Shown here: positions 1 to 64,000 of the stretch, piece by piece
Numbering within the stretch: the stretch's first letter is position 1
How the letters are laid out: every line of letters begins with the position of its first letter
Assembly (NCBI GenBank): GCA_002256025.1
Contig: NKIB01013009.1
Coordinates: forward strand, 1-64,000
Direction of reading: 5' to 3'
Source of the DNA: Asterionella formosa
Lineage: Eukaryota
DNA length: 64,000 bases
Notes under the pieces: generated by a model
Databases searched by the model: none
What the model was told of the DNA's origin: nothing
Seen by the model: only the letters and a program-made list of their open reading frames with translations
Program-made: the position numbers and the translations under genes

Positions 1-1
1 C

Positions 2-2400
2 CGACGATTAATTCCCGGAGAAATATCTCATCAAGAAACGTCTTTTCAGGATAGCAACCACGATGACAATATTGAATCTTTTGCTAGTGACGACAATATA
101 ATTGAGTCAGAAACTGAATCGATGAAACAGTGGAGACGGAAGAAGCGTGAAGAAGACGCACTAGCTGACCAAAACTCTATCCATTCATTCATTTTTGGTG
201 AGTCCGACGACACACCTGCAACACTACTGTCTGAACCTCCACCAGAAATCGTCATGAACGCTGAACAACAAGCAGAGATTATGAAGGTGAAGATAATTTT
301 GAAATACAGGCGAGTAATTCCAGGAAAAGTATCTCATCAAGAATCGCATACTCAAGAAAGCAACCACGATGATTATATTGAATCCATCGCTAGTGACGAC
401 CACATAAGTGAGTCAGAAACTGAATCGATGAAAGAGTGGAGACGGAAGAAGCGTGAACAAGAGGCACTAGCTGACCAGAACTCGATCCATTCATTCATTT
501 TTGGTGAATCCGACGACACATCTGAAACACTACCGGCTCCATCTCCATCAAAAAATTTAATTGACGCTGAGAAACAAGCAGCGGTTCAGAAGCAAAAGAT
601 GATGCGGAAATACAGACAAGTAATTCCAGGAGGAGTATCTCTTCAAGAATCGCATACCCAAGAAAGCAACCACAATGATGATATTGCATCTATTGCTAGT
701 GACGACCACATAAGTGATTCAGAAACGGAATCGATGAAACAGTGGAGAAGGGAAAAGCGTGAACAAGAAGCACTAGCTGACCAAAACTCTATCCATTCAC
801 TCATTTTTGGTGGATCCGACGACACATCTGTAACCCTACCGGCTCCAGCTCCATCAGAAATCGTAATGGACGCTGAACAACAAGCAGCGATTCACAAGCT
901 AAAGATGATGCGGAATTCCAGACGAGTAATTCTGGGGGAAGTATCTCATCAAGAATCGCATACCCAAGAAAGCAACCACGATGGTGATATTGAATCCATC
1001 GCTATTGACGACCACATAAGTGAGTCAGAAACGGAATCGATGATTGAATGGAGACGGAAGAAGCGTGAGGAAGAGGCACTAGCTGACCAAAACTCTATCC
1101 ATTCATTCATATTTGGTGAATCCGACGACACATCTGCAACACTACTGGCTGCACCTCCATTAGAAATTGTAATGGACGCTGAACAACAAGCAGCGACTCA
1201 GAAGCTGAAGATAGTGCGGAAATCCCAAGGAGTAATTTCGGGAGAAGTATCTCATCAAGAATCGCATACCCAAGAAAGCAACCATTATTATGATATTAAA
1301 TCTATCGCTAGTGACGACTACATAATTGAGTCAGAAACTGAAGCGATGATTGAATGGAGACGGAAGAAGCGTGAGGAATTGGCACTAGCTGACCAAAACT
1401 CTATTCATTCATTCATTTTTGGTGAGTCCGACGAAACATCTGCAACACTACTGGCTGAACCTCAATCAGAAATCGTAATGGACGCTGAACAACAAGCAGC
1501 GATTCAGAAGCTGAAAATGATGCGGAAATCCAGACGAGTAATTCTGGGAGAAGTATCTCATCAAGAATCGCATACTCAAGAAAGCAACCACGATTATGAT
1601 ATTGAATTTATCGCTAGTGACGACCACATAAGTGAGTCAGAAACGGAATCGATGATTGAATGGAGACGGAAGAAGCGTGAGGAAGAGGCACTAGCTGACC
1701 AAAACTCTATCCATTCATTCATATTTGGTGAATCCGACGACACATCTGCAACACTACTGGCTGCACCTCCATTAGAAATTGTAATGGACGCTGAACAACA
1801 AGCAGCGACTCAGAAGCTGAAGATAGTGCGGAAATCCCAAGGAGTAATTTCGGGAGAAGTATCTCATCAAGAATCGCATACTCAAGAAAGCAACCACGAT
1901 GATGATATTGAATCTGTCACTAATGACGACTATTTTATTGAGTCAGAAACTGAAGCGATGATTGAATGGAGACGGAAGAAGCGTGAAGAAGACGCACTTG
2001 CTGACCAAAACTCTATCCATTCATTCATTTTTGGTGAATCCGACGAATCATCTGCAACACTACCCGGTGCACCCCCATCTGAGATCGTAATGGACGCTGA
2101 ACAACAAGCAGCGATTCAGAAGCTAAAGATCATGCGCAAATCAAGACGATTAATTCTAGGAGAAGTATCTCATCAAGAGTCCTCCACTCAGGGTAGCAAC
2201 CTTAATGATAATATTGAATCCATCGCTATTGACGACAATATAAGTGAGCCGGAACCTGAATCGATGAAACAATGGAGACCGCAAAATCGTGAACAAGAGA
2301 TACTGTCTGACCAGAAGTCAAGTGGTTCGTACTTACATGGGGAAGCTACCAAACGAACTGTAACACACGTGGCACTACCTTTGGAGAGTGTAATGGACGA
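2..2400 (+). repeat. Coding tandem repeat, 306-bp (102-aa) unit, about 8 copies
   Basis: M(K/I)(Q/E)WRRKKRE.EALADQNSIHSFIFGESDD recurs at 122, 428, 734, 1040, 1346, 1652, 1958, with a degenerate copy at 2264. Confidence 0.95.
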
Positions 2401-5400
2401 GGAGCAAGAAGGAGTTATTATGGTTTCAAAGCTGCTGCTCAAATCTACGCAAGTTTTACCTGATTTTGTATCTTCTGAAAACCCTACTTTCCAAGTATTT
2501 TGCATCGATGATGCTGATATTGATTCGTTCACTGTTAAGGGCTATAATCCTGATCCACCTCAAGATGACGTCTCTTTTTCGAATGGCGATGACGACTCTG
2601 TTTTTTTTACTCCCCATCCTTTGTATGATGATGATGTCGAGCTTCGTGAGATTGAACAGTTTTTTTCTTTGACTACGTCCGCCATGTCAGCACGGAAGAC
2701 GAAGAAATCGCTTTCTCAAAAGCGCTTAAAGAACTCGTTGTTCAAGCCAGCGAATGACATTGGTCGTGATGTTGCTCAAGCTCCGATTTTGTCTTTTGCG
2801 CCAGTCGATCATGTGCATGGAAACATGATCAATCCAGAATTCTCTGATCCATCAGTCCAGGAAATTGTCAGTTCCGAGGAAAAAGTGAAGCCCTTAAATT
2901 TCAAAGATGTTACGGGCACCACTCCTAACAATATGGAACTCTCAAGAAATATGCATGATGATTATAATCCAGTCAAGGTGCTGTTGCAAAGTTGGAATGA
3001 CAAGGACTTCGAACATGGCGCTTTGAATCATAACGCGCACATTGATTCTCATTATTTGTCTCGCAACGACGAGCCACAGGAAGTGCTGGAAAGTTCAACG
3101 AAAGTCGAAACAACCAAGGATCATCATCCTAAGGAACTAGTCGACTTCGGAAGTCCTTCGCAGGAAGGAGACTATGCTCTCCATCATTCAAAATCCCTTG
3201 AAGTTGGTAAACAAGATCATCGATTGAGCAAGCCCGACAGACATGAGCTACTAAGAAGTAAAGGTAAATCAACTACACATATCAATAAGGATCGTGAAAC
3301 TCCTTCCTCCACGAGGATTGAACACCGAAAACAGCACAATACAGAAAAAGGCAGGAAGCGCAATAGCGAACACCAACCTAAACACATTAATTTCGATGGC
3401 GAAGAGCAGTATCGCAGCAACGAGCAGGAGACGGACAAAGACAACGATGGCGAGCGAAAACGCGAAAAGAGAGAGAATCGAGATATTGATAGTGATAATA
3501 GGAAACTCAGATCAGTAGTTGGTGGTGTTCCTGAAATGTCTTTCAAGAGCGGTGACAGGTATGGAATCCATCGCGAAGAAACTGAACGGTCCCACGATAA
3601 ATCTCGAGAGCGACACTCTGATGAGTTTCGATCAATACCTGTCGAAGATGAGCCTCAAAGCGCTCGTACCGCTCCAGGCACTAGCCGAAGTGCACATGAT
3701 TTACATCAGTCGAAAGGGTCAATAGAAGAGGATCCTCGAAAGGGTCAAAGGCATCTAGCCAAGAGTCGTAATGGAAATGATTTGCACGAGCCAGTAGGAT
3801 CCAGAGAAGGCATATCGCGCGAAGCACGAAGACGTCCAGCCAAGCGTCGCAATGAACATGACTTGGACCAGTCGACAGGATCCATGGCAGGCATTTCGTG
3901 GGAAGCACGACGACGTCCAGCAAAGAGTGGTAATGAACATGATTTGCACCAGTCGGCAGAGTCCATAGAAAGAATCTCGTGGGAAACACGACGGAGTTCA
4001 TCGAAGAGTCGCAGTAAACATGATTTACACGAGTCGGCAGGGTACATAGAGGGCATTTCGCGTGAAGCACGACGACGTCCTGGAAAGAGTAGCGATTACC
4101 ATGATTTGCACAAGTTGACAGGATCCATAGAACGCATGCCACGAGTAACAGGACGACGTCCAGAGAAGAGTCAGAATGAAAGTATTTTGCACACTTCGAC
4201 AGAATTAATGAAGGGCGAACATCGAGAATCTCGTATCCGTCCATCCAAGAGTCGGGATGAGCATGTAGGACAAAAATCTCCGAGACATACAATGAGTCGG
4301 GATGCAACAGGATCTCCGGGAGAAAGGCCGTTCAGAAGTCGCAGTCGTCCACCCAAGGGTCATACTGAGCATGTTGTGCACAAGTCGACAGGTGTCATAG
4401 AAAATACTCCTCAAAAAACTCGCAGGCATACTGAAGAAGATTTGCTCAAATCGACTGGATCCATGGAATACGGTGCTCTGAAGGCTCTCAGCAGTCGTCC
4501 AAGGACTCATGATGGATACCCTGTCCTGGCACACAAAGGAGGGAGGAATCGAGCACCGGATGACGGGGATGAGAAACCTCGATCGCAATCATCACCAGGC
4601 GGACCAGGTGGTTTGCGCTTTCGATCACCACGTGATGACGAGCGACACGAGAGAGCTCGAGAGAGGCAGCGAAACGAAGGGCACGACAAAGAGAGCAAAC
4701 ACCAGACAATGAAGTCCAGTACTGATAAAGATAATGAAGAAGAAGAGGAAGTAAGAAATTCGCCTAAAATGTCCAGCAATGTTGATCGTGGTAAAGAGGA
4801 CCACTTGAACGAACCATGCTCGCTGAGGAAGTCAAGCACTGGTCCTGACAAGTGGGTAGAGCAACTGAACTCTCCACTAGGGAGCAGAGAGTTTGATAAG
4901 GAGAGCGATCAGCCTAGATCGCCAAGGAGGTACATTAGCGAGCGCTCAAGAGAAGAGGAACGAAAGTCACCAAAGAAATACACTAGTTATCCCGATAAGG
5001 ATGCCGAACACAAGGATCGAAAATCGTCAAGAAAAACCAGTACCATGGAACGCGGAGGGGATCGTGAAAATGAGCGAAAGTCTTGTCGCTTGGAACGCGG
5101 AGGGGATCGTGGAAAAGAACGAAGGTCGGCAAGAAAGTCCGGTACTGTGGAGCGTGAAGGGGATCGTGACAAGGAGCGAAAGTCGACAAGAAAGTCTGGT
5201 AGTGTGGAACGCGGAGGGGATCGTGACAAGGAACGCAGGTCGACAAGAAAATCCGGTTGTGTAGAGCGCGAAGGGGATCGCGAAAAGGATCGGAAGTCGT
5301 CAAGAAAGTCCGGAAGTGTGGAACGAGAAGGGGATCGAGAAAAGGAACGAAAGTCGTCAAGAAAGTCCGCTAGTGTGGAACGCGAAGGGGATCGCGAAAA

Positions 5401-5974
5401 GGAGCGAAAGTCGTCAAGAAAATCTGGAAATGTGGAACGTGAAGGCGATCGTGAAAAGGAACGAAGGTCGTCAAGAAAGTCAGGTAATGTGGAACGTGAA
5501 GGCGATCGTGAAAAGGAACGAAGGTCTTCAAGAAGGTCTGGAAATGTGGAACGTGAAGGCGATTGTGAAAAGGAACGAAGGTCGTCGCGAAAGTCTGGAA
5601 GTGTGGAACGCAAAGGGGATCGCTACAAAGAGCGAAAGTCGTCGCGAAAGTCTGGTAGTCTGGAACGCGAAGGGGGTCGCGAAAAGGAGCAAAAGTCCTC
5701 AAGAAAGACCGGGAGTGTGGAAGGTGTAGAGGGACACGAGAATGAGAGAAAGATCATGCGGCAATCCGTCATTCCTAGTAGAGATAACGACGAGCGTAGG
5801 TCAAGAGAGAAATTGAGCACGAATGAGGAACACCCCAAGTCCACGCGTGACCTCAAGCCATCTCGATCTGGAAATAAATCCGAACAGAAAAGTGAGTCCA
5901 TCCAAGGCGACAAGGAGAAACTGCAGTCATCAAAGCCTGACATGACTTATGAAGAATTCTTTCTAGAGGAATGA
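2..5974 (+). CDS. Very large low-complexity repeat protein, 5'-truncated by the window edge (>1990 aa): 102-aa repeats, then 27-aa repeats, then 19-aa R/K/S/E-rich repeats
   Basis: The frame is open from position 2 (RRLIPGEISHQE...) through the 122..5974 ORF with no stops. Repeats keep the frame (306, 81 and 57 bp periods). No recognisable folded domain. Confidence 0.85.
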   Translation, partial: RRLIPGEISHQETSFQDSNHDDNIESFASDDNIIESETESMKQWRRKKREEDALADQNSIHSFIFGESDDTPATLLSEPPPEIVMNAEQQAEIMKVKIILKYRRVIPGKVSHQESHTQESNHDDYIESIASDDHISESETESMKEWRRKKREQEALADQNSIHSFIFGESDDTSETLPAPSPSKNLIDAEKQAAVQKQKMMRKYRQVIPGGVSLQESHTQESNHNDDIASIASDDHISDSETESMKQWRREKREQEALADQNSIHSLIFGGSDDTSVTLPAPAPSEIVMDAEQQAAIHKLKMMRNSRRVILGEVSHQESHTQESNHDGDIESIAIDDHISESETESMIEWRRKKREEEALADQNSIHSFIFGESDDTSATLLAAPPLEIVMDAEQQAATQKLKIVRKSQGVISGEVSHQESHTQESNHYYDIKSIASDDYIIESETEAMIEWRRKKREELALADQNSIHSFIFGESDETSATLLAEPQSEIVMDAEQQAAIQKLKMMRKSRRVILGEVSHQESHTQESNHDYDIEFIASDDHISESETESMIEWRRKKREEEALADQNSIHSFIFGESDDTSATLLAAPPLEIVMDAEQQAATQKLKIVRKSQGVISGEVSHQESHTQESNHDDDIESVTNDDYFIESETEAMIEWRRKKREEDALADQNSIHSFIFGESDESSATLPGAPPSEIVMDAEQQAAIQKLKIMRKSRRLILGEVSHQESSTQGSNLNDNIESIAIDDNISEPEPESMKQWRPQNREQEILSDQKSSGSYLHGEATKRTVTHVALPLESVMDEEQEGVIMVSKLLLKSTQVLPDFVSSENPTFQVFCIDDADIDSFTVKGYNPDPPQDDVSFSNGDDDSVFFTPHPLYDDDVELREIEQFFSLTTSAMSARKTKKSLSQKRLKNSLFKPANDIGRDVAQAPILSFAPVDHVHGNMINPEFSDPSVQEIVSSEEKVKPLNFKDVTGTTPNNMELSRNMHDDYNPVKVLLQSWNDKDFEHGALNHNAHIDSHYLSRNDEPQEVLESSTKVETTKDHHPKELVDFGSPSQEGDYALHHSKSLEVGKQDHRLSKPDRHELLRSKGKSTTHINKDRETPSSTRIEHRKQHNTEKGRKRNSEHQPKHINFDGEEQYRSNEQETDKDNDGERKREKRENRDIDSDNRKLRSVVGGVPEMSFKSGDRYGIHREETERSHDKSRERHSDEFRSIPVEDEPQSARTAPGTSRSAHDLHQSKGSIEEDPRKGQRHLAKSRNGNDLHEPVGSREGISREARRRPAKRRNEHDLDQSTGSMAGISWEARRRPAKSGNEHDLHQSAESIERISWETRRSSSKSRSKHDLHESAGYIEGISREARRRPGKSSDYHDLHKLTGSIERMPRVTGRRPEKSQNESILHTSTELMKGEHRESRIRPSKSRDEHVGQKSPRHTMSRDATGSPGERPFRSRSRPPKGHTEHVVHKSTGVIENTPQKTRRHTEEDLLKSTGSMEYGALKALSSRPRTHDGYPVLAHKGGRNRAPDDGDEKPRSQSSPGGPGGLRFRSPRDDERHERARERQRNEGHDKESKHQTMKSSTDKDNEEEEEVRNSPKMSSNVDRGKEDHLNEPCSLRKSSTGPDKWVEQLNSPLGSREFDKESDQPRSPRRYISERSREEERKSPKKYTSYPDKDAEHKDRKSSRKTSTMERGGDRENERKSCRLERGGDRGKERRSARKSGTVEREGDRDKERKSTRKSGSVERGGDRDKERRSTRKSGCVEREGDREKDRKSSRKSGSVEREGDREKERKSSRKSASVEREGDREKERKSSRKSGNVEREGDREKERRSSRKSGNVEREGDREKERRSSRRSGNVEREGDCEKERRSSRKSGSVERKGDRYKERKSSRKSGSLEREGGREKEQKSSRKTGSVEGVEGHENERKIMRQSVIPSRDNDERRSREKLSTNEEHPKSTRDLKPSRSGNKSEQKSESIQGDKEKLQSSKPDMTYEEFFLEE
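3680..4270 (+). repeat. Coding tandem repeat, 81-bp (27-aa) unit, about 6-7 copies
   Basis: S.NEHDLHQS.GS.EGISREARRRPAK-type units; aatgaacat at 3851 and 3932. Confidence 0.85.
5010..5730 (+). repeat. Coding tandem repeat, 57-bp (19-aa) unit, about 12 copies
   Basis: RKSGSVEREGDREKERKSS units; ggatcgtgac at 5161 and 5218. Confidence 0.95.
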
Positions 5975-6081
5975 GCAATTAACTTGAGCATGCATTGAAA
6001 CAGTTTGGGAAAACTAGATGCTGGGGGGGGAGAGAAAATTAATGATTAAAAACTTTCTATTTGCCAAATATCTGGTCTATT

Positions 6082-6888
6082 TTAGTCGACCTCGTTGTAG
6101 TCGTCATTAGTGTCCGGTAATGATCTTGTATCCAAAGCTGACATTGTACCTCCAAACAATGATATCCCTACATATCCCCTTTGGCGACTTGTCATAGACA
6201 TAGGAGTCGGCTCTTGCTCCAGCAGCGTCTCGAGCACGGTCAATTCAGATAATTTCCATTCCAACTCCTCCGCGGAAATAGTGGAACTTATGGTGAGCAA
6301 CTGATGCTGCATCTTCCCATCTCTGTACACGAATAAGGTCGGAAGATTGTCTTCCGGCCAATTCAGGATAGCCGCTTGGTGATGAATAGAAGTGAACTTA
6401 ACGAACGGATATCTGACCGCCAAAGCGGCAATTGCACCTTCAACACATCCCGTTCTTTCTTTATCGGCTGTCAAGCACACAACCACCCATGATTTCGTAC
6501 TAGCTTCATTGACGTGATGGGTCCATTCGGGTCTAGAAATTGGAATAACGTCGCCGAATCTAGGTTGTTGGCTCTCGTTCATAAGCTGCTCCAACCGATC
6601 TCGTCTGTAGGTTCTCATAAAGTCGTCATCATCGAAGTCGTCATCCTCTTGCTGTGAGAGTTTCTTGTCTGGATTGCCCTCACCACGTTGATGTTGCCGT
6701 TGTTTCGTCACGTTCGCCAACCGCTCTGCCTCGTTCTGAGTTGCTCCCTTGGCCATTATGGCCGCTTCCAAGGTAACAATTTTGCGTTGAATGAGTTGAT
6801 CATCAAATTCAGTTGTTTCGGCAGTAAACGCATAGCTGGGTTTCTCTGTGTTGTAGTTGGTCACACCGCGGCCTTGCAAGGTTGACAT
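6082..6888 (-). CDS. Phosducin-like protein (PhLP2/PDCL3-Plp2 type, thioredoxin fold, CCT co-factor)
   Basis: N-terminal TTEFDDQLIQRKIV helix, acidic DDDDF..YRRDRL, FGDVIPISRPEW...VNEAS..WVVV, YPFVKF and NWPEDNLPTLFVYRDG. Start taken at MSTLQG (ATG 6888) rather than the longer ORF start. Confidence 0.88.
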   Translation of the reverse strand: MSTLQGRGVTNYNTEKPSYAFTAETTEFDDQLIQRKIVTLEAAIMAKGATQNEAERLANVTKQRQHQRGEGNPDKKLSQQEDDDFDDDDFMRTYRRDRLEQLMNESQQPRFGDVIPISRPEWTHHVNEASTKSWVVVCLTADKERTGCVEGAIAALAVRYPFVKFTSIHHQAAILNWPEDNLPTLFVYRDGKMQHQLLTISSTISAEELEWKLSELTVLETLLEQEPTPMSMTSRQRGYVGISLFGGTMSALDTRSLPDTNDDYNEVD

Positions 6889-7729
6889 GAGGATGGTGCT
6901 GATGGGAGTCGATGAAATCTTTTGTGTTCTGGGCAGACTATAGGTATATTTCTTTGATAACATATATACTACACATGGATGAGACATAAGAATAATAGTA
7001 CGTATTAGAAATATACCAGTTGGTCGTTCCTGTCGGTGGACGAACGCGCGGATTCTTTAATGGACAATCATCACTTTCATACTACCGGTAGTTCCTTTGT
7101 ACTCATATCTTATCATGAGATACCACAATAAAAGGTTGAAGTGGGGTTGGTATTTTTCGCTCACATGATGAAACTACTATTTCAAAAGAGGATTGATTTA
7201 ATAAATCCAGTGATATTTAGAAGTCTCATAGCTTAACACAAGATAGATAGACTGGTGTAATGCCATGAAAGGTTGGAGATGAAATCCATCAATGCTTCCC
7301 AAGTTTTGATTCCTTTCCAAAGGACATGACATGATATGACAAATGACTTTCGTGTCTTTACAAATTCAAACCCAGTGAATCATCCTGGATTCTCCTTCCC
7401 AGATCCCTTTGCCTTCGGCTGATGCATCGTTGGCAAATGGGACAGTTGAGGGAGGACAATCAAATAGAAGCCTGTCGAGAACCGATAGAACAACATCAAC
7501 TGAGCTGAGATAACAGTAAAGTACTCTCAAGGTACTTCTCCCCTGGAGAGATTCCCCTTGATCTAAGCTCATATCCCCTGTAAGAACATTCCAACTGGGT
7601 GAACCAATGCACCCCGCCCCTTTTGAAGATTTTCTGATCAACCCTAATGTCACATGAGATTGACTTCTAAATCTCACCATGATGATGCACTTTCACACTT
7701 AAAGTTCGACATATCATAGATGAACTCAC

Positions 7730-8655
7730 ATAGCATGGGTGTAGCGCGGAAATCAAGCAATAAATTAAATCTGCATAATGATGTTTCATTGACATTCCTG
7801 GTTTTGATCTACCTACCATCTCTTTCTTGACCCACCAATTAACGATGTCAATGTCGCTGCCACTAACTCCTTTTGCTAATACTTGGGACTCGGAACCACG
7901 TCAGAAAGAACGCAACACATCATACTTTGATTCAATATCTTCATCTTTGGTGATTTCCTTAAGAACAATGAAGGTTCTAGGGAGAGGACTTGTCTTAATC
8001 CCTCATGTAGACGTTCATTAAGATTTGATGAAGTGAGAACCTTAACCTGGGCATCACGAATAGCAGGGCCCATGGTCAGCCCCTGTGATTTGCGAATCTT
8101 TATAAGTCTATAAATCCAATCCCGTACTTTAATTCCCGAAGCAGTGATGTTTACTGATGGGAGCAGGTGCTTGCCTGCCTGATGTTCCCCCTTGACAGTG
8201 CCAAGAAACGTGATGGTGACATATCTATCTGGTTCATGAGAGAAGTATTTTCGTAAATCTTTGAGATCAAGGAGAAAACTCTCAGGCCCACGTAAGGAAA
8301 TGACATAGCACACGACAAAATACGCTCCAGCTGTTATCCAAATTGCTTGTTCATCTTTCGATTCCGCCTCTTTGATGTGAGTTTCTCTGGTGGCCAGTAA
8401 CCCCAACATAAGAAGATTACTCGTGTCTCTATTAGGTCTTCTCTTTTCACATCCCAGAAGTTTCTCTTTTTAAGTCCCAGAACCATATCGACGAGCGTGG
8501 GTCATTTATGATTCTCATGTACTTGCCCTCATCATCACCAAATGTCAAGGCTTTTCGGTTGGCACCTGCTGAGGCTCTCATCGTCTGATTAGAATACGCG
8601 GACCATAACTTTTCGAATCATATCCCATTGTGTGTACAAAACCAACTGAGCAGAA
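7730..8655 (-). pseudogene. Tyrosine-recombinase ORF remnant, 3' part (diatom YR element, DIRS/Ngaro/Crypton-like)
   Basis: Translated across frameshifts: YTQWDMIRKLWSAYSNQ...DPRSSIWF...CYVISLRGPE (box I Arg)...GTVKGE...YDVLRSF*RG...DIDIVNWW...MKHHYADL (catalytic Tyr). The stop at 7901-7903 is a TGA where CGA is expected. Confidence 0.8.
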
Positions 8656-11600
8656 CGTATGCAAATAAAAACTATCATATTCCTATAATGCATCATAGGA
8701 TTATGATCATCTGATCATAATTTTTCGTTATATCATCTAATAATTTTGATAGATGCCCTCGTAATTTAAATAGTAACCCTTTTGACTATGGAAATTTAAT
8801 TATTATATTTATTGTTTCTTTTAGGTTCCTTTATTTAAATTTCTTGGTAGGATAATGTACCAGCTAAAGTAATGTGGTTTGGCTCATCATCCTCGCCAGT
8901 CCTCACTCTGATTCTTGCAACAACAACACAGCAGTCATGTCGAGAGGAACGAGTATTTGTGATAAAATCTTCATTTGTCGTTCAAGTCATCATATGTCTT
9001 TGATGAATCATCATCTGCATTGTACAGTATGTTCGTACTATGCAATCCGTTAAGAGCTTGAAAAGAAATCCAATGAAAACGAAATGGCTCATCACATAGC
9101 TAAGACGAATATTTCCGGCTGGTCTGTCACCAGAGCATCAATCAGTGTTACAAACTCAATCATAGCTAAATAGTATCCATTATAGAACAGCACAATCTAC
9201 TTCTCGTCTGTAGTAACATCGTCTCTCTAACAAGAACGTAATACATCTAGAATTGAAACACAGCATAGCAGGCGATATTCACAAAGAAGCATGAGACTAT
9301 CTATTTATAGTAACAGAGTGATTCTGGTTTCGTAATTTTCATGTCTCATCAGATTTTCTTTGTCATCGTTCTATTTCCTTACCTTAGAAGACAGGAGCGT
9401 ATCCTTTGATGTATCTGGAATGGTTCAACGGATGGCAGCAGTTGGATTTAGACACAAACCTTGACAAAAGCACTTGTACCTTATAGATGTTCATGAAAAG
9501 CGAGACACTTTGGCCTATCGAACACCAGCCAGTCTATTCTGCAAAAATGCAAAAAGCACAAGTTGAATGCCCATTTATGGATTCAAGTTTCAGTAGTGCA
9601 ACAATGTAAAATATTAGAAACCGGAAGTTACATTGCATCTAGTTACGGTTTTCATTAGCTATACCAGCTAGTATTGATTGAGAGGAAGCAATGGTAGAAT
9701 GGCTGCCAAACGGGCGAGGGCAAACACAGAGAATCCTACTAAGTTTTCTCCAGAACCTTCTTGAATGTCACTTGCTACAGAAAATGGAGAACAGCCGCCA
9801 TGATCTGTTGATTGTTGCTTGCTGTATGGTGCCACTGACCAAAACCTCCAGAAATCTCAATAAGTTGCTTGTTTCTTGACTTGAATGCAAAAGGGATCGA
9901 AAACAGTGAAAAATTCAAAAGGGAACTAAAAATGCTCTGCAAACATCAGGACAATTGTGAAAGAGAAATGAAGGTTCTTGGGGGGAGAAGTAAAGGGATA
10001 ATTACTTCTGGTCTTGCGGGAACAAGAATAGATTGACCCAAACAATGTTGACAAATAGGTACCTACCGGAAAAGGAAGCACTGCTTTCAGCTCAGCCAGC
10101 ATCATCAATCTATACACAAGCCTGCGCCACCTGACATGAATATAGCTACCTTGACTTCATCAATGAAGAAGTCAATGAGTGGAGCATGTGAGGAAAATCG
10201 GGTTTGAGGTTGTCTTGACGCCAACGTGGGCCTGCTTGGTTGAACTCCTTGTAGATGAAGGCATTGAGTAACCTGGGCCTGTGAAGCCAAAGGATAAAGA
10301 AAAATCTATGACAAGGGTGGGTGGTGAGATAGTGTTTAGGAGGGGGGAGAAAAAGGTATCATAGCTGAACGCATTCGAAACTCGTACAGACAATAAATGG
10401 TGGCATATCATGGCTGCTCTTGGCTGACAGTTGCCAAGTCAAGTACAAACACAACAAGGGTGCACAAAAGACAGTCCAATTTTAATCAACTAACTGATAC
10501 TTAGTTGTGAGACTCGCCATTCTGCAATGGGGTGGACTTTGATCATTGCTTCGTTCGAAGCACATTCAATTCGAATGCTGTCCAGTGAAACAATAAACAC
10601 AATTGTGACGAATAAGCGCAGAACAGATCAAGAGATTTCATAGGAATTAGAATAACAGGGCATATATGATGCACTGCTCCTTGTGTAGACTAACTATATT
10701 TGATCATTTCCATATTTCATACTATGCAGGTGCAGCATGGATGACTCCTCCAGCCCTTTCATTAGATACTATGCAGCCATGTTGCGATAATTCTACAGGA
10801 CCTATAGGATTGGTAGTCTGGTGGTCATCATTTCCGCATTGTATATACCAGTAGGAGTCATGTATGCATGCATGCTGCGATAATTCTTACAAGACATAAA
10901 AATTTGGTAGCTTGGGGGTTACCACTTCCGTACTGTATACAGGGAGAGAGGGAAGTGGTTGCATGCATGAGCAACTTCTCCGGTATAAACTATGATCTTT
11001 AATTAAGAAATTCTGATTCATTTATCCTATACCTTTGATCATAACATATTGATCATATGATAAACAGTGTTGTTGATGAGAAAAAGAACGATCAAATTTT
11101 ATTTTCAGGAATCAGGATTAATTGATCTTAAAAATATGATCAAATGATCCTAAACACATGAGCATATTCAGTTTTCCGCTGCACTATTGTGGCATTTCCA
11201 TGATGGAAATAATTCCCAGCAAGTATACAGTACTACCGGTAGGCCATATGAATTTTGGTCAATATGTCTATATACATAAATGTATGATTTCGACCATTTG
11301 AAAAATTGGTGATGACTCCTATTTATTAAGGGGCTTAATTATATCAGCCACTGACTTGTAGGTACAGGAATTGACACAAAACAAATTGAAAAAATTCAAC
11401 AGGTCGTGGAAAACTATGAACTCATCATGCATTGTATATATTTGAATTATGTATAATCAAAATTGATATTAGTATACACAGGATATGCCGTATAATAAGC
11501 GTGTTTAAAACTATGCAAATGTTCAACTATGTATACATTTAAACTTCTTACAAATCTTTATATATATATGTATTCATGGCTGAAACATTTGAAATCATGT

Positions 11601-12925
11601 TTTCATGTTCCTTGTCATGCATACACTTTGCTCCTGAATTGAAGGATCATCACACATGATGATGCAGAAAGCGAAAGTGATAATACAGCACAATGATACT
11701 TGCAGCTTAGAAGAGAAGGAGGGCGGAATCAATTGATGGTAAGTCAAGAGCAAATGCCTTTCATGTTCCTTGTCATGCATACACTTCCTGAAATGAAGGA
11801 TCTCAAGCAACACATGATGCGAAAAACTGAAGTGACAATACAGCACGATGATACACCATGTGGCTAAGAAGGAGTGAATATGATGGAGAAGGGCGGAATC
11901 AACAAGCTGTGCATAGCATCACGGTTTGTCAAGAGCAAATGCCAGGATGATCAATTGCTGGGATTACAAATACGGAATGACTCGTCCCCTTTCAGTGATG
12001 AAATAGCTCCTTTTCGATTTGGTGGCTGGCCAACCATCAATGTGGACAAAAGGAATCGGTAAGTGCTATCAGCCATCTTTGGATCAATCCACAACTGTTA
12101 GAAAAACTGACACATATGTGTTGCTTCTTTCAGGATAATGGTAGACAAACAGTATTTGTAAGTTCCAAAGAGCAGTGTTAGAGCCCATTTATTGATCGAT
12201 ACTTTGCTTCTCATTCAATCTTTGACTGACACATTCTTCTACAGAAATATGCATCAGTTACTTCCTCAATTTGTGGTAAGTGAAGCAAGATAGAAGCGAA
12301 ATGAATGTTGTTGTGTAAGCAAAACATGAACAGCTAACAATGAATTGCTTCTCTTTGTTAGTATGGCTGATTGGAACAACGAAACGGATTCAATAGTAAT
12401 AGGAAAATGCATGAATGCAAACTCAGAACAGCACGCAGGAGTAAATGGAACAAAGCAGAGGAACAACGGCAAGGCAACCAGTACAACAACCTTCAGAATT
12501 GGATTGGGGGGAAGGTGGAAGTGAAAGCTGAAGCACCAATCATTGCGACAAGAGCATTGTAGCTAGAACATTCTGTAGCCACTCAAGATATAGAAACATA
12601 AAACCATTCTCAAATATAGTTCTAAATTTCGATCAATTTCATCCTATTTTAGACAGTGATATCGATGAGATGCTAAGATAGATGCATGACAAAAGTATAC
12701 GCATGATATGACCATGTTTAACTAATTAAATGATGCAATGGTATTATAACTATGATAGTACTATCATCATACTTCAAGCTCGGTAAAAGTTTACTGCATG
12801 AACATAATTATATGATACATTGATCATATTTTTGATCGAAAAACTATCATATGCGTAAAAATCCTGTGCCACTTAGCGTACGATACCCTTGATCCTATAT
12901 TCATGATAGTTTTTATTTACAGACG
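8656..12925 (+). mobile_element. 4.27-kb TIR DNA transposon with a decayed IS630/Tc1-mariner-like transposase, nested inside the YR ORF
   Basis: 23-bp imperfect TIRs: cgtatgcaaataaaaactatcat (8656) and atgatagtttttatttacagacg (to 12925), 2 mismatches. Plus-strand relic motifs: RMAAVGFRHKP*QKHLYLIDVHEKRDTLAYR (about 9430-9521), VLREQE*IDP (about 10012-10040), FEVVLTP...EGIE (about 10203-10270). Subterminal GATCAT/AACTATCAT-rich repeats. Confidence 0.8.
11595..11950. repeat. Local imperfect tandem duplication (about 160-bp unit) inside the TIR element
   Basis: tcatgttccttgtcatgcatacactt, aagtgaYaatacagcacRatgatac, gggcggaatcaa and gtcaagagcaaatgcc each occur twice. Confidence 0.75.
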
Positions 12926-13150
12926 CGAAGACATAGGCCATGATCTATCTTGGCGGCATTTGCCACCACTTTGGATGGTGCACAGCTCCAGAAGACATCT
13001 AAGGTCACTCATTGAATGCAGGCCAACAAAAGAATGTCAGAAGCGTTAGACATCTTGGGATCATTAAGCCGTAATTTCCGAAAAATGCATAAATCACACT
13101 CAAAAGACATCATCAAATGGATGATCGGCATGGTGAAAAGTGAATTTGCT
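12926..13150 (-). pseudogene. Tyrosine-recombinase ORF remnant, 5' part
   Basis: Reads HLMMSFECDLCIFRKLR...LLLACIQ*VTLDVFWSCAPSKVVAN..., the N-terminal CxxC/LDxFWS block I recall from diatom YR proteins. It joins in frame to the 8655 side when 8656-12925 is removed. Confidence 0.8.
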
Positions 13151-14239
13151 AGAGTCACTTTTCAGGTGACGAACAAAAATGAGGTGAATGCTAGATATAT
13201 TATAATAAAATCTGTAGATTATATTAAATGGTTTCCTTAAGTAGACCCCTTGCCGATTTCAGCAATCCCAGGGCTGGAAAACTGAGGGGCAAGTAGCGTA
13301 AATTTTCTTTGGAAAATGCTAAGATAGAAATTTTGAAAATATACTTTGATGATGGGCAACACCGGACCTTTGGCAATTTTTGATTAGAATTTTGAAATTA
13401 TATGATGGGCAATAGCAAGCTAAAAATAACATTTCTTCTCCTTTGGTTGGGGGCAGTAGGTGAGCGAAGAGTCTAGGTTATGAAGCGCCTCAACAATATT
13501 GTACCCTACTACATGCCCGCAAATAGTATACAGTACACTAAACGGCAGTTATCTGTTGGTTAGTCTACACTTTTTGTAGACTTTTAGACTCAACTCAATT
13601 CCTCTCACGTACCAGGTTCAACGATACTCCTCAGGTGGCCGTACAAAAGTATTCAATCAAGTGTATACTTTCCACTTTCACTATCGGGGTGTGCTTTGTG
13701 GACGTACAATGTCAGTAGCGTAGTACCAGCAGGTAGGGGCCAATTGATATTCTACACCACCAGCCAGCGGCTGTTTTCATTTCCCGACTCGATCAACTAG
13801 TACCGGTTTGCTGGTATAGGTACAAATGTACCAGTGCCTGCCCCTAAACCCTGGTACCTGGTTACCAGGTACCAGGTAACATACCGGTACCAGGTAAAAA
13901 GTTGTACCAGGGTACTCACTCTGTCTAGTAACAGTTGCATCGATTCGCCGGGACCACCAGTGTCTTTACTGTTTGCATATAAAGGATTATGTAGCCAACA
14001 CACCAAATTTCTACGTGAGGGTCGGCTTACTCGAAAAAATGCGTTTTTTATGAGTTACATAGACGAGAACATATACTCGGTTTCTGTAATAAAATTTTTA
14101 GCAAAGCATTTCTTAGCTCTGCGAAGCGAATATCAAATGGAAAAATATGCTCATTTTCAAATATTCGAAAGTTTCATGATTCTATTTTATTCGTTGCAGA
14201 GCAGGCATCAGAAGTTCTACCTCAAATCTACCTGTAATT

Positions 14240-15200
14240 GACAAACAACCAAGCCAATCATTTTCTGCAATTCCACTATTGCAATATCCTAGCATCCTTC
14301 AGCGCTTTCAAAAATTTGTGACACTTGATAGAACTGAAAACATACCCCAAGCCACCACAGGGATCCCACCACATATTGATCACTCACAAAAATTGAGTGA
14401 GATTCTTCTAAGAGTCACTCAAATACCATCAATGATGATGCATCAGACAGAGGAAATCAAAGATTCTGTAGTTCAAGCAATTGAAGAGCATGACATCCGT
14501 GGTGGTGTCATTACAATCGATTTTCTAAATGATCGGTTGAAAGAGCATCACAAACAGCTTGAACAGGTGCTTTGTGATCAGCTTTAACAAGGTGGAACAA
14601 ATGATCAGGTAACTCGACCACTCTCTGAACAAGAAAACCAACAAGGTCAACAGAAGGGGATAGGTCATACTTTGTAATGCTATGATGGAAAGTTTTGGCA
14701 GGTCCCAAGGGGTTGGCAGTTTCCTGAAAAGATTCTCCATCGGACACGGTGGAGTCTATGGCAAAATGGACAACCAGGCATTGTCAGACCATTTCGCCTT
14801 CTTGATCCACCGTAACTATCCCCTGACAAGAAACTCCGGGATAGACTGAAATAAGAGTGGAGACCAATTTTCCAAGCACCAGACATGGAGATTCCAACAG
14901 GGTCAGACAATGTTACACCAGAATTTGTTGAGCAATCATTTCCGTAGGGAACTTATTATCTCGAGGCAAGAGCTGGATATGTTTGGGAGCGTTCAACAAG
15001 ACCTGAAGCTCTTACTATCAGCTCATGGTCTAAAAATGTTCAGCGGAATAATATTGAGAAGTTTGGGAATGATAATGACCATGCCAATCTTCCACCTCAA
15101 GATTGGCACAATGCTCTCCACAGCAATATACAGCAGTAGCGGCGCCAGCTTGCACCTAAGGTACTTGATCAAAGAAGAAGAGTTCATCAGAGAAACAATT
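14240..15200 (+). pseudogene. Decayed Crypton-like (stramenopile YR DNA transposon) C-terminal region
   Basis: Across frameshifts and stops: ATTGIPPH, DGKFWQVPRGWQFP, WSLWQNG, RPFRLL, WRPIF, TISSWSKNVQR..IEKFGNDND. These motifs resemble what I recall of oomycete/diatom Crypton-derived proteins. No catalytic domain is visible. Confidence 0.5.
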
Positions 15201-15439
15201 CTCCTTGACATTATTAGTGAATATTTATATAGATATATATCATATTATGTATATACTATAGAAAGCAAGTAAGTGGTAAACAAGCGGCTGGTGTAGCCAG
15301 AGATGTTCTAGTTAAAAGCAAGTGAGAAGTACAGCAGAGTTTCAGCGGGCACTACTGGCTGATGGGGGTTTATTTTTTAAAGGCTTTTTATGGATTACAA
15401 ACACACCACTGTTCCATGCATGCTATCACTAGACTATTC

Positions 15440-15701
15440 CTACTACTGAACGAATTAATATTTGTCATATCAAACCTTTTCATAGGTGAGAGGTTTTCCT
15501 TGATGTGGGAGAGTGAGCAATCTTGCTCAACTACAGATATACCTAAAAGGTTAGGTTTACATAGATATATCAGAACTCCATCAGGAGAGAACTCGACTAA
15601 TACCTTTGTGAATACTTGAGTCTCAACCTAGGAGATCGAGTTGCACACAAGAATTAACAAATAAGCTCATATATTCAACAAATACTACTACTTCTAGTTA
15701 G
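15440..15701 (-). repeat. Dispersed repeat family A, copy 1 (about 260 bp, inverted relative to copies 2 and 3)
   Basis: Reverse complement of 27578-27856 (e.g. aacctaggagatcgagttgcacacaag, taagctcatatattcaacaaatactactacttctagttag). Confidence 0.9.
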
Positions 15702-16664
15702 ATACTTTACCAGGTACCTGGTACCCCTGGTACCACCTAAAAACTGAGAGTCAACGTTTGAAAGATTTTGAACTGAGAGTCAATGTTAAATCGAGTAAAT
15801 TCACGTTTTGGGCTAAATATGCTAGATACGAACATAATTTTTCAAGCAATGTTGTAGCGATTTATGTACCAACCAATAATGATCATGCTTTAAACTCGTC
15901 AATTAGCTAGCGTTACTTCCATATTTGGTCCCAAAGGTTGCTGTTGATGAGAAATGAAATAAAAATGCTAAATTAAATTTTACTCCATTCAGCTGGCATC
16001 ACCTTTTATATATGTATTCAGGTATAAGAAAGTATTTCTGTCGGTAGATTCATTTAGTGTCCGAATAGATTTTTTTGTCATGGTAAAATAAATATTGACG
16101 TCATTTTGCATTCTCCTCTCCCTAAATGGAGAACATCAGCTGCGACCTCTTGGCATGACTACCTGAAACACTACATATGAGGATTTGTCATGAAATCACA
16201 AGAATCACCCGTGAAATGAATTGAAACAAGAGGAGGACCACTGGACAGATGAAAACTTGAAGTGATTGATATGCGAGGTCCGAATGAATCCCTGATGAAT
16301 ATGCTACCAGTACTGTTATCATCGGCACTTGAAACCATGGTACCTGGCACCGGTAGCTGGTACCGCTAATTATAGGATCAACAAAAGTAATAGAAAATAG
16401 TTTATCGGGTACCAGGTACTGGTACTAGGTGCTCCGAGTGCCTGGTATTTCAGTTTACATGGTGCGTGTATATGATGCTGTGTTTCATAGGATGCATATT
16501 GCCGTACCCCCGGCACTGGTAACACCACAGCAGTGGAATATTCTACCAGGCAAACCGGGTAGATATTATGATATGAATACATATATCGCTCGACAGCTGC
16601 ATATAACGGACTGACGTACGGACATTCTACAGCAAGTGTAGACTTTCATAGGGCACTTATACAT

Positions 16665-16892
16665 AGGTTGTGAATTGCCCATAGTTTGTAATTTTGTGCA
16701 ACTGGTACGGATCCCAGTACGAGTACCGGGGTACTCGACTTGGGAGGCCCTCACAGGAAGACCGTCTCGCAACGCCGGGGGAGCCGTTCGTTCGGTTAAC
16801 CTACCGGTTCTCGCGCCTCCCAAGCCTCGAACAACGCAGGACAAGAATACTTGCAGGGGGCAATTTCCACCCTCGGTCGTGTCTTACCTTCA
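16665..16892. repeat. Dispersed repeat family B, copy 1 (GC-rich, about 230 bp)
   Basis: Shares taggttgtgaattgcc, tctcgcaacgccgg, aacctaccggt.ctcgcgcctcccaagcctcgaaca and cctcggtcgtgtcttaccttcag with 43993-44220. Confidence 0.9.
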
Positions 16893-16953
16893 GTATGCTT
16901 TACCTGGTAAAAAAGTACAATCCTCATTAATATTTAGGACATGCACTTTAACC

Positions 16954-18435
16954 ATGACGACCTCGCTGGATCCCGAAGCTGCCACTTGGATCATTGACTA
17001 TCTCAATCTTCCACCGTATAAAGCAACCAATATTCGAGAGTACGGTGTATCCACTTTGGTCGGTGAGCGTCGTTGATTCGTTATGATTTGCTTCGCTGGG
17101 TTTTTCACGGGGGAATGTACGAAGACAATTGCTTGCAAGCGCCTGGGCTCACCCCCTTATCACTCTCGCTCTCTCACTATCACGAAAGTCCGAGACATGA
17201 AGATGCTTTGGCACGCCATAGAACCCTTCATGCCTCATCTGCGCATGAAATCTCAAGCGTCAAAGGGCAAATGGGTCGAGGCGGTTTGCTTGGCTTTAAA
17301 TACGCCAGGATTGGTGCTGTCCCTTCCTCGTGCTCCGTCGCAGCAGAGCTACGTTCCTGTCCGATCATCATTCGCAATCATGCCTTTCACGAGTCGCATA
17401 CCTGAGCTTACCCAGCAATCTCGGGTACATCTACCCATTTCGGTCCCTCCTTCCTCGCTCTCCGTTTCATTTCAAATGCCTCTAATGACAGAGCCTTCCA
17501 ATCTGGGAGACTGTCCCTTTGAACGCAGCCTCCAATTCATGTTTGGTGATGCTAACATGTTGCCTCCGCCAATCATGTTTCCCAGGAGCAGTATCAGCTG
17601 CAACACTCAGAAGCGAAAGCGAGACGGGACAGTCACGGTCAAGACAGAACCAGGATTTCTATACAGCCAATCACAGTTCCGTGACAATGAGGACAGACCC
17701 TGCACGTTGCAAGAATCCACCATGATGAATGAACTGCGCCAAATGGGATTTTCTGATGAGCGAGAAATGCTGGCGGGGATCCGGCACGTGTCATCGCAAG
17801 TTTTACACCAGCGAGTGGACGATGCCATGATGTGGATTGTTCAACAACGCGAAGAAGCGGCAGAGGCAAAAAAGGTGGATGCTGTTAGAGCAAGATCGGA
17901 GAGCTTGAGGTATGAGCAGGTGGAACTGAAGCGTAGGAATAAAAAAGCAAGAATGGATGCAGCGACGATGTATGAGTGGGCGACGGAGCGTGAATTCTTT
18001 CAGGGATCCGTGATCTTGCAGTTTGCGTCAGCTGTGCTAGAGCCTTTGAGAAAAAGTCATGAAAAGGTCCTGGTGGATTTTTTGGAATTGGAAAAAAATG
18101 CTCGGAAGTGGTTTGGACCCAATGTACCTTATTGCTATTTTCTCAAGCGAGCGCAAGAATGGAGGGAGATGGGCACTTTTAATCTTGCAGATGATATCTT
18201 AAAGGAAACGGCAATTGTTCAAACAGCCATGTTCGCCTTGTCGGAACAACAAGGGGGTGTCCCAAAGGTATTTATGCTAGCTACCAAGGAATTCAAAGAT
18301 AAAGGGTTACCGACAGGACCAAATGGAAGCATTGAAGACGACGAAATTGCTGTCATTGAAGATTGGAACATTCCTGAAGCGGCGCAACCAAAAGTTGACA
18401 TGCAACAAGAAGTGATCGAGATCGATTTCAAATAG
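16954..18435 (+). CDS. Hypothetical protein with a UBA-like domain; exons 16954-17062 and 17189-18435
   Basis: A GTGAG...AAAG intron at 17063-17188 joins MTTSLDPE...STLV in frame to VRDMKMLW. LRQMGFSD...VDDAMMWI is a UBA-like signature. Confidence 0.72.
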
Positions 18436-18544
18436 AGAGAACGTCAATGTTACGATCTTGGAAAGTGTAGGTTCACGTCAGTTAGTGTATTATTGGTAGA
18501 CTGGTCATTTTACCCTACAGAAGGTGTGTGTTTGACATACTCCA

Positions 18545-19583
18545 TTACAGCATCATCATGGAATCTACATAATTGGCGGGATTATCAGGATCACAGCAAG
18601 GGCATCCAGGCTGTCGAATACCAGCTGAATGTTCTCGTTGTGATAGCTGTGCCAAGAACTGCGTTGAGTTTTGTGTCATGGCGTTCATCATTGTATCAAC
18701 CTTTTGTTGTCTCCTCCAATCCATGGAAGTTGGTACGGCCTTGGGCGCTAATGTCATGACTACTGGGTTACTATATGTGACAGTTGATTTGAGGTTGTTG
18801 GCGGACAAAGTATCTACTGTGGCACGGGTTGGAGCTTTCGTAATGTCATGGGATGCAAAGTAGATTGGTTGGTGACAGCCGCATTTGTCGCTATAGCTAG
18901 TACATTTGAAAAGGAACATCATAGATAACTGTCGTGTATGACATCTTGCTTCTGATTCACTTACCATGTTCATCTATTATGCGTCGAATAACCACGTTTC
19001 CTGTTGGCTGCATCACTGCTGCCGTCTTTGTTGCTTCAGGGGCTACATCATCCACCGTTTTTACTGGCGGAAAGTCTTTCCCATACTCTGGTGCTACGCA
19101 ACCTCGTTCCAGATATTCGTTCAAACTGGCCATCAAATAGGTCACCATTAGCTTCTTCCCCTCTAAATCATTGTCATCCATCATTTGCGTGACTTGCGCC
19201 AACATGACATCTCTCGCCTGCAGACATAGACTTGCCACACTGCGTCTACCACCCTTGAAAGCAGGAGGTAGCGCATCCAAGACGTCGTCTTTGGTCACAT
19301 CCGCCATGGGCTTGAGCACCTTGGTCTTGTAGGTTCCTCCTGTCGCAGATTCGGGCAGTCCTTTCAGCAACTCCGTGTTATTGTTACTGCCTAGTGCTGG
19401 TTTGGGGAAAACGACGCACAGGATCGTTTCTAAAGGAACACAGCCAGGTGCCTTGCACGAAACTTGCATCACCATGACACTCGTGCCTTGGTCCAGGACG
19501 TTGTCGTTCATAGTGTCTTCCACGTAGGCCATGATTCGACGTTTGTGCTGCCGGAGCACAATGTTTTCGTTGGCTGAAAACAT
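18545..19583 (-). CDS. Conserved hypothetical protein with QVSCKAPGCVPLET and C-terminal GCPCCDPDN motifs; one intron at about 18814/18817-18964
   Basis: ORF 18957..19583 ends at a GTAAGT donor (18964). AG acceptors giving an exon start at 18816 or 18813 restore the frame of ORF 18545..18973. Confidence 0.7.
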
Positions 19584-20210
19584 TGACTACTGCGCCTGTA
19601 CTATGATCTATAATCTATGATGTTGTCTCCTCTGCAGTAGGAACTGTGAAATGATTGATACGACAGATAAGTGGAATTCGCCTCAGAGCTTATCTGTGTG
19701 AATCATTCCTATTAATGGGTTTTCAATAAATACCTGCCGACGGAATCACATCGTTCGTGTTCGTCGAAAAACACGGAACGCCCCCTCGTCTCCGGGACAA
19801 ACGCGACGACAATTTCGGTACATTTGTACCTGTAGGCTTGTTCCGTCTGTTGGCAAGGCAGTTGTTTAGCGTGATAGATGGACAGAAGCAATGGTACGGT
19901 GGCGTAACAAGAAATGAAACTGTAGTGGAATGGTGCTACGGTACCAGGGGTACCTGGTACGTCATCCTAAGCATGCATTCTCTACGTAACCTGTTGTTAT
20001 TTTTGGAATATTATATTATGGCTGCGCAGACATGAAATACATACTACAGTACTGGTAAAATGCATCCTCACAGAATCGTTGTGCGTACGTGCGTACCATG
20101 GAGTACCAGGTACAGCATTTTTATCATACTGGTAATGATTTATTTCTTTTCATTTAAAATCTGCCTTTGACATCCATCACACAGTTCGTGCATTATTAGA
20201 AGGACACATC

Positions 20211-20966
20211 ATGGCAATAACTTCATTCTACTATCATATAGTCGCAGCCACGCTTCTATGTACACCTATCCAAACCTTCGAACTTCACGGTTCACCACAA
20301 AGATCGCCAACATTTGTTCTTCACGCCCATCACAGTCGCCGTAGTGCCTTGCTAATCGCTGGTGCTTCATTGCAATGCCTCTCGTTGCCCCCAACAGGCC
20401 GCGCTGTCCAAGACAATCCCACCAACCTCGCTCCTACTTCCTCTGGTAGAAGGGGCTGCACGACCGTCACCAACCCATCACAAACGATAGTGACTTGTCG
20501 CGGTGATTTGGTAGCATCAAACACAGATGCCCGCGTCTCGAAAATTTCGGCTACAGAGAATGGTGTCTCCACATCCGCAGTCAAGAATCCGTCTAGATTC
20601 AGTCCACCGTGGACGTATCTGACGGAGACGGACGATTCTCGTGTGGCATGGGGCTCACTGGCAAAGGCGGTAGCGAAAGAGGCGGACATTGTGCAATTGA
20701 CGGATACATATATGCATGCCACAGCTCCGACGCAATTTCCTGCTGGGATTCTGGGCGAGGCTGGGTTGGATGATTTGGAGTTTATTCTGAGAAAAGAGGA
20801 CAATTTGGTCTTATACCGTAGTGCGAGTCGGACAAGTATCTTCGTATATCCATTAACACAGCCTGTGAGTGATCGAAATACAAATTTGCAGAGGCTTGAA
20901 AAGATTCGCAACACTCTGGGATGGGAAGAGCTTGGCTACAAACAGGAAGGGAGTCAAATGATATAA
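20211..20966 (+). CDS. DUF1499 family protein, probably plastid/thylakoid-lumen targeted
   Basis: Signal peptide followed by F-E, twin-Arg SRRSALL, NGVSTS, DDLEF...VLYRSASR...SD..TN.QRLEKIR..LGW. Confidence 0.85.
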
Positions 20967-21439
20967 GTGAGTAATTCAAAAGGATGCTAGAATAAAAAGA
21001 CAATAAATCAGGTTCACTAATTTGATCTGAACACTTGGAACAGAGTTACAGTTCAGAGTGACCGATGCTAGCCCATTACAGAAAAGTACATGCAAAAATT
21101 TACATCAAGCTTCATGTGCCATAGACCTGATATAAGCAAATATCACCCTGTTAACAGTTCTATATAGATTGGTGGTAGGTGGATATGAGGTAGAATGAAA
21201 ACAGTACACAAGAGGGCATGCACAGGAGCCTGATGTCTCTCTCAACTGGGTTTCCTCAGACCCTGCAAGATTTCTAAACTAGCAGTACCAGGGGGAGAGA
21301 TTCATCTAGCAAAAGTAAAAAGTATTTTCTTATGGAAATGATGAAAAGAACAATGTAAAACTCTGGAAAAAACGATGCATCACTTTTTCACGCTACTGAA
21401 AGATTTCCGTCACGAATACGAATAAAATGGCAAAAGAAA

Positions 21440-21512
21440 TGGAGAATGCCGGAATCGAACCGGCGACCTCGTGCATGCTAAGCACGCGCTCTGCCAACTG
21501 AGCTAATCCCCC
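21440..21512 (-). tRNA. tRNA-Ala (anticodon AGC)
   Basis: GGGGGATTAGCTCAGTTGGCAGAGCGCGTGCTTAGCATGCACGAGGTCGCCGGTTCGATTCCGGCATTCTCCA folds as a cloverleaf with the G3:U70 alanine identity pair and TTCGA T-loop. It is followed by TTTCTTTT (Pol III terminator-like). Confidence 0.97.
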
Positions 21513-21588
21513 TATATTCCGAGGGAGTCTACATCAAATTTCAAAAAGCTTGTTTTACGCATTGCTCAGCACTCCACTCTGATTAGTA

Positions 21589-21684
21589 CCAGCAAGTTGA
21601 GGTAATTTTGCTGAAACTAAAGTTTTAGCTATCTTCATCCCAGATTAAAATGTTAGTTTAAGCAAAATGACCGCAACTTTAAGG
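21589..21684. mobile_element. MITE family 1 (96 bp, Tc1/mariner-type), copy 1
   Basis: TIRs CCAGCAAGTTGaGGTAATTTTGCT / AGCAAAATGACCGCAACTTtaaGG, with TA on both sides. Confidence 0.88.
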
Positions 21685-22028
21685 TACCGGGTACTCATAA
21701 AATAAATACCCATTCATATATACCGTACACTGTACGTAGTGCTTTTTGATTCCACAACTTCTGGATCCATGTACTGCTGTTCAAAATATACAGGTATGCC
21801 GATGAAAAGAATACCGGTATTCCAGGTATTCTACACCGGAGAGCGATCTTAACACTCTCCGGTAGTTGTGTCCTTGTTGCGGTTGTTTCTCTAAAACAAC
21901 ACATCACCAATTCGTTACCCACCCACATTAGCCAAGTCTCGTTGATCAGAACGTCGGCAGTGTGAAACAACGACATTATGTTTACGAATGATTGCATGCC
22001 TTCAAAACAAAGCGCTGTAAACTAACAA

Positions 22029-23360
22029 ATGGATTCTGCTTCATTTCATGATGATACGAACGGGTTGGCGAGTGTCGCTATGTTGTCGATTTTCCTGGGA
22101 GCGATTATCGCCGGGATGACTATTTTCTTTTGGATAGATCCGCTATCAAAGGATATTGCTATTGGATCCCTGAACAAATTCAGAGTTCCCTTTATTGTGA
22201 GAGAGGAACCAAAATGGTCAGACCTCTCGAAATCGCTGAAAGAATTCAATCAACGAGTTGACACATGCTTAGGGGCCCTCAGTCTTCAGCTCGATGCTGC
22301 GAAACTCCGAGAGGCAATATATGGAGGGCAAATCCTATCAAAATCAATTACCGAACGAATCGAAACGCTTAGCGTCATTTTGGACAGTGATTCTTTCGTG
22401 CTGGCGACGATGCTGAAAAGATTTGCACTGCAACAGGCCTTGCCTGATCAACATGGGGAGCTAGGTACTGGTGCTCAGATCCAAGAGGATGCACTTCAAA
22501 ATGGACACTGTGACTTGCCACTACAAAACGAATGCACCCCGCCACCCCGTTATATTGATGAAAATGATCTATCCAATCCAACCTCGTCCTACGACTCTTC
22601 TATGCAAGTGATGGCTCACATTGTACGCGACTGGACAGTCTTAGGACGAGGAGTGAGATCTTCCACCTACGGTTGGTGCCAGCATCAACTAAAGACACTT
22701 CATTCCTCCACCATTCTTGTTCCAGGAGCTGGCCTAGGACGGTTGGCTTTTGATCTTGCACAACGCGGACACTCTGTTGAGGCCAACGAGCTTTCCATTG
22801 TAATGGCTGCCGTTACAAATTCAATTCTCAATCAGCAAATGAAAGGAAAAATTCATCCATTTAGTCTCGATTACTTCTTCAACGAAGTGGACCACAACTT
22901 GAGAAAAAAAGCTGTTTATTTTCCAGATGTTCTGATTGGAAGCAACACACGAGGAAGTCTATCCTTTACCCTTGGGGAGTTTGTATTGACATATGCTAAG
23001 TCATACAATCAATATGATGCAATCATAACCTGTTTTTTCATTGACACTGCCAGCAACATTTATGACTATTTAGCTGTTATTTACAATGCATTAAAAGATG
23101 GTGGACAATGGATTAATGTGGGACCACTTCAATGGCATTCCAATGCATATTTGCAACCATCCGTCAAAGAGCTCAAGGAAATGACCAAAGAAATGGGATT
23201 TTCAATTCAGAAATGGAGCATTGATGACAATGCTATGGACTATCGCATGGATGATAATTCAGTGCAATCAACCAAGTTTGAAGGATATCGACCATTGAGA
23301 GTGGTTGCTGTGAAGATACAAAGGGAGAAACCATACAGAATACATAAAACAAAAAAGTAG
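22029..23360 (+). CDS. CARNMT1: Carnosine N-methyltransferase-like (N2227 family), with an N-terminal TM segment
   Basis: HIVRDW, ILVPGAGLGRLAFDLA, EANELS, TCFFIDTASNI and WINVGPLQWH motifs. Confidence 0.9.
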   Translation: MDSASFHDDTNGLASVAMLSIFLGAIIAGMTIFFWIDPLSKDIAIGSLNKFRVPFIVREEPKWSDLSKSLKEFNQRVDTCLGALSLQLDAAKLREAIYGGQILSKSITERIETLSVILDSDSFVLATMLKRFALQQALPDQHGELGTGAQIQEDALQNGHCDLPLQNECTPPPRYIDENDLSNPTSSYDSSMQVMAHIVRDWTVLGRGVRSSTYGWCQHQLKTLHSSTILVPGAGLGRLAFDLAQRGHSVEANELSIVMAAVTNSILNQQMKGKIHPFSLDYFFNEVDHNLRKKAVYFPDVLIGSNTRGSLSFTLGEFVLTYAKSYNQYDAIITCFFIDTASNIYDYLAVIYNALKDGGQWINVGPLQWHSNAYLQPSVKELKEMTKEMGFSIQKWSIDDNAMDYRMDDNSVQSTKFEGYRPLRVVAVKIQREKPYRIHKTKK

Positions 23361-24050
23361 CACAACAATAAATTTTACAGCAAATAAGTACCAGTGGTTT
23401 CATTTGAACAAAAGTGATGATAATGGTATAACATATTGCTTATTTCTATTGCTTGGCTATTGATTTCTCCCTCATGAAAATGAGTGTCAATGCCTAAATT
23501 GTGTCAAGCATATAATCAACCTTCCTTATTATTCTCCAGGGCAACACTTCATTTTAGCCAGGCAGCGGCACACATGCAGCAGTCTGTCAATGATGACACA
23601 TCACCACACACAAGGAACAATGCTGCCTTGAAACTCGCACATCACTTGCTATCAATTGTCACTCTTAACAGCACCAAGTCAGTCAAGCTTTCGAGTAGTT
23701 GTGCTGGCTGGTCTTGTATGAAACTGACAATGAATCATCCTCATCATCAGCTGCTGCTGCTTCTGTAGCATCCTGCTATGGTAATAATGGATGACGACAT
23801 CTCATTGGGACCATCAAGGACCTGAAGGAAAACATTCAGCAAGAACACATATTTTATGTTTTTGATGTTTTTATAGAGAGCTATGTACTGTACTTTATCA
23901 ATTGTCTACATGAATCAAGTATGTTAAAATGTATTGTAAGCCTCTGTGCACCAATCAAACCATTAACGAAAGGGTGCCGGCTCTAGCCACAATCTAAACC
24001 ATAGAAATGCTTTTTTATTCAGCTACACTCGGAGTCTAATCAACCAAATA

Positions 24051-24232
24051 CCTGGAAGTTGCGGTCATTTTGCTTTGAATAAAGACTGTAATCTTGGGTA
24101 AAGAAAGCTTTTCGTTCAGCAAAATTACCGCAACTTCCAGCAAGTTGCGGTAATTTTGCTTGAACTAACAATTTAATATGGGATAAAGATAGCTAAACTT
24201 TTAGTTTCAGCGAAATTACCGCAACTTGCTGA
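24051..24232. mobile_element. MITE family 1, fused tandem dimer (copies 2 and 3)
   Basis: TA|CCTGGAAGTTGCGGTCATTTTGCT...AGCAAAATTACCGCAACTT-CCAG-CAAGTTGCGGTAATTTTGCT...GCAACTTGCTGA|TA. The two units share CCAG at 24137-24140. Confidence 0.88.
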
Positions 24233-25593
24233 TATTTTTGTTGATAAGGGGGCCATTCTCGACCGAGACCAAAGCATAGTGGATTTTGGTCGACGCGGTG
24301 GCTAAAATATATTTGTTTTTTCGACTTACATGACGTATCACAACGTGTAAAGACCCGCATCTTCAATTGGCTTGGTATTCGGTCGATGCGGTGGCGATGC
24401 ACTTACCGTTTTCAACAACCGGTACAGAAAAGTCCTGGTACAAGGTACCTGCTACTGAACCAGGCACTGTACCGGTTGAACTACGTTATTATTGAGGTAC
24501 CTATATGTACGACAGAAAAATTACAATTTGGGTTGATTTTTACAGTAATACTTCGGTCGAAGGGGTCTGTTACCCCGAGACATGTGTTCGTCATGAGTTC
24601 GCACACCTCAACCAATCACAATGTCAAAGGTAGTTTGATGATTGCAGGGGCAATAGAATCGCAATGTCGGAGTAACACTTGATGTTAGGGGTACCATGTA
24701 GGATACCGGTCATGGAGTTGAAATGAAGAATCTGGTGTGCAGCTGGCATTCAAAATATACTATGGTTAGAACAAAATGCAATATCCTCTACTTGAACTTC
24801 TTGTGAGTCACGGAAGTGTTCCCTCATCAACTTGACGTTTGTAGTGTATTGAAAGACTAAATAGTTTCGCCAGATGTTCAGTGATTTTTCACCCTGCAAT
24901 TGCTTGATCATGGTTTACATGGGAACCCTAACAAATCGGTTTAGATTTGTGTTCTCAATGTCTGTTTGTTCGGCAGATGTTCGACAGCTGTCAAATGCCT
25001 CTGCTGTATTTCAGCTACGTCACGGATATGCTTGTTCACCACGTATTAATTTTGTCCACAAACCAAGGGGATGTAAATTATTACGTCATCACTTCTGGTT
25101 TCAATTTCTTCGTTTGTACCAGGTACCGTACCGGTACCAGGTATTCTTTTTTTGGGCGTCGTAAAATTGATTTCTCTCAAATACCGGTACATACATACAT
25201 ACATACCAACCAACCAACCAACCAATGTGTCAGACCGGTATATCCATGTCGAACAGTGAGTGATACCGGTACCCTGGTAATGTACTTGGATCTTGTACTA
25301 TTGGAGCACCTATGTACCTCGTGCCTTCCATCCAGAGGTCATTACGTAGAGATTTCTCAAATTTTCGGGGAATTAATTGAACATGATTTCTTGCTTACGT
25401 TATCGTTTCCTCAGGTAGAAAGCTACGTAAAATATATAGTAATTGCAAGAGTTTACAAGGTCAACAGCTTTCTATTCCATCATCCAAACGAAACTTCACA
25501 ATCTCACTGGGTTCAAAACGAGACAGCGACAAAGTTCAAATCTTTGAACTCTCTGATAATTAGCATTTCGTTCCTTGCGCAACCTTTCCTAGC

Positions 25594-26793
25594 ATGTGTG
25601 TCACCAACACAGTGAATAGGCGGCCCCAAGCGTTGACCTTTGGGAGCAACCTATCCGCCTCTGGGTCGTTTTTCCCAAATCGACAGTGCAAAGCCGTGTT
25701 TGCAGTCAACGACACATCCGACATTTGCGCGTCCGCGACCGCAGAGAATGCGAGTGTCACGTCCAGCGATGTCTCTGACTCATCCAGGTACGAGCCTGAT
25801 GATCTACGCCCAAGGAGACGCCGCAAGCCACAACAGCCTGGCAAAACGGCTAAACTGAACGACCGCCATTTCGTAGTTCACAACTATCATGATCACGCCC
25901 TTGATGACGAGGACTTTGTTGAAGATGTCGTCGAAGCTGCAGATTCAAACGACAAGCGTCGTGGAGGGGTCGCAACTTCCTTTCCTCAAAAGCTACACGA
26001 AATGTTGGATAGAATTGAAGCCGACGGTTTGGCTGGTGTCATTTCCTGGCAGCCTCACGGGCGTGCCTTTCTCGTGCACAAGCCCAAGGAGTTTGTCTCT
26101 GTTGTCATGCCCAAGTACTTCCGCCAGACCAAGCTCACGTCCTTCCAACGACAACTTAACCTGTATGGCTTCTGCCGCCTCACAAGGGGTAAAGACAGTA
26201 GGGGATATTACCATGAGTTATTCCTTCGCGGCAAGCCGTCCTTGACCAACTACATGGTTCGCACCAAGGTCAAGGGAACTGGCTTCAAGGCAGCCAGTAG
26301 TCCGGATCAAGAGCCAGACCTTTACTCTTTCCCTCCTGTGGAAGTTGTGACTCCGCCAGTCTCATGTCATGAAGCCTCCGATGGGAGCACTTCCGTAGAC
26401 GTTTCTTCCACTGGTGATATCCAATCAGAACCTTGCCAATTATGGAATCCTACACAGCATCCACCCTGCACTATCGAAGCATGCATGAATAACGCTGGGG
26501 CTTTTGCTGAGCCTCATCCCATTCCGATGTCACCTCCCATGACTCCAATTCATGAGTTATTCGACTCGTCTAGCCAGTCAATCTGTCCGGATATCCAAAT
26601 GTCAAACAGCTTTGATATAGGCTTGGAAAACGTGGTTGAAGAGACCATGTCTTGGGGTCAGTCCAACATCATGCTGGAATTTGCGCAAGCGTGGTGCAAT
26701 GCTGATGTCGACGAACAAGAGATTGACGATGCGGTCGAAAGTGACATGCAACTCGGTTTTCTGTTGGAACAGTTTTTAGGTGACAATGAGTAG
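25594..26793 (+). CDS. Heat shock transcription factor (HSF-type DNA-binding domain)
   Basis: FPQKLHEMLD...ISWQPHGRAFLVHKPKEFV..VMPKYFRQTKLTSFQRQLNLYGF...YYHELFLRG, preceded by the diatom-type HNYHDH motif. Confidence 0.95.
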   Translation: MCVTNTVNRRPQALTFGSNLSASGSFFPNRQCKAVFAVNDTSDICASATAENASVTSSDVSDSSRYEPDDLRPRRRRKPQQPGKTAKLNDRHFVVHNYHDHALDDEDFVEDVVEAADSNDKRRGGVATSFPQKLHEMLDRIEADGLAGVISWQPHGRAFLVHKPKEFVSVVMPKYFRQTKLTSFQRQLNLYGFCRLTRGKDSRGYYHELFLRGKPSLTNYMVRTKVKGTGFKAASSPDQEPDLYSFPPVEVVTPPVSCHEASDGSTSVDVSSTGDIQSEPCQLWNPTQHPPCTIEACMNNAGAFAEPHPIPMSPPMTPIHELFDSSSQSICPDIQMSNSFDIGLENVVEETMSWGQSNIMLEFAQAWCNADVDEQEIDDAVESDMQLGFLLEQFLGDNE

Positions 26794-27405
26794 ATGAGGA
26801 GAACGAGCAAGAGCGATGATGACTAAAAGGCCTATTTGCACCACAATAAAGACGAGTGAGAATCACTCGCGATTCATTTAGGAATTGTATAATAATGGTT
26901 TATAACTGCTTCGAAGAGAAGCAAAGGTAAGGACTTGGTCGAATTATTTTATTTTATTGATTTCTGCCTATATATCTAGTTTCTCAGAGGATTTCTACTC
27001 TTAGAATTGAGGGCGGTCCCTCAGGTGCTGCTTCTAGCTTAAGGACGGACAATGGCTACTGGTACGGTGGGTTTCATGAGTCATTCAAGTTAAAGCTATG
27101 TAGAAATCTTATCGTATATCGTTCTGTTTGTGTATACATGAACCGGTATGTACAACGGTATACTTCCAGAATCTGTCAACACTCTGCCTCGAACAAGTCA
27201 CGAGCTGCTTGCTCTTCGCCTTGCTGGATTTTGGTTGGTACCAGGTACCTGGCACCAGCACCGGTGGTACCAGGGTACCTGGTACCAGGTACCTGCTTTG
27301 TTGCAGTGTTGCGGAGTCGTGGAACTGCCAGCGGCACCTAAAATTTGGATGAGGGGATATCATGATTGTTATGTACTACCGGTACCAGGTACCAGGTACC
27401 AGTTA

Positions 27406-27501
27406 CCTGTAAGTTGCGGTCATTTTGCTTTTATTAACATTTTGATCTCGGATGAAGATAGCTAAATCTTCAGTTTCAGCAAAATTACCGTAACTTGCAG
27501 G
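27406..27501. mobile_element. MITE family 1, copy 4
   Basis: TA|CCTGTAAGTTGCGGTCATTTTGCT...AGCAAAATTACCGTAACTTGCAGG|TA, 96 bp, embedded in a GGTACC array. Confidence 0.92.
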
Positions 27502-27577
27502 TACTGGTAGCTATGAGGAAACCGGTTTTCTACGATTTGATTATCGCCGCAACATACCGGTACCACCGTGTTAAGTA

Positions 27578-27856
27578 ACTAACTAGAAGTAGTAGTATTT
27601 GTTGAATATATGAGCTTATTACCCGTAATTAATCCTTGTGTGCAACTCGATCTCCTAGGTTGATACTAAAGTATTCAAGTAGGTGTAAGTCGAGTTCTCT
27701 CCTGATAGAGTTCTGATATATCTATGTAAAACTAACCCTATAGGTGAGTCTGCAGTTGAGCAAGATCACTCACTCTCCCACACCAAGGGAAAACCTTTCA
27801 CCAAGCAAGAATGAAAAGGTTTGATATGACAAATATTAATTCGTTCAGTAGTACTA
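27578..27856 (+). repeat. Dispersed repeat family A, copy 2
   Basis: Direct repeat of 29358-29548 and inverted repeat of 15440-15701; core begins tgttgaatatatgagcttatt. Confidence 0.9.
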
Positions 27857-29357
27857 GGTATAGTTCAGTGATATCATGCATGGGACACATGAATCCTGCT
27901 ATGCAATAATTGGAATATCCTGCATTACAAAAAAGGGCGGTATCCAGACCATAATTATCCTGTAAATAACAAATGATATCCAGATGATGACTGACATGGA
28001 ACATATTCAAAGTTTTTGTCATGTAGATATAATAATAGCATTGCTTTTGTTGCACATGTGCAATCTGTTCAGCATTCAGCTGGTTTTTGTTAGCCACATA
28101 GTAGGCCACTAGCTGACCAACAGGAGGGTTCATGACCACTAAAATTTCTTAGGAAGATTCATAGAAGTTGGCAGGTATGGCCCTTGGCTCCGTACTCTAA
28201 CCAGGCATCATCATAGGGTTAACCCATGGATTTGTAGAAACATGCATGCAAGGCAGAAAAAATGAATAGGGTTCGCTGTGTCAGTATGATAGTTTGCTCT
28301 GCATAGTGTTTCCACGCAAGAGGAACAGTAAGTGGGTTAGCAGTGTAAGTAGTGTTAGTAGTAGTAAGATAACTTGAGGGGCATTGTGTTTGGCCATTGG
28401 TTCACAACTGCATGCATGGCTGGCTGCAATCATGATTGCAGGTGCACTACCACAACCGCTTCATGTAAAAATATTCCCGCTTGGTTTCTTGATGCATCAC
28501 ATGATTGCCTTCAACTTTAACTATATATTGACAATTTCATGTTAAAAGTTGACACAAGTCCCGCTTGGTTTCTTGATACATCACATGATTGCCTTTAGCG
28601 CTTTTGTATCATGGTAGAATCCATGCTTGGGGATGTGCTTGAGACAATCCCCATAGAATGATTATTGACTCTCAAAGTAAGTCGAAACCGAGCAAATCGA
28701 TTGGTCTGTGTTGCTTTCTTGTTACAATTCAAACTGTTGCTGCCACACATCAAGCATAGAACAAATTGCAATCACCATCAAATCTTCCGTGGTCAAAGTC
28801 TCTTGATCTTCTGAATGAAACGAGTTTGAGGAGTTTTTTCCTGGTTTTGAGACAGTATTCAAGTCCATTAAAATGCTGAATGGTTTTGTCAAGTATCAGA
28901 GCATTCACTGATGCTGACACTGAAAGCTATCCTGGAGAAGAAAAGGTTGCACATCCAACAAAAAACCATATCACCATGGCATCATCAAAACTGTTATTGG
29001 GCTGATCATCTGGGAGTATTTCAACATTTATCCATTCGGACAAGGCGATTTACGTAAGGTACCTTTGGAGTAGAAAGAAGGTATTTCTTTCTGGATGTTA
29101 GGAAAGCAATGTCATGGAATTAACTCACAGCATCCAACAAAACTTCCACAGAGCTTCCATGAATATCATCTTGCTTGCTTGAAAGACTCAAGATGTCGAA
29201 CTGATATGAAAGTATGAAAGGTGCTATTCTTGATGTTTATTAGGTTGAAATCCTGGATCAATGGGACCACTGGGACTTGAGAATACATCAACATTGTTAA
29301 TTCTAATTTGACTCTTTTTGAATTCAAAGTGAAGTATCTAACTAAAAGTATTAGAAT

Positions 29358-29548
29358 TTGTTGAATATATGAGCTTATTAGTTAATCCTTGTGTGCAACT
29401 CGATCTCCTAGTAGGTTGACACTAAAGTATTCAAGTAGGTGTAAGTCGAGTTCTCTCCTGATAGAGTTCTGATATATCTATGTAAACCTAACCCTATGCT
29501 GTGTCTGCAGTTGAGCGAGATCGCTCACCCTGGTACCACCACCAAGGA
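29358..29548 (+). repeat. Dispersed repeat family A, copy 3 (3'-truncated)
   Basis: Near-identical to 27600-27790 (actaaagtattcaagtaggtgtaagtcgagttctctcctgatagagttctgatatatctatgtaaa). Confidence 0.9.
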
Positions 29549-31157
29549 ACGGCAATATGTCGCTCTCCTATATAAACAATGTCAAGAAAATGAGCAATGA
29601 TTTTAGTACCGGGTACTAAGAACCATACTTGATACTTTTTGTCTTCATTTCTATTAATTTCTATTTATGTATATAAATTTGTGTATATCACGATAGATAT
29701 ATGGTGAGAAGCCTACCTAGTAGTATATTACTTATAAGAGGTGTGCTATGTATGAATCATACATACGGCCTCTGATAGATAAATAATATAGCTTTATGTA
29801 TACACGCACATATATATACTATGTTTTATAGTACTTTTTTAACAATGCAACTTGCAACTTTACACCCTCCTCCACGCTGTATTGGTTCTACGGTCCTCCC
29901 TACGTGCTGCTGCTGAAATTTCCGCCCCCACCATGGTGTCTTCAAACAAGCCAGCATGCACTGCTGCCCTTCTGAGGAACCCTCATGTGGACAGCAATAA
30001 CCGCTTCACTCCTGTCAACAATGCACAAAAGAAAGCGCCCAAATGTGCAAACAAGAAGTCAAGGCTTGACATATGGAAATCAATGCCTACTATATTAGCT
30101 AGGCATCTACTTCCAGAACCAACCTGCCTCCTCCCTCATCCTCTCTCACTAATTTTATTGCTCAGCTACTACCTGCTGTTCTCTCTGTTGCCACCATGTG
30201 AAACAAGAAGAAGTGCTCCTTCCAGCTGCTATGAACCCTGCTCCCCCCATCACTGTGTCATTTCTTATTGATCCTCTCCACCCACATATCTTTGCTGCTC
30301 CTACCTCGATTTACCCTATGTGCTATCCAGCCTGGATTCGATCATGGGTACTCCAACCCCTTCTTCTGATTCCTATATTTCATCCTGCCTGGCAATTGAT
30401 TGCCAGGCTTCTCAATTCAAATTTACAGAAATGGCCATACAGTTTGCCCTAAATACTTTCTGTGTCTCCCAGGAACCTTCTCTTTTGCTCTCTTATCATG
30501 TCGTCATCGGGCTACACTCCTTATATTGATTCTTCCAATTCCTGGCTTCTCATTTCACAACAATTCTCCCAAATTGGCCATGCAGCTTTCATATTTGGTC
30601 TCTATTTATTGATTGGCCTTCCAGTCTGCACTCTTTCCCCTCTACTGTTCTACACATGATTTCAAACCCTCTAAGAGCCCATAATGGGCACCTTGCCCTT
30701 GCTCACCATCTCTATGGTTGTTTTGCCTCCAAACTGAAACCCCTAAGAGTCCCACAAATGGACTCACCCACACTTGTCATCCTCTTCGGGTCCACTCACT
30801 GTAGTGCGACTCCACAAGCTCGATTTGATTCGAGTTTCAATAAAAGCATACTTCAAGATTTAGTTGGCTCTTACATGTATGTTTAGTGGTCATATACATT
30901 ATGATGATAAATATAAATACAGTAGACACAGAGTACTGGTAGAGCAAAGCAAAAAGGAACGACAGATCGGCATAAATACCGGTACACTTCTCATTCACAA
31001 ACCCCCCGCGAAGGAAGGCAGTCCCTGGTACCTGGTAGGTCTAGATTCTAGATAGAAATCTCTGCATCACAATACGGTATGCACATCATGAATTAGTAAA
31101 TTTTTTTGTCACGTCTCCAGTGTGTTGAACTTGTTTCTGTTGACCATCGGATGCAGC

Positions 31158-31928
31158 ATGTCCTCTAATGACTATGTCGAGTCTATGGAGAAGGAGCACG
31201 CCACGGATGCTCCCATCGAAACAACTGCATCCAGTATCCAACCCAAACAGTCGATCGTTGATATGGACATCAACTTTGGCAGCCAGCTCTTTTCTGCGTA
31301 CATGGCGGAACCAAAGGATGGCAATCCATCGCCTCCTTGTGTTTTGGTAATTCATGAGTGGTGGGGTCTGAACGATCAAATCAAGTCCGTGACAAGGCAA
31401 CTCGCTGGAGAAGGATACGTAGCTCTTGCTGTTGACTTGTACCAGTGCGAGGCAGCCTCTTCCGTACCGGAGGCTCGTGATTTAATGAAAACGGCCATGA
31501 CGAACAAAGCAAGCGTACTTGATCATTTGAATGAAGCGGTGGTCTATTTGAGACGGTTATATCCAAAGTCCAAACTTGGTGTGATTGGATGGTGTTTTGG
31601 AGGGACTTTTTCGCTGCAAGTTTCATTGGTCTGTCCAATAGATGCCACTGTAGTTTACTATGGGCACCTGGTGTCGGATCCAGATGAAATCATGCCATTG
31701 TCATCGCCAGTGTTGGGTATTTTTGGCGAACTTGATAAAAGTATTAAATTGGAGCATGTCAAATCTTTTGAAAGTGCATTGAGGGCAAGAGGGAAAGAAC
31801 ATGAAATTCATGTCTACCCAAATGTAGATCACGCTTTTGCCAATCCATCGGGTATGTTATACAATGAAGATGCCGCTGTGGACGCTTGGTCTAAAACATT
31901 GATGTTCTTTGAAAAACACCTAAAATGA
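31158..31928 (+). CDS. Dienelactone hydrolase family protein (carboxymethylenebutenolidase-like)
   Basis: VIHEWWGLND, nucleophile motif GWCFGG, GIFGELD and HAFAN. First ATG is at 31158. Confidence 0.93.
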   Translation: MSSNDYVESMEKEHATDAPIETTASSIQPKQSIVDMDINFGSQLFSAYMAEPKDGNPSPPCVLVIHEWWGLNDQIKSVTRQLAGEGYVALAVDLYQCEAASSVPEARDLMKTAMTNKASVLDHLNEAVVYLRRLYPKSKLGVIGWCFGGTFSLQVSLVCPIDATVVYYGHLVSDPDEIMPLSSPVLGIFGELDKSIKLEHVKSFESALRARGKEHEIHVYPNVDHAFANPSGMLYNEDAAVDAWSKTLMFFEKHLK

Positions 31929-32115
31929 TGAGTGCAATGTTCTGATTTGCAAAGGGATCTCCTTTTCTTTGGTCATAAAATGTATAATAATAATAAATAA
32001 TGTATGGGCTAAATAAGAAAACATTATAAGCAGGAAAGGTAATAACATGAGCGCCAAATCAGTCACAGAAACGTATATGGAATATGCACCTCTCATCCAG
32101 AGTATGAAGTTTACA

Positions 32116-32898
32116 TTAGCCCTTGGTAGTCGATGGAGCCAATGGCTCGATTGATTCAACAAGAAGGGAGAAGGGGAAGACTCCTTCGCCGAACGTTTCC
32201 TTGGGATTAGGAGTCCCATCACTAAGTTTCAGAGAAAGCATCAAACCAATCTCCTGCATTTCTGACAGGTCAAATTTGTATTTTTGCTGTTCTTCGCCAG
32301 ACGGTTTGCTCGATGCTCGCCCTCCCCATGCTGGTAGAAAGCTGCTTAGTGGAAGGGTGATTTCTTGAACCTCTCGTGATTCGCCTTGTTTCTGTGTCGG
32401 AATGTCTACTTGCCATGAAGGGCTGCGAGCAAAAGGTCCTCCTGTTGCGCCTTTTCCATCGGAAAGGAGGAACTTGTATGTCTTCCCATCACCTCGAAAG
32501 CGGATACGGAACGCTTCAACATCCTTGCTCAATAGCCCTTGTGGAATCTTGGCTCGAATCGAAGTGAAACCTCCTCCTTCTGTATTGATGGTTCCTGTAA
32601 AGTGCAAACCGCCTACATTCGAATGCACAGTCTCTGATTGTCCACCCATGACTCCGTCATCCAGACGATACCAACTCAATGATTTGCCCAGCATGTTAAG
32701 GGCAGGGATGGCACTTGCCTCGTTGGCTGCTCGGTCATATTTCATAACTCGCACGGCTTGGCCCATTTTCTCGTCGTGTTGGTGGCGATTCGATTTCCAA
32801 AACTGAAACCACTGATTTGTGACAACAGTTATTCGTGAACCCTGTTGAGCTACTGTCAAATGACCAAAAACTGCGACACCAAAGAGAACTCTTCTCAT
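32116..32898 (-). CDS. CIA30-domain (complex I intermediate-associated protein 30-like) protein
   Basis: WYRLDDGVMGGQS, FTGTINTEGGGFTSIR and FRGDGKTYK. The N-terminus is signal-like and the start is uncertain. Confidence 0.88.
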   Translation of the reverse strand: MRRVLFGVAVFGHLTVAQQGSRITVVTNQWFQFWKSNRHQHDEKMGQAVRVMKYDRAANEASAIPALNMLGKSLSWYRLDDGVMGGQSETVHSNVGGLHFTGTINTEGGGFTSIRAKIPQGLLSKDVEAFRIRFRGDGKTYKFLLSDGKGATGGPFARSPSWQVDIPTQKQGESREVQEITLPLSSFLPAWGGRASSKPSGEEQQKYKFDLSEMQEIGLMLSLKLSDGTPNPKETFGEGVFPFSLLVESIEPLAPSTTKG

Positions 32899-33599
32899 TC
32901 CAAGAACTATGATAGTACTCCTTCCTACAGTATGTACACTGAAGGATTTGCAACGTGTAGAAACGTGTCAAGATTCGAATATAGAAGCACGCAGAAGGTC
33001 CGTCACCTTTCGCTCGGCATCCCTTGATGACCAGCAGTCTTGGAAATGGTGAATGAAAGAGCTCCTCTTTCGAGAGCTATGAGCCGATTGTGAAAACCGG
33101 TAAATATGAGACCAAACTGTCCTCTGTCGAAGTGGTTTGGTGATGGAGAAACAATCGTCAATTTATTTTTGTCGAAGTTGTATATCAATGGCCCTATTAC
33201 TTGGTACCTGGTACTGGAAATATCTCTATATATTTCAACCCTAGATTAGAGGTATGTAGGGTTTAACATTAATATTGAGTCAGACTAATCAAACACATGA
33301 TACATTTCAAGTCTAAAAAATGTACATCGCTACTTGGAGCTTTCACCCTTGAACACCCTTTCCATATGCTTAGATACAGTCATTGATCGAAATAGGGGTA
33401 TAGGTCAACTCTATGTAACGTCAGTATATAGGGTTTGGCCAGAAACTGTAGAAAGGAACTTCGGTTTTTTAACTATACTGAAAATAGTGGTGGATTTTAC
33501 CAGGCCAACTTGTTTATTTGGCCTACTAGTAAAATAACCAAAGTTCCTTTTTGCAGTTTTTTTGTCGAAATTTAACTTCTGGGGCTATATTAAGATTAC

Positions 33600-35100
33600 C
33601 TATGTACTTAACTCTTCTTCAAACCCTGCCAACATTGAGCTTTGTTGTCCTGTCTTTTTTGTTGGACTGTTTCAAATCATGAAGTCATCTCTTGTTTCAT
33701 TTCCTTTTCGGTTTGAATTGGGCATTGTAGGCTGCATCTTCGTTCTGTCGCTTTTCCTTTTATTTCCTGAATGATTCGTGCAGCTGTGACATCTCCATTC
33801 CACATTGCTTGTATAAATCCTTTGTGCATTGTGCAGCTCGTTGTTGTATGTGCTGCCAAGCAACCAAAGCAACTCGATATTGCAGGCCACTAGATCCAGC
33901 AAACACCTTGTTTTTTGGACATAGTTGTGACAATGCATTGTTCATTGCTTCAGAAATCTGAATGTCAAAGGGATGATGCAATGATGGCAGCTTTTTGCCT
34001 TCAACTTTCGTTGCAACATGCAACATGCATCAACCATTGATTTAATTTCGTTTCTTTTTCCTTGTCATGATATTTTCCATTGCTAACATTTTTCCTGCTT
34101 TTACAGGGTACCATGTCTCAGAGCAGTAATCATGGCAGCCAAACAAGTGGTTGATTGGTGCCATGGAGGATTATGTGAATTTGGTCAGAACAAGGTTGCG
34201 ATTTTTCTTGATTCAGGCCCGATAATAAATCATTTCCACAACAGCATCTGATTCCAATGTCTTTGAACTACCAGTTTCGTGATTCTTAGGGCAAAAATGT
34301 TCCTTGATTGGTTTCTTGTACCACATAGCCCTGTTGCACACATTACAGACCTTAGATTTCACACAATTGTCTAGAATTGTTTTCGTGTTGCCACCAATAC
34401 AAAAAGCATGTCCACTTATAGAACAGTAAGACTGTTCCACCACTGAAAATCCTTTGTCAGCCCAATCTCCTTGTTCATGCACATTGAGTGTCTGATATAT
34501 TTCTTCCTGACACGCCTCTTTCATTCCAAGAGCTGTTGTATCAGTTTCGGCTATTCCTACCATTTCCTCTCCAACACCAAACTTACCTTGCATAGACCAA
34601 AATCCAAAGGTACTTGGTAAGTTCATTGCGGAGCAAATAAAATCTGCATCACCCAATCCCATTTCGGCTTCATGACAACCCAAATTAAACTATTTGTTGA
34701 TAGAAAAGTGTTTTGCTTCTATTTCCTTATTTGTTACCTCACCATTGTCTTCAATGTTGTTGCTTCTTGCAAATTCGAGTTTAGAAATCATTTCCCGACA
34801 GGCGAAACAGGAGACTTCGAATTCACTTCTTGCCAAGCCGAAATTTTCCGAAGACACAACAATCAACGGTTTCTTCATGCTTGAAATTGGTCGGTCAAGC
34901 ATACTATCCTGGTCTAGAAATGCTTCACATTGCTGTTCGATGGACAGCTTTTTTTTGCTCTATTTGATATAAAGTAAGTTACAAAGTCATGAAGTGATTG
35001 TTTGCAATATTCTTTTACAAATTTATTAACACAACTTTTTCAACACATATCTTCCTGCAGCAACTTCAGCAATGAATGATGATTGATTAGATAATTCCAG
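33600..35100 (-). pseudogene. Decayed Mutator-like (MULE/Phantom-type) transposase
   Basis: YCSISGHAFCIGGNTKTILDNCVKSKVCNVC...KEHFCPKNHETGSSKTLESDAVVEM fits the S..G....IG..T.K.LD....SK.C..C...H.C..N..GSS..ME pattern. Multiple stops and frameshifts; TIRs not found. Confidence 0.75.
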
Positions 35101-35869
35101 TTTAGTTGAGATTCTGGTTGGATTGTTGTTGCTGTGCTTGTTTTGGGGGGATGGAATGGGATTATAGAGGACCATCAATTCTGATTTTCATCCCCAATCA
35201 TATGTCAACCTCCATGTCCACCAGTTTCAATTTCAGAAACTAGTCGACCACCTCTGGAATGCAGCATATTGCTGTTTCTGTTGTTGTTGTTGTTGTTGTT
35301 GTGTGTTAAAATATAGGGCAAAATTGAAATATTAAAAACGGAAATCTTTTACATAAAAATCATTTTGAATACATGCTACCTCACTTCTAAATTTTTTTGA
35401 AATGACATACGTTGGTGGATTGAAATAGAAATTCTATTGAAATGAATACCGGTAGTAAACCTGAATTGGAAACTTCTATGATGCCGCCTTCCAATTAGGC
35501 CCTAAATGACACAATTTGTTAGAAATTTCGCTCTTGACTCCAGCTGCGCCGTAATGTCTCCTGACGTACGAAATGTCTTTTTCTTTTCTTTTCTTTTCTC
35601 TTCTATACAGTTTTATAATTTTGTAATTTAAAATAAACTCAATATTATATTTGTCACGGTACGAGGTAGGGTGTTGACATTTGACTTTTTGCATAGGATG
35701 CAAGGCGAATGCCCTTCACATTGAAAGCTTTCCCTTTGCGGCCAGTTCTCGCAGTGATATGAATGCTTACTCTGCCAGACCCTACGCATCGCTTCATCAA
35801 GAGTCCATTGCATAAAGAACGATCCACAAGAAATATCGTGAAGAACGGAAATGGGGACGAAAACAGAAA

Positions 35870-36562
35870 CATGACTACGGTACTGATGAAACAATCACAA
35901 TCTTGGGCCTTGGATCGCTGCTGTCGCAACGAAGCGCGCGCACTACATTTCCTGAACTTTCCAACTTTAGGCTTGGTCGGGTTCCGTACTATAGGCGTAT
36001 CTTTGGTCATCCAGCATCCATTTTCTTTCAACGAGGGATTGCCAACATGGAAACCAAAGAGTTTTCCTCCTTGAGTGCAGAATTTGTCAATGACGCATTC
36101 CCCGGGTTTGTATGTACCGTGTTTGAAGCATCAGCGCAGCTGTTGATGGAAGATGGAGTACCAAGCCAAGCGTTTCTGGAGCGCGAAGAAGAATTTAACA
36201 TTATTACTGTTCCATTTCTAGAACAAGACGGATCTGAGCATCAGGGCATACTTTGCGCGAAAGCATCGGATGCCATGTACCTGAAGCGATGGGGTCAAGA
36301 AAAGTTTGATCGTAACTATAGGGAGTATGGCATTGAGAAAATTTGGGGTTGGAAAGAAGATTCTGGACTGAGGCCATGCGCCATATATTTAAGGCATTGC
36401 CTGCTAGCTACCAAATTATTGGGGAACAAATGTTTTGATTCGTTCCTGGACGAGACATTTCTAGTGGACCGCCAATCGACAATTCGAGAATACCTCAAAG
36501 AAAACCCTCAAGTTATGTCAACTTTGCCGCCAATCGAGCTAGCCGAGAAAAATGGAGGTTAA
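35870..36562 (+). CDS. Conserved hypothetical protein, gamma-glutamylcyclotransferase-like fold; start codon not resolved
   Basis: ITILGLGSLLSQRSARTTFP, FLEREEEF, PCAIYLRHC and FLDETFLVDR resemble a plant/algal conserved family. There is no in-frame ATG after the stop at 35813, so an upstream exon is needed. Confidence 0.7.
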   Translation, partial: HDYGTDETITILGLGSLLSQRSARTTFPELSNFRLGRVPYYRRIFGHPASIFFQRGIANMETKEFSSLSAEFVNDAFPGFVCTVFEASAQLLMEDGVPSQAFLEREEEFNIITVPFLEQDGSEHQGILCAKASDAMYLKRWGQEKFDRNYREYGIEKIWGWKEDSGLRPCAIYLRHCLLATKLLGNKCFDSFLDETFLVDRQSTIREYLKENPQVMSTLPPIELAEKNGG

Positions 36563-36836
36563 TCGTTGAGTTGGAAAAGTTGTGCAGTGGGTGTTAATTT
36601 TAATGTAACTATGGTTCACTTTTGTAATTTTTGAAATTTCAACCCCTTCCCCTCTTATGCTCATGCTTTTATTTTACTGCTGATAAATTTGTCGCACCAA
36701 AATAATTTTTTCCAAAGCACTCTCCAACCATGCACACACCTTTCACTGGTCCACTCTTAGTGAATATCTGAAGGGATGCGTAAGCAGTCGAATATCTTGA
36801 GTTGCCTAGATGTGCTCATAGATAATGTGGACATTG

Positions 36837-39800
36837 CTAATTCATGATATCATTCACTAAGCTAGCATAGGTGTCAAACTCATCGGTTGCTTGTTCTTCA
36901 ACAGGTGTGCGTGCTGGGTGTCCATTTAATAACAAGGTATTCAGAGGAAGGCTAACACCCAGAAGCGCGGAAAGCGAGACTACAAGGTCCTTCAAATCAT
37001 CCGACGTGAGGCTGTCATCTTCCCAATGAACCGTGAGCAAGAAATTAAGGGACCCATCAATACCACTCTGAGTCGGGATGATACTTGAATCCTCCAAGAG
37101 ACTAACATACATTTGGTCGGCAGTGAAACGTCGCACTCGCGGGAATCCATGACCAAGCATGCTCAAAAGAAATCTGAGTAGATCCTTCCTTATAGCTTCG
37201 TCATGCAAGGATGAAAGAAGCCCATTCGCAACACCAACAGTCCCAAGTAAACGGTGAACATCACTGCAACAGCGAATCTCGCATTTGAGGCAATCTATAA
37301 GACCAAGTGAGAAGACAGACTTGTCCACCACAAGTGAGTCAAAAAGCCCTTTATTGAAGAGCTTCTCAAACATTTTTAAGAGAGGAAGCGTGATTCGACG
37401 ATTATTCTGGTTTCGTTGGAAGATGTCCAACATTGTCATTCCAAGCTGGTTGGCTCGATTTGGATTATCTATATCGCGGGTCCACGCCAAAAGGGCTTCC
37501 TCTGAATACCTCGCCACACTCTTCGCTAGTCCTCCTACACTTGGGACCAATCCTTTAATAATATCATAAAAGAATTCGTCAACGCATCCAGCATTCATTA
37601 CCAGTCTAAATGTCGATTCAGCATTTGACCAATTGATTTGAATCTTCTCAGTCAATCCCAGGGCATTCAGTAGGTACTCGCGACGAGGAATGAAGGGTAC
37701 TACTGGGCATATACTGGTCAGTATTCTCGTTAAGCACATACCAGCACGCGCTCGAATCGAATCAAGCTTCTCAGAAAGCTGTTTCAACAATCCACCGATG
37801 ATCCTCACACAAAGTTCACTGTCGAAATATCCAGGACTCAATCGATTGTTGGCTTCAACAGCGGCAAATGTCAATGTTTCAAGGCCGTCCATAGCAGCCA
37901 GCCTTGACCACGAGCCCACGTCACCTCTTCGATCCATATTGTAGTCATTGAGGGCAAGTATGAACGATTCAAACACTTGTTTCGTTAGTTCCTTACTCAG
38001 TCCAACGGAGGGAGGACATGTCGATCTGAATTCGTCAATCGTCACAGTCTCACAAACATTTGCCAACGCCTTGAGGGCATTTCGTCTCGTCTCAGCGTCT
38101 CGATCATTGCCTACACAAGCATCAAATCTGGCTGCTTTGCATAGACATTCGAGCACATTAGCCAAAACGTTGCGTGATGGAGCCAGCAATTTCGCCGGGA
38201 GAGCCCCCAAACCAAGCGCATACCCTCTACTCTCTCCCGGATGATCTGATTTATCCACCAAATCAATGTACTTGTCAACGACTCGCTTCTGAAGCCGATC
38301 CGATGGCCCCTTGTCACCAACTGGGAAATAAGAATTCATGAGTCCTGCCAACGCATTGCTAGCCGCCAATTGGATTTCTTCATTCGCGTGTCGCAGATTC
38401 ATGTCAATAGAATCCAAGCATCGAACCTGATACTTCACAGTCAAATGCAGCTTTGCACTGGAAAAGCATTCAATAAACCTGCAGACTGCAGACCTCATAA
38501 TCTCTCCACCTCGACCACGATACAAGCGGAGTTTCTCAATCTTTGTAACGAGCTCTGTTATATCTACCAGAATGTCAGCTTCGTATTCTGTTTGTCCGAG
38601 TGCAAGAATGACTTCTGCTAGTCCCAGCAAAGCCCCATGTCGGACTATCAAATCTTGATGTGTACACTTTTCTACAAGGTAGGGAATAACAAACCTTTTC
38701 ATAAATGCTGGATCCAACGAGGCGAGTCCTCGAAGCGATATAGCGGAAAGTTGTCGGATATTCCGATCCCAATGAAACAGCTTGACTGTGTACAAATGGG
38801 AAATGATGACACTTCGATACTCTTCAAATTGAGCAACAAAAAGAGCGATTCTCGTGTAGGCATCAGAACGATTACCTAGGGAAAAATAATCTGCCGCTGT
38901 TAAGATATCAATTCCATGATGAAAGTTGTCAGCACCCTGCCGCCCAACACACTCTTGAAAAGCTGCACTTGCAGCGCGCCGACAATTGACCTCGCGATCA
39001 AATAAGCAGGCAATAATTATTGATTGACTAACCTCTGAGACATAGGGCCTTATGACATTCGGAGAATAGGCGCGAGCAAAAGCCCAATAGGTGTAACAAG
39101 CTGCATCCCGTACATGAGCACCAACACTGTTCTGGCCACGGCGCACATCAAACTGAATCGCCTTGACAATGACTGGAACCACATCAAAAAGTCTAGACGG
39201 CAGCAACGAACCTCGTCTAGCGAGTTCCGCCATAGCCAAACATGCTCCGTGCCAAGCATGATCCTTGTCTTCTTTGTCAAAAAGCCGCAACAATGCATCC
39301 AAAACGTCGTCCGCACAAATCACAGGTAGTCTCTCCGTCAATCGCCCAATTCCCTTGGCAGCGGACCATCGAACAACAGTGGAGGAATCTTGGAGCGACG
39401 AAATCATGTGCCCCATGGCATCTTCTACTGGATCAGGAACCAGGAATATATCCTCCTCTATCTCAATCTCCGTCTGGTCCGATGTGTTTGCGTCCCATCC
39501 ACCATTTAAATTCTCCAACAATGTGCGTCGGCCTCGATTATATCTCCACTTTGCAATTCGTGGTGGCAGATACGCGCATCCCATTCTTGACAACCACTTA
39601 GTCATGAGCTTTCGAACTAGCATATTATTGCAACTCTCGGAAAGTTGCAGCGCTACTTCCCACAGCGTCTCCATTCTGTGCACGAGCGCTTCGGTGCGTT
39701 GTCCAACTTTAAGAATATTCGCTAAAGTTTTCAGAACTCCCATAGCTTGGAAAATGTTGTGGGATGAGTGGTATTGTTCCAGGACATGTTTGGACCATTC

Positions 39801-40442
39801 AATGAAGCTGGAGAGTTCCTTCGTTTCTAGATCAGGTCTTGCTAGCCACGAGGCTAAACAAGCAGCGGCAGTTTCTTGAATCGGGCCAGCTTGTGACAAA
39901 TGTAACTTTCCAAGTGCTAGCATCGTCGGAACAACTTCCTCCGCCATGACATGACTACTAAACGGTACCAGACTCAACATGCCCATCCATATCCACATGA
40001 CATAGATGGATTCCCAGAGCAGAGGTTCTTCTTCCATGAACTCTTTATTTTCCAAATCTCTTGATAGGTTCTGTAAGCACAACATGACAGGTTCTACATG
40101 TCGAACCTCGTGGGTTAAAAACCGCTGGATCCGCTTTCGACCACTGACTTTTGCAAGCGAATAAAGAGCAGATAGGAGGAAGCGCAGCTCGATAGAAGGC
40201 AAGTTCACTCGTTGTATTGCTGCTTCAGATAAGATCGACACCATTTCCTCTAAATATGGATCAAGCAAGGTAGGACATTCGAGGTACTTGTCGAAAATGC
40301 GTCGAAGACAAGACAGTGCAGCGTGTCGTTCCGAAAGTTGAGCTGTGTCAGTTAAAAGAATGATGATCTTTTCTCGTGCCTCCTCGTGCTCGGCAAACAG
40401 GGAAGCTTCCGAGGCAACCCATTCTTTTCCATCGCCTTCCAT
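36837..40442 (-). CDS. TBCD: Tubulin-folding cofactor D
   Basis: About 1200-aa HEAT-repeat ORF with LLDPYLE, VRWSAAKGIGR, WHGACLAMAELARRG, VRDAACY, FDREVNCRRAASAAFQECVGR and RGDVGSWSR. Start taken at MEGDGK (40442). Confidence 0.96.
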   Translation of the reverse strand: MEGDGKEWVASEASLFAEHEEAREKIIILLTDTAQLSERHAALSCLRRIFDKYLECPTLLDPYLEEMVSILSEAAIQRVNLPSIELRFLLSALYSLAKVSGRKRIQRFLTHEVRHVEPVMLCLQNLSRDLENKEFMEEEPLLWESIYVMWIWMGMLSLVPFSSHVMAEEVVPTMLALGKLHLSQAGPIQETAAACLASWLARPDLETKELSSFIEWSKHVLEQYHSSHNIFQAMGVLKTLANILKVGQRTEALVHRMETLWEVALQLSESCNNMLVRKLMTKWLSRMGCAYLPPRIAKWRYNRGRRTLLENLNGGWDANTSDQTEIEIEEDIFLVPDPVEDAMGHMISSLQDSSTVVRWSAAKGIGRLTERLPVICADDVLDALLRLFDKEDKDHAWHGACLAMAELARRGSLLPSRLFDVVPVIVKAIQFDVRRGQNSVGAHVRDAACYTYWAFARAYSPNVIRPYVSEVSQSIIIACLFDREVNCRRAASAAFQECVGRQGADNFHHGIDILTAADYFSLGNRSDAYTRIALFVAQFEEYRSVIISHLYTVKLFHWDRNIRQLSAISLRGLASLDPAFMKRFVIPYLVEKCTHQDLIVRHGALLGLAEVILALGQTEYEADILVDITELVTKIEKLRLYRGRGGEIMRSAVCRFIECFSSAKLHLTVKYQVRCLDSIDMNLRHANEEIQLAASNALAGLMNSYFPVGDKGPSDRLQKRVVDKYIDLVDKSDHPGESRGYALGLGALPAKLLAPSRNVLANVLECLCKAARFDACVGNDRDAETRRNALKALANVCETVTIDEFRSTCPPSVGLSKELTKQVFESFILALNDYNMDRRGDVGSWSRLAAMDGLETLTFAAVEANNRLSPGYFDSELCVRIIGGLLKQLSEKLDSIRARAGMCLTRILTSICPVVPFIPRREYLLNALGLTEKIQINWSNAESTFRLVMNAGCVDEFFYDIIKGLVPSVGGLAKSVARYSEEALLAWTRDIDNPNRANQLGMTMLDIFQRNQNNRRITLPLLKMFEKLFNKGLFDSLVVDKSVFSLGLIDCLKCEIRCCSDVHRLLGTVGVANGLLSSLHDEAIRKDLLRFLLSMLGHGFPRVRRFTADQMYVSLLEDSSIIPTQSGIDGSLNFLLTVHWEDDSLTSDDLKDLVVSLSALLGVSLPLNTLLLNGHPARTPVEEQATDEFDTYASLVNDIMN

Positions 40443-42164
40443 GATCACACAGTTGCATTGATCATTGCTAATTGTTAATGTTGATGATTGTATTTGTACT
40501 CGAGCAGACTCGATCGTTCTGCGGCTCAGAGCACAATAAATGTACCGTAATAGATTTTGAATAAAAATATTCCCCTTGTCGCAAATCATCATACCGGCGG
40601 TGGTGCACCGTCCTGGTTACCAGGTAGTTCCAGGTTCCAGGTACCAGGTATGACCCCTACATGGACAAATAATGGTGAGCGAGCGAAGCTATCACCTGAG
40701 TTGAGTCACGAGAGTGACTACGGTACAACAACCGGTGGAACCCGGCTCAAAATATACAAGATACCAGTACATGTATCATACTCCGGTATACTACCAGGTA
40801 CCAGGTACCTGTAACTGTGGCTCTTTTCGAGGACCGCAGAATGACTTTGGAAGCGATGATATACCGGTAGGTAAATAAGAGAACTGCGTAGAAGTTGAAA
40901 AGATGAAAATTCGATATTACGGACAAGGACGGACCCTATAGTATACCAGGCAAGCACCGGGTGATACAGACCACGTGACGCGAATCGAAGGAGTCGAAGC
41001 TGAGAGATTAATATAGCGACAACGCGACTATTAAGCTCTAGCTTTTAGAGTTGAATCGAACAACCAAGAGTCGGCAGCTAAGACAAGGAAAGGAGGCAGC
41101 ATTCACGCGAGGTTAAACAAGTGAAATAGTGCAAGTGTGAAGCACACAATTCTTTGAATAACGATTCAGAGAAGCAGTCTAAAGCATCGCCAAGCCTTTC
41201 GCAATTTATAGTATAAAATCACCCACCCTACGTCCCTTCTATGGCAAAGCGCAACTCGACTACGCCAGAACCCGGAGATTGAATCCGAATTTCGATGGGA
41301 AAGGGACACGTTTACTTAGCACCGAATTCAAAAACCATTTATGCTACTTCTACTTTGTATTTCTGGCTCGCTATTCTAGTATGCTATGGTTCGATTTTAT
41401 ATATTCCAGCGAAGTACCCACAAAGCCACTGCACAGACTACATATGGAGAAAGACGAAACGGACGAGACGGTATTTGTGTCGAAGTTACTTCGGGGTTAC
41501 CAGAAGGATGGAGCTTACCGGTACCTGGTAGTCTACCGTAGTACATATGGTTAGTAGAAAGCTCACAATGAGTGAAGTATGCTGTAGTAGAGCAGAAAGT
41601 GAGTTTCTGACGTTTTCTAACCAAGATCTAGAAGTAGATCAGGAGAAATAGCTATGTACCAGTATGGGTGAGTATGAAATATAGTCGTATACTATGTACA
41701 TACTCAAGAGCAACTGGTACTGCTTCCGGGTACCGGTAGTAGATTTTAACTCTGGTATCGGTACATATTCATTTCCTACCCGGTATATGTGTATTGTTAC
41801 CAGGTACCGGTAGTCTACCTGGTACCATAACAGTTGTCGTCCATATGGCTGGTAGTCTATATATTTTTTGAAAGCATCTACCGGTAGACTACTTCTCTAG
41901 GTTGCATGTCTTCATAGCTACTGTTATTTGAGCGACCCCTTCATGAGCACTCCATCATGAGGCTATATTCGCGATGGCAGAACTACATTATTATTACCAC
42001 AAAGAATTGATCACAAGTGCATCCGAACTTAAAGCATAATCTTTAGTTCTGTTATTTGTCTCCAAAAGGGCTGTAAGTTGAGTTATTGATTGTCATACTC
42101 TTTAGGCCGTTCAAATATTAGCCATAGAGCATACCTTCTATGCACCCTATACGATTAAATCAAA

Positions 42165-42722
42165 CTAGTCGAACTTCGTTTCAAAGTTAGAGATGGTTGT
42201 GGACCCTGAACTCAACTCAAATTCACTCCACAATCCTTTGGAAAGATCCACACTCTCAAAAATGTCACCAGCCTTGTTTGTCACGACAAACTCGCTACCC
42301 ATGGGATGAAATGCGTATGGTTCTAGTCCCAGACATTCCAAAGCGAGCATGGGCACGAAATTTCCGCTATCCTTCGCTGTCATATCCGTTGGCATAGAGT
42401 CGCTGTTTCCATGGGATCCCTTCCCCTTGAACTTTTTATTGCTGTTGGGCAGTTCGCGGAGCACACGAATCGTTGCTCTCTGGGGTACACCATCCCATTT
42501 CAAGGAGAAATGGCAGGGTGGATCAGGGTGTGAGTCATGGGAATGCTTTCCTCCTCCTTCCGGCGGCAGGGCGAGTTCAACAGTTTCAATGACTATTTTC
42601 TCACGCTTTTCCACATGGTCGACTGGATTCCGAACTGAAATGCACAAATCCTTTCCTGGGGCAAGAGCCAAGGAGGCCACACCTGTCAAATCGGCCTTGA
42701 CGTAGAGGACAAATACCACCAT
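42165..42722 (-). CDS. DUF866/CZIB (UPF0587)-like protein lacking the CxxC motifs
   Basis: MVVFVLYVKADLTGV, FVPMLALECLGLEPYAFHP and G.IFESVDLSKG.WSEF. Confidence 0.75.
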   Translation of the reverse strand: MVVFVLYVKADLTGVASLALAPGKDLCISVRNPVDHVEKREKIVIETVELALPPEGGGKHSHDSHPDPPCHFSLKWDGVPQRATIRVLRELPNSNKKFKGKGSHGNSDSMPTDMTAKDSGNFVPMLALECLGLEPYAFHPMGSEFVVTNKAGDIFESVDLSKGLWSEFELSSGSTTISNFETKFD

Positions 42723-43164
42723 GTTCGGATCTTGCCACACGAGTAACGGTAGATCCTTGAGTAACTTGCGGAATATTTTGGGCCATCATGCAATATTGCG
42801 TATTGCTTTCTTTACGAGTATTTTGATACCCGCAAGATGGGCGATGACGGAAACTCCGACGAAGTACGACCGAAATCACAGGCACGTTGAAAATTGCTAT
42901 TTATCTAAAATCAACAACGCACACTCGCATCACGTTTCTTGTACAAAGCCAAACCAGCAAAAAAAGAAGGGGAAACTGGCAAAAATACGCTGAAGGCAGA
43001 CACATGATGCACTTCACATGTACCAACTTGAACAAGATGCTGGGGCACTTACAACACAATTTGGCCTTTAGACTCTAGATTTGTATGCTGATTCCCTAGA
43101 TGCCCTCCCAATTTGAGATGATTGCAAGAAATTGGGGGTCTTGTTTAGGTACCTTGATTATGTA

Positions 43165-43281
43165 CCCTCATCAAAAAAGTATATGATTCCTGGTAAGCAT
43201 TTCTTGAGCACCCTTGCTCCCTGTAACCACAGGATGCATCCCTGAACATGCTTACCAGAAATTCTATACTTTTGATGAAGT
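43165..43281. mobile_element. MITE family 2 (about 117 bp), TA-flanked
   Basis: About 33-bp TIRs: tcatcaaaaaagtatatgattcctggtaagcat / atgcttaccagaaattctatactttttgatga. Confidence 0.8.
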
Positions 43282-43992
43282 TACTTTTTCATTGAAGAAA
43301 GCTAATATACTGCAGACGTCATGAATCGAAAGGTGGGCTATAGTATATTGCAGTGTAAATTTCTTAAAACAAGGTGATCACTACAGTTTTCTCTTAAATA
43401 GATTTAGAAAAATGATGTGAAAAATTATCAAAGTCGAACACATCTTTGTGCAAATGTGTATTATTCAAGAATATTCGAACAAAAAAGAAACATGATGCAT
43501 TGTGACATCACAAACTAATATTAAATTTTTTCATTAATATTAACAACAAAAACTGAAATCGTTGCTAGAATTTGTTTTGGTCGACGTTTGCTCAATTTTA
43601 AAGATGCAACCAAAGAAGAGACATCCTTGAATTCGTAGTAGCTAGCTTGATAACTTATGCTGGATGATTATTTCTGTCTACTGAACAAATTAATGAGAAA
43701 CATTGAGAAAATGAAATCTCGGAAAGGAGGGGCACAGCAGCTCAAAATGCAAGAAAATATTTGAGTGAATTGTTGTGTACTGACTTTCATGTATGTACTT
43801 CAGGTTGTGGTTCATGTTCCTATGGAATCTTGATTAGGTCATTTTGAACTTACATATAGACATGCAACAATATGCTGCTTCTTTGTTAGGCAACTAATAA
43901 TACGCATCCGACATACAAAACTAGGTATATAGTTAAATATGTTTTCAATGTTAACTGAAAGGGCAATGTAGCGGCGAAAAGCGCGCCGATAG

Positions 43993-44220
43993 CTAGGTTG
44001 TGAATTGCCTAGTTGAGACCGTACTCGGGAGGAGTGTGATAAATTGTGATCTTTGTACCTGGTACCTGGTACTTGAATTGGCATGCCCTCGCAGGTAGAC
44101 CTTCTCGCAACGCCGGAGTCGCCGTTCATTCGGTCAACCTACCGGTACTCGCGCCTCCCAAGCCTCGAACAGCCACAAGGAGAATACTCGCAGGCGGCCT
44201 CGGTCGTGTCTTACCTTCAG
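43993..44220. repeat. Dispersed repeat family B, copy 2
   Basis: Same orientation and blocks as 16665-16892. Confidence 0.9.
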
Positions 44221-44447
44221 CACTATACTTGCTCGTAGAAGTACAGTACTGGTACCAGGGGGTACCAGGGTGCCAGAGGCGGTACCGGTAAGCAAGTACG
44301 GAGTGCGCACTGGTAGTATATAACATGATAAACTTGCGGGAGTGTCCATATTTATTATATTATATACAGTCAAGCGTTTTGTAATAGCGAAGAAGCAAAT
44401 TCAATTTTTAAGTCACAAAAAATGCCACAGCAATCAACAGGAGCACC

Positions 44448-47381
44448 ATGGATGCACAAGTTGACGAGCATAAAAATTCCGCTTCCCCTGACAATAAAAC
44501 ACCCATAACGGACAACACCGCACAACTTTTATTGTTTTCCGTCGAAAAAGCAAGCGATCTTCCGGAATTGACGAATCTTCCCTTTAAGGAAACAATCTCG
44601 TTGCCGGCTGTCAAAAGCATGCTCAGAAATAGTGGCAGCGACACCTGCCTCCCTTCATCTACCGGTAAAGGAAATCAAGGAATTTCTCCTAGATCAATTG
44701 ATCCTTTGGGAAATGGCAGCATGCGGCAGCAGCAGCAACAACAACAACAACAACAACAACAGCAGCAGCAGCAGAACCACGGTGGACGATCTCGGCGACC
44801 GCCTCAATCACGAAGTCAAGAGTTTGTGCAGCCACAACAACAGCAGCAGCAACTTTACTATCACATAGCTCCTACTCCTCCTCCTATGCAATATGGATCC
44901 TATCAAGGACATTTTGCTTCTTATCCATCCCCTATGAATATTCCTCCCCCTCCGCAAATGTTGCCTTCACCAAGATATAATGTGCAAGGCCTGAGACAAC
45001 AGCAAAGTCATTCTCAACAGATTTCAGCACCTTCAGATGTTCATCGTCGTGTCAATTCCCTCCCTTCCTTCGTTACACTTCCTGGAGTATCTCCAGCTGG
45101 AAATCCTTTGATTCCGATTCTTCCAGAAGCTGAAGGTCGACACGGTGCCTCGCCAAACATGCAAGGTCACGGCAAGCACAATTTCAACGCAGCGGGACAT
45201 CAAGGTCACCGTCGCACTCACTCTGGAAATGCACTTCCCAGTGCAGTTGGACCCAATGTTCATCGTCGCACTTACTCTGGCAATTCTCCCTTCACGTATG
45301 GATCCACCGACGACGGCGTACCCGCACGCCAACAAACCAGTGGCAAGTTCTCCCCACGACAAGAAATTATGAAGCTATCAAAAGGCTATGCCTCTCGCTC
45401 TGCTCAACAGCTGCAGCCACCCATGTCTCCTGGGAATGCATTTAATCGCGGCGGCATGTCACCTCGAGTCTCTCCTCGATCTTCTGCAATGCGCCAGCAA
45501 GGGTACCCGCAAGAAAATCTACATGTATCCTTCAGCCCAGGCACACCAATTCATGAAGGGGGTCATGCTATGGCATCCCTCCGTGACATTCAAATGTGGG
45601 ATGGCCAAGAATCACCCGGTTCGCCATACTTGGGGGAAGCAACTTTTCAAGCCAATCGTCGTAACAAGGCCCGAAAAATGCACATGCGCCAACAGTCGGC
45701 CCAACTATTCATGGAACCTGTAAAGGGGATTAAGCAAGTACAAGCATGTCGGGATGTGATGTTCGTCATCTTGTTTCTCTTTCATTTGATTGGCATGGCA
45801 TTTTTGGGAATTACATATAGGCACGATGTGTACATTGGCGAAAAGAGTGTGGAAGATGGCAGCAGTACTGGAGGCGCAGGAATGGAAGATGCAACTGTTG
45901 CCGAAATTTTGGTGGACTTGGAGGATGACGCAGTCTCCATTTCTTATCGCAACGTGATGTATGTAACTTGTCTTTGTGGTATTTTCAGCGTGGTCATCTC
46001 AACTTTAGCGTTAGTGATTATGACGGTGATTGCCAAGCGCCTTGTTCAAGTTGCTTTGATTTTAACAATCTCACTGAGTTTTGCTTGGGGAACTATTGGA
46101 ATCGGCGTGTCCCCCCAGAATTTCGTGCCTATTACTGGCATTATCGCGTTAATGTTAAGTGTGGGATACACTTTTATTGTTTGGGATCGAATTCCATTTG
46201 CAGCAGCCAATTTACATGCAGGGCTTAGTGGTGTGAGAGCCAATGCGGGGACCGTCGTGGTTGCATTTGCCTTTCAGGGCCTTTCCTTGTTGTGGACGAT
46301 TTATTTCGCTCATGTATTAGTTGGAATTTACAATGCTTTGGACAAGGGAGATTTGGTCTTGTCAAAGCACATGACAATCTTTGTTTATACTATGTTGGGA
46401 ATTTCCTACTATTGGACATACCATGTATTGATGGTAAGTACGAAAGGGGACGATGGACTTCATCAAATTCAAGTACTAACCACTTCCTTTCTTTGCCGTA
46501 TTTCAGAACGTTGTTCAGGTAACGGTGGCTGGCACAGTTGGGAGCTGGTGGTTTACGCCAGATGGTAACCCGTCATGCTTCAAGGAGGCTGTGACGACTT
46601 CCTTTTTCTCTGCGATCGTTTTTCGGTTAGGATCCATTTGCTTTGGAAGTTTGCTAATAGGACCAGTACGGTTGCTTCACATGGTGGCTGCCTTTTTCCG
46701 TCCAAGCAACGAGGATTCCACCCTATTGTGCATGCACGAATTCCTGAATTGTGTCCGACAGTGCATTGCCGGAACTTGGGTGGATCAATTGTCCGAGCAT
46801 TTTAGTCCCTGGGCCTTAACGTACGTTGGATTGTACGGTTATTCATTGTTGGATGCTGGAGAGCACGCGACAGAACTATTTGAGAAACGAGGCTGGACAA
46901 TGATTGTATCGGATGACTTGGTTCCAAATGTGCTTCTGATGGTTAGCGTGGTAGTCGGAGGAGTGACGGGTTGCTTCGGAGTTTTGATCCAGAAGATGGA
47001 TGAACTTAAGTTTACATCATTTCATGCACCTGCTGCGACCGCTTTTTTGTAAGTCACCACCATTGTTATGTTGGCTTTCTTATTCTGCAGGCAACGCTAA
47101 CACCTTGCGTAATTTTTTTCAGAATCGGCCTCTGTATTGGGTGGGTAGTGACATCTGTATTATTCGGTATCATTTGTAGCTCCGTCAATGCTGTAATAGT
47201 ATGTTTTGCTGGGAACCCCGTGGAATTTAACAAGAATCATCCTGAACTAAGCGAGGAAATGAGATCGGCCTGGCGAGAAGTGTGGCCAGGTTGCATGGAT
47301 GTTGTTGACATGAGAGCGGAGTACGTCGATTTGGCGAATGCACATCATCAGCAAGCGGGTGAACGGCATCCGCTGTTGTAG
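44448..47381 (+). CDS. Choline transporter-like (CTL/SLC44/Pns1 family) membrane protein with a long disordered polyQ N-terminus; exons 44448-46433, 46507-47048, 47123-47381
   Basis: CRDVMFVILF, WDRIPFAAANL, VTVAGTVGSWWF, GSICFGSLL, WALTYVGLYG and AVIVCFA. GTAAGT...TTTCAG introns at 46434-46506 and 47049-47122 restore the frame. Confidence 0.92.
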
Positions 47382-48327
47382 AACAAGAGAATTTAGGCCG
47401 CGGCAGTGTACTGGCTTGGTATGTTCCAGATCGTTGGTAGCTCGCAAGCACCATTGTGAAATCAAGTCAGTTGGCGCTAAATATTTGGTAGAGTCTTGCA
47501 GTGCCGCTTGCATGTTTGAAAGAGGACCATTGAAATTGATTCAGCTTATATTTATTATTATAAAACTAATGGTTCAAACCTGAACAACACCAAACTCACA
47601 AACGCGGAGCTGCACATCACGGCAAGCGCTCAAACACAGGTGCTTCTACTGCAAACGCTGCAGTCGTAGCATATTATGACGCTAATGATAGAATATGCTA
47701 CTCTAAAATGGATTGCAAGTCGCCAATTCTTGGCACCCAACATAGCTAGCTATAGCATAACAAGAACTAGCAAACAATTTGCAAGGTCGTGCTTGATGGC
47801 GGAGTGCAAGTTTCGTCGACACTGTCTTTTTTAGTCGGCGAAGTAGTTTCGGTGGATTGCTTACGTAAAATCTATATATGTATCAAAATGACTGCCTTCG
47901 TTAGTCAAACCTGATCACAAATGAGTTCAGTGTGACAAGTCATGATCTATGTGAAAGCTGAGTAATAGCGCTATAGGAGCAAACTATGGGTGCAACTGTG
48001 TATTAATCTTCGATTGAGTTGATATGTAGTTTCTATGAATACTTTTACATTCATGGTAATGCTTGCTTGTACTGGCGTGTCTGTTCCATTACTCATGTAT
48101 TATTACATCATTGTTTCCAGTAGTATTGCAGTCTGTCAATTTCTCTGAGATCATTTAGCTGATTGCTTAGTCATGATCGCCAATTGAAGGGGTTCAACAT
48201 GGGTTCGACCACGACATCGTCCTCGGGGTTTGCATCGAGCAGCACACTGTCGAACTCAGTCTCTTCCCAATGATTGTACGTAGGGTCATACCAGTCACCG
48301 CTTCAGGTCGAATCGAGAAAGGTGAAG

Positions 48328-49257
48328 TTAGAACGTCATGTCCATTAAATATAGGAAATCATCCTTTGGAATGGACTCGTCAATATTATCGACTGACCTT
48401 TTGGAACCCATGGAAGACCCCCTAGTCAGAGTTGGGGACATGATAAGCGATGAAATGTCTTCTTCATTCTGGAATGGATCGACAAAATGAGAAAGCCAAG
48501 AATTTTCCTCGTTGACGTCGTCCAAATGTTCCGGAAGCTTTGAGGAGCCTGGTACCGATTGGTCCAAATGAAGAACTTCGGGAGTGTTCACCGGTGACGT
48601 GGGCATCAAAGTCGGAGTCGCATCTTCGTCACTAGTGTCGTCGTTATTGGGTATCGTCTTGATCAGTTTGGCACGACGGTAAAAAGTATCATTGCTCATG
48701 AGAGGCGAAACAACGCTAAGTTGCGGGCGCTCTTGCTCTGCAGTCGTCTTGTTCGTTGATGCTCCACCAATGGTCTTCCGAGAATCTTGCACGGGGTTCG
48801 CTTCGCATTTCCGCTTCGGACGGTCATGCCCTGTCAAAGAAGACGAAAGCGTAGGAGCATCCTTGTGCTGAGCTCGAATTGTCGGCGCTCCTTCCCTCAA
48901 TGCCTGACTTGTCTTGGCCATAGCCTTAGCGTCATCAATCTCAACCCAATAGCTTCCAAAGCCGGTACCTGTGTCGCGTTGCAGAAACCGCCCGGACGGA
49001 ATCTGAGCTTGCACCAATTCCACGACCTGTCTGGCGACCCTTGCTTTCTCTGCCTTGCTTAAAGCCAAGTTGTAATCGTTCTTGTAGACCTTGACGTAGT
49101 CGCGGAAGACTTTGTTGCCTTCGTGCGAGTTGATACCTCCACCCCGTCCAGCCAGAACATCGTTGGGGTGAGGTGTCCTTATTCGTTTGACTGCGCCGTG
49201 CGATGCCGAGTTCACAAAGAAATCTCCTGTATGCTGCGGGATGTTCATCATCATCAT
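48328..49257 (-). CDS. DUF6824-domain protein (diatom-expanded family)
   Basis: PHPNDVLAGRGGGINSHEGN..FR...GRFL...WVEIDDAKAMAKTSQALRE. Confidence 0.88.
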   Translation of the reverse strand: MMMMNIPQHTGDFFVNSASHGAVKRIRTPHPNDVLAGRGGGINSHEGNKVFRDYVKVYKNDYNLALSKAEKARVARQVVELVQAQIPSGRFLQRDTGTGFGSYWVEIDDAKAMAKTSQALREGAPTIRAQHKDAPTLSSSLTGHDRPKRKCEANPVQDSRKTIGGASTNKTTAEQERPQLSVVSPLMSNDTFYRRAKLIKTIPNNDDTSDEDATPTLMPTSPVNTPEVLHLDQSVPGSSKLPEHLDDVNEENSWLSHFVDPFQNEEDISSLIMSPTLTRGSSMGSKRSVDNIDESIPKDDFLYLMDMTF

Positions 49258-50302
49258 CGTTTGTGGTGGTGGGTGGGAGTCTAAGTTGCTCTAAAGTGAG
49301 TGATTTGAATGGGGAAAGTTGAAAGTTGTGAAAGAAGATGAACAGCCTTCTCGCGTTGTTGCGTTGTTCCTGTATATAAACTGTATGTGTTCCTGCTTCT
49401 ATATGCGTTTTGCTTCGTGTAGCTTTGTGTCACTGTTGTTCGTTTCAACAATTGTGAGCCGGCAGACAGTGGCAACTGAAAACAACACAGAGAACCAACA
49501 CACATCAAAAGGAAAGAATTCCATGGCCTTCCTGCAAACAACGACACTTACGTGGCAAACGAGAATAGGGTGACGACATCATGACGTTCGTATGAAATTC
49601 CTATGATCTGGTTGGACAAGATCCACGTACACGTCATTATTTGACACTATCCTCCTTGAACTGGTAATGACTTCTTCGGCCATCTGATGCCATCACCTCC
49701 GAAAAGACTATGTGATGACTGTCTTAACAAACGTATGTAGAGATAACGGCATAGGGTTCGCGCTGAGTTTGCATCATATTTCCATGTGTCACGAATCAGG
49801 CAGCTCAGAACGATGCATAGTTCTTGTTGATACTTGTTACATACCGGATATGCATTAAACAGAATTAGTCATCATTCTGACACTAATCGACCCCGATGAC
49901 GGAGTGCCAAAATGCTTTGGTTCGTTTCTTGTAAAATGTATGTAGAGCAATGACACGGACACCCCTGGTGTGGAGCAAGCAAGCTTTTCGTTTCATTTCA
50001 TTTACATACCCGGAGTGGGTGAAATTGCAGTAGCAATACATATCAAAGATAAGAACATCACTCAATGCTACCGGTACTCGAGCACCGGTGCCTCCCACTG
50101 GAGCAGGAGTGCTCGGTACCAGGTACTTGCATACTCCACGTGGTACATACAAGGGAATTCTACCGGGTGGACCCAGGACCAGGTTCGGTCGTTGAAGTTT
50201 CTTCACAGAAAATAATGAAGCCTTGTACATACTTAGGGTTGCAAATAGCATCATATTCATACCTATATGTAGTTATGTAGGGTAGTATTCTACCTACCGG
50301 TA

Positions 50303-50397
50303 CAGCAAGTTGCGGAAATTTTGATGAACTAAAAGTTTAGCTATTTTTATCCGAGATTAAATTGTTTCTTTTAAGCAAAATGACTGCATCTTGCACA
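50303..50397. mobile_element. MITE family 1, copy 5 (more decayed)
   Basis: TA|CAGCAAGTTGCGGAAATTTTGAT...AGCAAAATGACTGCATCTTGCACA|TA. Confidence 0.82.
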
Positions 50398-51000
50398 TAT
50401 CTTAGTTCTATGTGGATTTACGGCACCAGGGTACCCTGGTACCACTTCCGCGAGGGGGTTCTGGTGCGTGTCGACCGGTACATAGAGCAAAACGACTGCC
50501 GGCGTCCTATTTACCGGTACTGTTCCGGTACTTATTTCTTCTAAGTCCTCAGGCATTTGGCACCTCTCAAAGTTGACAGCAATCGAAAATTAACATACTA
50601 CCGGTATCAATCTTTTGGCGAGAAACAGAATGATGAAATATGCATTGCCTCGGTCCAATGCATTCGAAAACTGAATGGATATGCAGCTTGTACTGATCAA
50701 TCTCACTTTACCGTTGTGCCATCGAAGGCAATCTGAGTAATGCATACTTTCACCTTTCAGCGTACCTCCAATCGACTTCCGAGCATGCGTGGTCCTAATG
50801 GCTACCAGACAGCTACTTGCTTTGACGTTCGTCCATCACAGCACTAATATTTGCGACAGCATCATCAAGGGGGTAACATACTTATTCCCTTTAATTAAGC
50901 AAAATATCCCAAACTTTTCATTAGAAAGTTCCGCTGTAGGTCAATTGCCGTTTGCTCATGCTTTACTTAGAATTCCATTGAAGCGTGTGTCCCATTTCAT

Positions 51001-52329
51001 CTAGCCTAGGTTCTCAGCCAGCTCTTTGGTTGCTACAGCTGTCACTCGCACCACTGTCTGTTTCGTTACCAAAGAAAAGCCAATGTATTCATACTGCCAT
51101 CCAAATTTTCTACAACACTCTCGCCATGCCCTGAACTCATCTTGTCTCCACGTCGCATGACATAGATACTCATCAAACAACAACATTGTCCCTGGAACAA
51201 CCCGTCCATGAAGATTCTCCAAAATATCCAAAGTCGAAGAATACAAGTCACAGTCAATGTTGGCATACGCCAAACACTGATCCTTTCGCACAGTCTTCTT
51301 GAACTTTGGGATCGAATCACAAAATAATCCTTTGTGAAATCGTACATCACCTTCCAAAAATATGGGAACTATTCCACCAGTACTATACGAGCCCTCCGGT
51401 TCCCTCCCCCACGCCTGTGGTAGGCCCATAAATGTATCAAACCCATGAATAGTTACACTCAGTGGCAACAACTCTTGAGTCATACGTAAACTTCGGCCCG
51501 AAGCGACACCAAATTCACACACGAGGCCCCCATCGGCGATAAGAGGCGCCGCATGAGACAAGGCCAATTCAATCATGTCGCGGGTGCCTCGATGCAAATT
51601 AGCTCGATCAACTTTTCGGGTATGCCATCGTACATATCCCCATGAGTCGACCAAACACGCAATGTGAGCTTCTGATTTGCGAAGTTGCTCCATGAGAAGT
51701 TCAGCTTCTTCCGTTTCACCAAGTCGTTCCAAGGCGACAGCAAGGTGGAAGGCAAAAACTCGATTTAAAGGCGCTAGCTCAAATGCTTTTCTGTATGCGA
51801 CTTCAGCCGCCTTTAAACTCCCCCCAGCTGCCTCGATGGAAACCCCCAAGCCATTGTAACTCACTGCTGACGGGTAGATATCAATGTCACACGCATCTTG
51901 ATAGAGACGCATTGACGCTCTTGCATCCCCCAAGGCATCGTGAGATAGATGCGCCAATCTAACACATGCGTAGGACAAAACAGCACGCACATCGTCTTTG
52001 GAGAGGAGAGTGACATGTCCAAACTCGTCGGCGGATTCCAGACAACACTGATAGAGGGTGGCCGCTTCATGGAACGAAGCAGCTGCTGCTCTGGCTCTTC
52101 CTGACTTTTCCATACGCATGCCGAGCTGAAAAGCTCTATCGGCCTCTTGTACAATTGCATTGACCGGTGTTTGCTGGTCGTTGATGAAGTCAACGACGGC
52201 GGAAGGGTTGAGTGAACGCGCAAAAGTTGATTTGGCAAGGGATGTTCCGAACAAGCGCTGAAAAGCAAAGGCGGGTGTTGTTGATAGGGCCAGTGCGGCT
52301 AGCGATGAGATACTGGTAGAGATTCTCAT
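51001..52329 (-). CDS. TPR-repeat plus TylF/MycF-like class I O-methyltransferase, with a bipartite plastid-targeting-like leader
   Basis: Leader MRISTSISSLAALALSTTPAFAF, TPR-like helices, then EFGVASGRS, HGFDTFMGLP, KGLFCDS, NIDCDLYSST and LFDEY. Confidence 0.85.
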   Translation of the reverse strand: MRISTSISSLAALALSTTPAFAFQRLFGTSLAKSTFARSLNPSAVVDFINDQQTPVNAIVQEADRAFQLGMRMEKSGRARAAAASFHEAATLYQCCLESADEFGHVTLLSKDDVRAVLSYACVRLAHLSHDALGDARASMRLYQDACDIDIYPSAVSYNGLGVSIEAAGGSLKAAEVAYRKAFELAPLNRVFAFHLAVALERLGETEEAELLMEQLRKSEAHIACLVDSWGYVRWHTRKVDRANLHRGTRDMIELALSHAAPLIADGGLVCEFGVASGRSLRMTQELLPLSVTIHGFDTFMGLPQAWGREPEGSYSTGGIVPIFLEGDVRFHKGLFCDSIPKFKKTVRKDQCLAYANIDCDLYSSTLDILENLHGRVVPGTMLLFDEYLCHATWRQDEFRAWRECCRKFGWQYEYIGFSLVTKQTVVRVTAVATKELAENLG

Positions 52330-52477
52330 GGAGATCAAAGAAAGTTGACGATCACCACAAACCGTCAATCAGCACGAGTCATTCAACCAACAGGCAACAC
52401 TGGAGTGGATAGAAATATATGTCATCTGAAGGCAAACGAATTTCAATCTTTATCATGGCACAAAGTGCGTGCATGCA

Positions 52478-52880
52478 ACCAGGTACCGGTATCTATTTGC
52501 ACGCGGAGGCCATGATGACCACATCGCACATGCATGCGTACCGGAACTGGTACTGTGTCTACCTGGCGGTCCTGGTACCGGTATCCGGTATGCATACCGT
52601 TATGCTACCTGGTTCTGTATACCACCATAACCAGGTACCAGGTACTGGTAAAAAAATCATGCCGGTACATTGATCTACTGGTATTTATGCATGATAGAGA
52701 CTAAAACCGGTAGATATGAATGAATCACACTACCAGGTACCAACCAGGTACCGGTACTGTAAGATTGTATGCCGTTATGACTGGTAAAAAATACCCAGTT
52801 GCTGCTGTACATAAGTAACAACGTACCAGGTACCTGGTGGGTACGTATGACGGTGAACATTACTACCGGTACCGGTTCTA
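52478..52880. repeat. Palindromic TACC(W)GGTA / GGTACC array (largest example of about 18 intergenic clusters)
   Basis: Repeated accaggtaccggta, ccaggtaccaggtactggta, gtaccaggtacctggt and taccggtaccggt between two divergent genes. Confidence 0.9.
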
Positions 52881-53207
52881 CATAACCCTAGCAAATAGAG
52901 GGGAAGGTAAGAAACCCAAGAAATAACAAAGCACGACGCTACCCGGTAAGCAAGAAGCAATTCGGAAACGAAGCAAGGAGCATCAGCAATGCGTTATCTT
53001 CGGCGGGGTCGTGTAAACGCTCGTCGCCATTATTATTATTTTCATCCCGAATACATAATCAACCGTCGAAGTTGTTGACGATGGCAGGAAACTTGTTCCA
53101 TACGTCCAGAGTGTAGAGTAGATTCTAGTCCATCGACGATTTCACATTAATATCAGCCCTTTTTAGTATCTGAAGACTCAGCCAATCTGTGCAATCATAT
53201 TCGAACA

Positions 53208-54227
53208 ATGGCGAGCACAACGCGACGAAAGAACGGAATGTCCGGGCCTCGCAGTTACATGCAAATATCAACGTGGATCTTCCTACCGACATTGGTGACA
53301 GAATTCCTCCTCGTTTGTTCCCCGAATCTTCCGCTGGCAGCGTCAATACCAGTCACTCTAATATTTTGCGTATTGTCGTTTCTTGCTGCGATCTATGGCT
53401 ACCTTGCAACCGTGACAGATGCCATCGACTCCCACTTGGCCTGTCATTTGCGTGACCAAGGCGACAGCACACCTGCTGCTGCACCAACAGGGTTCCTGGC
53501 TCTCTTTTACCGCCAACCTTCCTTCACGCCAGCTCAAATAGAAGCTGAATCAACCAAATACTGTTGGGTATGCGAAACAAGCGTGGCACAACACTCCATG
53601 CATTGCAAGTATTGCAACAAATGCATCTCTAATTTCGATCATCACTGTCAGTGGCTCAATACATGTGTCGGCAAGCACAATTATCCATATTTTTACAAAA
53701 CGCTTTGGTATATTTCGGGAGCGCTGCTGGTTCATGGACTCACGTCGCTGGCGATTGCCATTGACATTCTGGCACATGGCACGTCAGAACAACGAGCCAA
53801 CGATTGGTTAGGGGGCAGCAACCTGAAGGCATTGGTGGTGGCATTCTGTTTTGTTTTTGTAGCTTTTGACACTGTGGCCTTTTTTTTGATTGCACAGCTA
53901 CTCTTGTTTCATATTTCCTTGAAACGAGAGAAACTCACGACCTATCAGTTTATTTTAAAGGACAATCAGCGAAAGCGAGACTTGGCAAAAATTAACGAAA
54001 CTATTAATTCAAAGCGCATTGTTGCAATTCGGAAGGCCAAGCAAGAAGGCAAGACTTTGTTATTCTATCAACTAAAATGTGGAAAATATTGTAAGGCATG
54101 TGATCCCTTGGTGCTGGAAGTCCCACCCTCGACCCGACAAGAAGCGCCGGAATACAGCAATTGCGAAGAAATTGATCTTGAAGAGAGTAAATCAGAGAAC
54201 GACGAGGACTCTAGGAATGCACTGTAA
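53208..54227 (+). CDS. DHHC palmitoyltransferase
   Basis: RRKNG N-terminal motif, C..C........HCKYCNKCISNFDHHCQWLNTCVGKHNY, four TM segments and TTYQ. Confidence 0.96.
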   Translation: MASTTRRKNGMSGPRSYMQISTWIFLPTLVTEFLLVCSPNLPLAASIPVTLIFCVLSFLAAIYGYLATVTDAIDSHLACHLRDQGDSTPAAAPTGFLALFYRQPSFTPAQIEAESTKYCWVCETSVAQHSMHCKYCNKCISNFDHHCQWLNTCVGKHNYPYFYKTLWYISGALLVHGLTSLAIAIDILAHGTSEQRANDWLGGSNLKALVVAFCFVFVAFDTVAFFLIAQLLLFHISLKREKLTTYQFILKDNQRKRDLAKINETINSKRIVAIRKAKQEGKTLLFYQLKCGKYCKACDPLVLEVPPSTRQEAPEYSNCEEIDLEESKSENDEDSRNAL

Positions 54228-55099
54228 GAAAAACAATATATGGGGTATTGTAACTATTTTTTGGCTAAACAGAACTCTTGCACGGCTTCTCTCGTTGTAA
54301 ATTGTGAGGGTACTTTAGAACTAACATCGTAAATGTTGTGGGGTAAATTATAATTGTGCACTTTGGTACACAGTCCAAGCTAGCGAAGTCAACTTGATTG
54401 ATTACTTAGAATGAAGACATTCAGTCGTTCAGTCGTCTGCCTCGTTTCTATGATGTCCAACCATGGGGACTCTTGAATCCTGTCTGATAGCTTCGATCAA
54501 GAGACTGAAAACATAATGATTTTTTTGGAATGGAAATATTGGCCGTATAAGTTGTGTCATTGTCATGTACTCCGTTATCTATTCTCCTGGTGGGGTTCCT
54601 AGTGGAGCTGGACAGAAGGGAAAGAGTTCGAGCTGAGCATTTGTACGAACTCAGAAATTTGCTCCTCTGGAGTTAGCAAATAGCTAAAGTATAGGACACC
54701 ACAAAATCAAAACGAGCGATAATATGGCAATCTGTCGTCTACTGGCCCAATGGTACGGCTTCAACTGGTCTAGTGCTGGGGCTTAACAACCATCTATTTA
54801 AATAAGCCCTTTGTGTTTTATTCGCAATGTGAACCCGCTAAAGTAAATTTGCGCTTGTACTCTTGGCGAATGGGTTGGGTCATTCACTGGAAACGGAAGA
54901 CAATACTCCTTAGTTGTTTATGATAGGAAATTTGGACTTCATATTGCTTGTTCTTGTCCTTTGTAAGCTACGTACTGTGTGAGTAACCTACAAAATTACT
55001 AGAGCCTCCTCTATACATCGATAGTATTGTTAGGAAACATTTACTCTTATTCTTGACCTATTTCTGAGTCACACACTATCATTAATTAGCTTGATGTGA

Positions 55100-55800
55100 T
55101 CGATGCTTCAAGATCAATGTTGACACCATGATACCAAATCTTCCATTTTACAACGAATGAAAATACATTGTACTAGCCATCGCCATTGAGCCCAGCAATC
55201 GAGTCATAGTACTAGATAACCATCCAAGGAAGTAAATAAAGTAAATGTGGCTGTGGGTTGCCAAATTCTAATACCATAATGATTGATAGCACCAACACAA
55301 CCATGGTATTCATGTCACTTTGTTCTGACTTTATCCATTTCATCTGAAGCGCATTGCAGCTCCACAAGGCTCTCTTGAAATTTTATTTCTTCAGCAATCG
55401 ATGGAATTAAAGCAATTATAAACTTCTCAGGTATCTTATATATGGATGTAACTAGTACCCACATTAAACCCTAACATGCATCAATGTATGTTGAACCTCC
55501 CAAAATGCGAAGTGACAAGTACATGATTTCATGAATGGAAAGTGCCCACCTGCTGCTTGTTCTTCTAGGATGTTCATTCTGTTTATCCGATTTTTAAGCA
55601 ATCCCTAGACCAATGAGGTTTCTCAATAATTAATAAGTAAATCGAGAAATTCAAAACATTTCACGAAAAGTGACAGCATCTGCTGGTCAAAAGTCCTTGT
55701 TTCTTCCTTTCGTTAACAAAGTCTGATCAATCAAATTGGTCAACAAAGTAGTGAAGCCAACAAATATAACCCAAAACTGCTAGGTTTCTTGCAAAATCAC
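55100..55800 (-). pseudogene. Decayed PIF/Harbinger (HARBI1-like) transposase
   Basis: Minus-strand fragments FREMF*ISR, LRILGGSTYIDA (about 55478-55512), EIKF...L...S.E and YHGCVGAI (about 55285-55308). Confidence 0.62.
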
Positions 55801-57824
55801 ATGTCTTTGCTTGTCTTGCGAGGTACCTATAACAAGGGACGATTTAGTTGTTTTTATTAGTTCACCCTTTCATGTTTTACCTTGTTCCAACTTACACCTA
55901 CTACTACCCTTGCGTTCCTTCCAGACAAAATCATGATATTTCTTCATCATGATATGAATCATCATCCATGTCAAAATCGTCATGAATGACATGGCTGGAA
56001 ATGGAGGAAGTACTTACTACAGACCCATGATTGTTACATTTTGAAGGCTGTTCAAATTGCGTTGTTGGAAGTGGATCAATCATGGGTGCAAAGGAGAATG
56101 TTAACATAGGTTTGTGTCTTCGTCTTCCGCAGTGGTGAAATTGGTGGATGATCCATCGGAAATGAATGCCGAAAGCGGTGCTCCGGATTGAGTGCACTCC
56201 TAGTCGGTTGAACTGATGACTGGTTGTAACGACACACTTTGTGCTGGCTGGTTCTTGGTCCCACTGCTCCATGTTGTAGCCGCCATTTTTGGAAGGAAGA
56301 GTGGCTGGTTGTTGGAAGTAGCCAATGTTGATGACTGTTCACTGAAATATGATGATGCTTAGGGGAATGGCTTAATTGGTTAGCACACCTCATGAGGTGG
56401 CAGTTTCGATTCTTGCATTCTCCATCACCCCATCCCTAGGGGTCCAGGGAGTGACAAGGCTGACAAAGAGACAGATCCCGTTGTACTGTATGGAAAAATA
56501 AAACCGGTACTAATTGTTTCCATTCAAGTGGGCACATGTGCAATTATTGTATAGCTTTAACATACTATAAAAAATTTATTAACTTTATATTTTAAATCAT
56601 CCATGTCATACTATATCACCATCACCACACACACCGGACCAGCACAACACAACAGCTCAGGAAACAGCAATGATAGCCCGCCCTCAAGCTAAATTATGAT
56701 TGGCTATGCAAATAGCACATCACGTTTTAACAGCAAATTTGAGATTCAAATATCGATTTTGCTGATAAAAAAATTTGCCTTTTTTCCATGTAATTATCAG
56801 AAAAAAGATACTCAGATACTTTTTGACATCATATCCCCAGGTTTACTTATCAGCACGTGTTTTCATCAGAAATATTATATTTTATCAGCCCTTCAAGGTT
56901 AGCTAAGGTAATGCGTAATGAACCTGAACCTCACTCCAGTGGATGTTGCAAAGACGATGCTTGAGGATGCACAATTCACGTCATCATCCATAGCGGCATA
57001 TACCGTACAGCTATCGTCAGCCACTGATGTATTCAGGAGTGGTAAATATCATTTTTATATATTCATATATTAATAATATTATGCTCCGATGACATGGTTA
57101 CAGTACCCTAGTACCAGGTACGGGTAGTCTATGTACTATAACGAACGGTAAATAGCTATACCAGGTCAAGGACCAGGTACCTGGTACCAGTTACCAGTAA
57201 AAAACTGCCATGACCCATTGAGAATATTTTTGAACTGCCGTGACCCATTGAACGCAGAATAACACGTTTTGCAATCAAAACTTAAATAAATATAGATTTT
57301 GAGAGTTCTGGCTCCTTCCCGAGCATATAGGCTAGTCAGCCATGTAATTAGTTTGAGATTTGGAGCAAGTTGTTCATCTCGATAGATTGCCTGAAATGGT
57401 CGATCGACCGAAAAACCATGAAGAACACGGATTAGGGTAAGTTTAAAAGTCACCGCATCATATGATATACGACGATCTATATAATGATTTGAACCTTCAC
57501 CTCATTTGCGACAATAAAGTATATCTTGTCTTGGTATTGACTTCTACGGAGAGATGGCAAATTATTTAGGCGCACGGCATCATCATGCAAATGCGTTATG
57601 TATGATTACGGGTATAACAGGTAGGGAGTACATACCAGGTTTTCATTGCACCTTTCTAATAACACGCATGACAAGTGCTTTAACACATGACCTAATCCGT
57701 CCTCGAAAATGTATATAAATTTATATACGTTTATCCAGAAAAAAGTATATACTGCCGTGACCCAGAAATCGTTAAATCAGAATTCTAACATGACAGCTTG
57801 ATTGATCGATGCTGCTCTGACACT

Positions 57825-59235
57825 GGGCGCGCTCTGATAATAAAAAATTATTATATCATGTGTGTATTATAACACAAATTATTCTGGTGATCTGCTACAT
57901 AATATCGTCCGTGCGCTCTGATAATAGAGATATTTTAGATTACTTCTCTGACATAATATATATATTTTTAACTTTAATTTTCAACAGTTAAATTTTCATA
58001 TCAATGCATCCTCTTGTATGCTATGCCGCCTCTTGTTCATTATATGCATGAGTTCTATATATTCATCATCGTCGGTCACTGACCATGTCGACTTTCATCT
58101 CATCTCATCTCCTGATGATGATGATGATGATGACATTATGATCACATTGCTACTGTTAACAATGTGCTATCCACCAGTAAATAGGACACCATCGTTCAGG
58201 GAAAGTTTGACTGTTGATGAGGTCAGAAGAAGAAGTGGCAAAATCCGATGCCACGCACTACAGCATCCATTATCGAGTCCATTCTGGACTTGTTCAACAG
58301 CAAGCATGATGATGCTCTGATTACCTTGTGTGGGTTTGACCATGCTTCTTTCGAGCTCCTACACCAGCTGTTCAAACCTTGTTTTTATTCCTTCACTCCC
58401 TGTAGGAAAAATACGGATTTCATTGTTAGAAATTCAACAACAAAGAAAGGTCGGCAAAGATACCTCTGTTCCATCAGTTGTCTAGCGCTTGGGTTAGCAT
58501 GGACCAGGACTCATGGTTCCTATATGATTCTTCAGATTATTTTCGGATTAACTCATGGTTCTTTGAGTGTTTGGTTGAGGTTTTCAAAGCGAATGATTGT
58601 AAAAGTACTGCTGACACATGAAGATGCCGTTGTGAGACTGTCTAGTACTGCAGACGAAGACACCTTGTTTGCAACCATGATCAATCAGAAATACCCACTT
58701 CCAGAAACACCAATCTGAGAAACACCTGGGACAACTATCCTACTGTCCTCATAGTCACTGACAAACTCATCAGCACCAGTGTCATCTTCATTCTCGTCGT
58801 CGTCCTCCTCCTCTTCTTCTGGTTGAGTCTGTTGTTGTTCTTGTTGCTGGTGACGGCGACGTTCAAGCAGCCTTGAAGAGGAAGGGAAGCCCTTCCTGGC
58901 TGCTCTCCTTTGACTAGAAGAAGATGAAGACATGGCCGAAATCTAAAAGCGATGATGATCGATTTATTGAGGAGGTTGATTGATATGTAATGATATGCAT
59001 ACCTATTTTGGCAAGAGCAAGCCATTTTGAGTATGAGCAAGCAAGTCTTAAAATATTCCTGGAAATTCTATATAGTCATTCATGTCTATACATCTTTTTA
59101 TATAATGCACTGTTATTTATAACTGTAAAAAATTTGTGTTTGTGTTTGTGTTGACCCAAATTTTGGGGTTATGGGTACAACGATTTGTGTTATGATACAC
59201 ATGATATAATAATTTTTTATTATCAGAGCGCGCCC
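57825..59235 (+). mobile_element. Internally deleted PIF/Harbinger-superfamily element (1411 bp) with a 3-bp TSD (ACT)
   Basis: About 53-bp TIRs GGGCGCGCTCTGATAATAAAAAATTATTATATCATGTGT... at both ends, with ACT at 57822-57824 and 59236-59238. The plus-strand transposase N-terminus (DDALITLCGFDHASF...GRQR...LAWTRTHG...IFG...WLRF) abuts a convergent acidic ORF at 58685-58933. Confidence 0.92.
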
Positions 59236-59848
59236 ACTATCGAACAAACGGATCCGCAATTCGGTAGAATTTACCATTAGTCGGAGGAGTCAAACAAACA
59301 CCCTAACTCAATGGGTCATGGCAGCTTTTTACTGGTACCTGGTACCAGGTACCAGATACCATCGACGGCTTCGTCTCCTCGTCATGCATACCTGTCCCCG
59401 TGCGATACGATAAGTATTGTTGCAAAACGATGAGAGAACGTGAGAGATCTTCAGTTGAGTGTTTCCTTTCTTCTGTTGAGGAAGGTCACCTTGACGATCA
59501 ATAGCTTCGCTTTGTCGTGCACCACGGTACGTCAATTGAACAGCAAAGAATGAGAGGCGGTAACTTTGCGTTAACTTCTACCATTGATCGTCCGTTCTGC
59601 ACACACTGGCATTAATTATTGCTCCGTGGTCACATCATTTTATCGTGTTTCGACGCGGATTGATTGTGTTTGCATGCAGGATGTCTTCCAAGCAGCTTTA
59701 TATCTTGCCTTCGAAACAGGCAGCGAATGCTTCAGTTTTCGGTCGACCATTGTTCCATACAACTGCTTCCTTACTGACCCCACTGATGCAATTTTTAGAA
59801 CTCAGCAATATTATTTTCAGCTTGTAGTGAAAATTCTGAGACGAGCGC

Positions 59849-62800
59849 ATGTCGACTCTTGCTATCAACGACCCTGTGCATGTCGAACGAGAGTCTCAAA
59901 AGCTCGAAGGCGTCATTGCCTACGTCGGCCCGGTCCAATTTTCTGACGGCGACGATTGGGTCGGCGTCAGATTGACAGGTGCTTTCATCGGGTTGGGCAA
60001 AAACGATGGCAGTGTCAAGGGGGAGCGATACTTTCATTGTGGTCCCAACAATGGAGTGTTTGTACGCATGTCACACGTTTCCGCTAGGACTTTGACGAGG
60101 CTGGAAGAACTGCGTTTGAAACGAGAATTGGCCAAGGCCAATGCTGATATCGCGACGGCAACTGCAAATGCTGCTACCACACCCTCGGAGAACAAGCCTC
60201 TATCCTCACCAATGAAGAGTATCGATCCTGTCAAGAGTGCAATATCATCTCCAGCTCTTCCACCTTCCGCTGGTAAGAGTACTACGTTGGCGCCTACGAC
60301 AACAACCAAAAAATCTAAACTGGAAGAAATGCGCGAACGCCGAGCTGCCTTGGAAAATGCGAGGCTTGTTCACAGTCAGTCATTGTCTGCCGCACCGTCT
60401 CAGAATAATTCTCCTGGTATAGTAGAAGTAGGAGAGGTTGGAGACGACCTTAAAGATGGCTTGATTTCATCGCTCCGAGACCAATTGAAGGACATGCAGC
60501 AACAATGGGCAGGTACTGTGGAGAAATTGAAGATAAAGGAACAGGAAAATGCATCGCTCCAAGAGTCATTGTCGAAGTCCGAACAAGAGGTACACGATGC
60601 GAACACCAAAGCCGAAGAAGCCCAGTCAGTCGCAGCGCCAACTATGACGCTTGAATTGACAGATATAGCACTCGATGAAGCTCTTGCCCAAGCGAAAGAT
60701 GAGCTGCATCAAGTCAAGCAAGAATGCAAGTCACAATTAGATAATTTGGAGCAGCTCAAGATGGAACTATATTCTACCAAAATAGACCTGGAAAAGGAAC
60801 GGGAAGGCCGAGCTGCTGATGTTGAGGATTTGACCAAAACAAAATCGGAACTGTCTGCCCTCCAACACGAAGTCCAAGCTATGTCGGATCAAGTCAATGT
60901 GCGGTCCACCTCGGATGCCATGCATTACAAGGAGCGGGCAAAACTTCAAGCAGAACTATGCGCTATGAAGCGGACAATTGAAGCATTGGAGACTGAAAAG
61001 GTTCAGATGGAAAGCAACATTGAAGATCTGACTCTTGACAAGGAGCAACTTCAAGAAGAAAACGAAACCCTACAAGATCGGTTAGATGAAATTAAAATTG
61101 ACGCTGAAACTGCACAAATGGAAGTGGAAGAATTGAGAACGGAATTAGAGGATGCCAAGCGTCAAAAAGAAAGTCCCGTTGGCGAACTTCAAATGGAAGT
61201 GTCGTCGGAAGCCGACGATGCCTTGCACTCGTTGTCTGTTCAGAATGGACGACTTCGTGAAGCATTGATTCGACTACGCGAACAGTCGTTGATAGAGAAA
61301 GTGGCTATGAGCAAGGAATTGAGAGCTGCTGAAAAGGCCGCATTGGAAGGCAACGCTTTGTTTACTGAAGTCGAAACCCTGCGATCGTCGACCAAAGTGC
61401 TACACGATCAAATTTCTGACCTCAAAGATATGGTTGAGGAGGGAAGTGCGTTTGAGAGCATGGTTGAAGATTTGTCAGATCGTGTCATGGCCTTGGAAGA
61501 CGAGAATGTAGCTTTGCAGTCCACTATTCGTGAAATGGAGGAAGCAAGCGACATCGCTGGTGAAATGGAGGAAGTTCAGGCTGAAGAACTTAAAGCATTG
61601 ATGCGTGATGTTGATGGTAGAGATGCCATCATTAGAAATTTGGAAGAAGCTATTAAAATGCAACGTCGTCGGGAAGAAGATTTTCAACGGACGGTCGGAA
61701 ATTACCGCCATACTGTGGCTACGTTGAAGCAGGAAAAGGAACAGCTCCTTGCCTTGCAGCGTGGGGGCGAAGGTGAAAAGAGTGATTTGTTAGCTGCCTC
61801 GCAAAAAGCCCTTTCTCGTGCTGCTCATCTGGTGTCTGACGCTGCCAATTCTAGAAAGCGAGATGCGGAAGCTGCCTTCGTCCAAATTGAATGCCGGATA
61901 CAACATCACCTTGCCGAGCGGCTAGAATCATTCTTGCCACAAAGTATTGCTGGCCCTGAGCTTGCCGCAGTTCGCGGAGAGCTGCTTGTAAGCTCCATAG
62001 TCGATAAGGCTTCCAAGGCCTTAGATGACATGGGGTCAATCTTTTCGCAGACTATTCGTGCTGGGATCAGTGAAACTTTCTCTGAGTCTGGTGAGAATGG
62101 CGACGCTCTGTCCTTTGCTCTTTCTGAGGATGCGGTACAGGGAATTGATAGCATGTTGCACCAGTCCGAGTATGCCATTCATACCATTAATTTATCATCT
62201 GATTTGATTCGATTGCTTGCCGCAGGTCAATGGCCCGATGTTCTCACGACAGAAGAATCGACCGAGCTTGGCGCGATTCTCGGTCACTCGTTATTGGAGA
62301 TCGAGACCGCTATGAGTAGCATGCTGAAGGGTCTCAAGGAAGAAGGAGTGCTGTCGCCGCATAGATCAAATCTTGGTGCTTTCCAGCAGAACATACAGAC
62401 TACAATACAGGTTTTGAACTCCTCCATTGAACGTGACGGAAATGCTTTGATTTCCCCTGTTTGGAATCCTCCAGCCTTGGAACTCTTTAAGGCGCTGACT
62501 ACTGCGAAATTCTTATGTCTTGGCGCGGGATCTGTTGTCGCTTCTGCTGTCTGTCCTAAAGACTCGACAGTGTCATCGGGTTCATCAGTGCTCGCCTCCA
62601 CTAACAGCAAATTAGCTCTAAAGGCGGTGATGGTAAAACTTGACCAGATTTCAGGAGAAGCATGTAAGATTGGACCTCGTCTTGCTCGATTGGATGTCAT
62701 GAATGAAAGGACTGTGAAGGAGATTGAGCAGGTAGCAGACGAATGGAAGACCGCCTCGCTGCAGCTGATGACAACCATCAAGGCATTGTTTGCCCCGAGG

Positions 62801-63982
62801 TCCGAATTCCAGCTCTCCGCAGTTGTTGTATGCGAAGCTGCCTCTGATGTGGTGATAAAGGCTATGAATCAATTATCATCGTCACTTCGTGCGGCGGACT
62901 TGAACGCAGAAGACGACGCGCTATTCCATCCTTTTGCCGCTGAAGCCAAAGATCCTTGGAATGGCATCACAAGCCTTGCTCAAACTGTCCGAGCTATAGA
63001 TGGAGATCGTGACGATATTAACTTTATTGTCCGTGCTCAAACAATTGAACAACGAGTTGTTGAAGCCATTGAAAATGAGCCCAAGTTAGACATTGCCACC
63101 AGCAAGATTGCTAGTCTCGAAAAGAGCTTGTCACTTCGATCGAAGGAGGTTGCCATGCAGAATGCTAAGCTCTCTGAACTGGAAAAGGTACTTACAAAAT
63201 CAAGTGTCCCGACACCGCAGGTAGCTCAAAAATCTATCGACATTTCTTCGGTTGCGGAAATTAATGGCCTCCAAGAGGAGAATAGAGTGCTTACCGAGGC
63301 CATGGACGTTCTTCAGCAGCAAGTCGATGAGTACGAAAATGAGATCCGTGCTATCAAAGACCCCAAATCTCCGAAGCCTAGAGGGGTAAACGCTTCGAGG
63401 AAAGCAGCTGGATTGTTTTCCACTAGCCGATCGGCGCGAGGCTTTGATGATACTTCTGGTGTAGCTGAGACGTCACAAGCTGCTGTTGCCGCAATAGAGG
63501 CTGCCTTTTATCGACCCGCGCTAATGTCAGCCAGACGTGAAGCAAGCAGCTGGAAGGCAATGGCTATGTCGTCCATCATTTCGGACCTTCCACCACTAAA
63601 TGTTCCAAGTGTATCATTCCCGTTTGGAGAGTCCAAAGAAGCAGAAGCAGACGGCAGTCCGCTGGCTGCATTGGAGGCAGCCAGATCAGGACTTCGAAAT
63701 GCTAAGGCAGCTTCAACTATTGTTGACTTGACCAAACCCTCTCCACGAGCACAATATTTTGACACAATGAGCAGAGTCGCGTTTGCTGAAGAGAGGCTTA
63801 AACAAGCAACCGCAGCTGCCGATCAGTGGATGTCAAACTTTGGAGGCTCCTCTAATTCTCACGAGGCAGGCTTGCTTCTTGGGCGTGTGAAGCTACCTGG
63901 TCTTCCCGAATCTGCCACGACAATATCTGTTTCAGTCAACAGGGAAGATATGAATCGTCTACATATGATCATGCTTCAATAA
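59849..63982 (+). CDS. DCTN1: Dynactin subunit 1 (p150Glued)
   Basis: N-terminal CAP-Gly domain with GKNDGSVKG, basic S/T linker, long coiled coil with QNGRLREALIRLRE, and a second coiled coil near the C-terminus; 1377 aa, intronless. Confidence 0.93.
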   Translation: MSTLAINDPVHVERESQKLEGVIAYVGPVQFSDGDDWVGVRLTGAFIGLGKNDGSVKGERYFHCGPNNGVFVRMSHVSARTLTRLEELRLKRELAKANADIATATANAATTPSENKPLSSPMKSIDPVKSAISSPALPPSAGKSTTLAPTTTTKKSKLEEMRERRAALENARLVHSQSLSAAPSQNNSPGIVEVGEVGDDLKDGLISSLRDQLKDMQQQWAGTVEKLKIKEQENASLQESLSKSEQEVHDANTKAEEAQSVAAPTMTLELTDIALDEALAQAKDELHQVKQECKSQLDNLEQLKMELYSTKIDLEKEREGRAADVEDLTKTKSELSALQHEVQAMSDQVNVRSTSDAMHYKERAKLQAELCAMKRTIEALETEKVQMESNIEDLTLDKEQLQEENETLQDRLDEIKIDAETAQMEVEELRTELEDAKRQKESPVGELQMEVSSEADDALHSLSVQNGRLREALIRLREQSLIEKVAMSKELRAAEKAALEGNALFTEVETLRSSTKVLHDQISDLKDMVEEGSAFESMVEDLSDRVMALEDENVALQSTIREMEEASDIAGEMEEVQAEELKALMRDVDGRDAIIRNLEEAIKMQRRREEDFQRTVGNYRHTVATLKQEKEQLLALQRGGEGEKSDLLAASQKALSRAAHLVSDAANSRKRDAEAAFVQIECRIQHHLAERLESFLPQSIAGPELAAVRGELLVSSIVDKASKALDDMGSIFSQTIRAGISETFSESGENGDALSFALSEDAVQGIDSMLHQSEYAIHTINLSSDLIRLLAAGQWPDVLTTEESTELGAILGHSLLEIETAMSSMLKGLKEEGVLSPHRSNLGAFQQNIQTTIQVLNSSIERDGNALISPVWNPPALELFKALTTAKFLCLGAGSVVASAVCPKDSTVSSGSSVLASTNSKLALKAVMVKLDQISGEACKIGPRLARLDVMNERTVKEIEQVADEWKTASLQLMTTIKALFAPRSEFQLSAVVVCEAASDVVIKAMNQLSSSLRAADLNAEDDALFHPFAAEAKDPWNGITSLAQTVRAIDGDRDDINFIVRAQTIEQRVVEAIENEPKLDIATSKIASLEKSLSLRSKEVAMQNAKLSELEKVLTKSSVPTPQVAQKSIDISSVAEINGLQEENRVLTEAMDVLQQQVDEYENEIRAIKDPKSPKPRGVNASRKAAGLFSTSRSARGFDDTSGVAETSQAAVAAIEAAFYRPALMSARREASSWKAMAMSSIISDLPPLNVPSVSFPFGESKEAEADGSPLAALEAARSGLRNAKAASTIVDLTKPSPRAQYFDTMSRVAFAEERLKQATAAADQWMSNFGGSSNSHEAGLLLGRVKLPGLPESATTISVSVNREDMNRLHMIMLQ

Positions 63983-64000
63983 ATAACTACTTGTAGAAAT

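Follow-up and report, generated by a model that had tools for sequence, protein, structure and literature searches.

Short TA-bounded words in a diatom genome as probable end-joining scars of excised pogo-type transposons

The genome of the diatom Asterionella formosa abounds in two kinds of short words bounded by TA, an 8-mer, TACCGGTA, and a 9-mer, TACCWGGTA, which reads either TACCAGGTA or TACCTGGTA. These words are probably end-joining scars of excised pogo-type transposons, one family of which would have stacked new scars on its own older ones, a reading built on sequence comparison in which the act of excision is itself deduced. The window, i.e. the whole analysed stretch of 64,000 nucleotides (contig NKIB01013009.1), contains 27 copies of TACCGGTA, 23 of TACCAGGTA and 12 of TACCTGGTA, in total 62 exact words, compared with a mean of 0.5 and a maximum of 3 in 100 dinucleotide shuffles of the same DNA. 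The genome-wide tally is 28,528 copies of TACCGGTA and 26,886 of TACCWGGTA, and in a sample of 455,859 bases (the window and 40 stretches from six contigs) the two exceed the order-2 Markov expectation 55-fold and 43-fold, respectively.

A sequence-only reading of the window had placed the words in dense promoter-proximal clusters, chained through shared TAs and nearly absent from exons, and had proposed counting them by compartment. The counts agree with this picture: only 8 of the 313 words in the sample lie inside ATG-initiated ORFs of at least 250 aa, which make up 34% of it, and the regions upstream of long ORFs carry 167 words in 52.8 kb, as opposed to 26 in 54.0 kb downstream, an approximately six-fold bias. 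The 15 clusters that had been listed hold 44 of the 62 exact words, and 13 of them have at least one (just a single one each in 16338-16560 and 19940-19960), but those at 24418-24480 and 50425-50445 have none. Units chained through a common TA are found e.g. at 13863, 27239-27398, 40792 and 44056.

The arrays of the window include, by word count, three copies of TACCAGGTA and one of TACCGGTA chained at 13863..13896, a TACCAGGTA/TACCTGGTA/TACCCCTGGTA chain that touches a CCAC-type element end (15708..15732), a mixed chain upstream of a gene with an HSF domain (25117..25145), two mixed chains with six exact words next to a MITE (27239..27398), words and a chain on the upstream side of the minus-strand tubulin cofactor D gene (40618..40869), the chain TACCTGGTACCTGGTA (44056..44071), and two clusters of seven exact words each, at 41516..41886 and, between divergent TylF-like and DHHC genes, at 52484..52871. 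Tandem Repeats Finder calls such arrays with a period of 7 bases. Across the sample, unit types and orientations are mixed within arrays, which argues against slippage: 56 of the 81 adjoining unit pairs differ and 25 are identical, adjoining 9-mers have the same orientation in 19 cases and the opposite one in 14 (p=0.49), 60 of the 141 9-mers are solitary, and the longest chain has four units.

The words originate as stereotyped insertions at TA, as the sequence-only reading had implied. In the window, two copies of TACCGGTA are six-base insertions at a TA that is plain in paralogous copies (35447..35454, plain in L061; 44140..44147, plain e.g. in L083). Matching empty paralogous sites exist for 12 of 355 TACCGGTA copies, and 11 of the 12 flanks have no copy of the insert. 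Among 131 contexts of six-base indels between paralogous copies 28 are framed by TA, and these comprise TACCGGTA (10), TACCAGTA/TACTGGTA (7), variants of TACCGGTA with one change (3) and two stacked one-base units (8). Other fixed insertions at TA also occur, namely TA-C/G-TA and TAGCTA. For the 9-mer, direct insertion support is thin, comprising one site and one pair of arrays. At L082:4777 a TA became TACCTGGTA with no template in the flanks (the one case among 66 contexts with indels of seven bases), and the homologous arrays L141 and L030, 97% identical over 905 bases, differ by whole, unlike units in TA phase; a usable homologous partner was available for 3 of 276 chains, and none of 304 9-mers tested had a clean empty site. 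Scars of hairpin opening were considered and dropped, as the insert is fixed and is no mirror of its flank.

Among the public sequencing runs listed, 20 of 24 contain part of window positions 44001-54000. Four runs aligned to 40001-57300 at 88% likeness yielded totals, such as 44-45 gap letters over 44786-55502, the indel rows being taken up by repeat copies. No haplotig of 36000-55500 was retrieved, just repeats and one paralog, a metagenome protein query found no relatives among 176 candidates, and a 20-base pattern retrieved two metagenome contigs, both unrelated.

Two groups of transposons match the words in their terminal bases and in their target flanks, which upholds the earlier expectation of TA-flanked elements with CC...GG ends (here CCGT, CCAG and CCAC). 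The 8-mer corresponds to elements with TA|CCGT ends, of which 415 are exact, and TA is present at 40 of the 42 ends checked. The base preceding this TA is A in 14, C in 8, G in 12 and T in 6 cases, a composition which fits that before TACCGGTA (A117, C76, G102, T49; p=0.99) and is unlike that of the 9-mer (p=2e-15). The CCGT- and CAGT-ended elements possess a DDE_1 domain (Pfam, 93 of 116 candidates), a DDxD triad (counted as DD35D in L133), short terminal repeats and a TA duplication, i.e. the features of the pogo superfamily. Pfam DDE_3 was detected in none of 16 candidates, and hence a classical Tc1 was not found.

The 9-mer corresponds to (C)CAG- and (C)CAC-ended elements, which insert nearly always at GTAC and mostly at GGTACC. 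Exact TA|CCAS ends number 449, of which 311 follow GG (6.7% for all TA); TA occurs at 36 of 37 ends, GTAC precedes CAS at 28 of 31, and G precedes TA at 34 of 36, a bias shared by the 9-mer (233 of 282) but not by the 8-mer (p=1e-14). In the window, a non-autonomous (C)CAG-ended pogo-like element with TA on both sides spans 57194..59335, with an array at its left end (57112..57193) and the chain TACCTGGTACCAGGTA at its right end (59336..59351), about 500 bases before a CAP-Gly ORF. It measures about 750 bp without a nested insert, and its relative L198 is 3.5 kb long and carries a transposase; we regard their family as the candidate source of the 9-mers. The nested element (57825..59235), with GGGCGCGCTC terminal repeats, an ACT duplication, a decayed ORF and an empty site in L188 and L194, is of the ANT-type PHIS-like kind, judging from its duplication. 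A decayed end of the (C)CAC lineage, TA|CCACCTAAAAACTG, lies on the plus strand at 15733..16030, where 15911-16030 resembles the long element L199 at 71%; its opposite end was not found.

The sequence-only reading had called for an autonomous transposase with matching ends, and groups matching in both ends and flanks do exist, but the long CCAG/CCAC copies encode a decayed DDD transposase, broken in both copies read. This protein of about 900-1000 aa has DD37D spacing, and D447, D596 and D634 are invariant in 34 relatives. The top six fold matches of the relatives are all to Mos1 (probability 0.97-0.99, but E 0.007-0.03), and their nearest Atlas clusters are DDE_1 (0.96). On the other hand, neither Pfam DDE_1 nor a CENP-B-type HTH was detected in the 34 relatives or in fragments, profile comparison with the DD35D pogos was not significant (E 0.32), and the profile gave no significant match in a PDB sequence search. 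The transposase is putatively pogo-like, with a DDD triad in a predicted ITm-type fold. The group would duplicate either TA (with CCAG ends) or GTAC (with CAG ends), at about even odds. In a table of xTACCWGyTAC, x varies in 88 cases and y in 39, and x=y occurs 5 times versus about 2 expected, but x would also be changed by any scar added afterwards at the left-hand TA.

The scars could arise as follows. The TA|CCGT-ended DD35D pogos would leave CCG overhangs, whose annealing over CG would give TACCGGTA, with TACCSGGTA as a probable minor product. Copies of TACCAGTA/TACTGGTA, which number 105 compared with 9-18 for the other one-change neighbours of TACCGGTA, may largely be CpG-deaminated TACCGGTA. 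The (C)CAG-ended elements would leave CAG-containing overhangs, whose annealing with a central A:A mismatch would give TACCAGGTA or TACCTGGTA equally often. Each 9-mer scar would convert GTAC to GTAC-CWG-GTAC, adding C after the first GTAC and G before the second, and further visits to the rebuilt GGTACC would stack units into arrays. Units touch 164 of the 292 GGTACC sites in the sample (56%), which, together with the rebuilding of GGTACC by each 9-mer, fits such a self-feeding stack. The repeated cycles at hotspots envisaged earlier would be in line with the rebuilt targets and mixed units; a single site in both an element-filled and a scar state was not encountered in about 0.9 Mb. A point against this scheme is that scars of CAC type show no enrichment (TACCACGTA, 3), although CCAC-ended copies are numerous. 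Since the host is unicellular, any excision during mitotic growth would be inherited, which could account for scars outnumbering elements about 100:1.

The sequence-only reading had ascribed the words to a local 96-bp MITE of mariner type, duplicating TA and making the words with its CC(A/T)G ends, a source to which we give practically no credence. Many copies do end TA-CCWG...CWGG-TA, TA stands at both expected places in 15 of 33, and several adjoin arrays, but the length, the ends and the duplication were misassigned. The core (CAAGTTGCGG...CCGCAACTTG family) is 88 bp long, and the flanking triplets C(A/T/C)G are direct repeats in 17 copies and inverted in 3 (p=0.003), with 12 of the 33 too decayed or shifted for classing. 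The direct triplets are CAG/CAG, CTG/CTG and once CCG/CCG, often lacking the outer TA (AAC|GTT, CAC|GTG), which refutes the proposed source and indicates that CWG is what the MITE duplicates and that it inserts within the words; 9 of the 17 reconstructed targets are TAC-CWG-GTA. Window cores include a CWG-duplicating copy (21593..21680), two adjacent ones with one CAG in common (24055..24228; 24055-24137 and 24141-24228), one of the few with inverted triplets, CTG/CAG (27410..27497), and a degenerate one (50306..50393). Excision keeping both duplications would yield TACCWGCWGGTA, found once in 456 kb, so that the arrays were not built by this MITE, which probably came to use the centre of the 9-mer afterwards.

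Other explanations share part of the evidence. The 8-mer could be a pogo scar and the 9-mer arrays a minisatellite that expanded from rare seeds through slippage, unequal exchange and A/T flips templated by hairpins, with the GGTACC elements merely landing there. The 7-base arrays, the 25 identical pairs and the single de novo 9-mer insertion speak for it, as does the fact that 93 of 311 CCAG/CCAC ends adjoin a 9-mer (30%), just as 173 of 584 GGTACC sites overall do (30%), which makes adjacency a sign of targeting and not of authorship. We nevertheless find it unlikely, given the 56 unlike pairs, the random orientation, the solitary units and short chains, the template-free insertion in L082, and the unlike units that separate L141 from L030. 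Repair independent of a transposase, or an unnamed element, might instead write a fixed insert at TA, the pogo match being coincidence or common target ancestry. Authorship is indeed deduced from matching alone, the TA-C/G-TA and TAGCTA insertions have no assigned source, and some 55,000 words face some hundreds of element ends. It is nonetheless improbable, since the flanks lack a local CCGG template and end sequence and target flank match independently, twice. About as improbable are transcription-factor or nucleosome-excluding motifs born by substitution and kept by promoter selection: the upstream bias and the palindromic form suit them, but the words appear as whole insertions at TA, even in decayed transposons without an expected promoter role, and the excess of TACCAGTA/TACTGGTA is that expected of neutral CpG decay. 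Selection may still act on retention of the words.

Scars from excised pogo-type elements have parallels in known systems. The Sleeping Beauty scar contains a central mismatch with the mirror forms TACAGTA and TACTGTA, and the diatom 9-mers likewise exist in two strand-mirror forms, with central A or T. In Tc1/mariner-type excision, end joining leaves a few terminal bases between two copies of TA (PMC2874221), and footprints of the pogo element Passer are reported to have 0-4 bases (PMC9976928). The CCGG insert of the 8-mer, with four bases, falls within this range; the 9-mer has five bases between its TAs, more than in Passer, if TA is duplicated, or three if GTAC is. Footprints of Sleeping Beauty, Tc1 and Passer come from assays and from single revertants, unlike the roughly 55,000 exact natural copies and arrays of the diatom, which as added bases form about 0.5% of the genome. 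The consulted sections of a survey of the pogo superfamily (Passer, Tigger, pogoR, Lemi, Mover, Fot) give duplications of TA, TAA and TAAA and do not mention GTAC (PMC7386202). The CCGT/CAGT elements conform to this superfamily, and the three invariant aspartates of the CCAG/CCAC group align in register with theirs, but the length, DD37D spacing, lack of a Pfam domain and near-strict GTAC target set this group apart. The 88-bp MITE resembles the NuwaI group of PHIS, described mainly from animals (PMC4482050), and zebrafish Harbinger3_DR, whose target is AAACACCWGGTCTTT with core ACCWGGT (PMC3016246), in duplicating CWG and favouring the palindrome ACCWGGT. Minisatellites formed by slippage share the 7-base period of the arrays and differ from their short chains, mixed units, random orientation and template-free single units. 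In the literature searched, with few subscription papers and no supplements, genome-wide or stacked natural footprints are unreported, as are the words in diatoms.

Footprints are usually viewed as rare curiosities of assays. If our reading is true, scars are the most over-represented words of this genome, they record about 100 past jumps per surviving element, and they represent a mutational route other than slippage that writes repeats into promoters, where motif searches in such genomes would take them for regulatory sites. The Pfam-less GGTACC-targeting family would, as far as its sequences indicate, be a sequence-selective cut-and-paste enzyme. It is possible, though rather doubtful, that a scar ratchet driven by this DD37D pogo-like, GTAC-duplicating enzyme wrote over half of the GGTACC sites and created promoter-proximal tracts, which act as common landing pads for unrelated elements such as the CWG MITE and perhaps a Gypsy and which the host has co-opted for cis-regulation or nucleosome exclusion. 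Other eukaryotes may likewise owe their abundant TA-bounded words to scars of their own Tc1/pogo elements, an origin that would become testable.

In the window (G000:C13009:1-64000; the assembly comprises 68.4 Mb in 15,436 contigs), whose gene content includes DUF6824 and HSF, we found 62 exact copies of two short TA-bounded near-palindromic words, the 8-mer TACCGGTA and the 9-mer TACCWGGTA, compared with 0.5 in shuffled sequences. The gene content, relatives named from Fragilaria crotonensis and freshwater sequencing runs suggest a freshwater diatom. The clusters marked by the sequence-only reading contain 44 of these 62 words, although two of the clusters contain no exact word at all. Among 455,859 sampled bases, TACCGGTA (172 copies, 55-fold over expectation) is the top 8-letter word and TACCWGGTA (141 copies, 43-fold) the top 9-letter word; minor relatives are TACCSGGTA (16), TACCAGGGTA/TACCCTGGTA (20) and TACCAGTA/TACTGGTA (105). 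Genome-wide, the 8-mer occurs 28,528 times vs 1,718 for its reversed pattern, and the 9-mer 26,886 times vs 902. The claim that words are nearly missing from coding DNA is confirmed: only 8 of 313 lie inside long ORFs, though these make up 34% of the sample. With ORF starts as a proxy for gene starts, the upstream sequence of long ORFs (52.8 kb) contains 167 words and the downstream sequence (54.0 kb) contains 26.

The words arise through insertion at TA. An all-against-all alignment of about 0.9 Mb of sequence (367,500 bases in alignments) was used to identify indels between paralogous copies, and yielded 131 six-base contexts, 28 of them TA-framed, 11 tandem and 92 other. The 28 TA-framed indels consist entirely of TACCGGTA (10), TACCAGTA/TACTGGTA (7), variants with one change (3) and pairs of stacked one-base units (8). 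Forty six-base insertions could be polarised (one filled copy vs at least three empty loci), including four of TACCGGTA and three of TACCAGTA, and a direct search revealed empty sites for 12 of 355 copies of TACCGGTA, two of them in the window (35447, 44140). Support for the 9-mer is thin, comprising one of 66 seven-base indel contexts (L082:4777, in another stretch of the genome), and none of 304 copies examined had a clean empty site.

The local MITE, earlier regarded as the source of the words, has to be abandoned in this role; instead, it inserts into the 9-mer. Its core has 88 bases, the previously reported 96 including the duplication and one flanking base per side. Of 33 copies, 17 are flanked by a direct triplet (CAG/CAG and CTG/CTG, once CCG/CCG) and four by an inverted one, while 12 could not be classed; three of the inverted cases have CWG on both sides, two of these where the members of the tandem pair 24055-24228 meet. 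No more than 15 of the 33 have TA in both positions where it is expected, and 9 of 17 reconstructed targets read TAC-CWG-GTA. The MITE makes a CWG target duplication, as do NuwaI (PMC4482050) and Harbinger3_DR, which targets AAACACCWGGTCTTT (PMC3016246).

Two other groups of elements are better candidates. A DDE_1 search gave 93 matches, with TA-flanked terminal repeats CCGTAAAACC, CCGTATACTT and CAGTGAAACC, and 415 exact CCGT ends were counted. Some CCGT copies are 100% identical across 1.95 kb, to which assembly collapse could contribute. L133 has an open frame of 421 residues with DD35D spacing. Pogo families are already described (PMC7386202, PMC7325037). The second group, with 449 exact CCAG or CCAC ends after TA, consists mostly of 750-base derivatives (e.g. 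window 57194-59335); longer copies in L198 (3.5 kb) and L199 (2.9 kb) both have broken ORFs. Their proteins have 178 relatives, some named from Fragilaria crotonensis, including proteins of 800-1000 residues in which no Pfam match was found. Invariant D447, D596 and D634 form a DD37D triad in register with the DD35D triad, although the profile match of the two is not significant; the nearest Atlas clusters are DDE_1, and Mos1 gives the top fold matches, none at E 0.001 or better. This transposase works like a pogo transposase, with putative membership of the superfamily.

The target flanks pair each word with one group. At CCGT ends, the base that precedes TA (A14 C8 G12 T6) fits the flank of TACCGGTA (p=0.99) and differs from that of the 9-mer (p=2e-15), while G precedes TA at 34 of 36 CCAG/CCAC ends and in 233 of 282 9-mers. 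Twenty of these CCAG/CCAC loci were found with a query carrying 12 flanking bases, but an unbiased count agrees, GG preceding 311 of 449 ends vs 6.7% of all TA. The GG flank is common to TACCAGGGTA and the 9-mer. TACCAGTA/TACTGGTA share the flank of the 8-mer and are at least six times as common as its other single-change neighbours, a pattern expected from CpG decay of the 8-mer.

It is quite probable that the words are excision footprints, as first proposed, with these elements replacing the MITE as their source. Given the overhangs left in Tc1/mariner excision, CCG overhangs annealing over CG would give CCGG and, with a one-base overlap, CCSGG; CAG-containing overhangs annealed with a central mismatch would give CCAGG and CCTGG in equal amounts, and 67 and 74 9-mers of these types were counted. 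Because GTAC followed by CAS is read at 28 of 31 CCAG/CCAC ends, the target duplicated by this group may be GTAC, with CAG as the terminal bases of the elements; the 9-mer would then be a scar of three bases. The CTAC target of the L082 insertion favours TA duplication. Despite the CCAC ends, CAC-type scars show no enrichment, for which footprints offer no explanation. End-joining footprints of Tc1/mariner excision are described in PMC2874221, and transposon footprints are a known kind of event (also PMC9976928). The literature searched, as far as accessible, gave no account of natural footprints at such scale or stacked in arrays.

Slippage as the origin of the arrays is opposed by short chains (at most four units), unlike neighbours (56 of 81 pairs) and random orientation of neighbouring 9-mers (19:14). 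A homologous partner is present for only 3 of 276 chains; one pair is identical, one carries a substitution, and L141/L030 differ in whole, unlike units. Footprints would also provide new targets: the 9-mer turns GTAC into GTAC-CWG-GTAC, so that both GTAC copies come closer to GGTACC, and 164 of the 292 GGTACC sites in the sample are in contact with a unit. The 9-mer adjoins 93 of 311 GG-flanked CCAG/CCAC ends (30%), equal to the rate for all GGTACC; these elements use scar-made sites freely, and adjacency alone is no proof of authorship. Back-to-back CCAG/CCAC pairs with one 9-mer between them or one GGTACC in common (G000:C5997:6128-6164, C2608:1108-1137) represent one site used repeatedly, both elements still in place.

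The window also contains other repeats. The ORF of a high-copy element with GGGCGCGCTC ends (57825-59235) has no Pfam match; L188 and L194 carry empty sites for this element, which prove that it duplicates ACT. This ANT-type duplication resembles that of Pangu (PMC4482050). A high-copy 581-base repeat (40913-41494) lies between two arrays and has head-to-tail copies elsewhere, and copies of a dispersed 270-base family (15441-15715, 27565-27853, 29329-29497) end beside word arrays. A Mutator-like transposase fragment (PF20700; 34213-34689, minus strand) lies inside a region paralogous to L061, and tandem repeats of coding type, with units of 306, 81 and 57 bases, occupy 3-2313, 3757-4180 and 5091-5722. 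Elsewhere, a TA-flanked element (L059:2846-3681) has CTCCCTC ends, which we take to be Stowaway-like.

Fixed insertions of other kinds at TA are even more frequent, namely TA-C/G-TA (90 contexts), TAGCTA (28) and a few TACATA/TATGTA, with examples from the comparison of paralogs at window positions 29409, 58643 and 12560. Four-base insertions outnumber two- and five-base ones (L047, L055, L075, L036 and others), and the polarised ones comprise a three-base duplication plus C/G in 24 cases (e.g. CAG-C-CAG, AAG-C-AAG) and plus A/T in four. The former are probably footprints of elements that, like the MITE, duplicate three bases. Scars seem to predominate among the short indels compared here.
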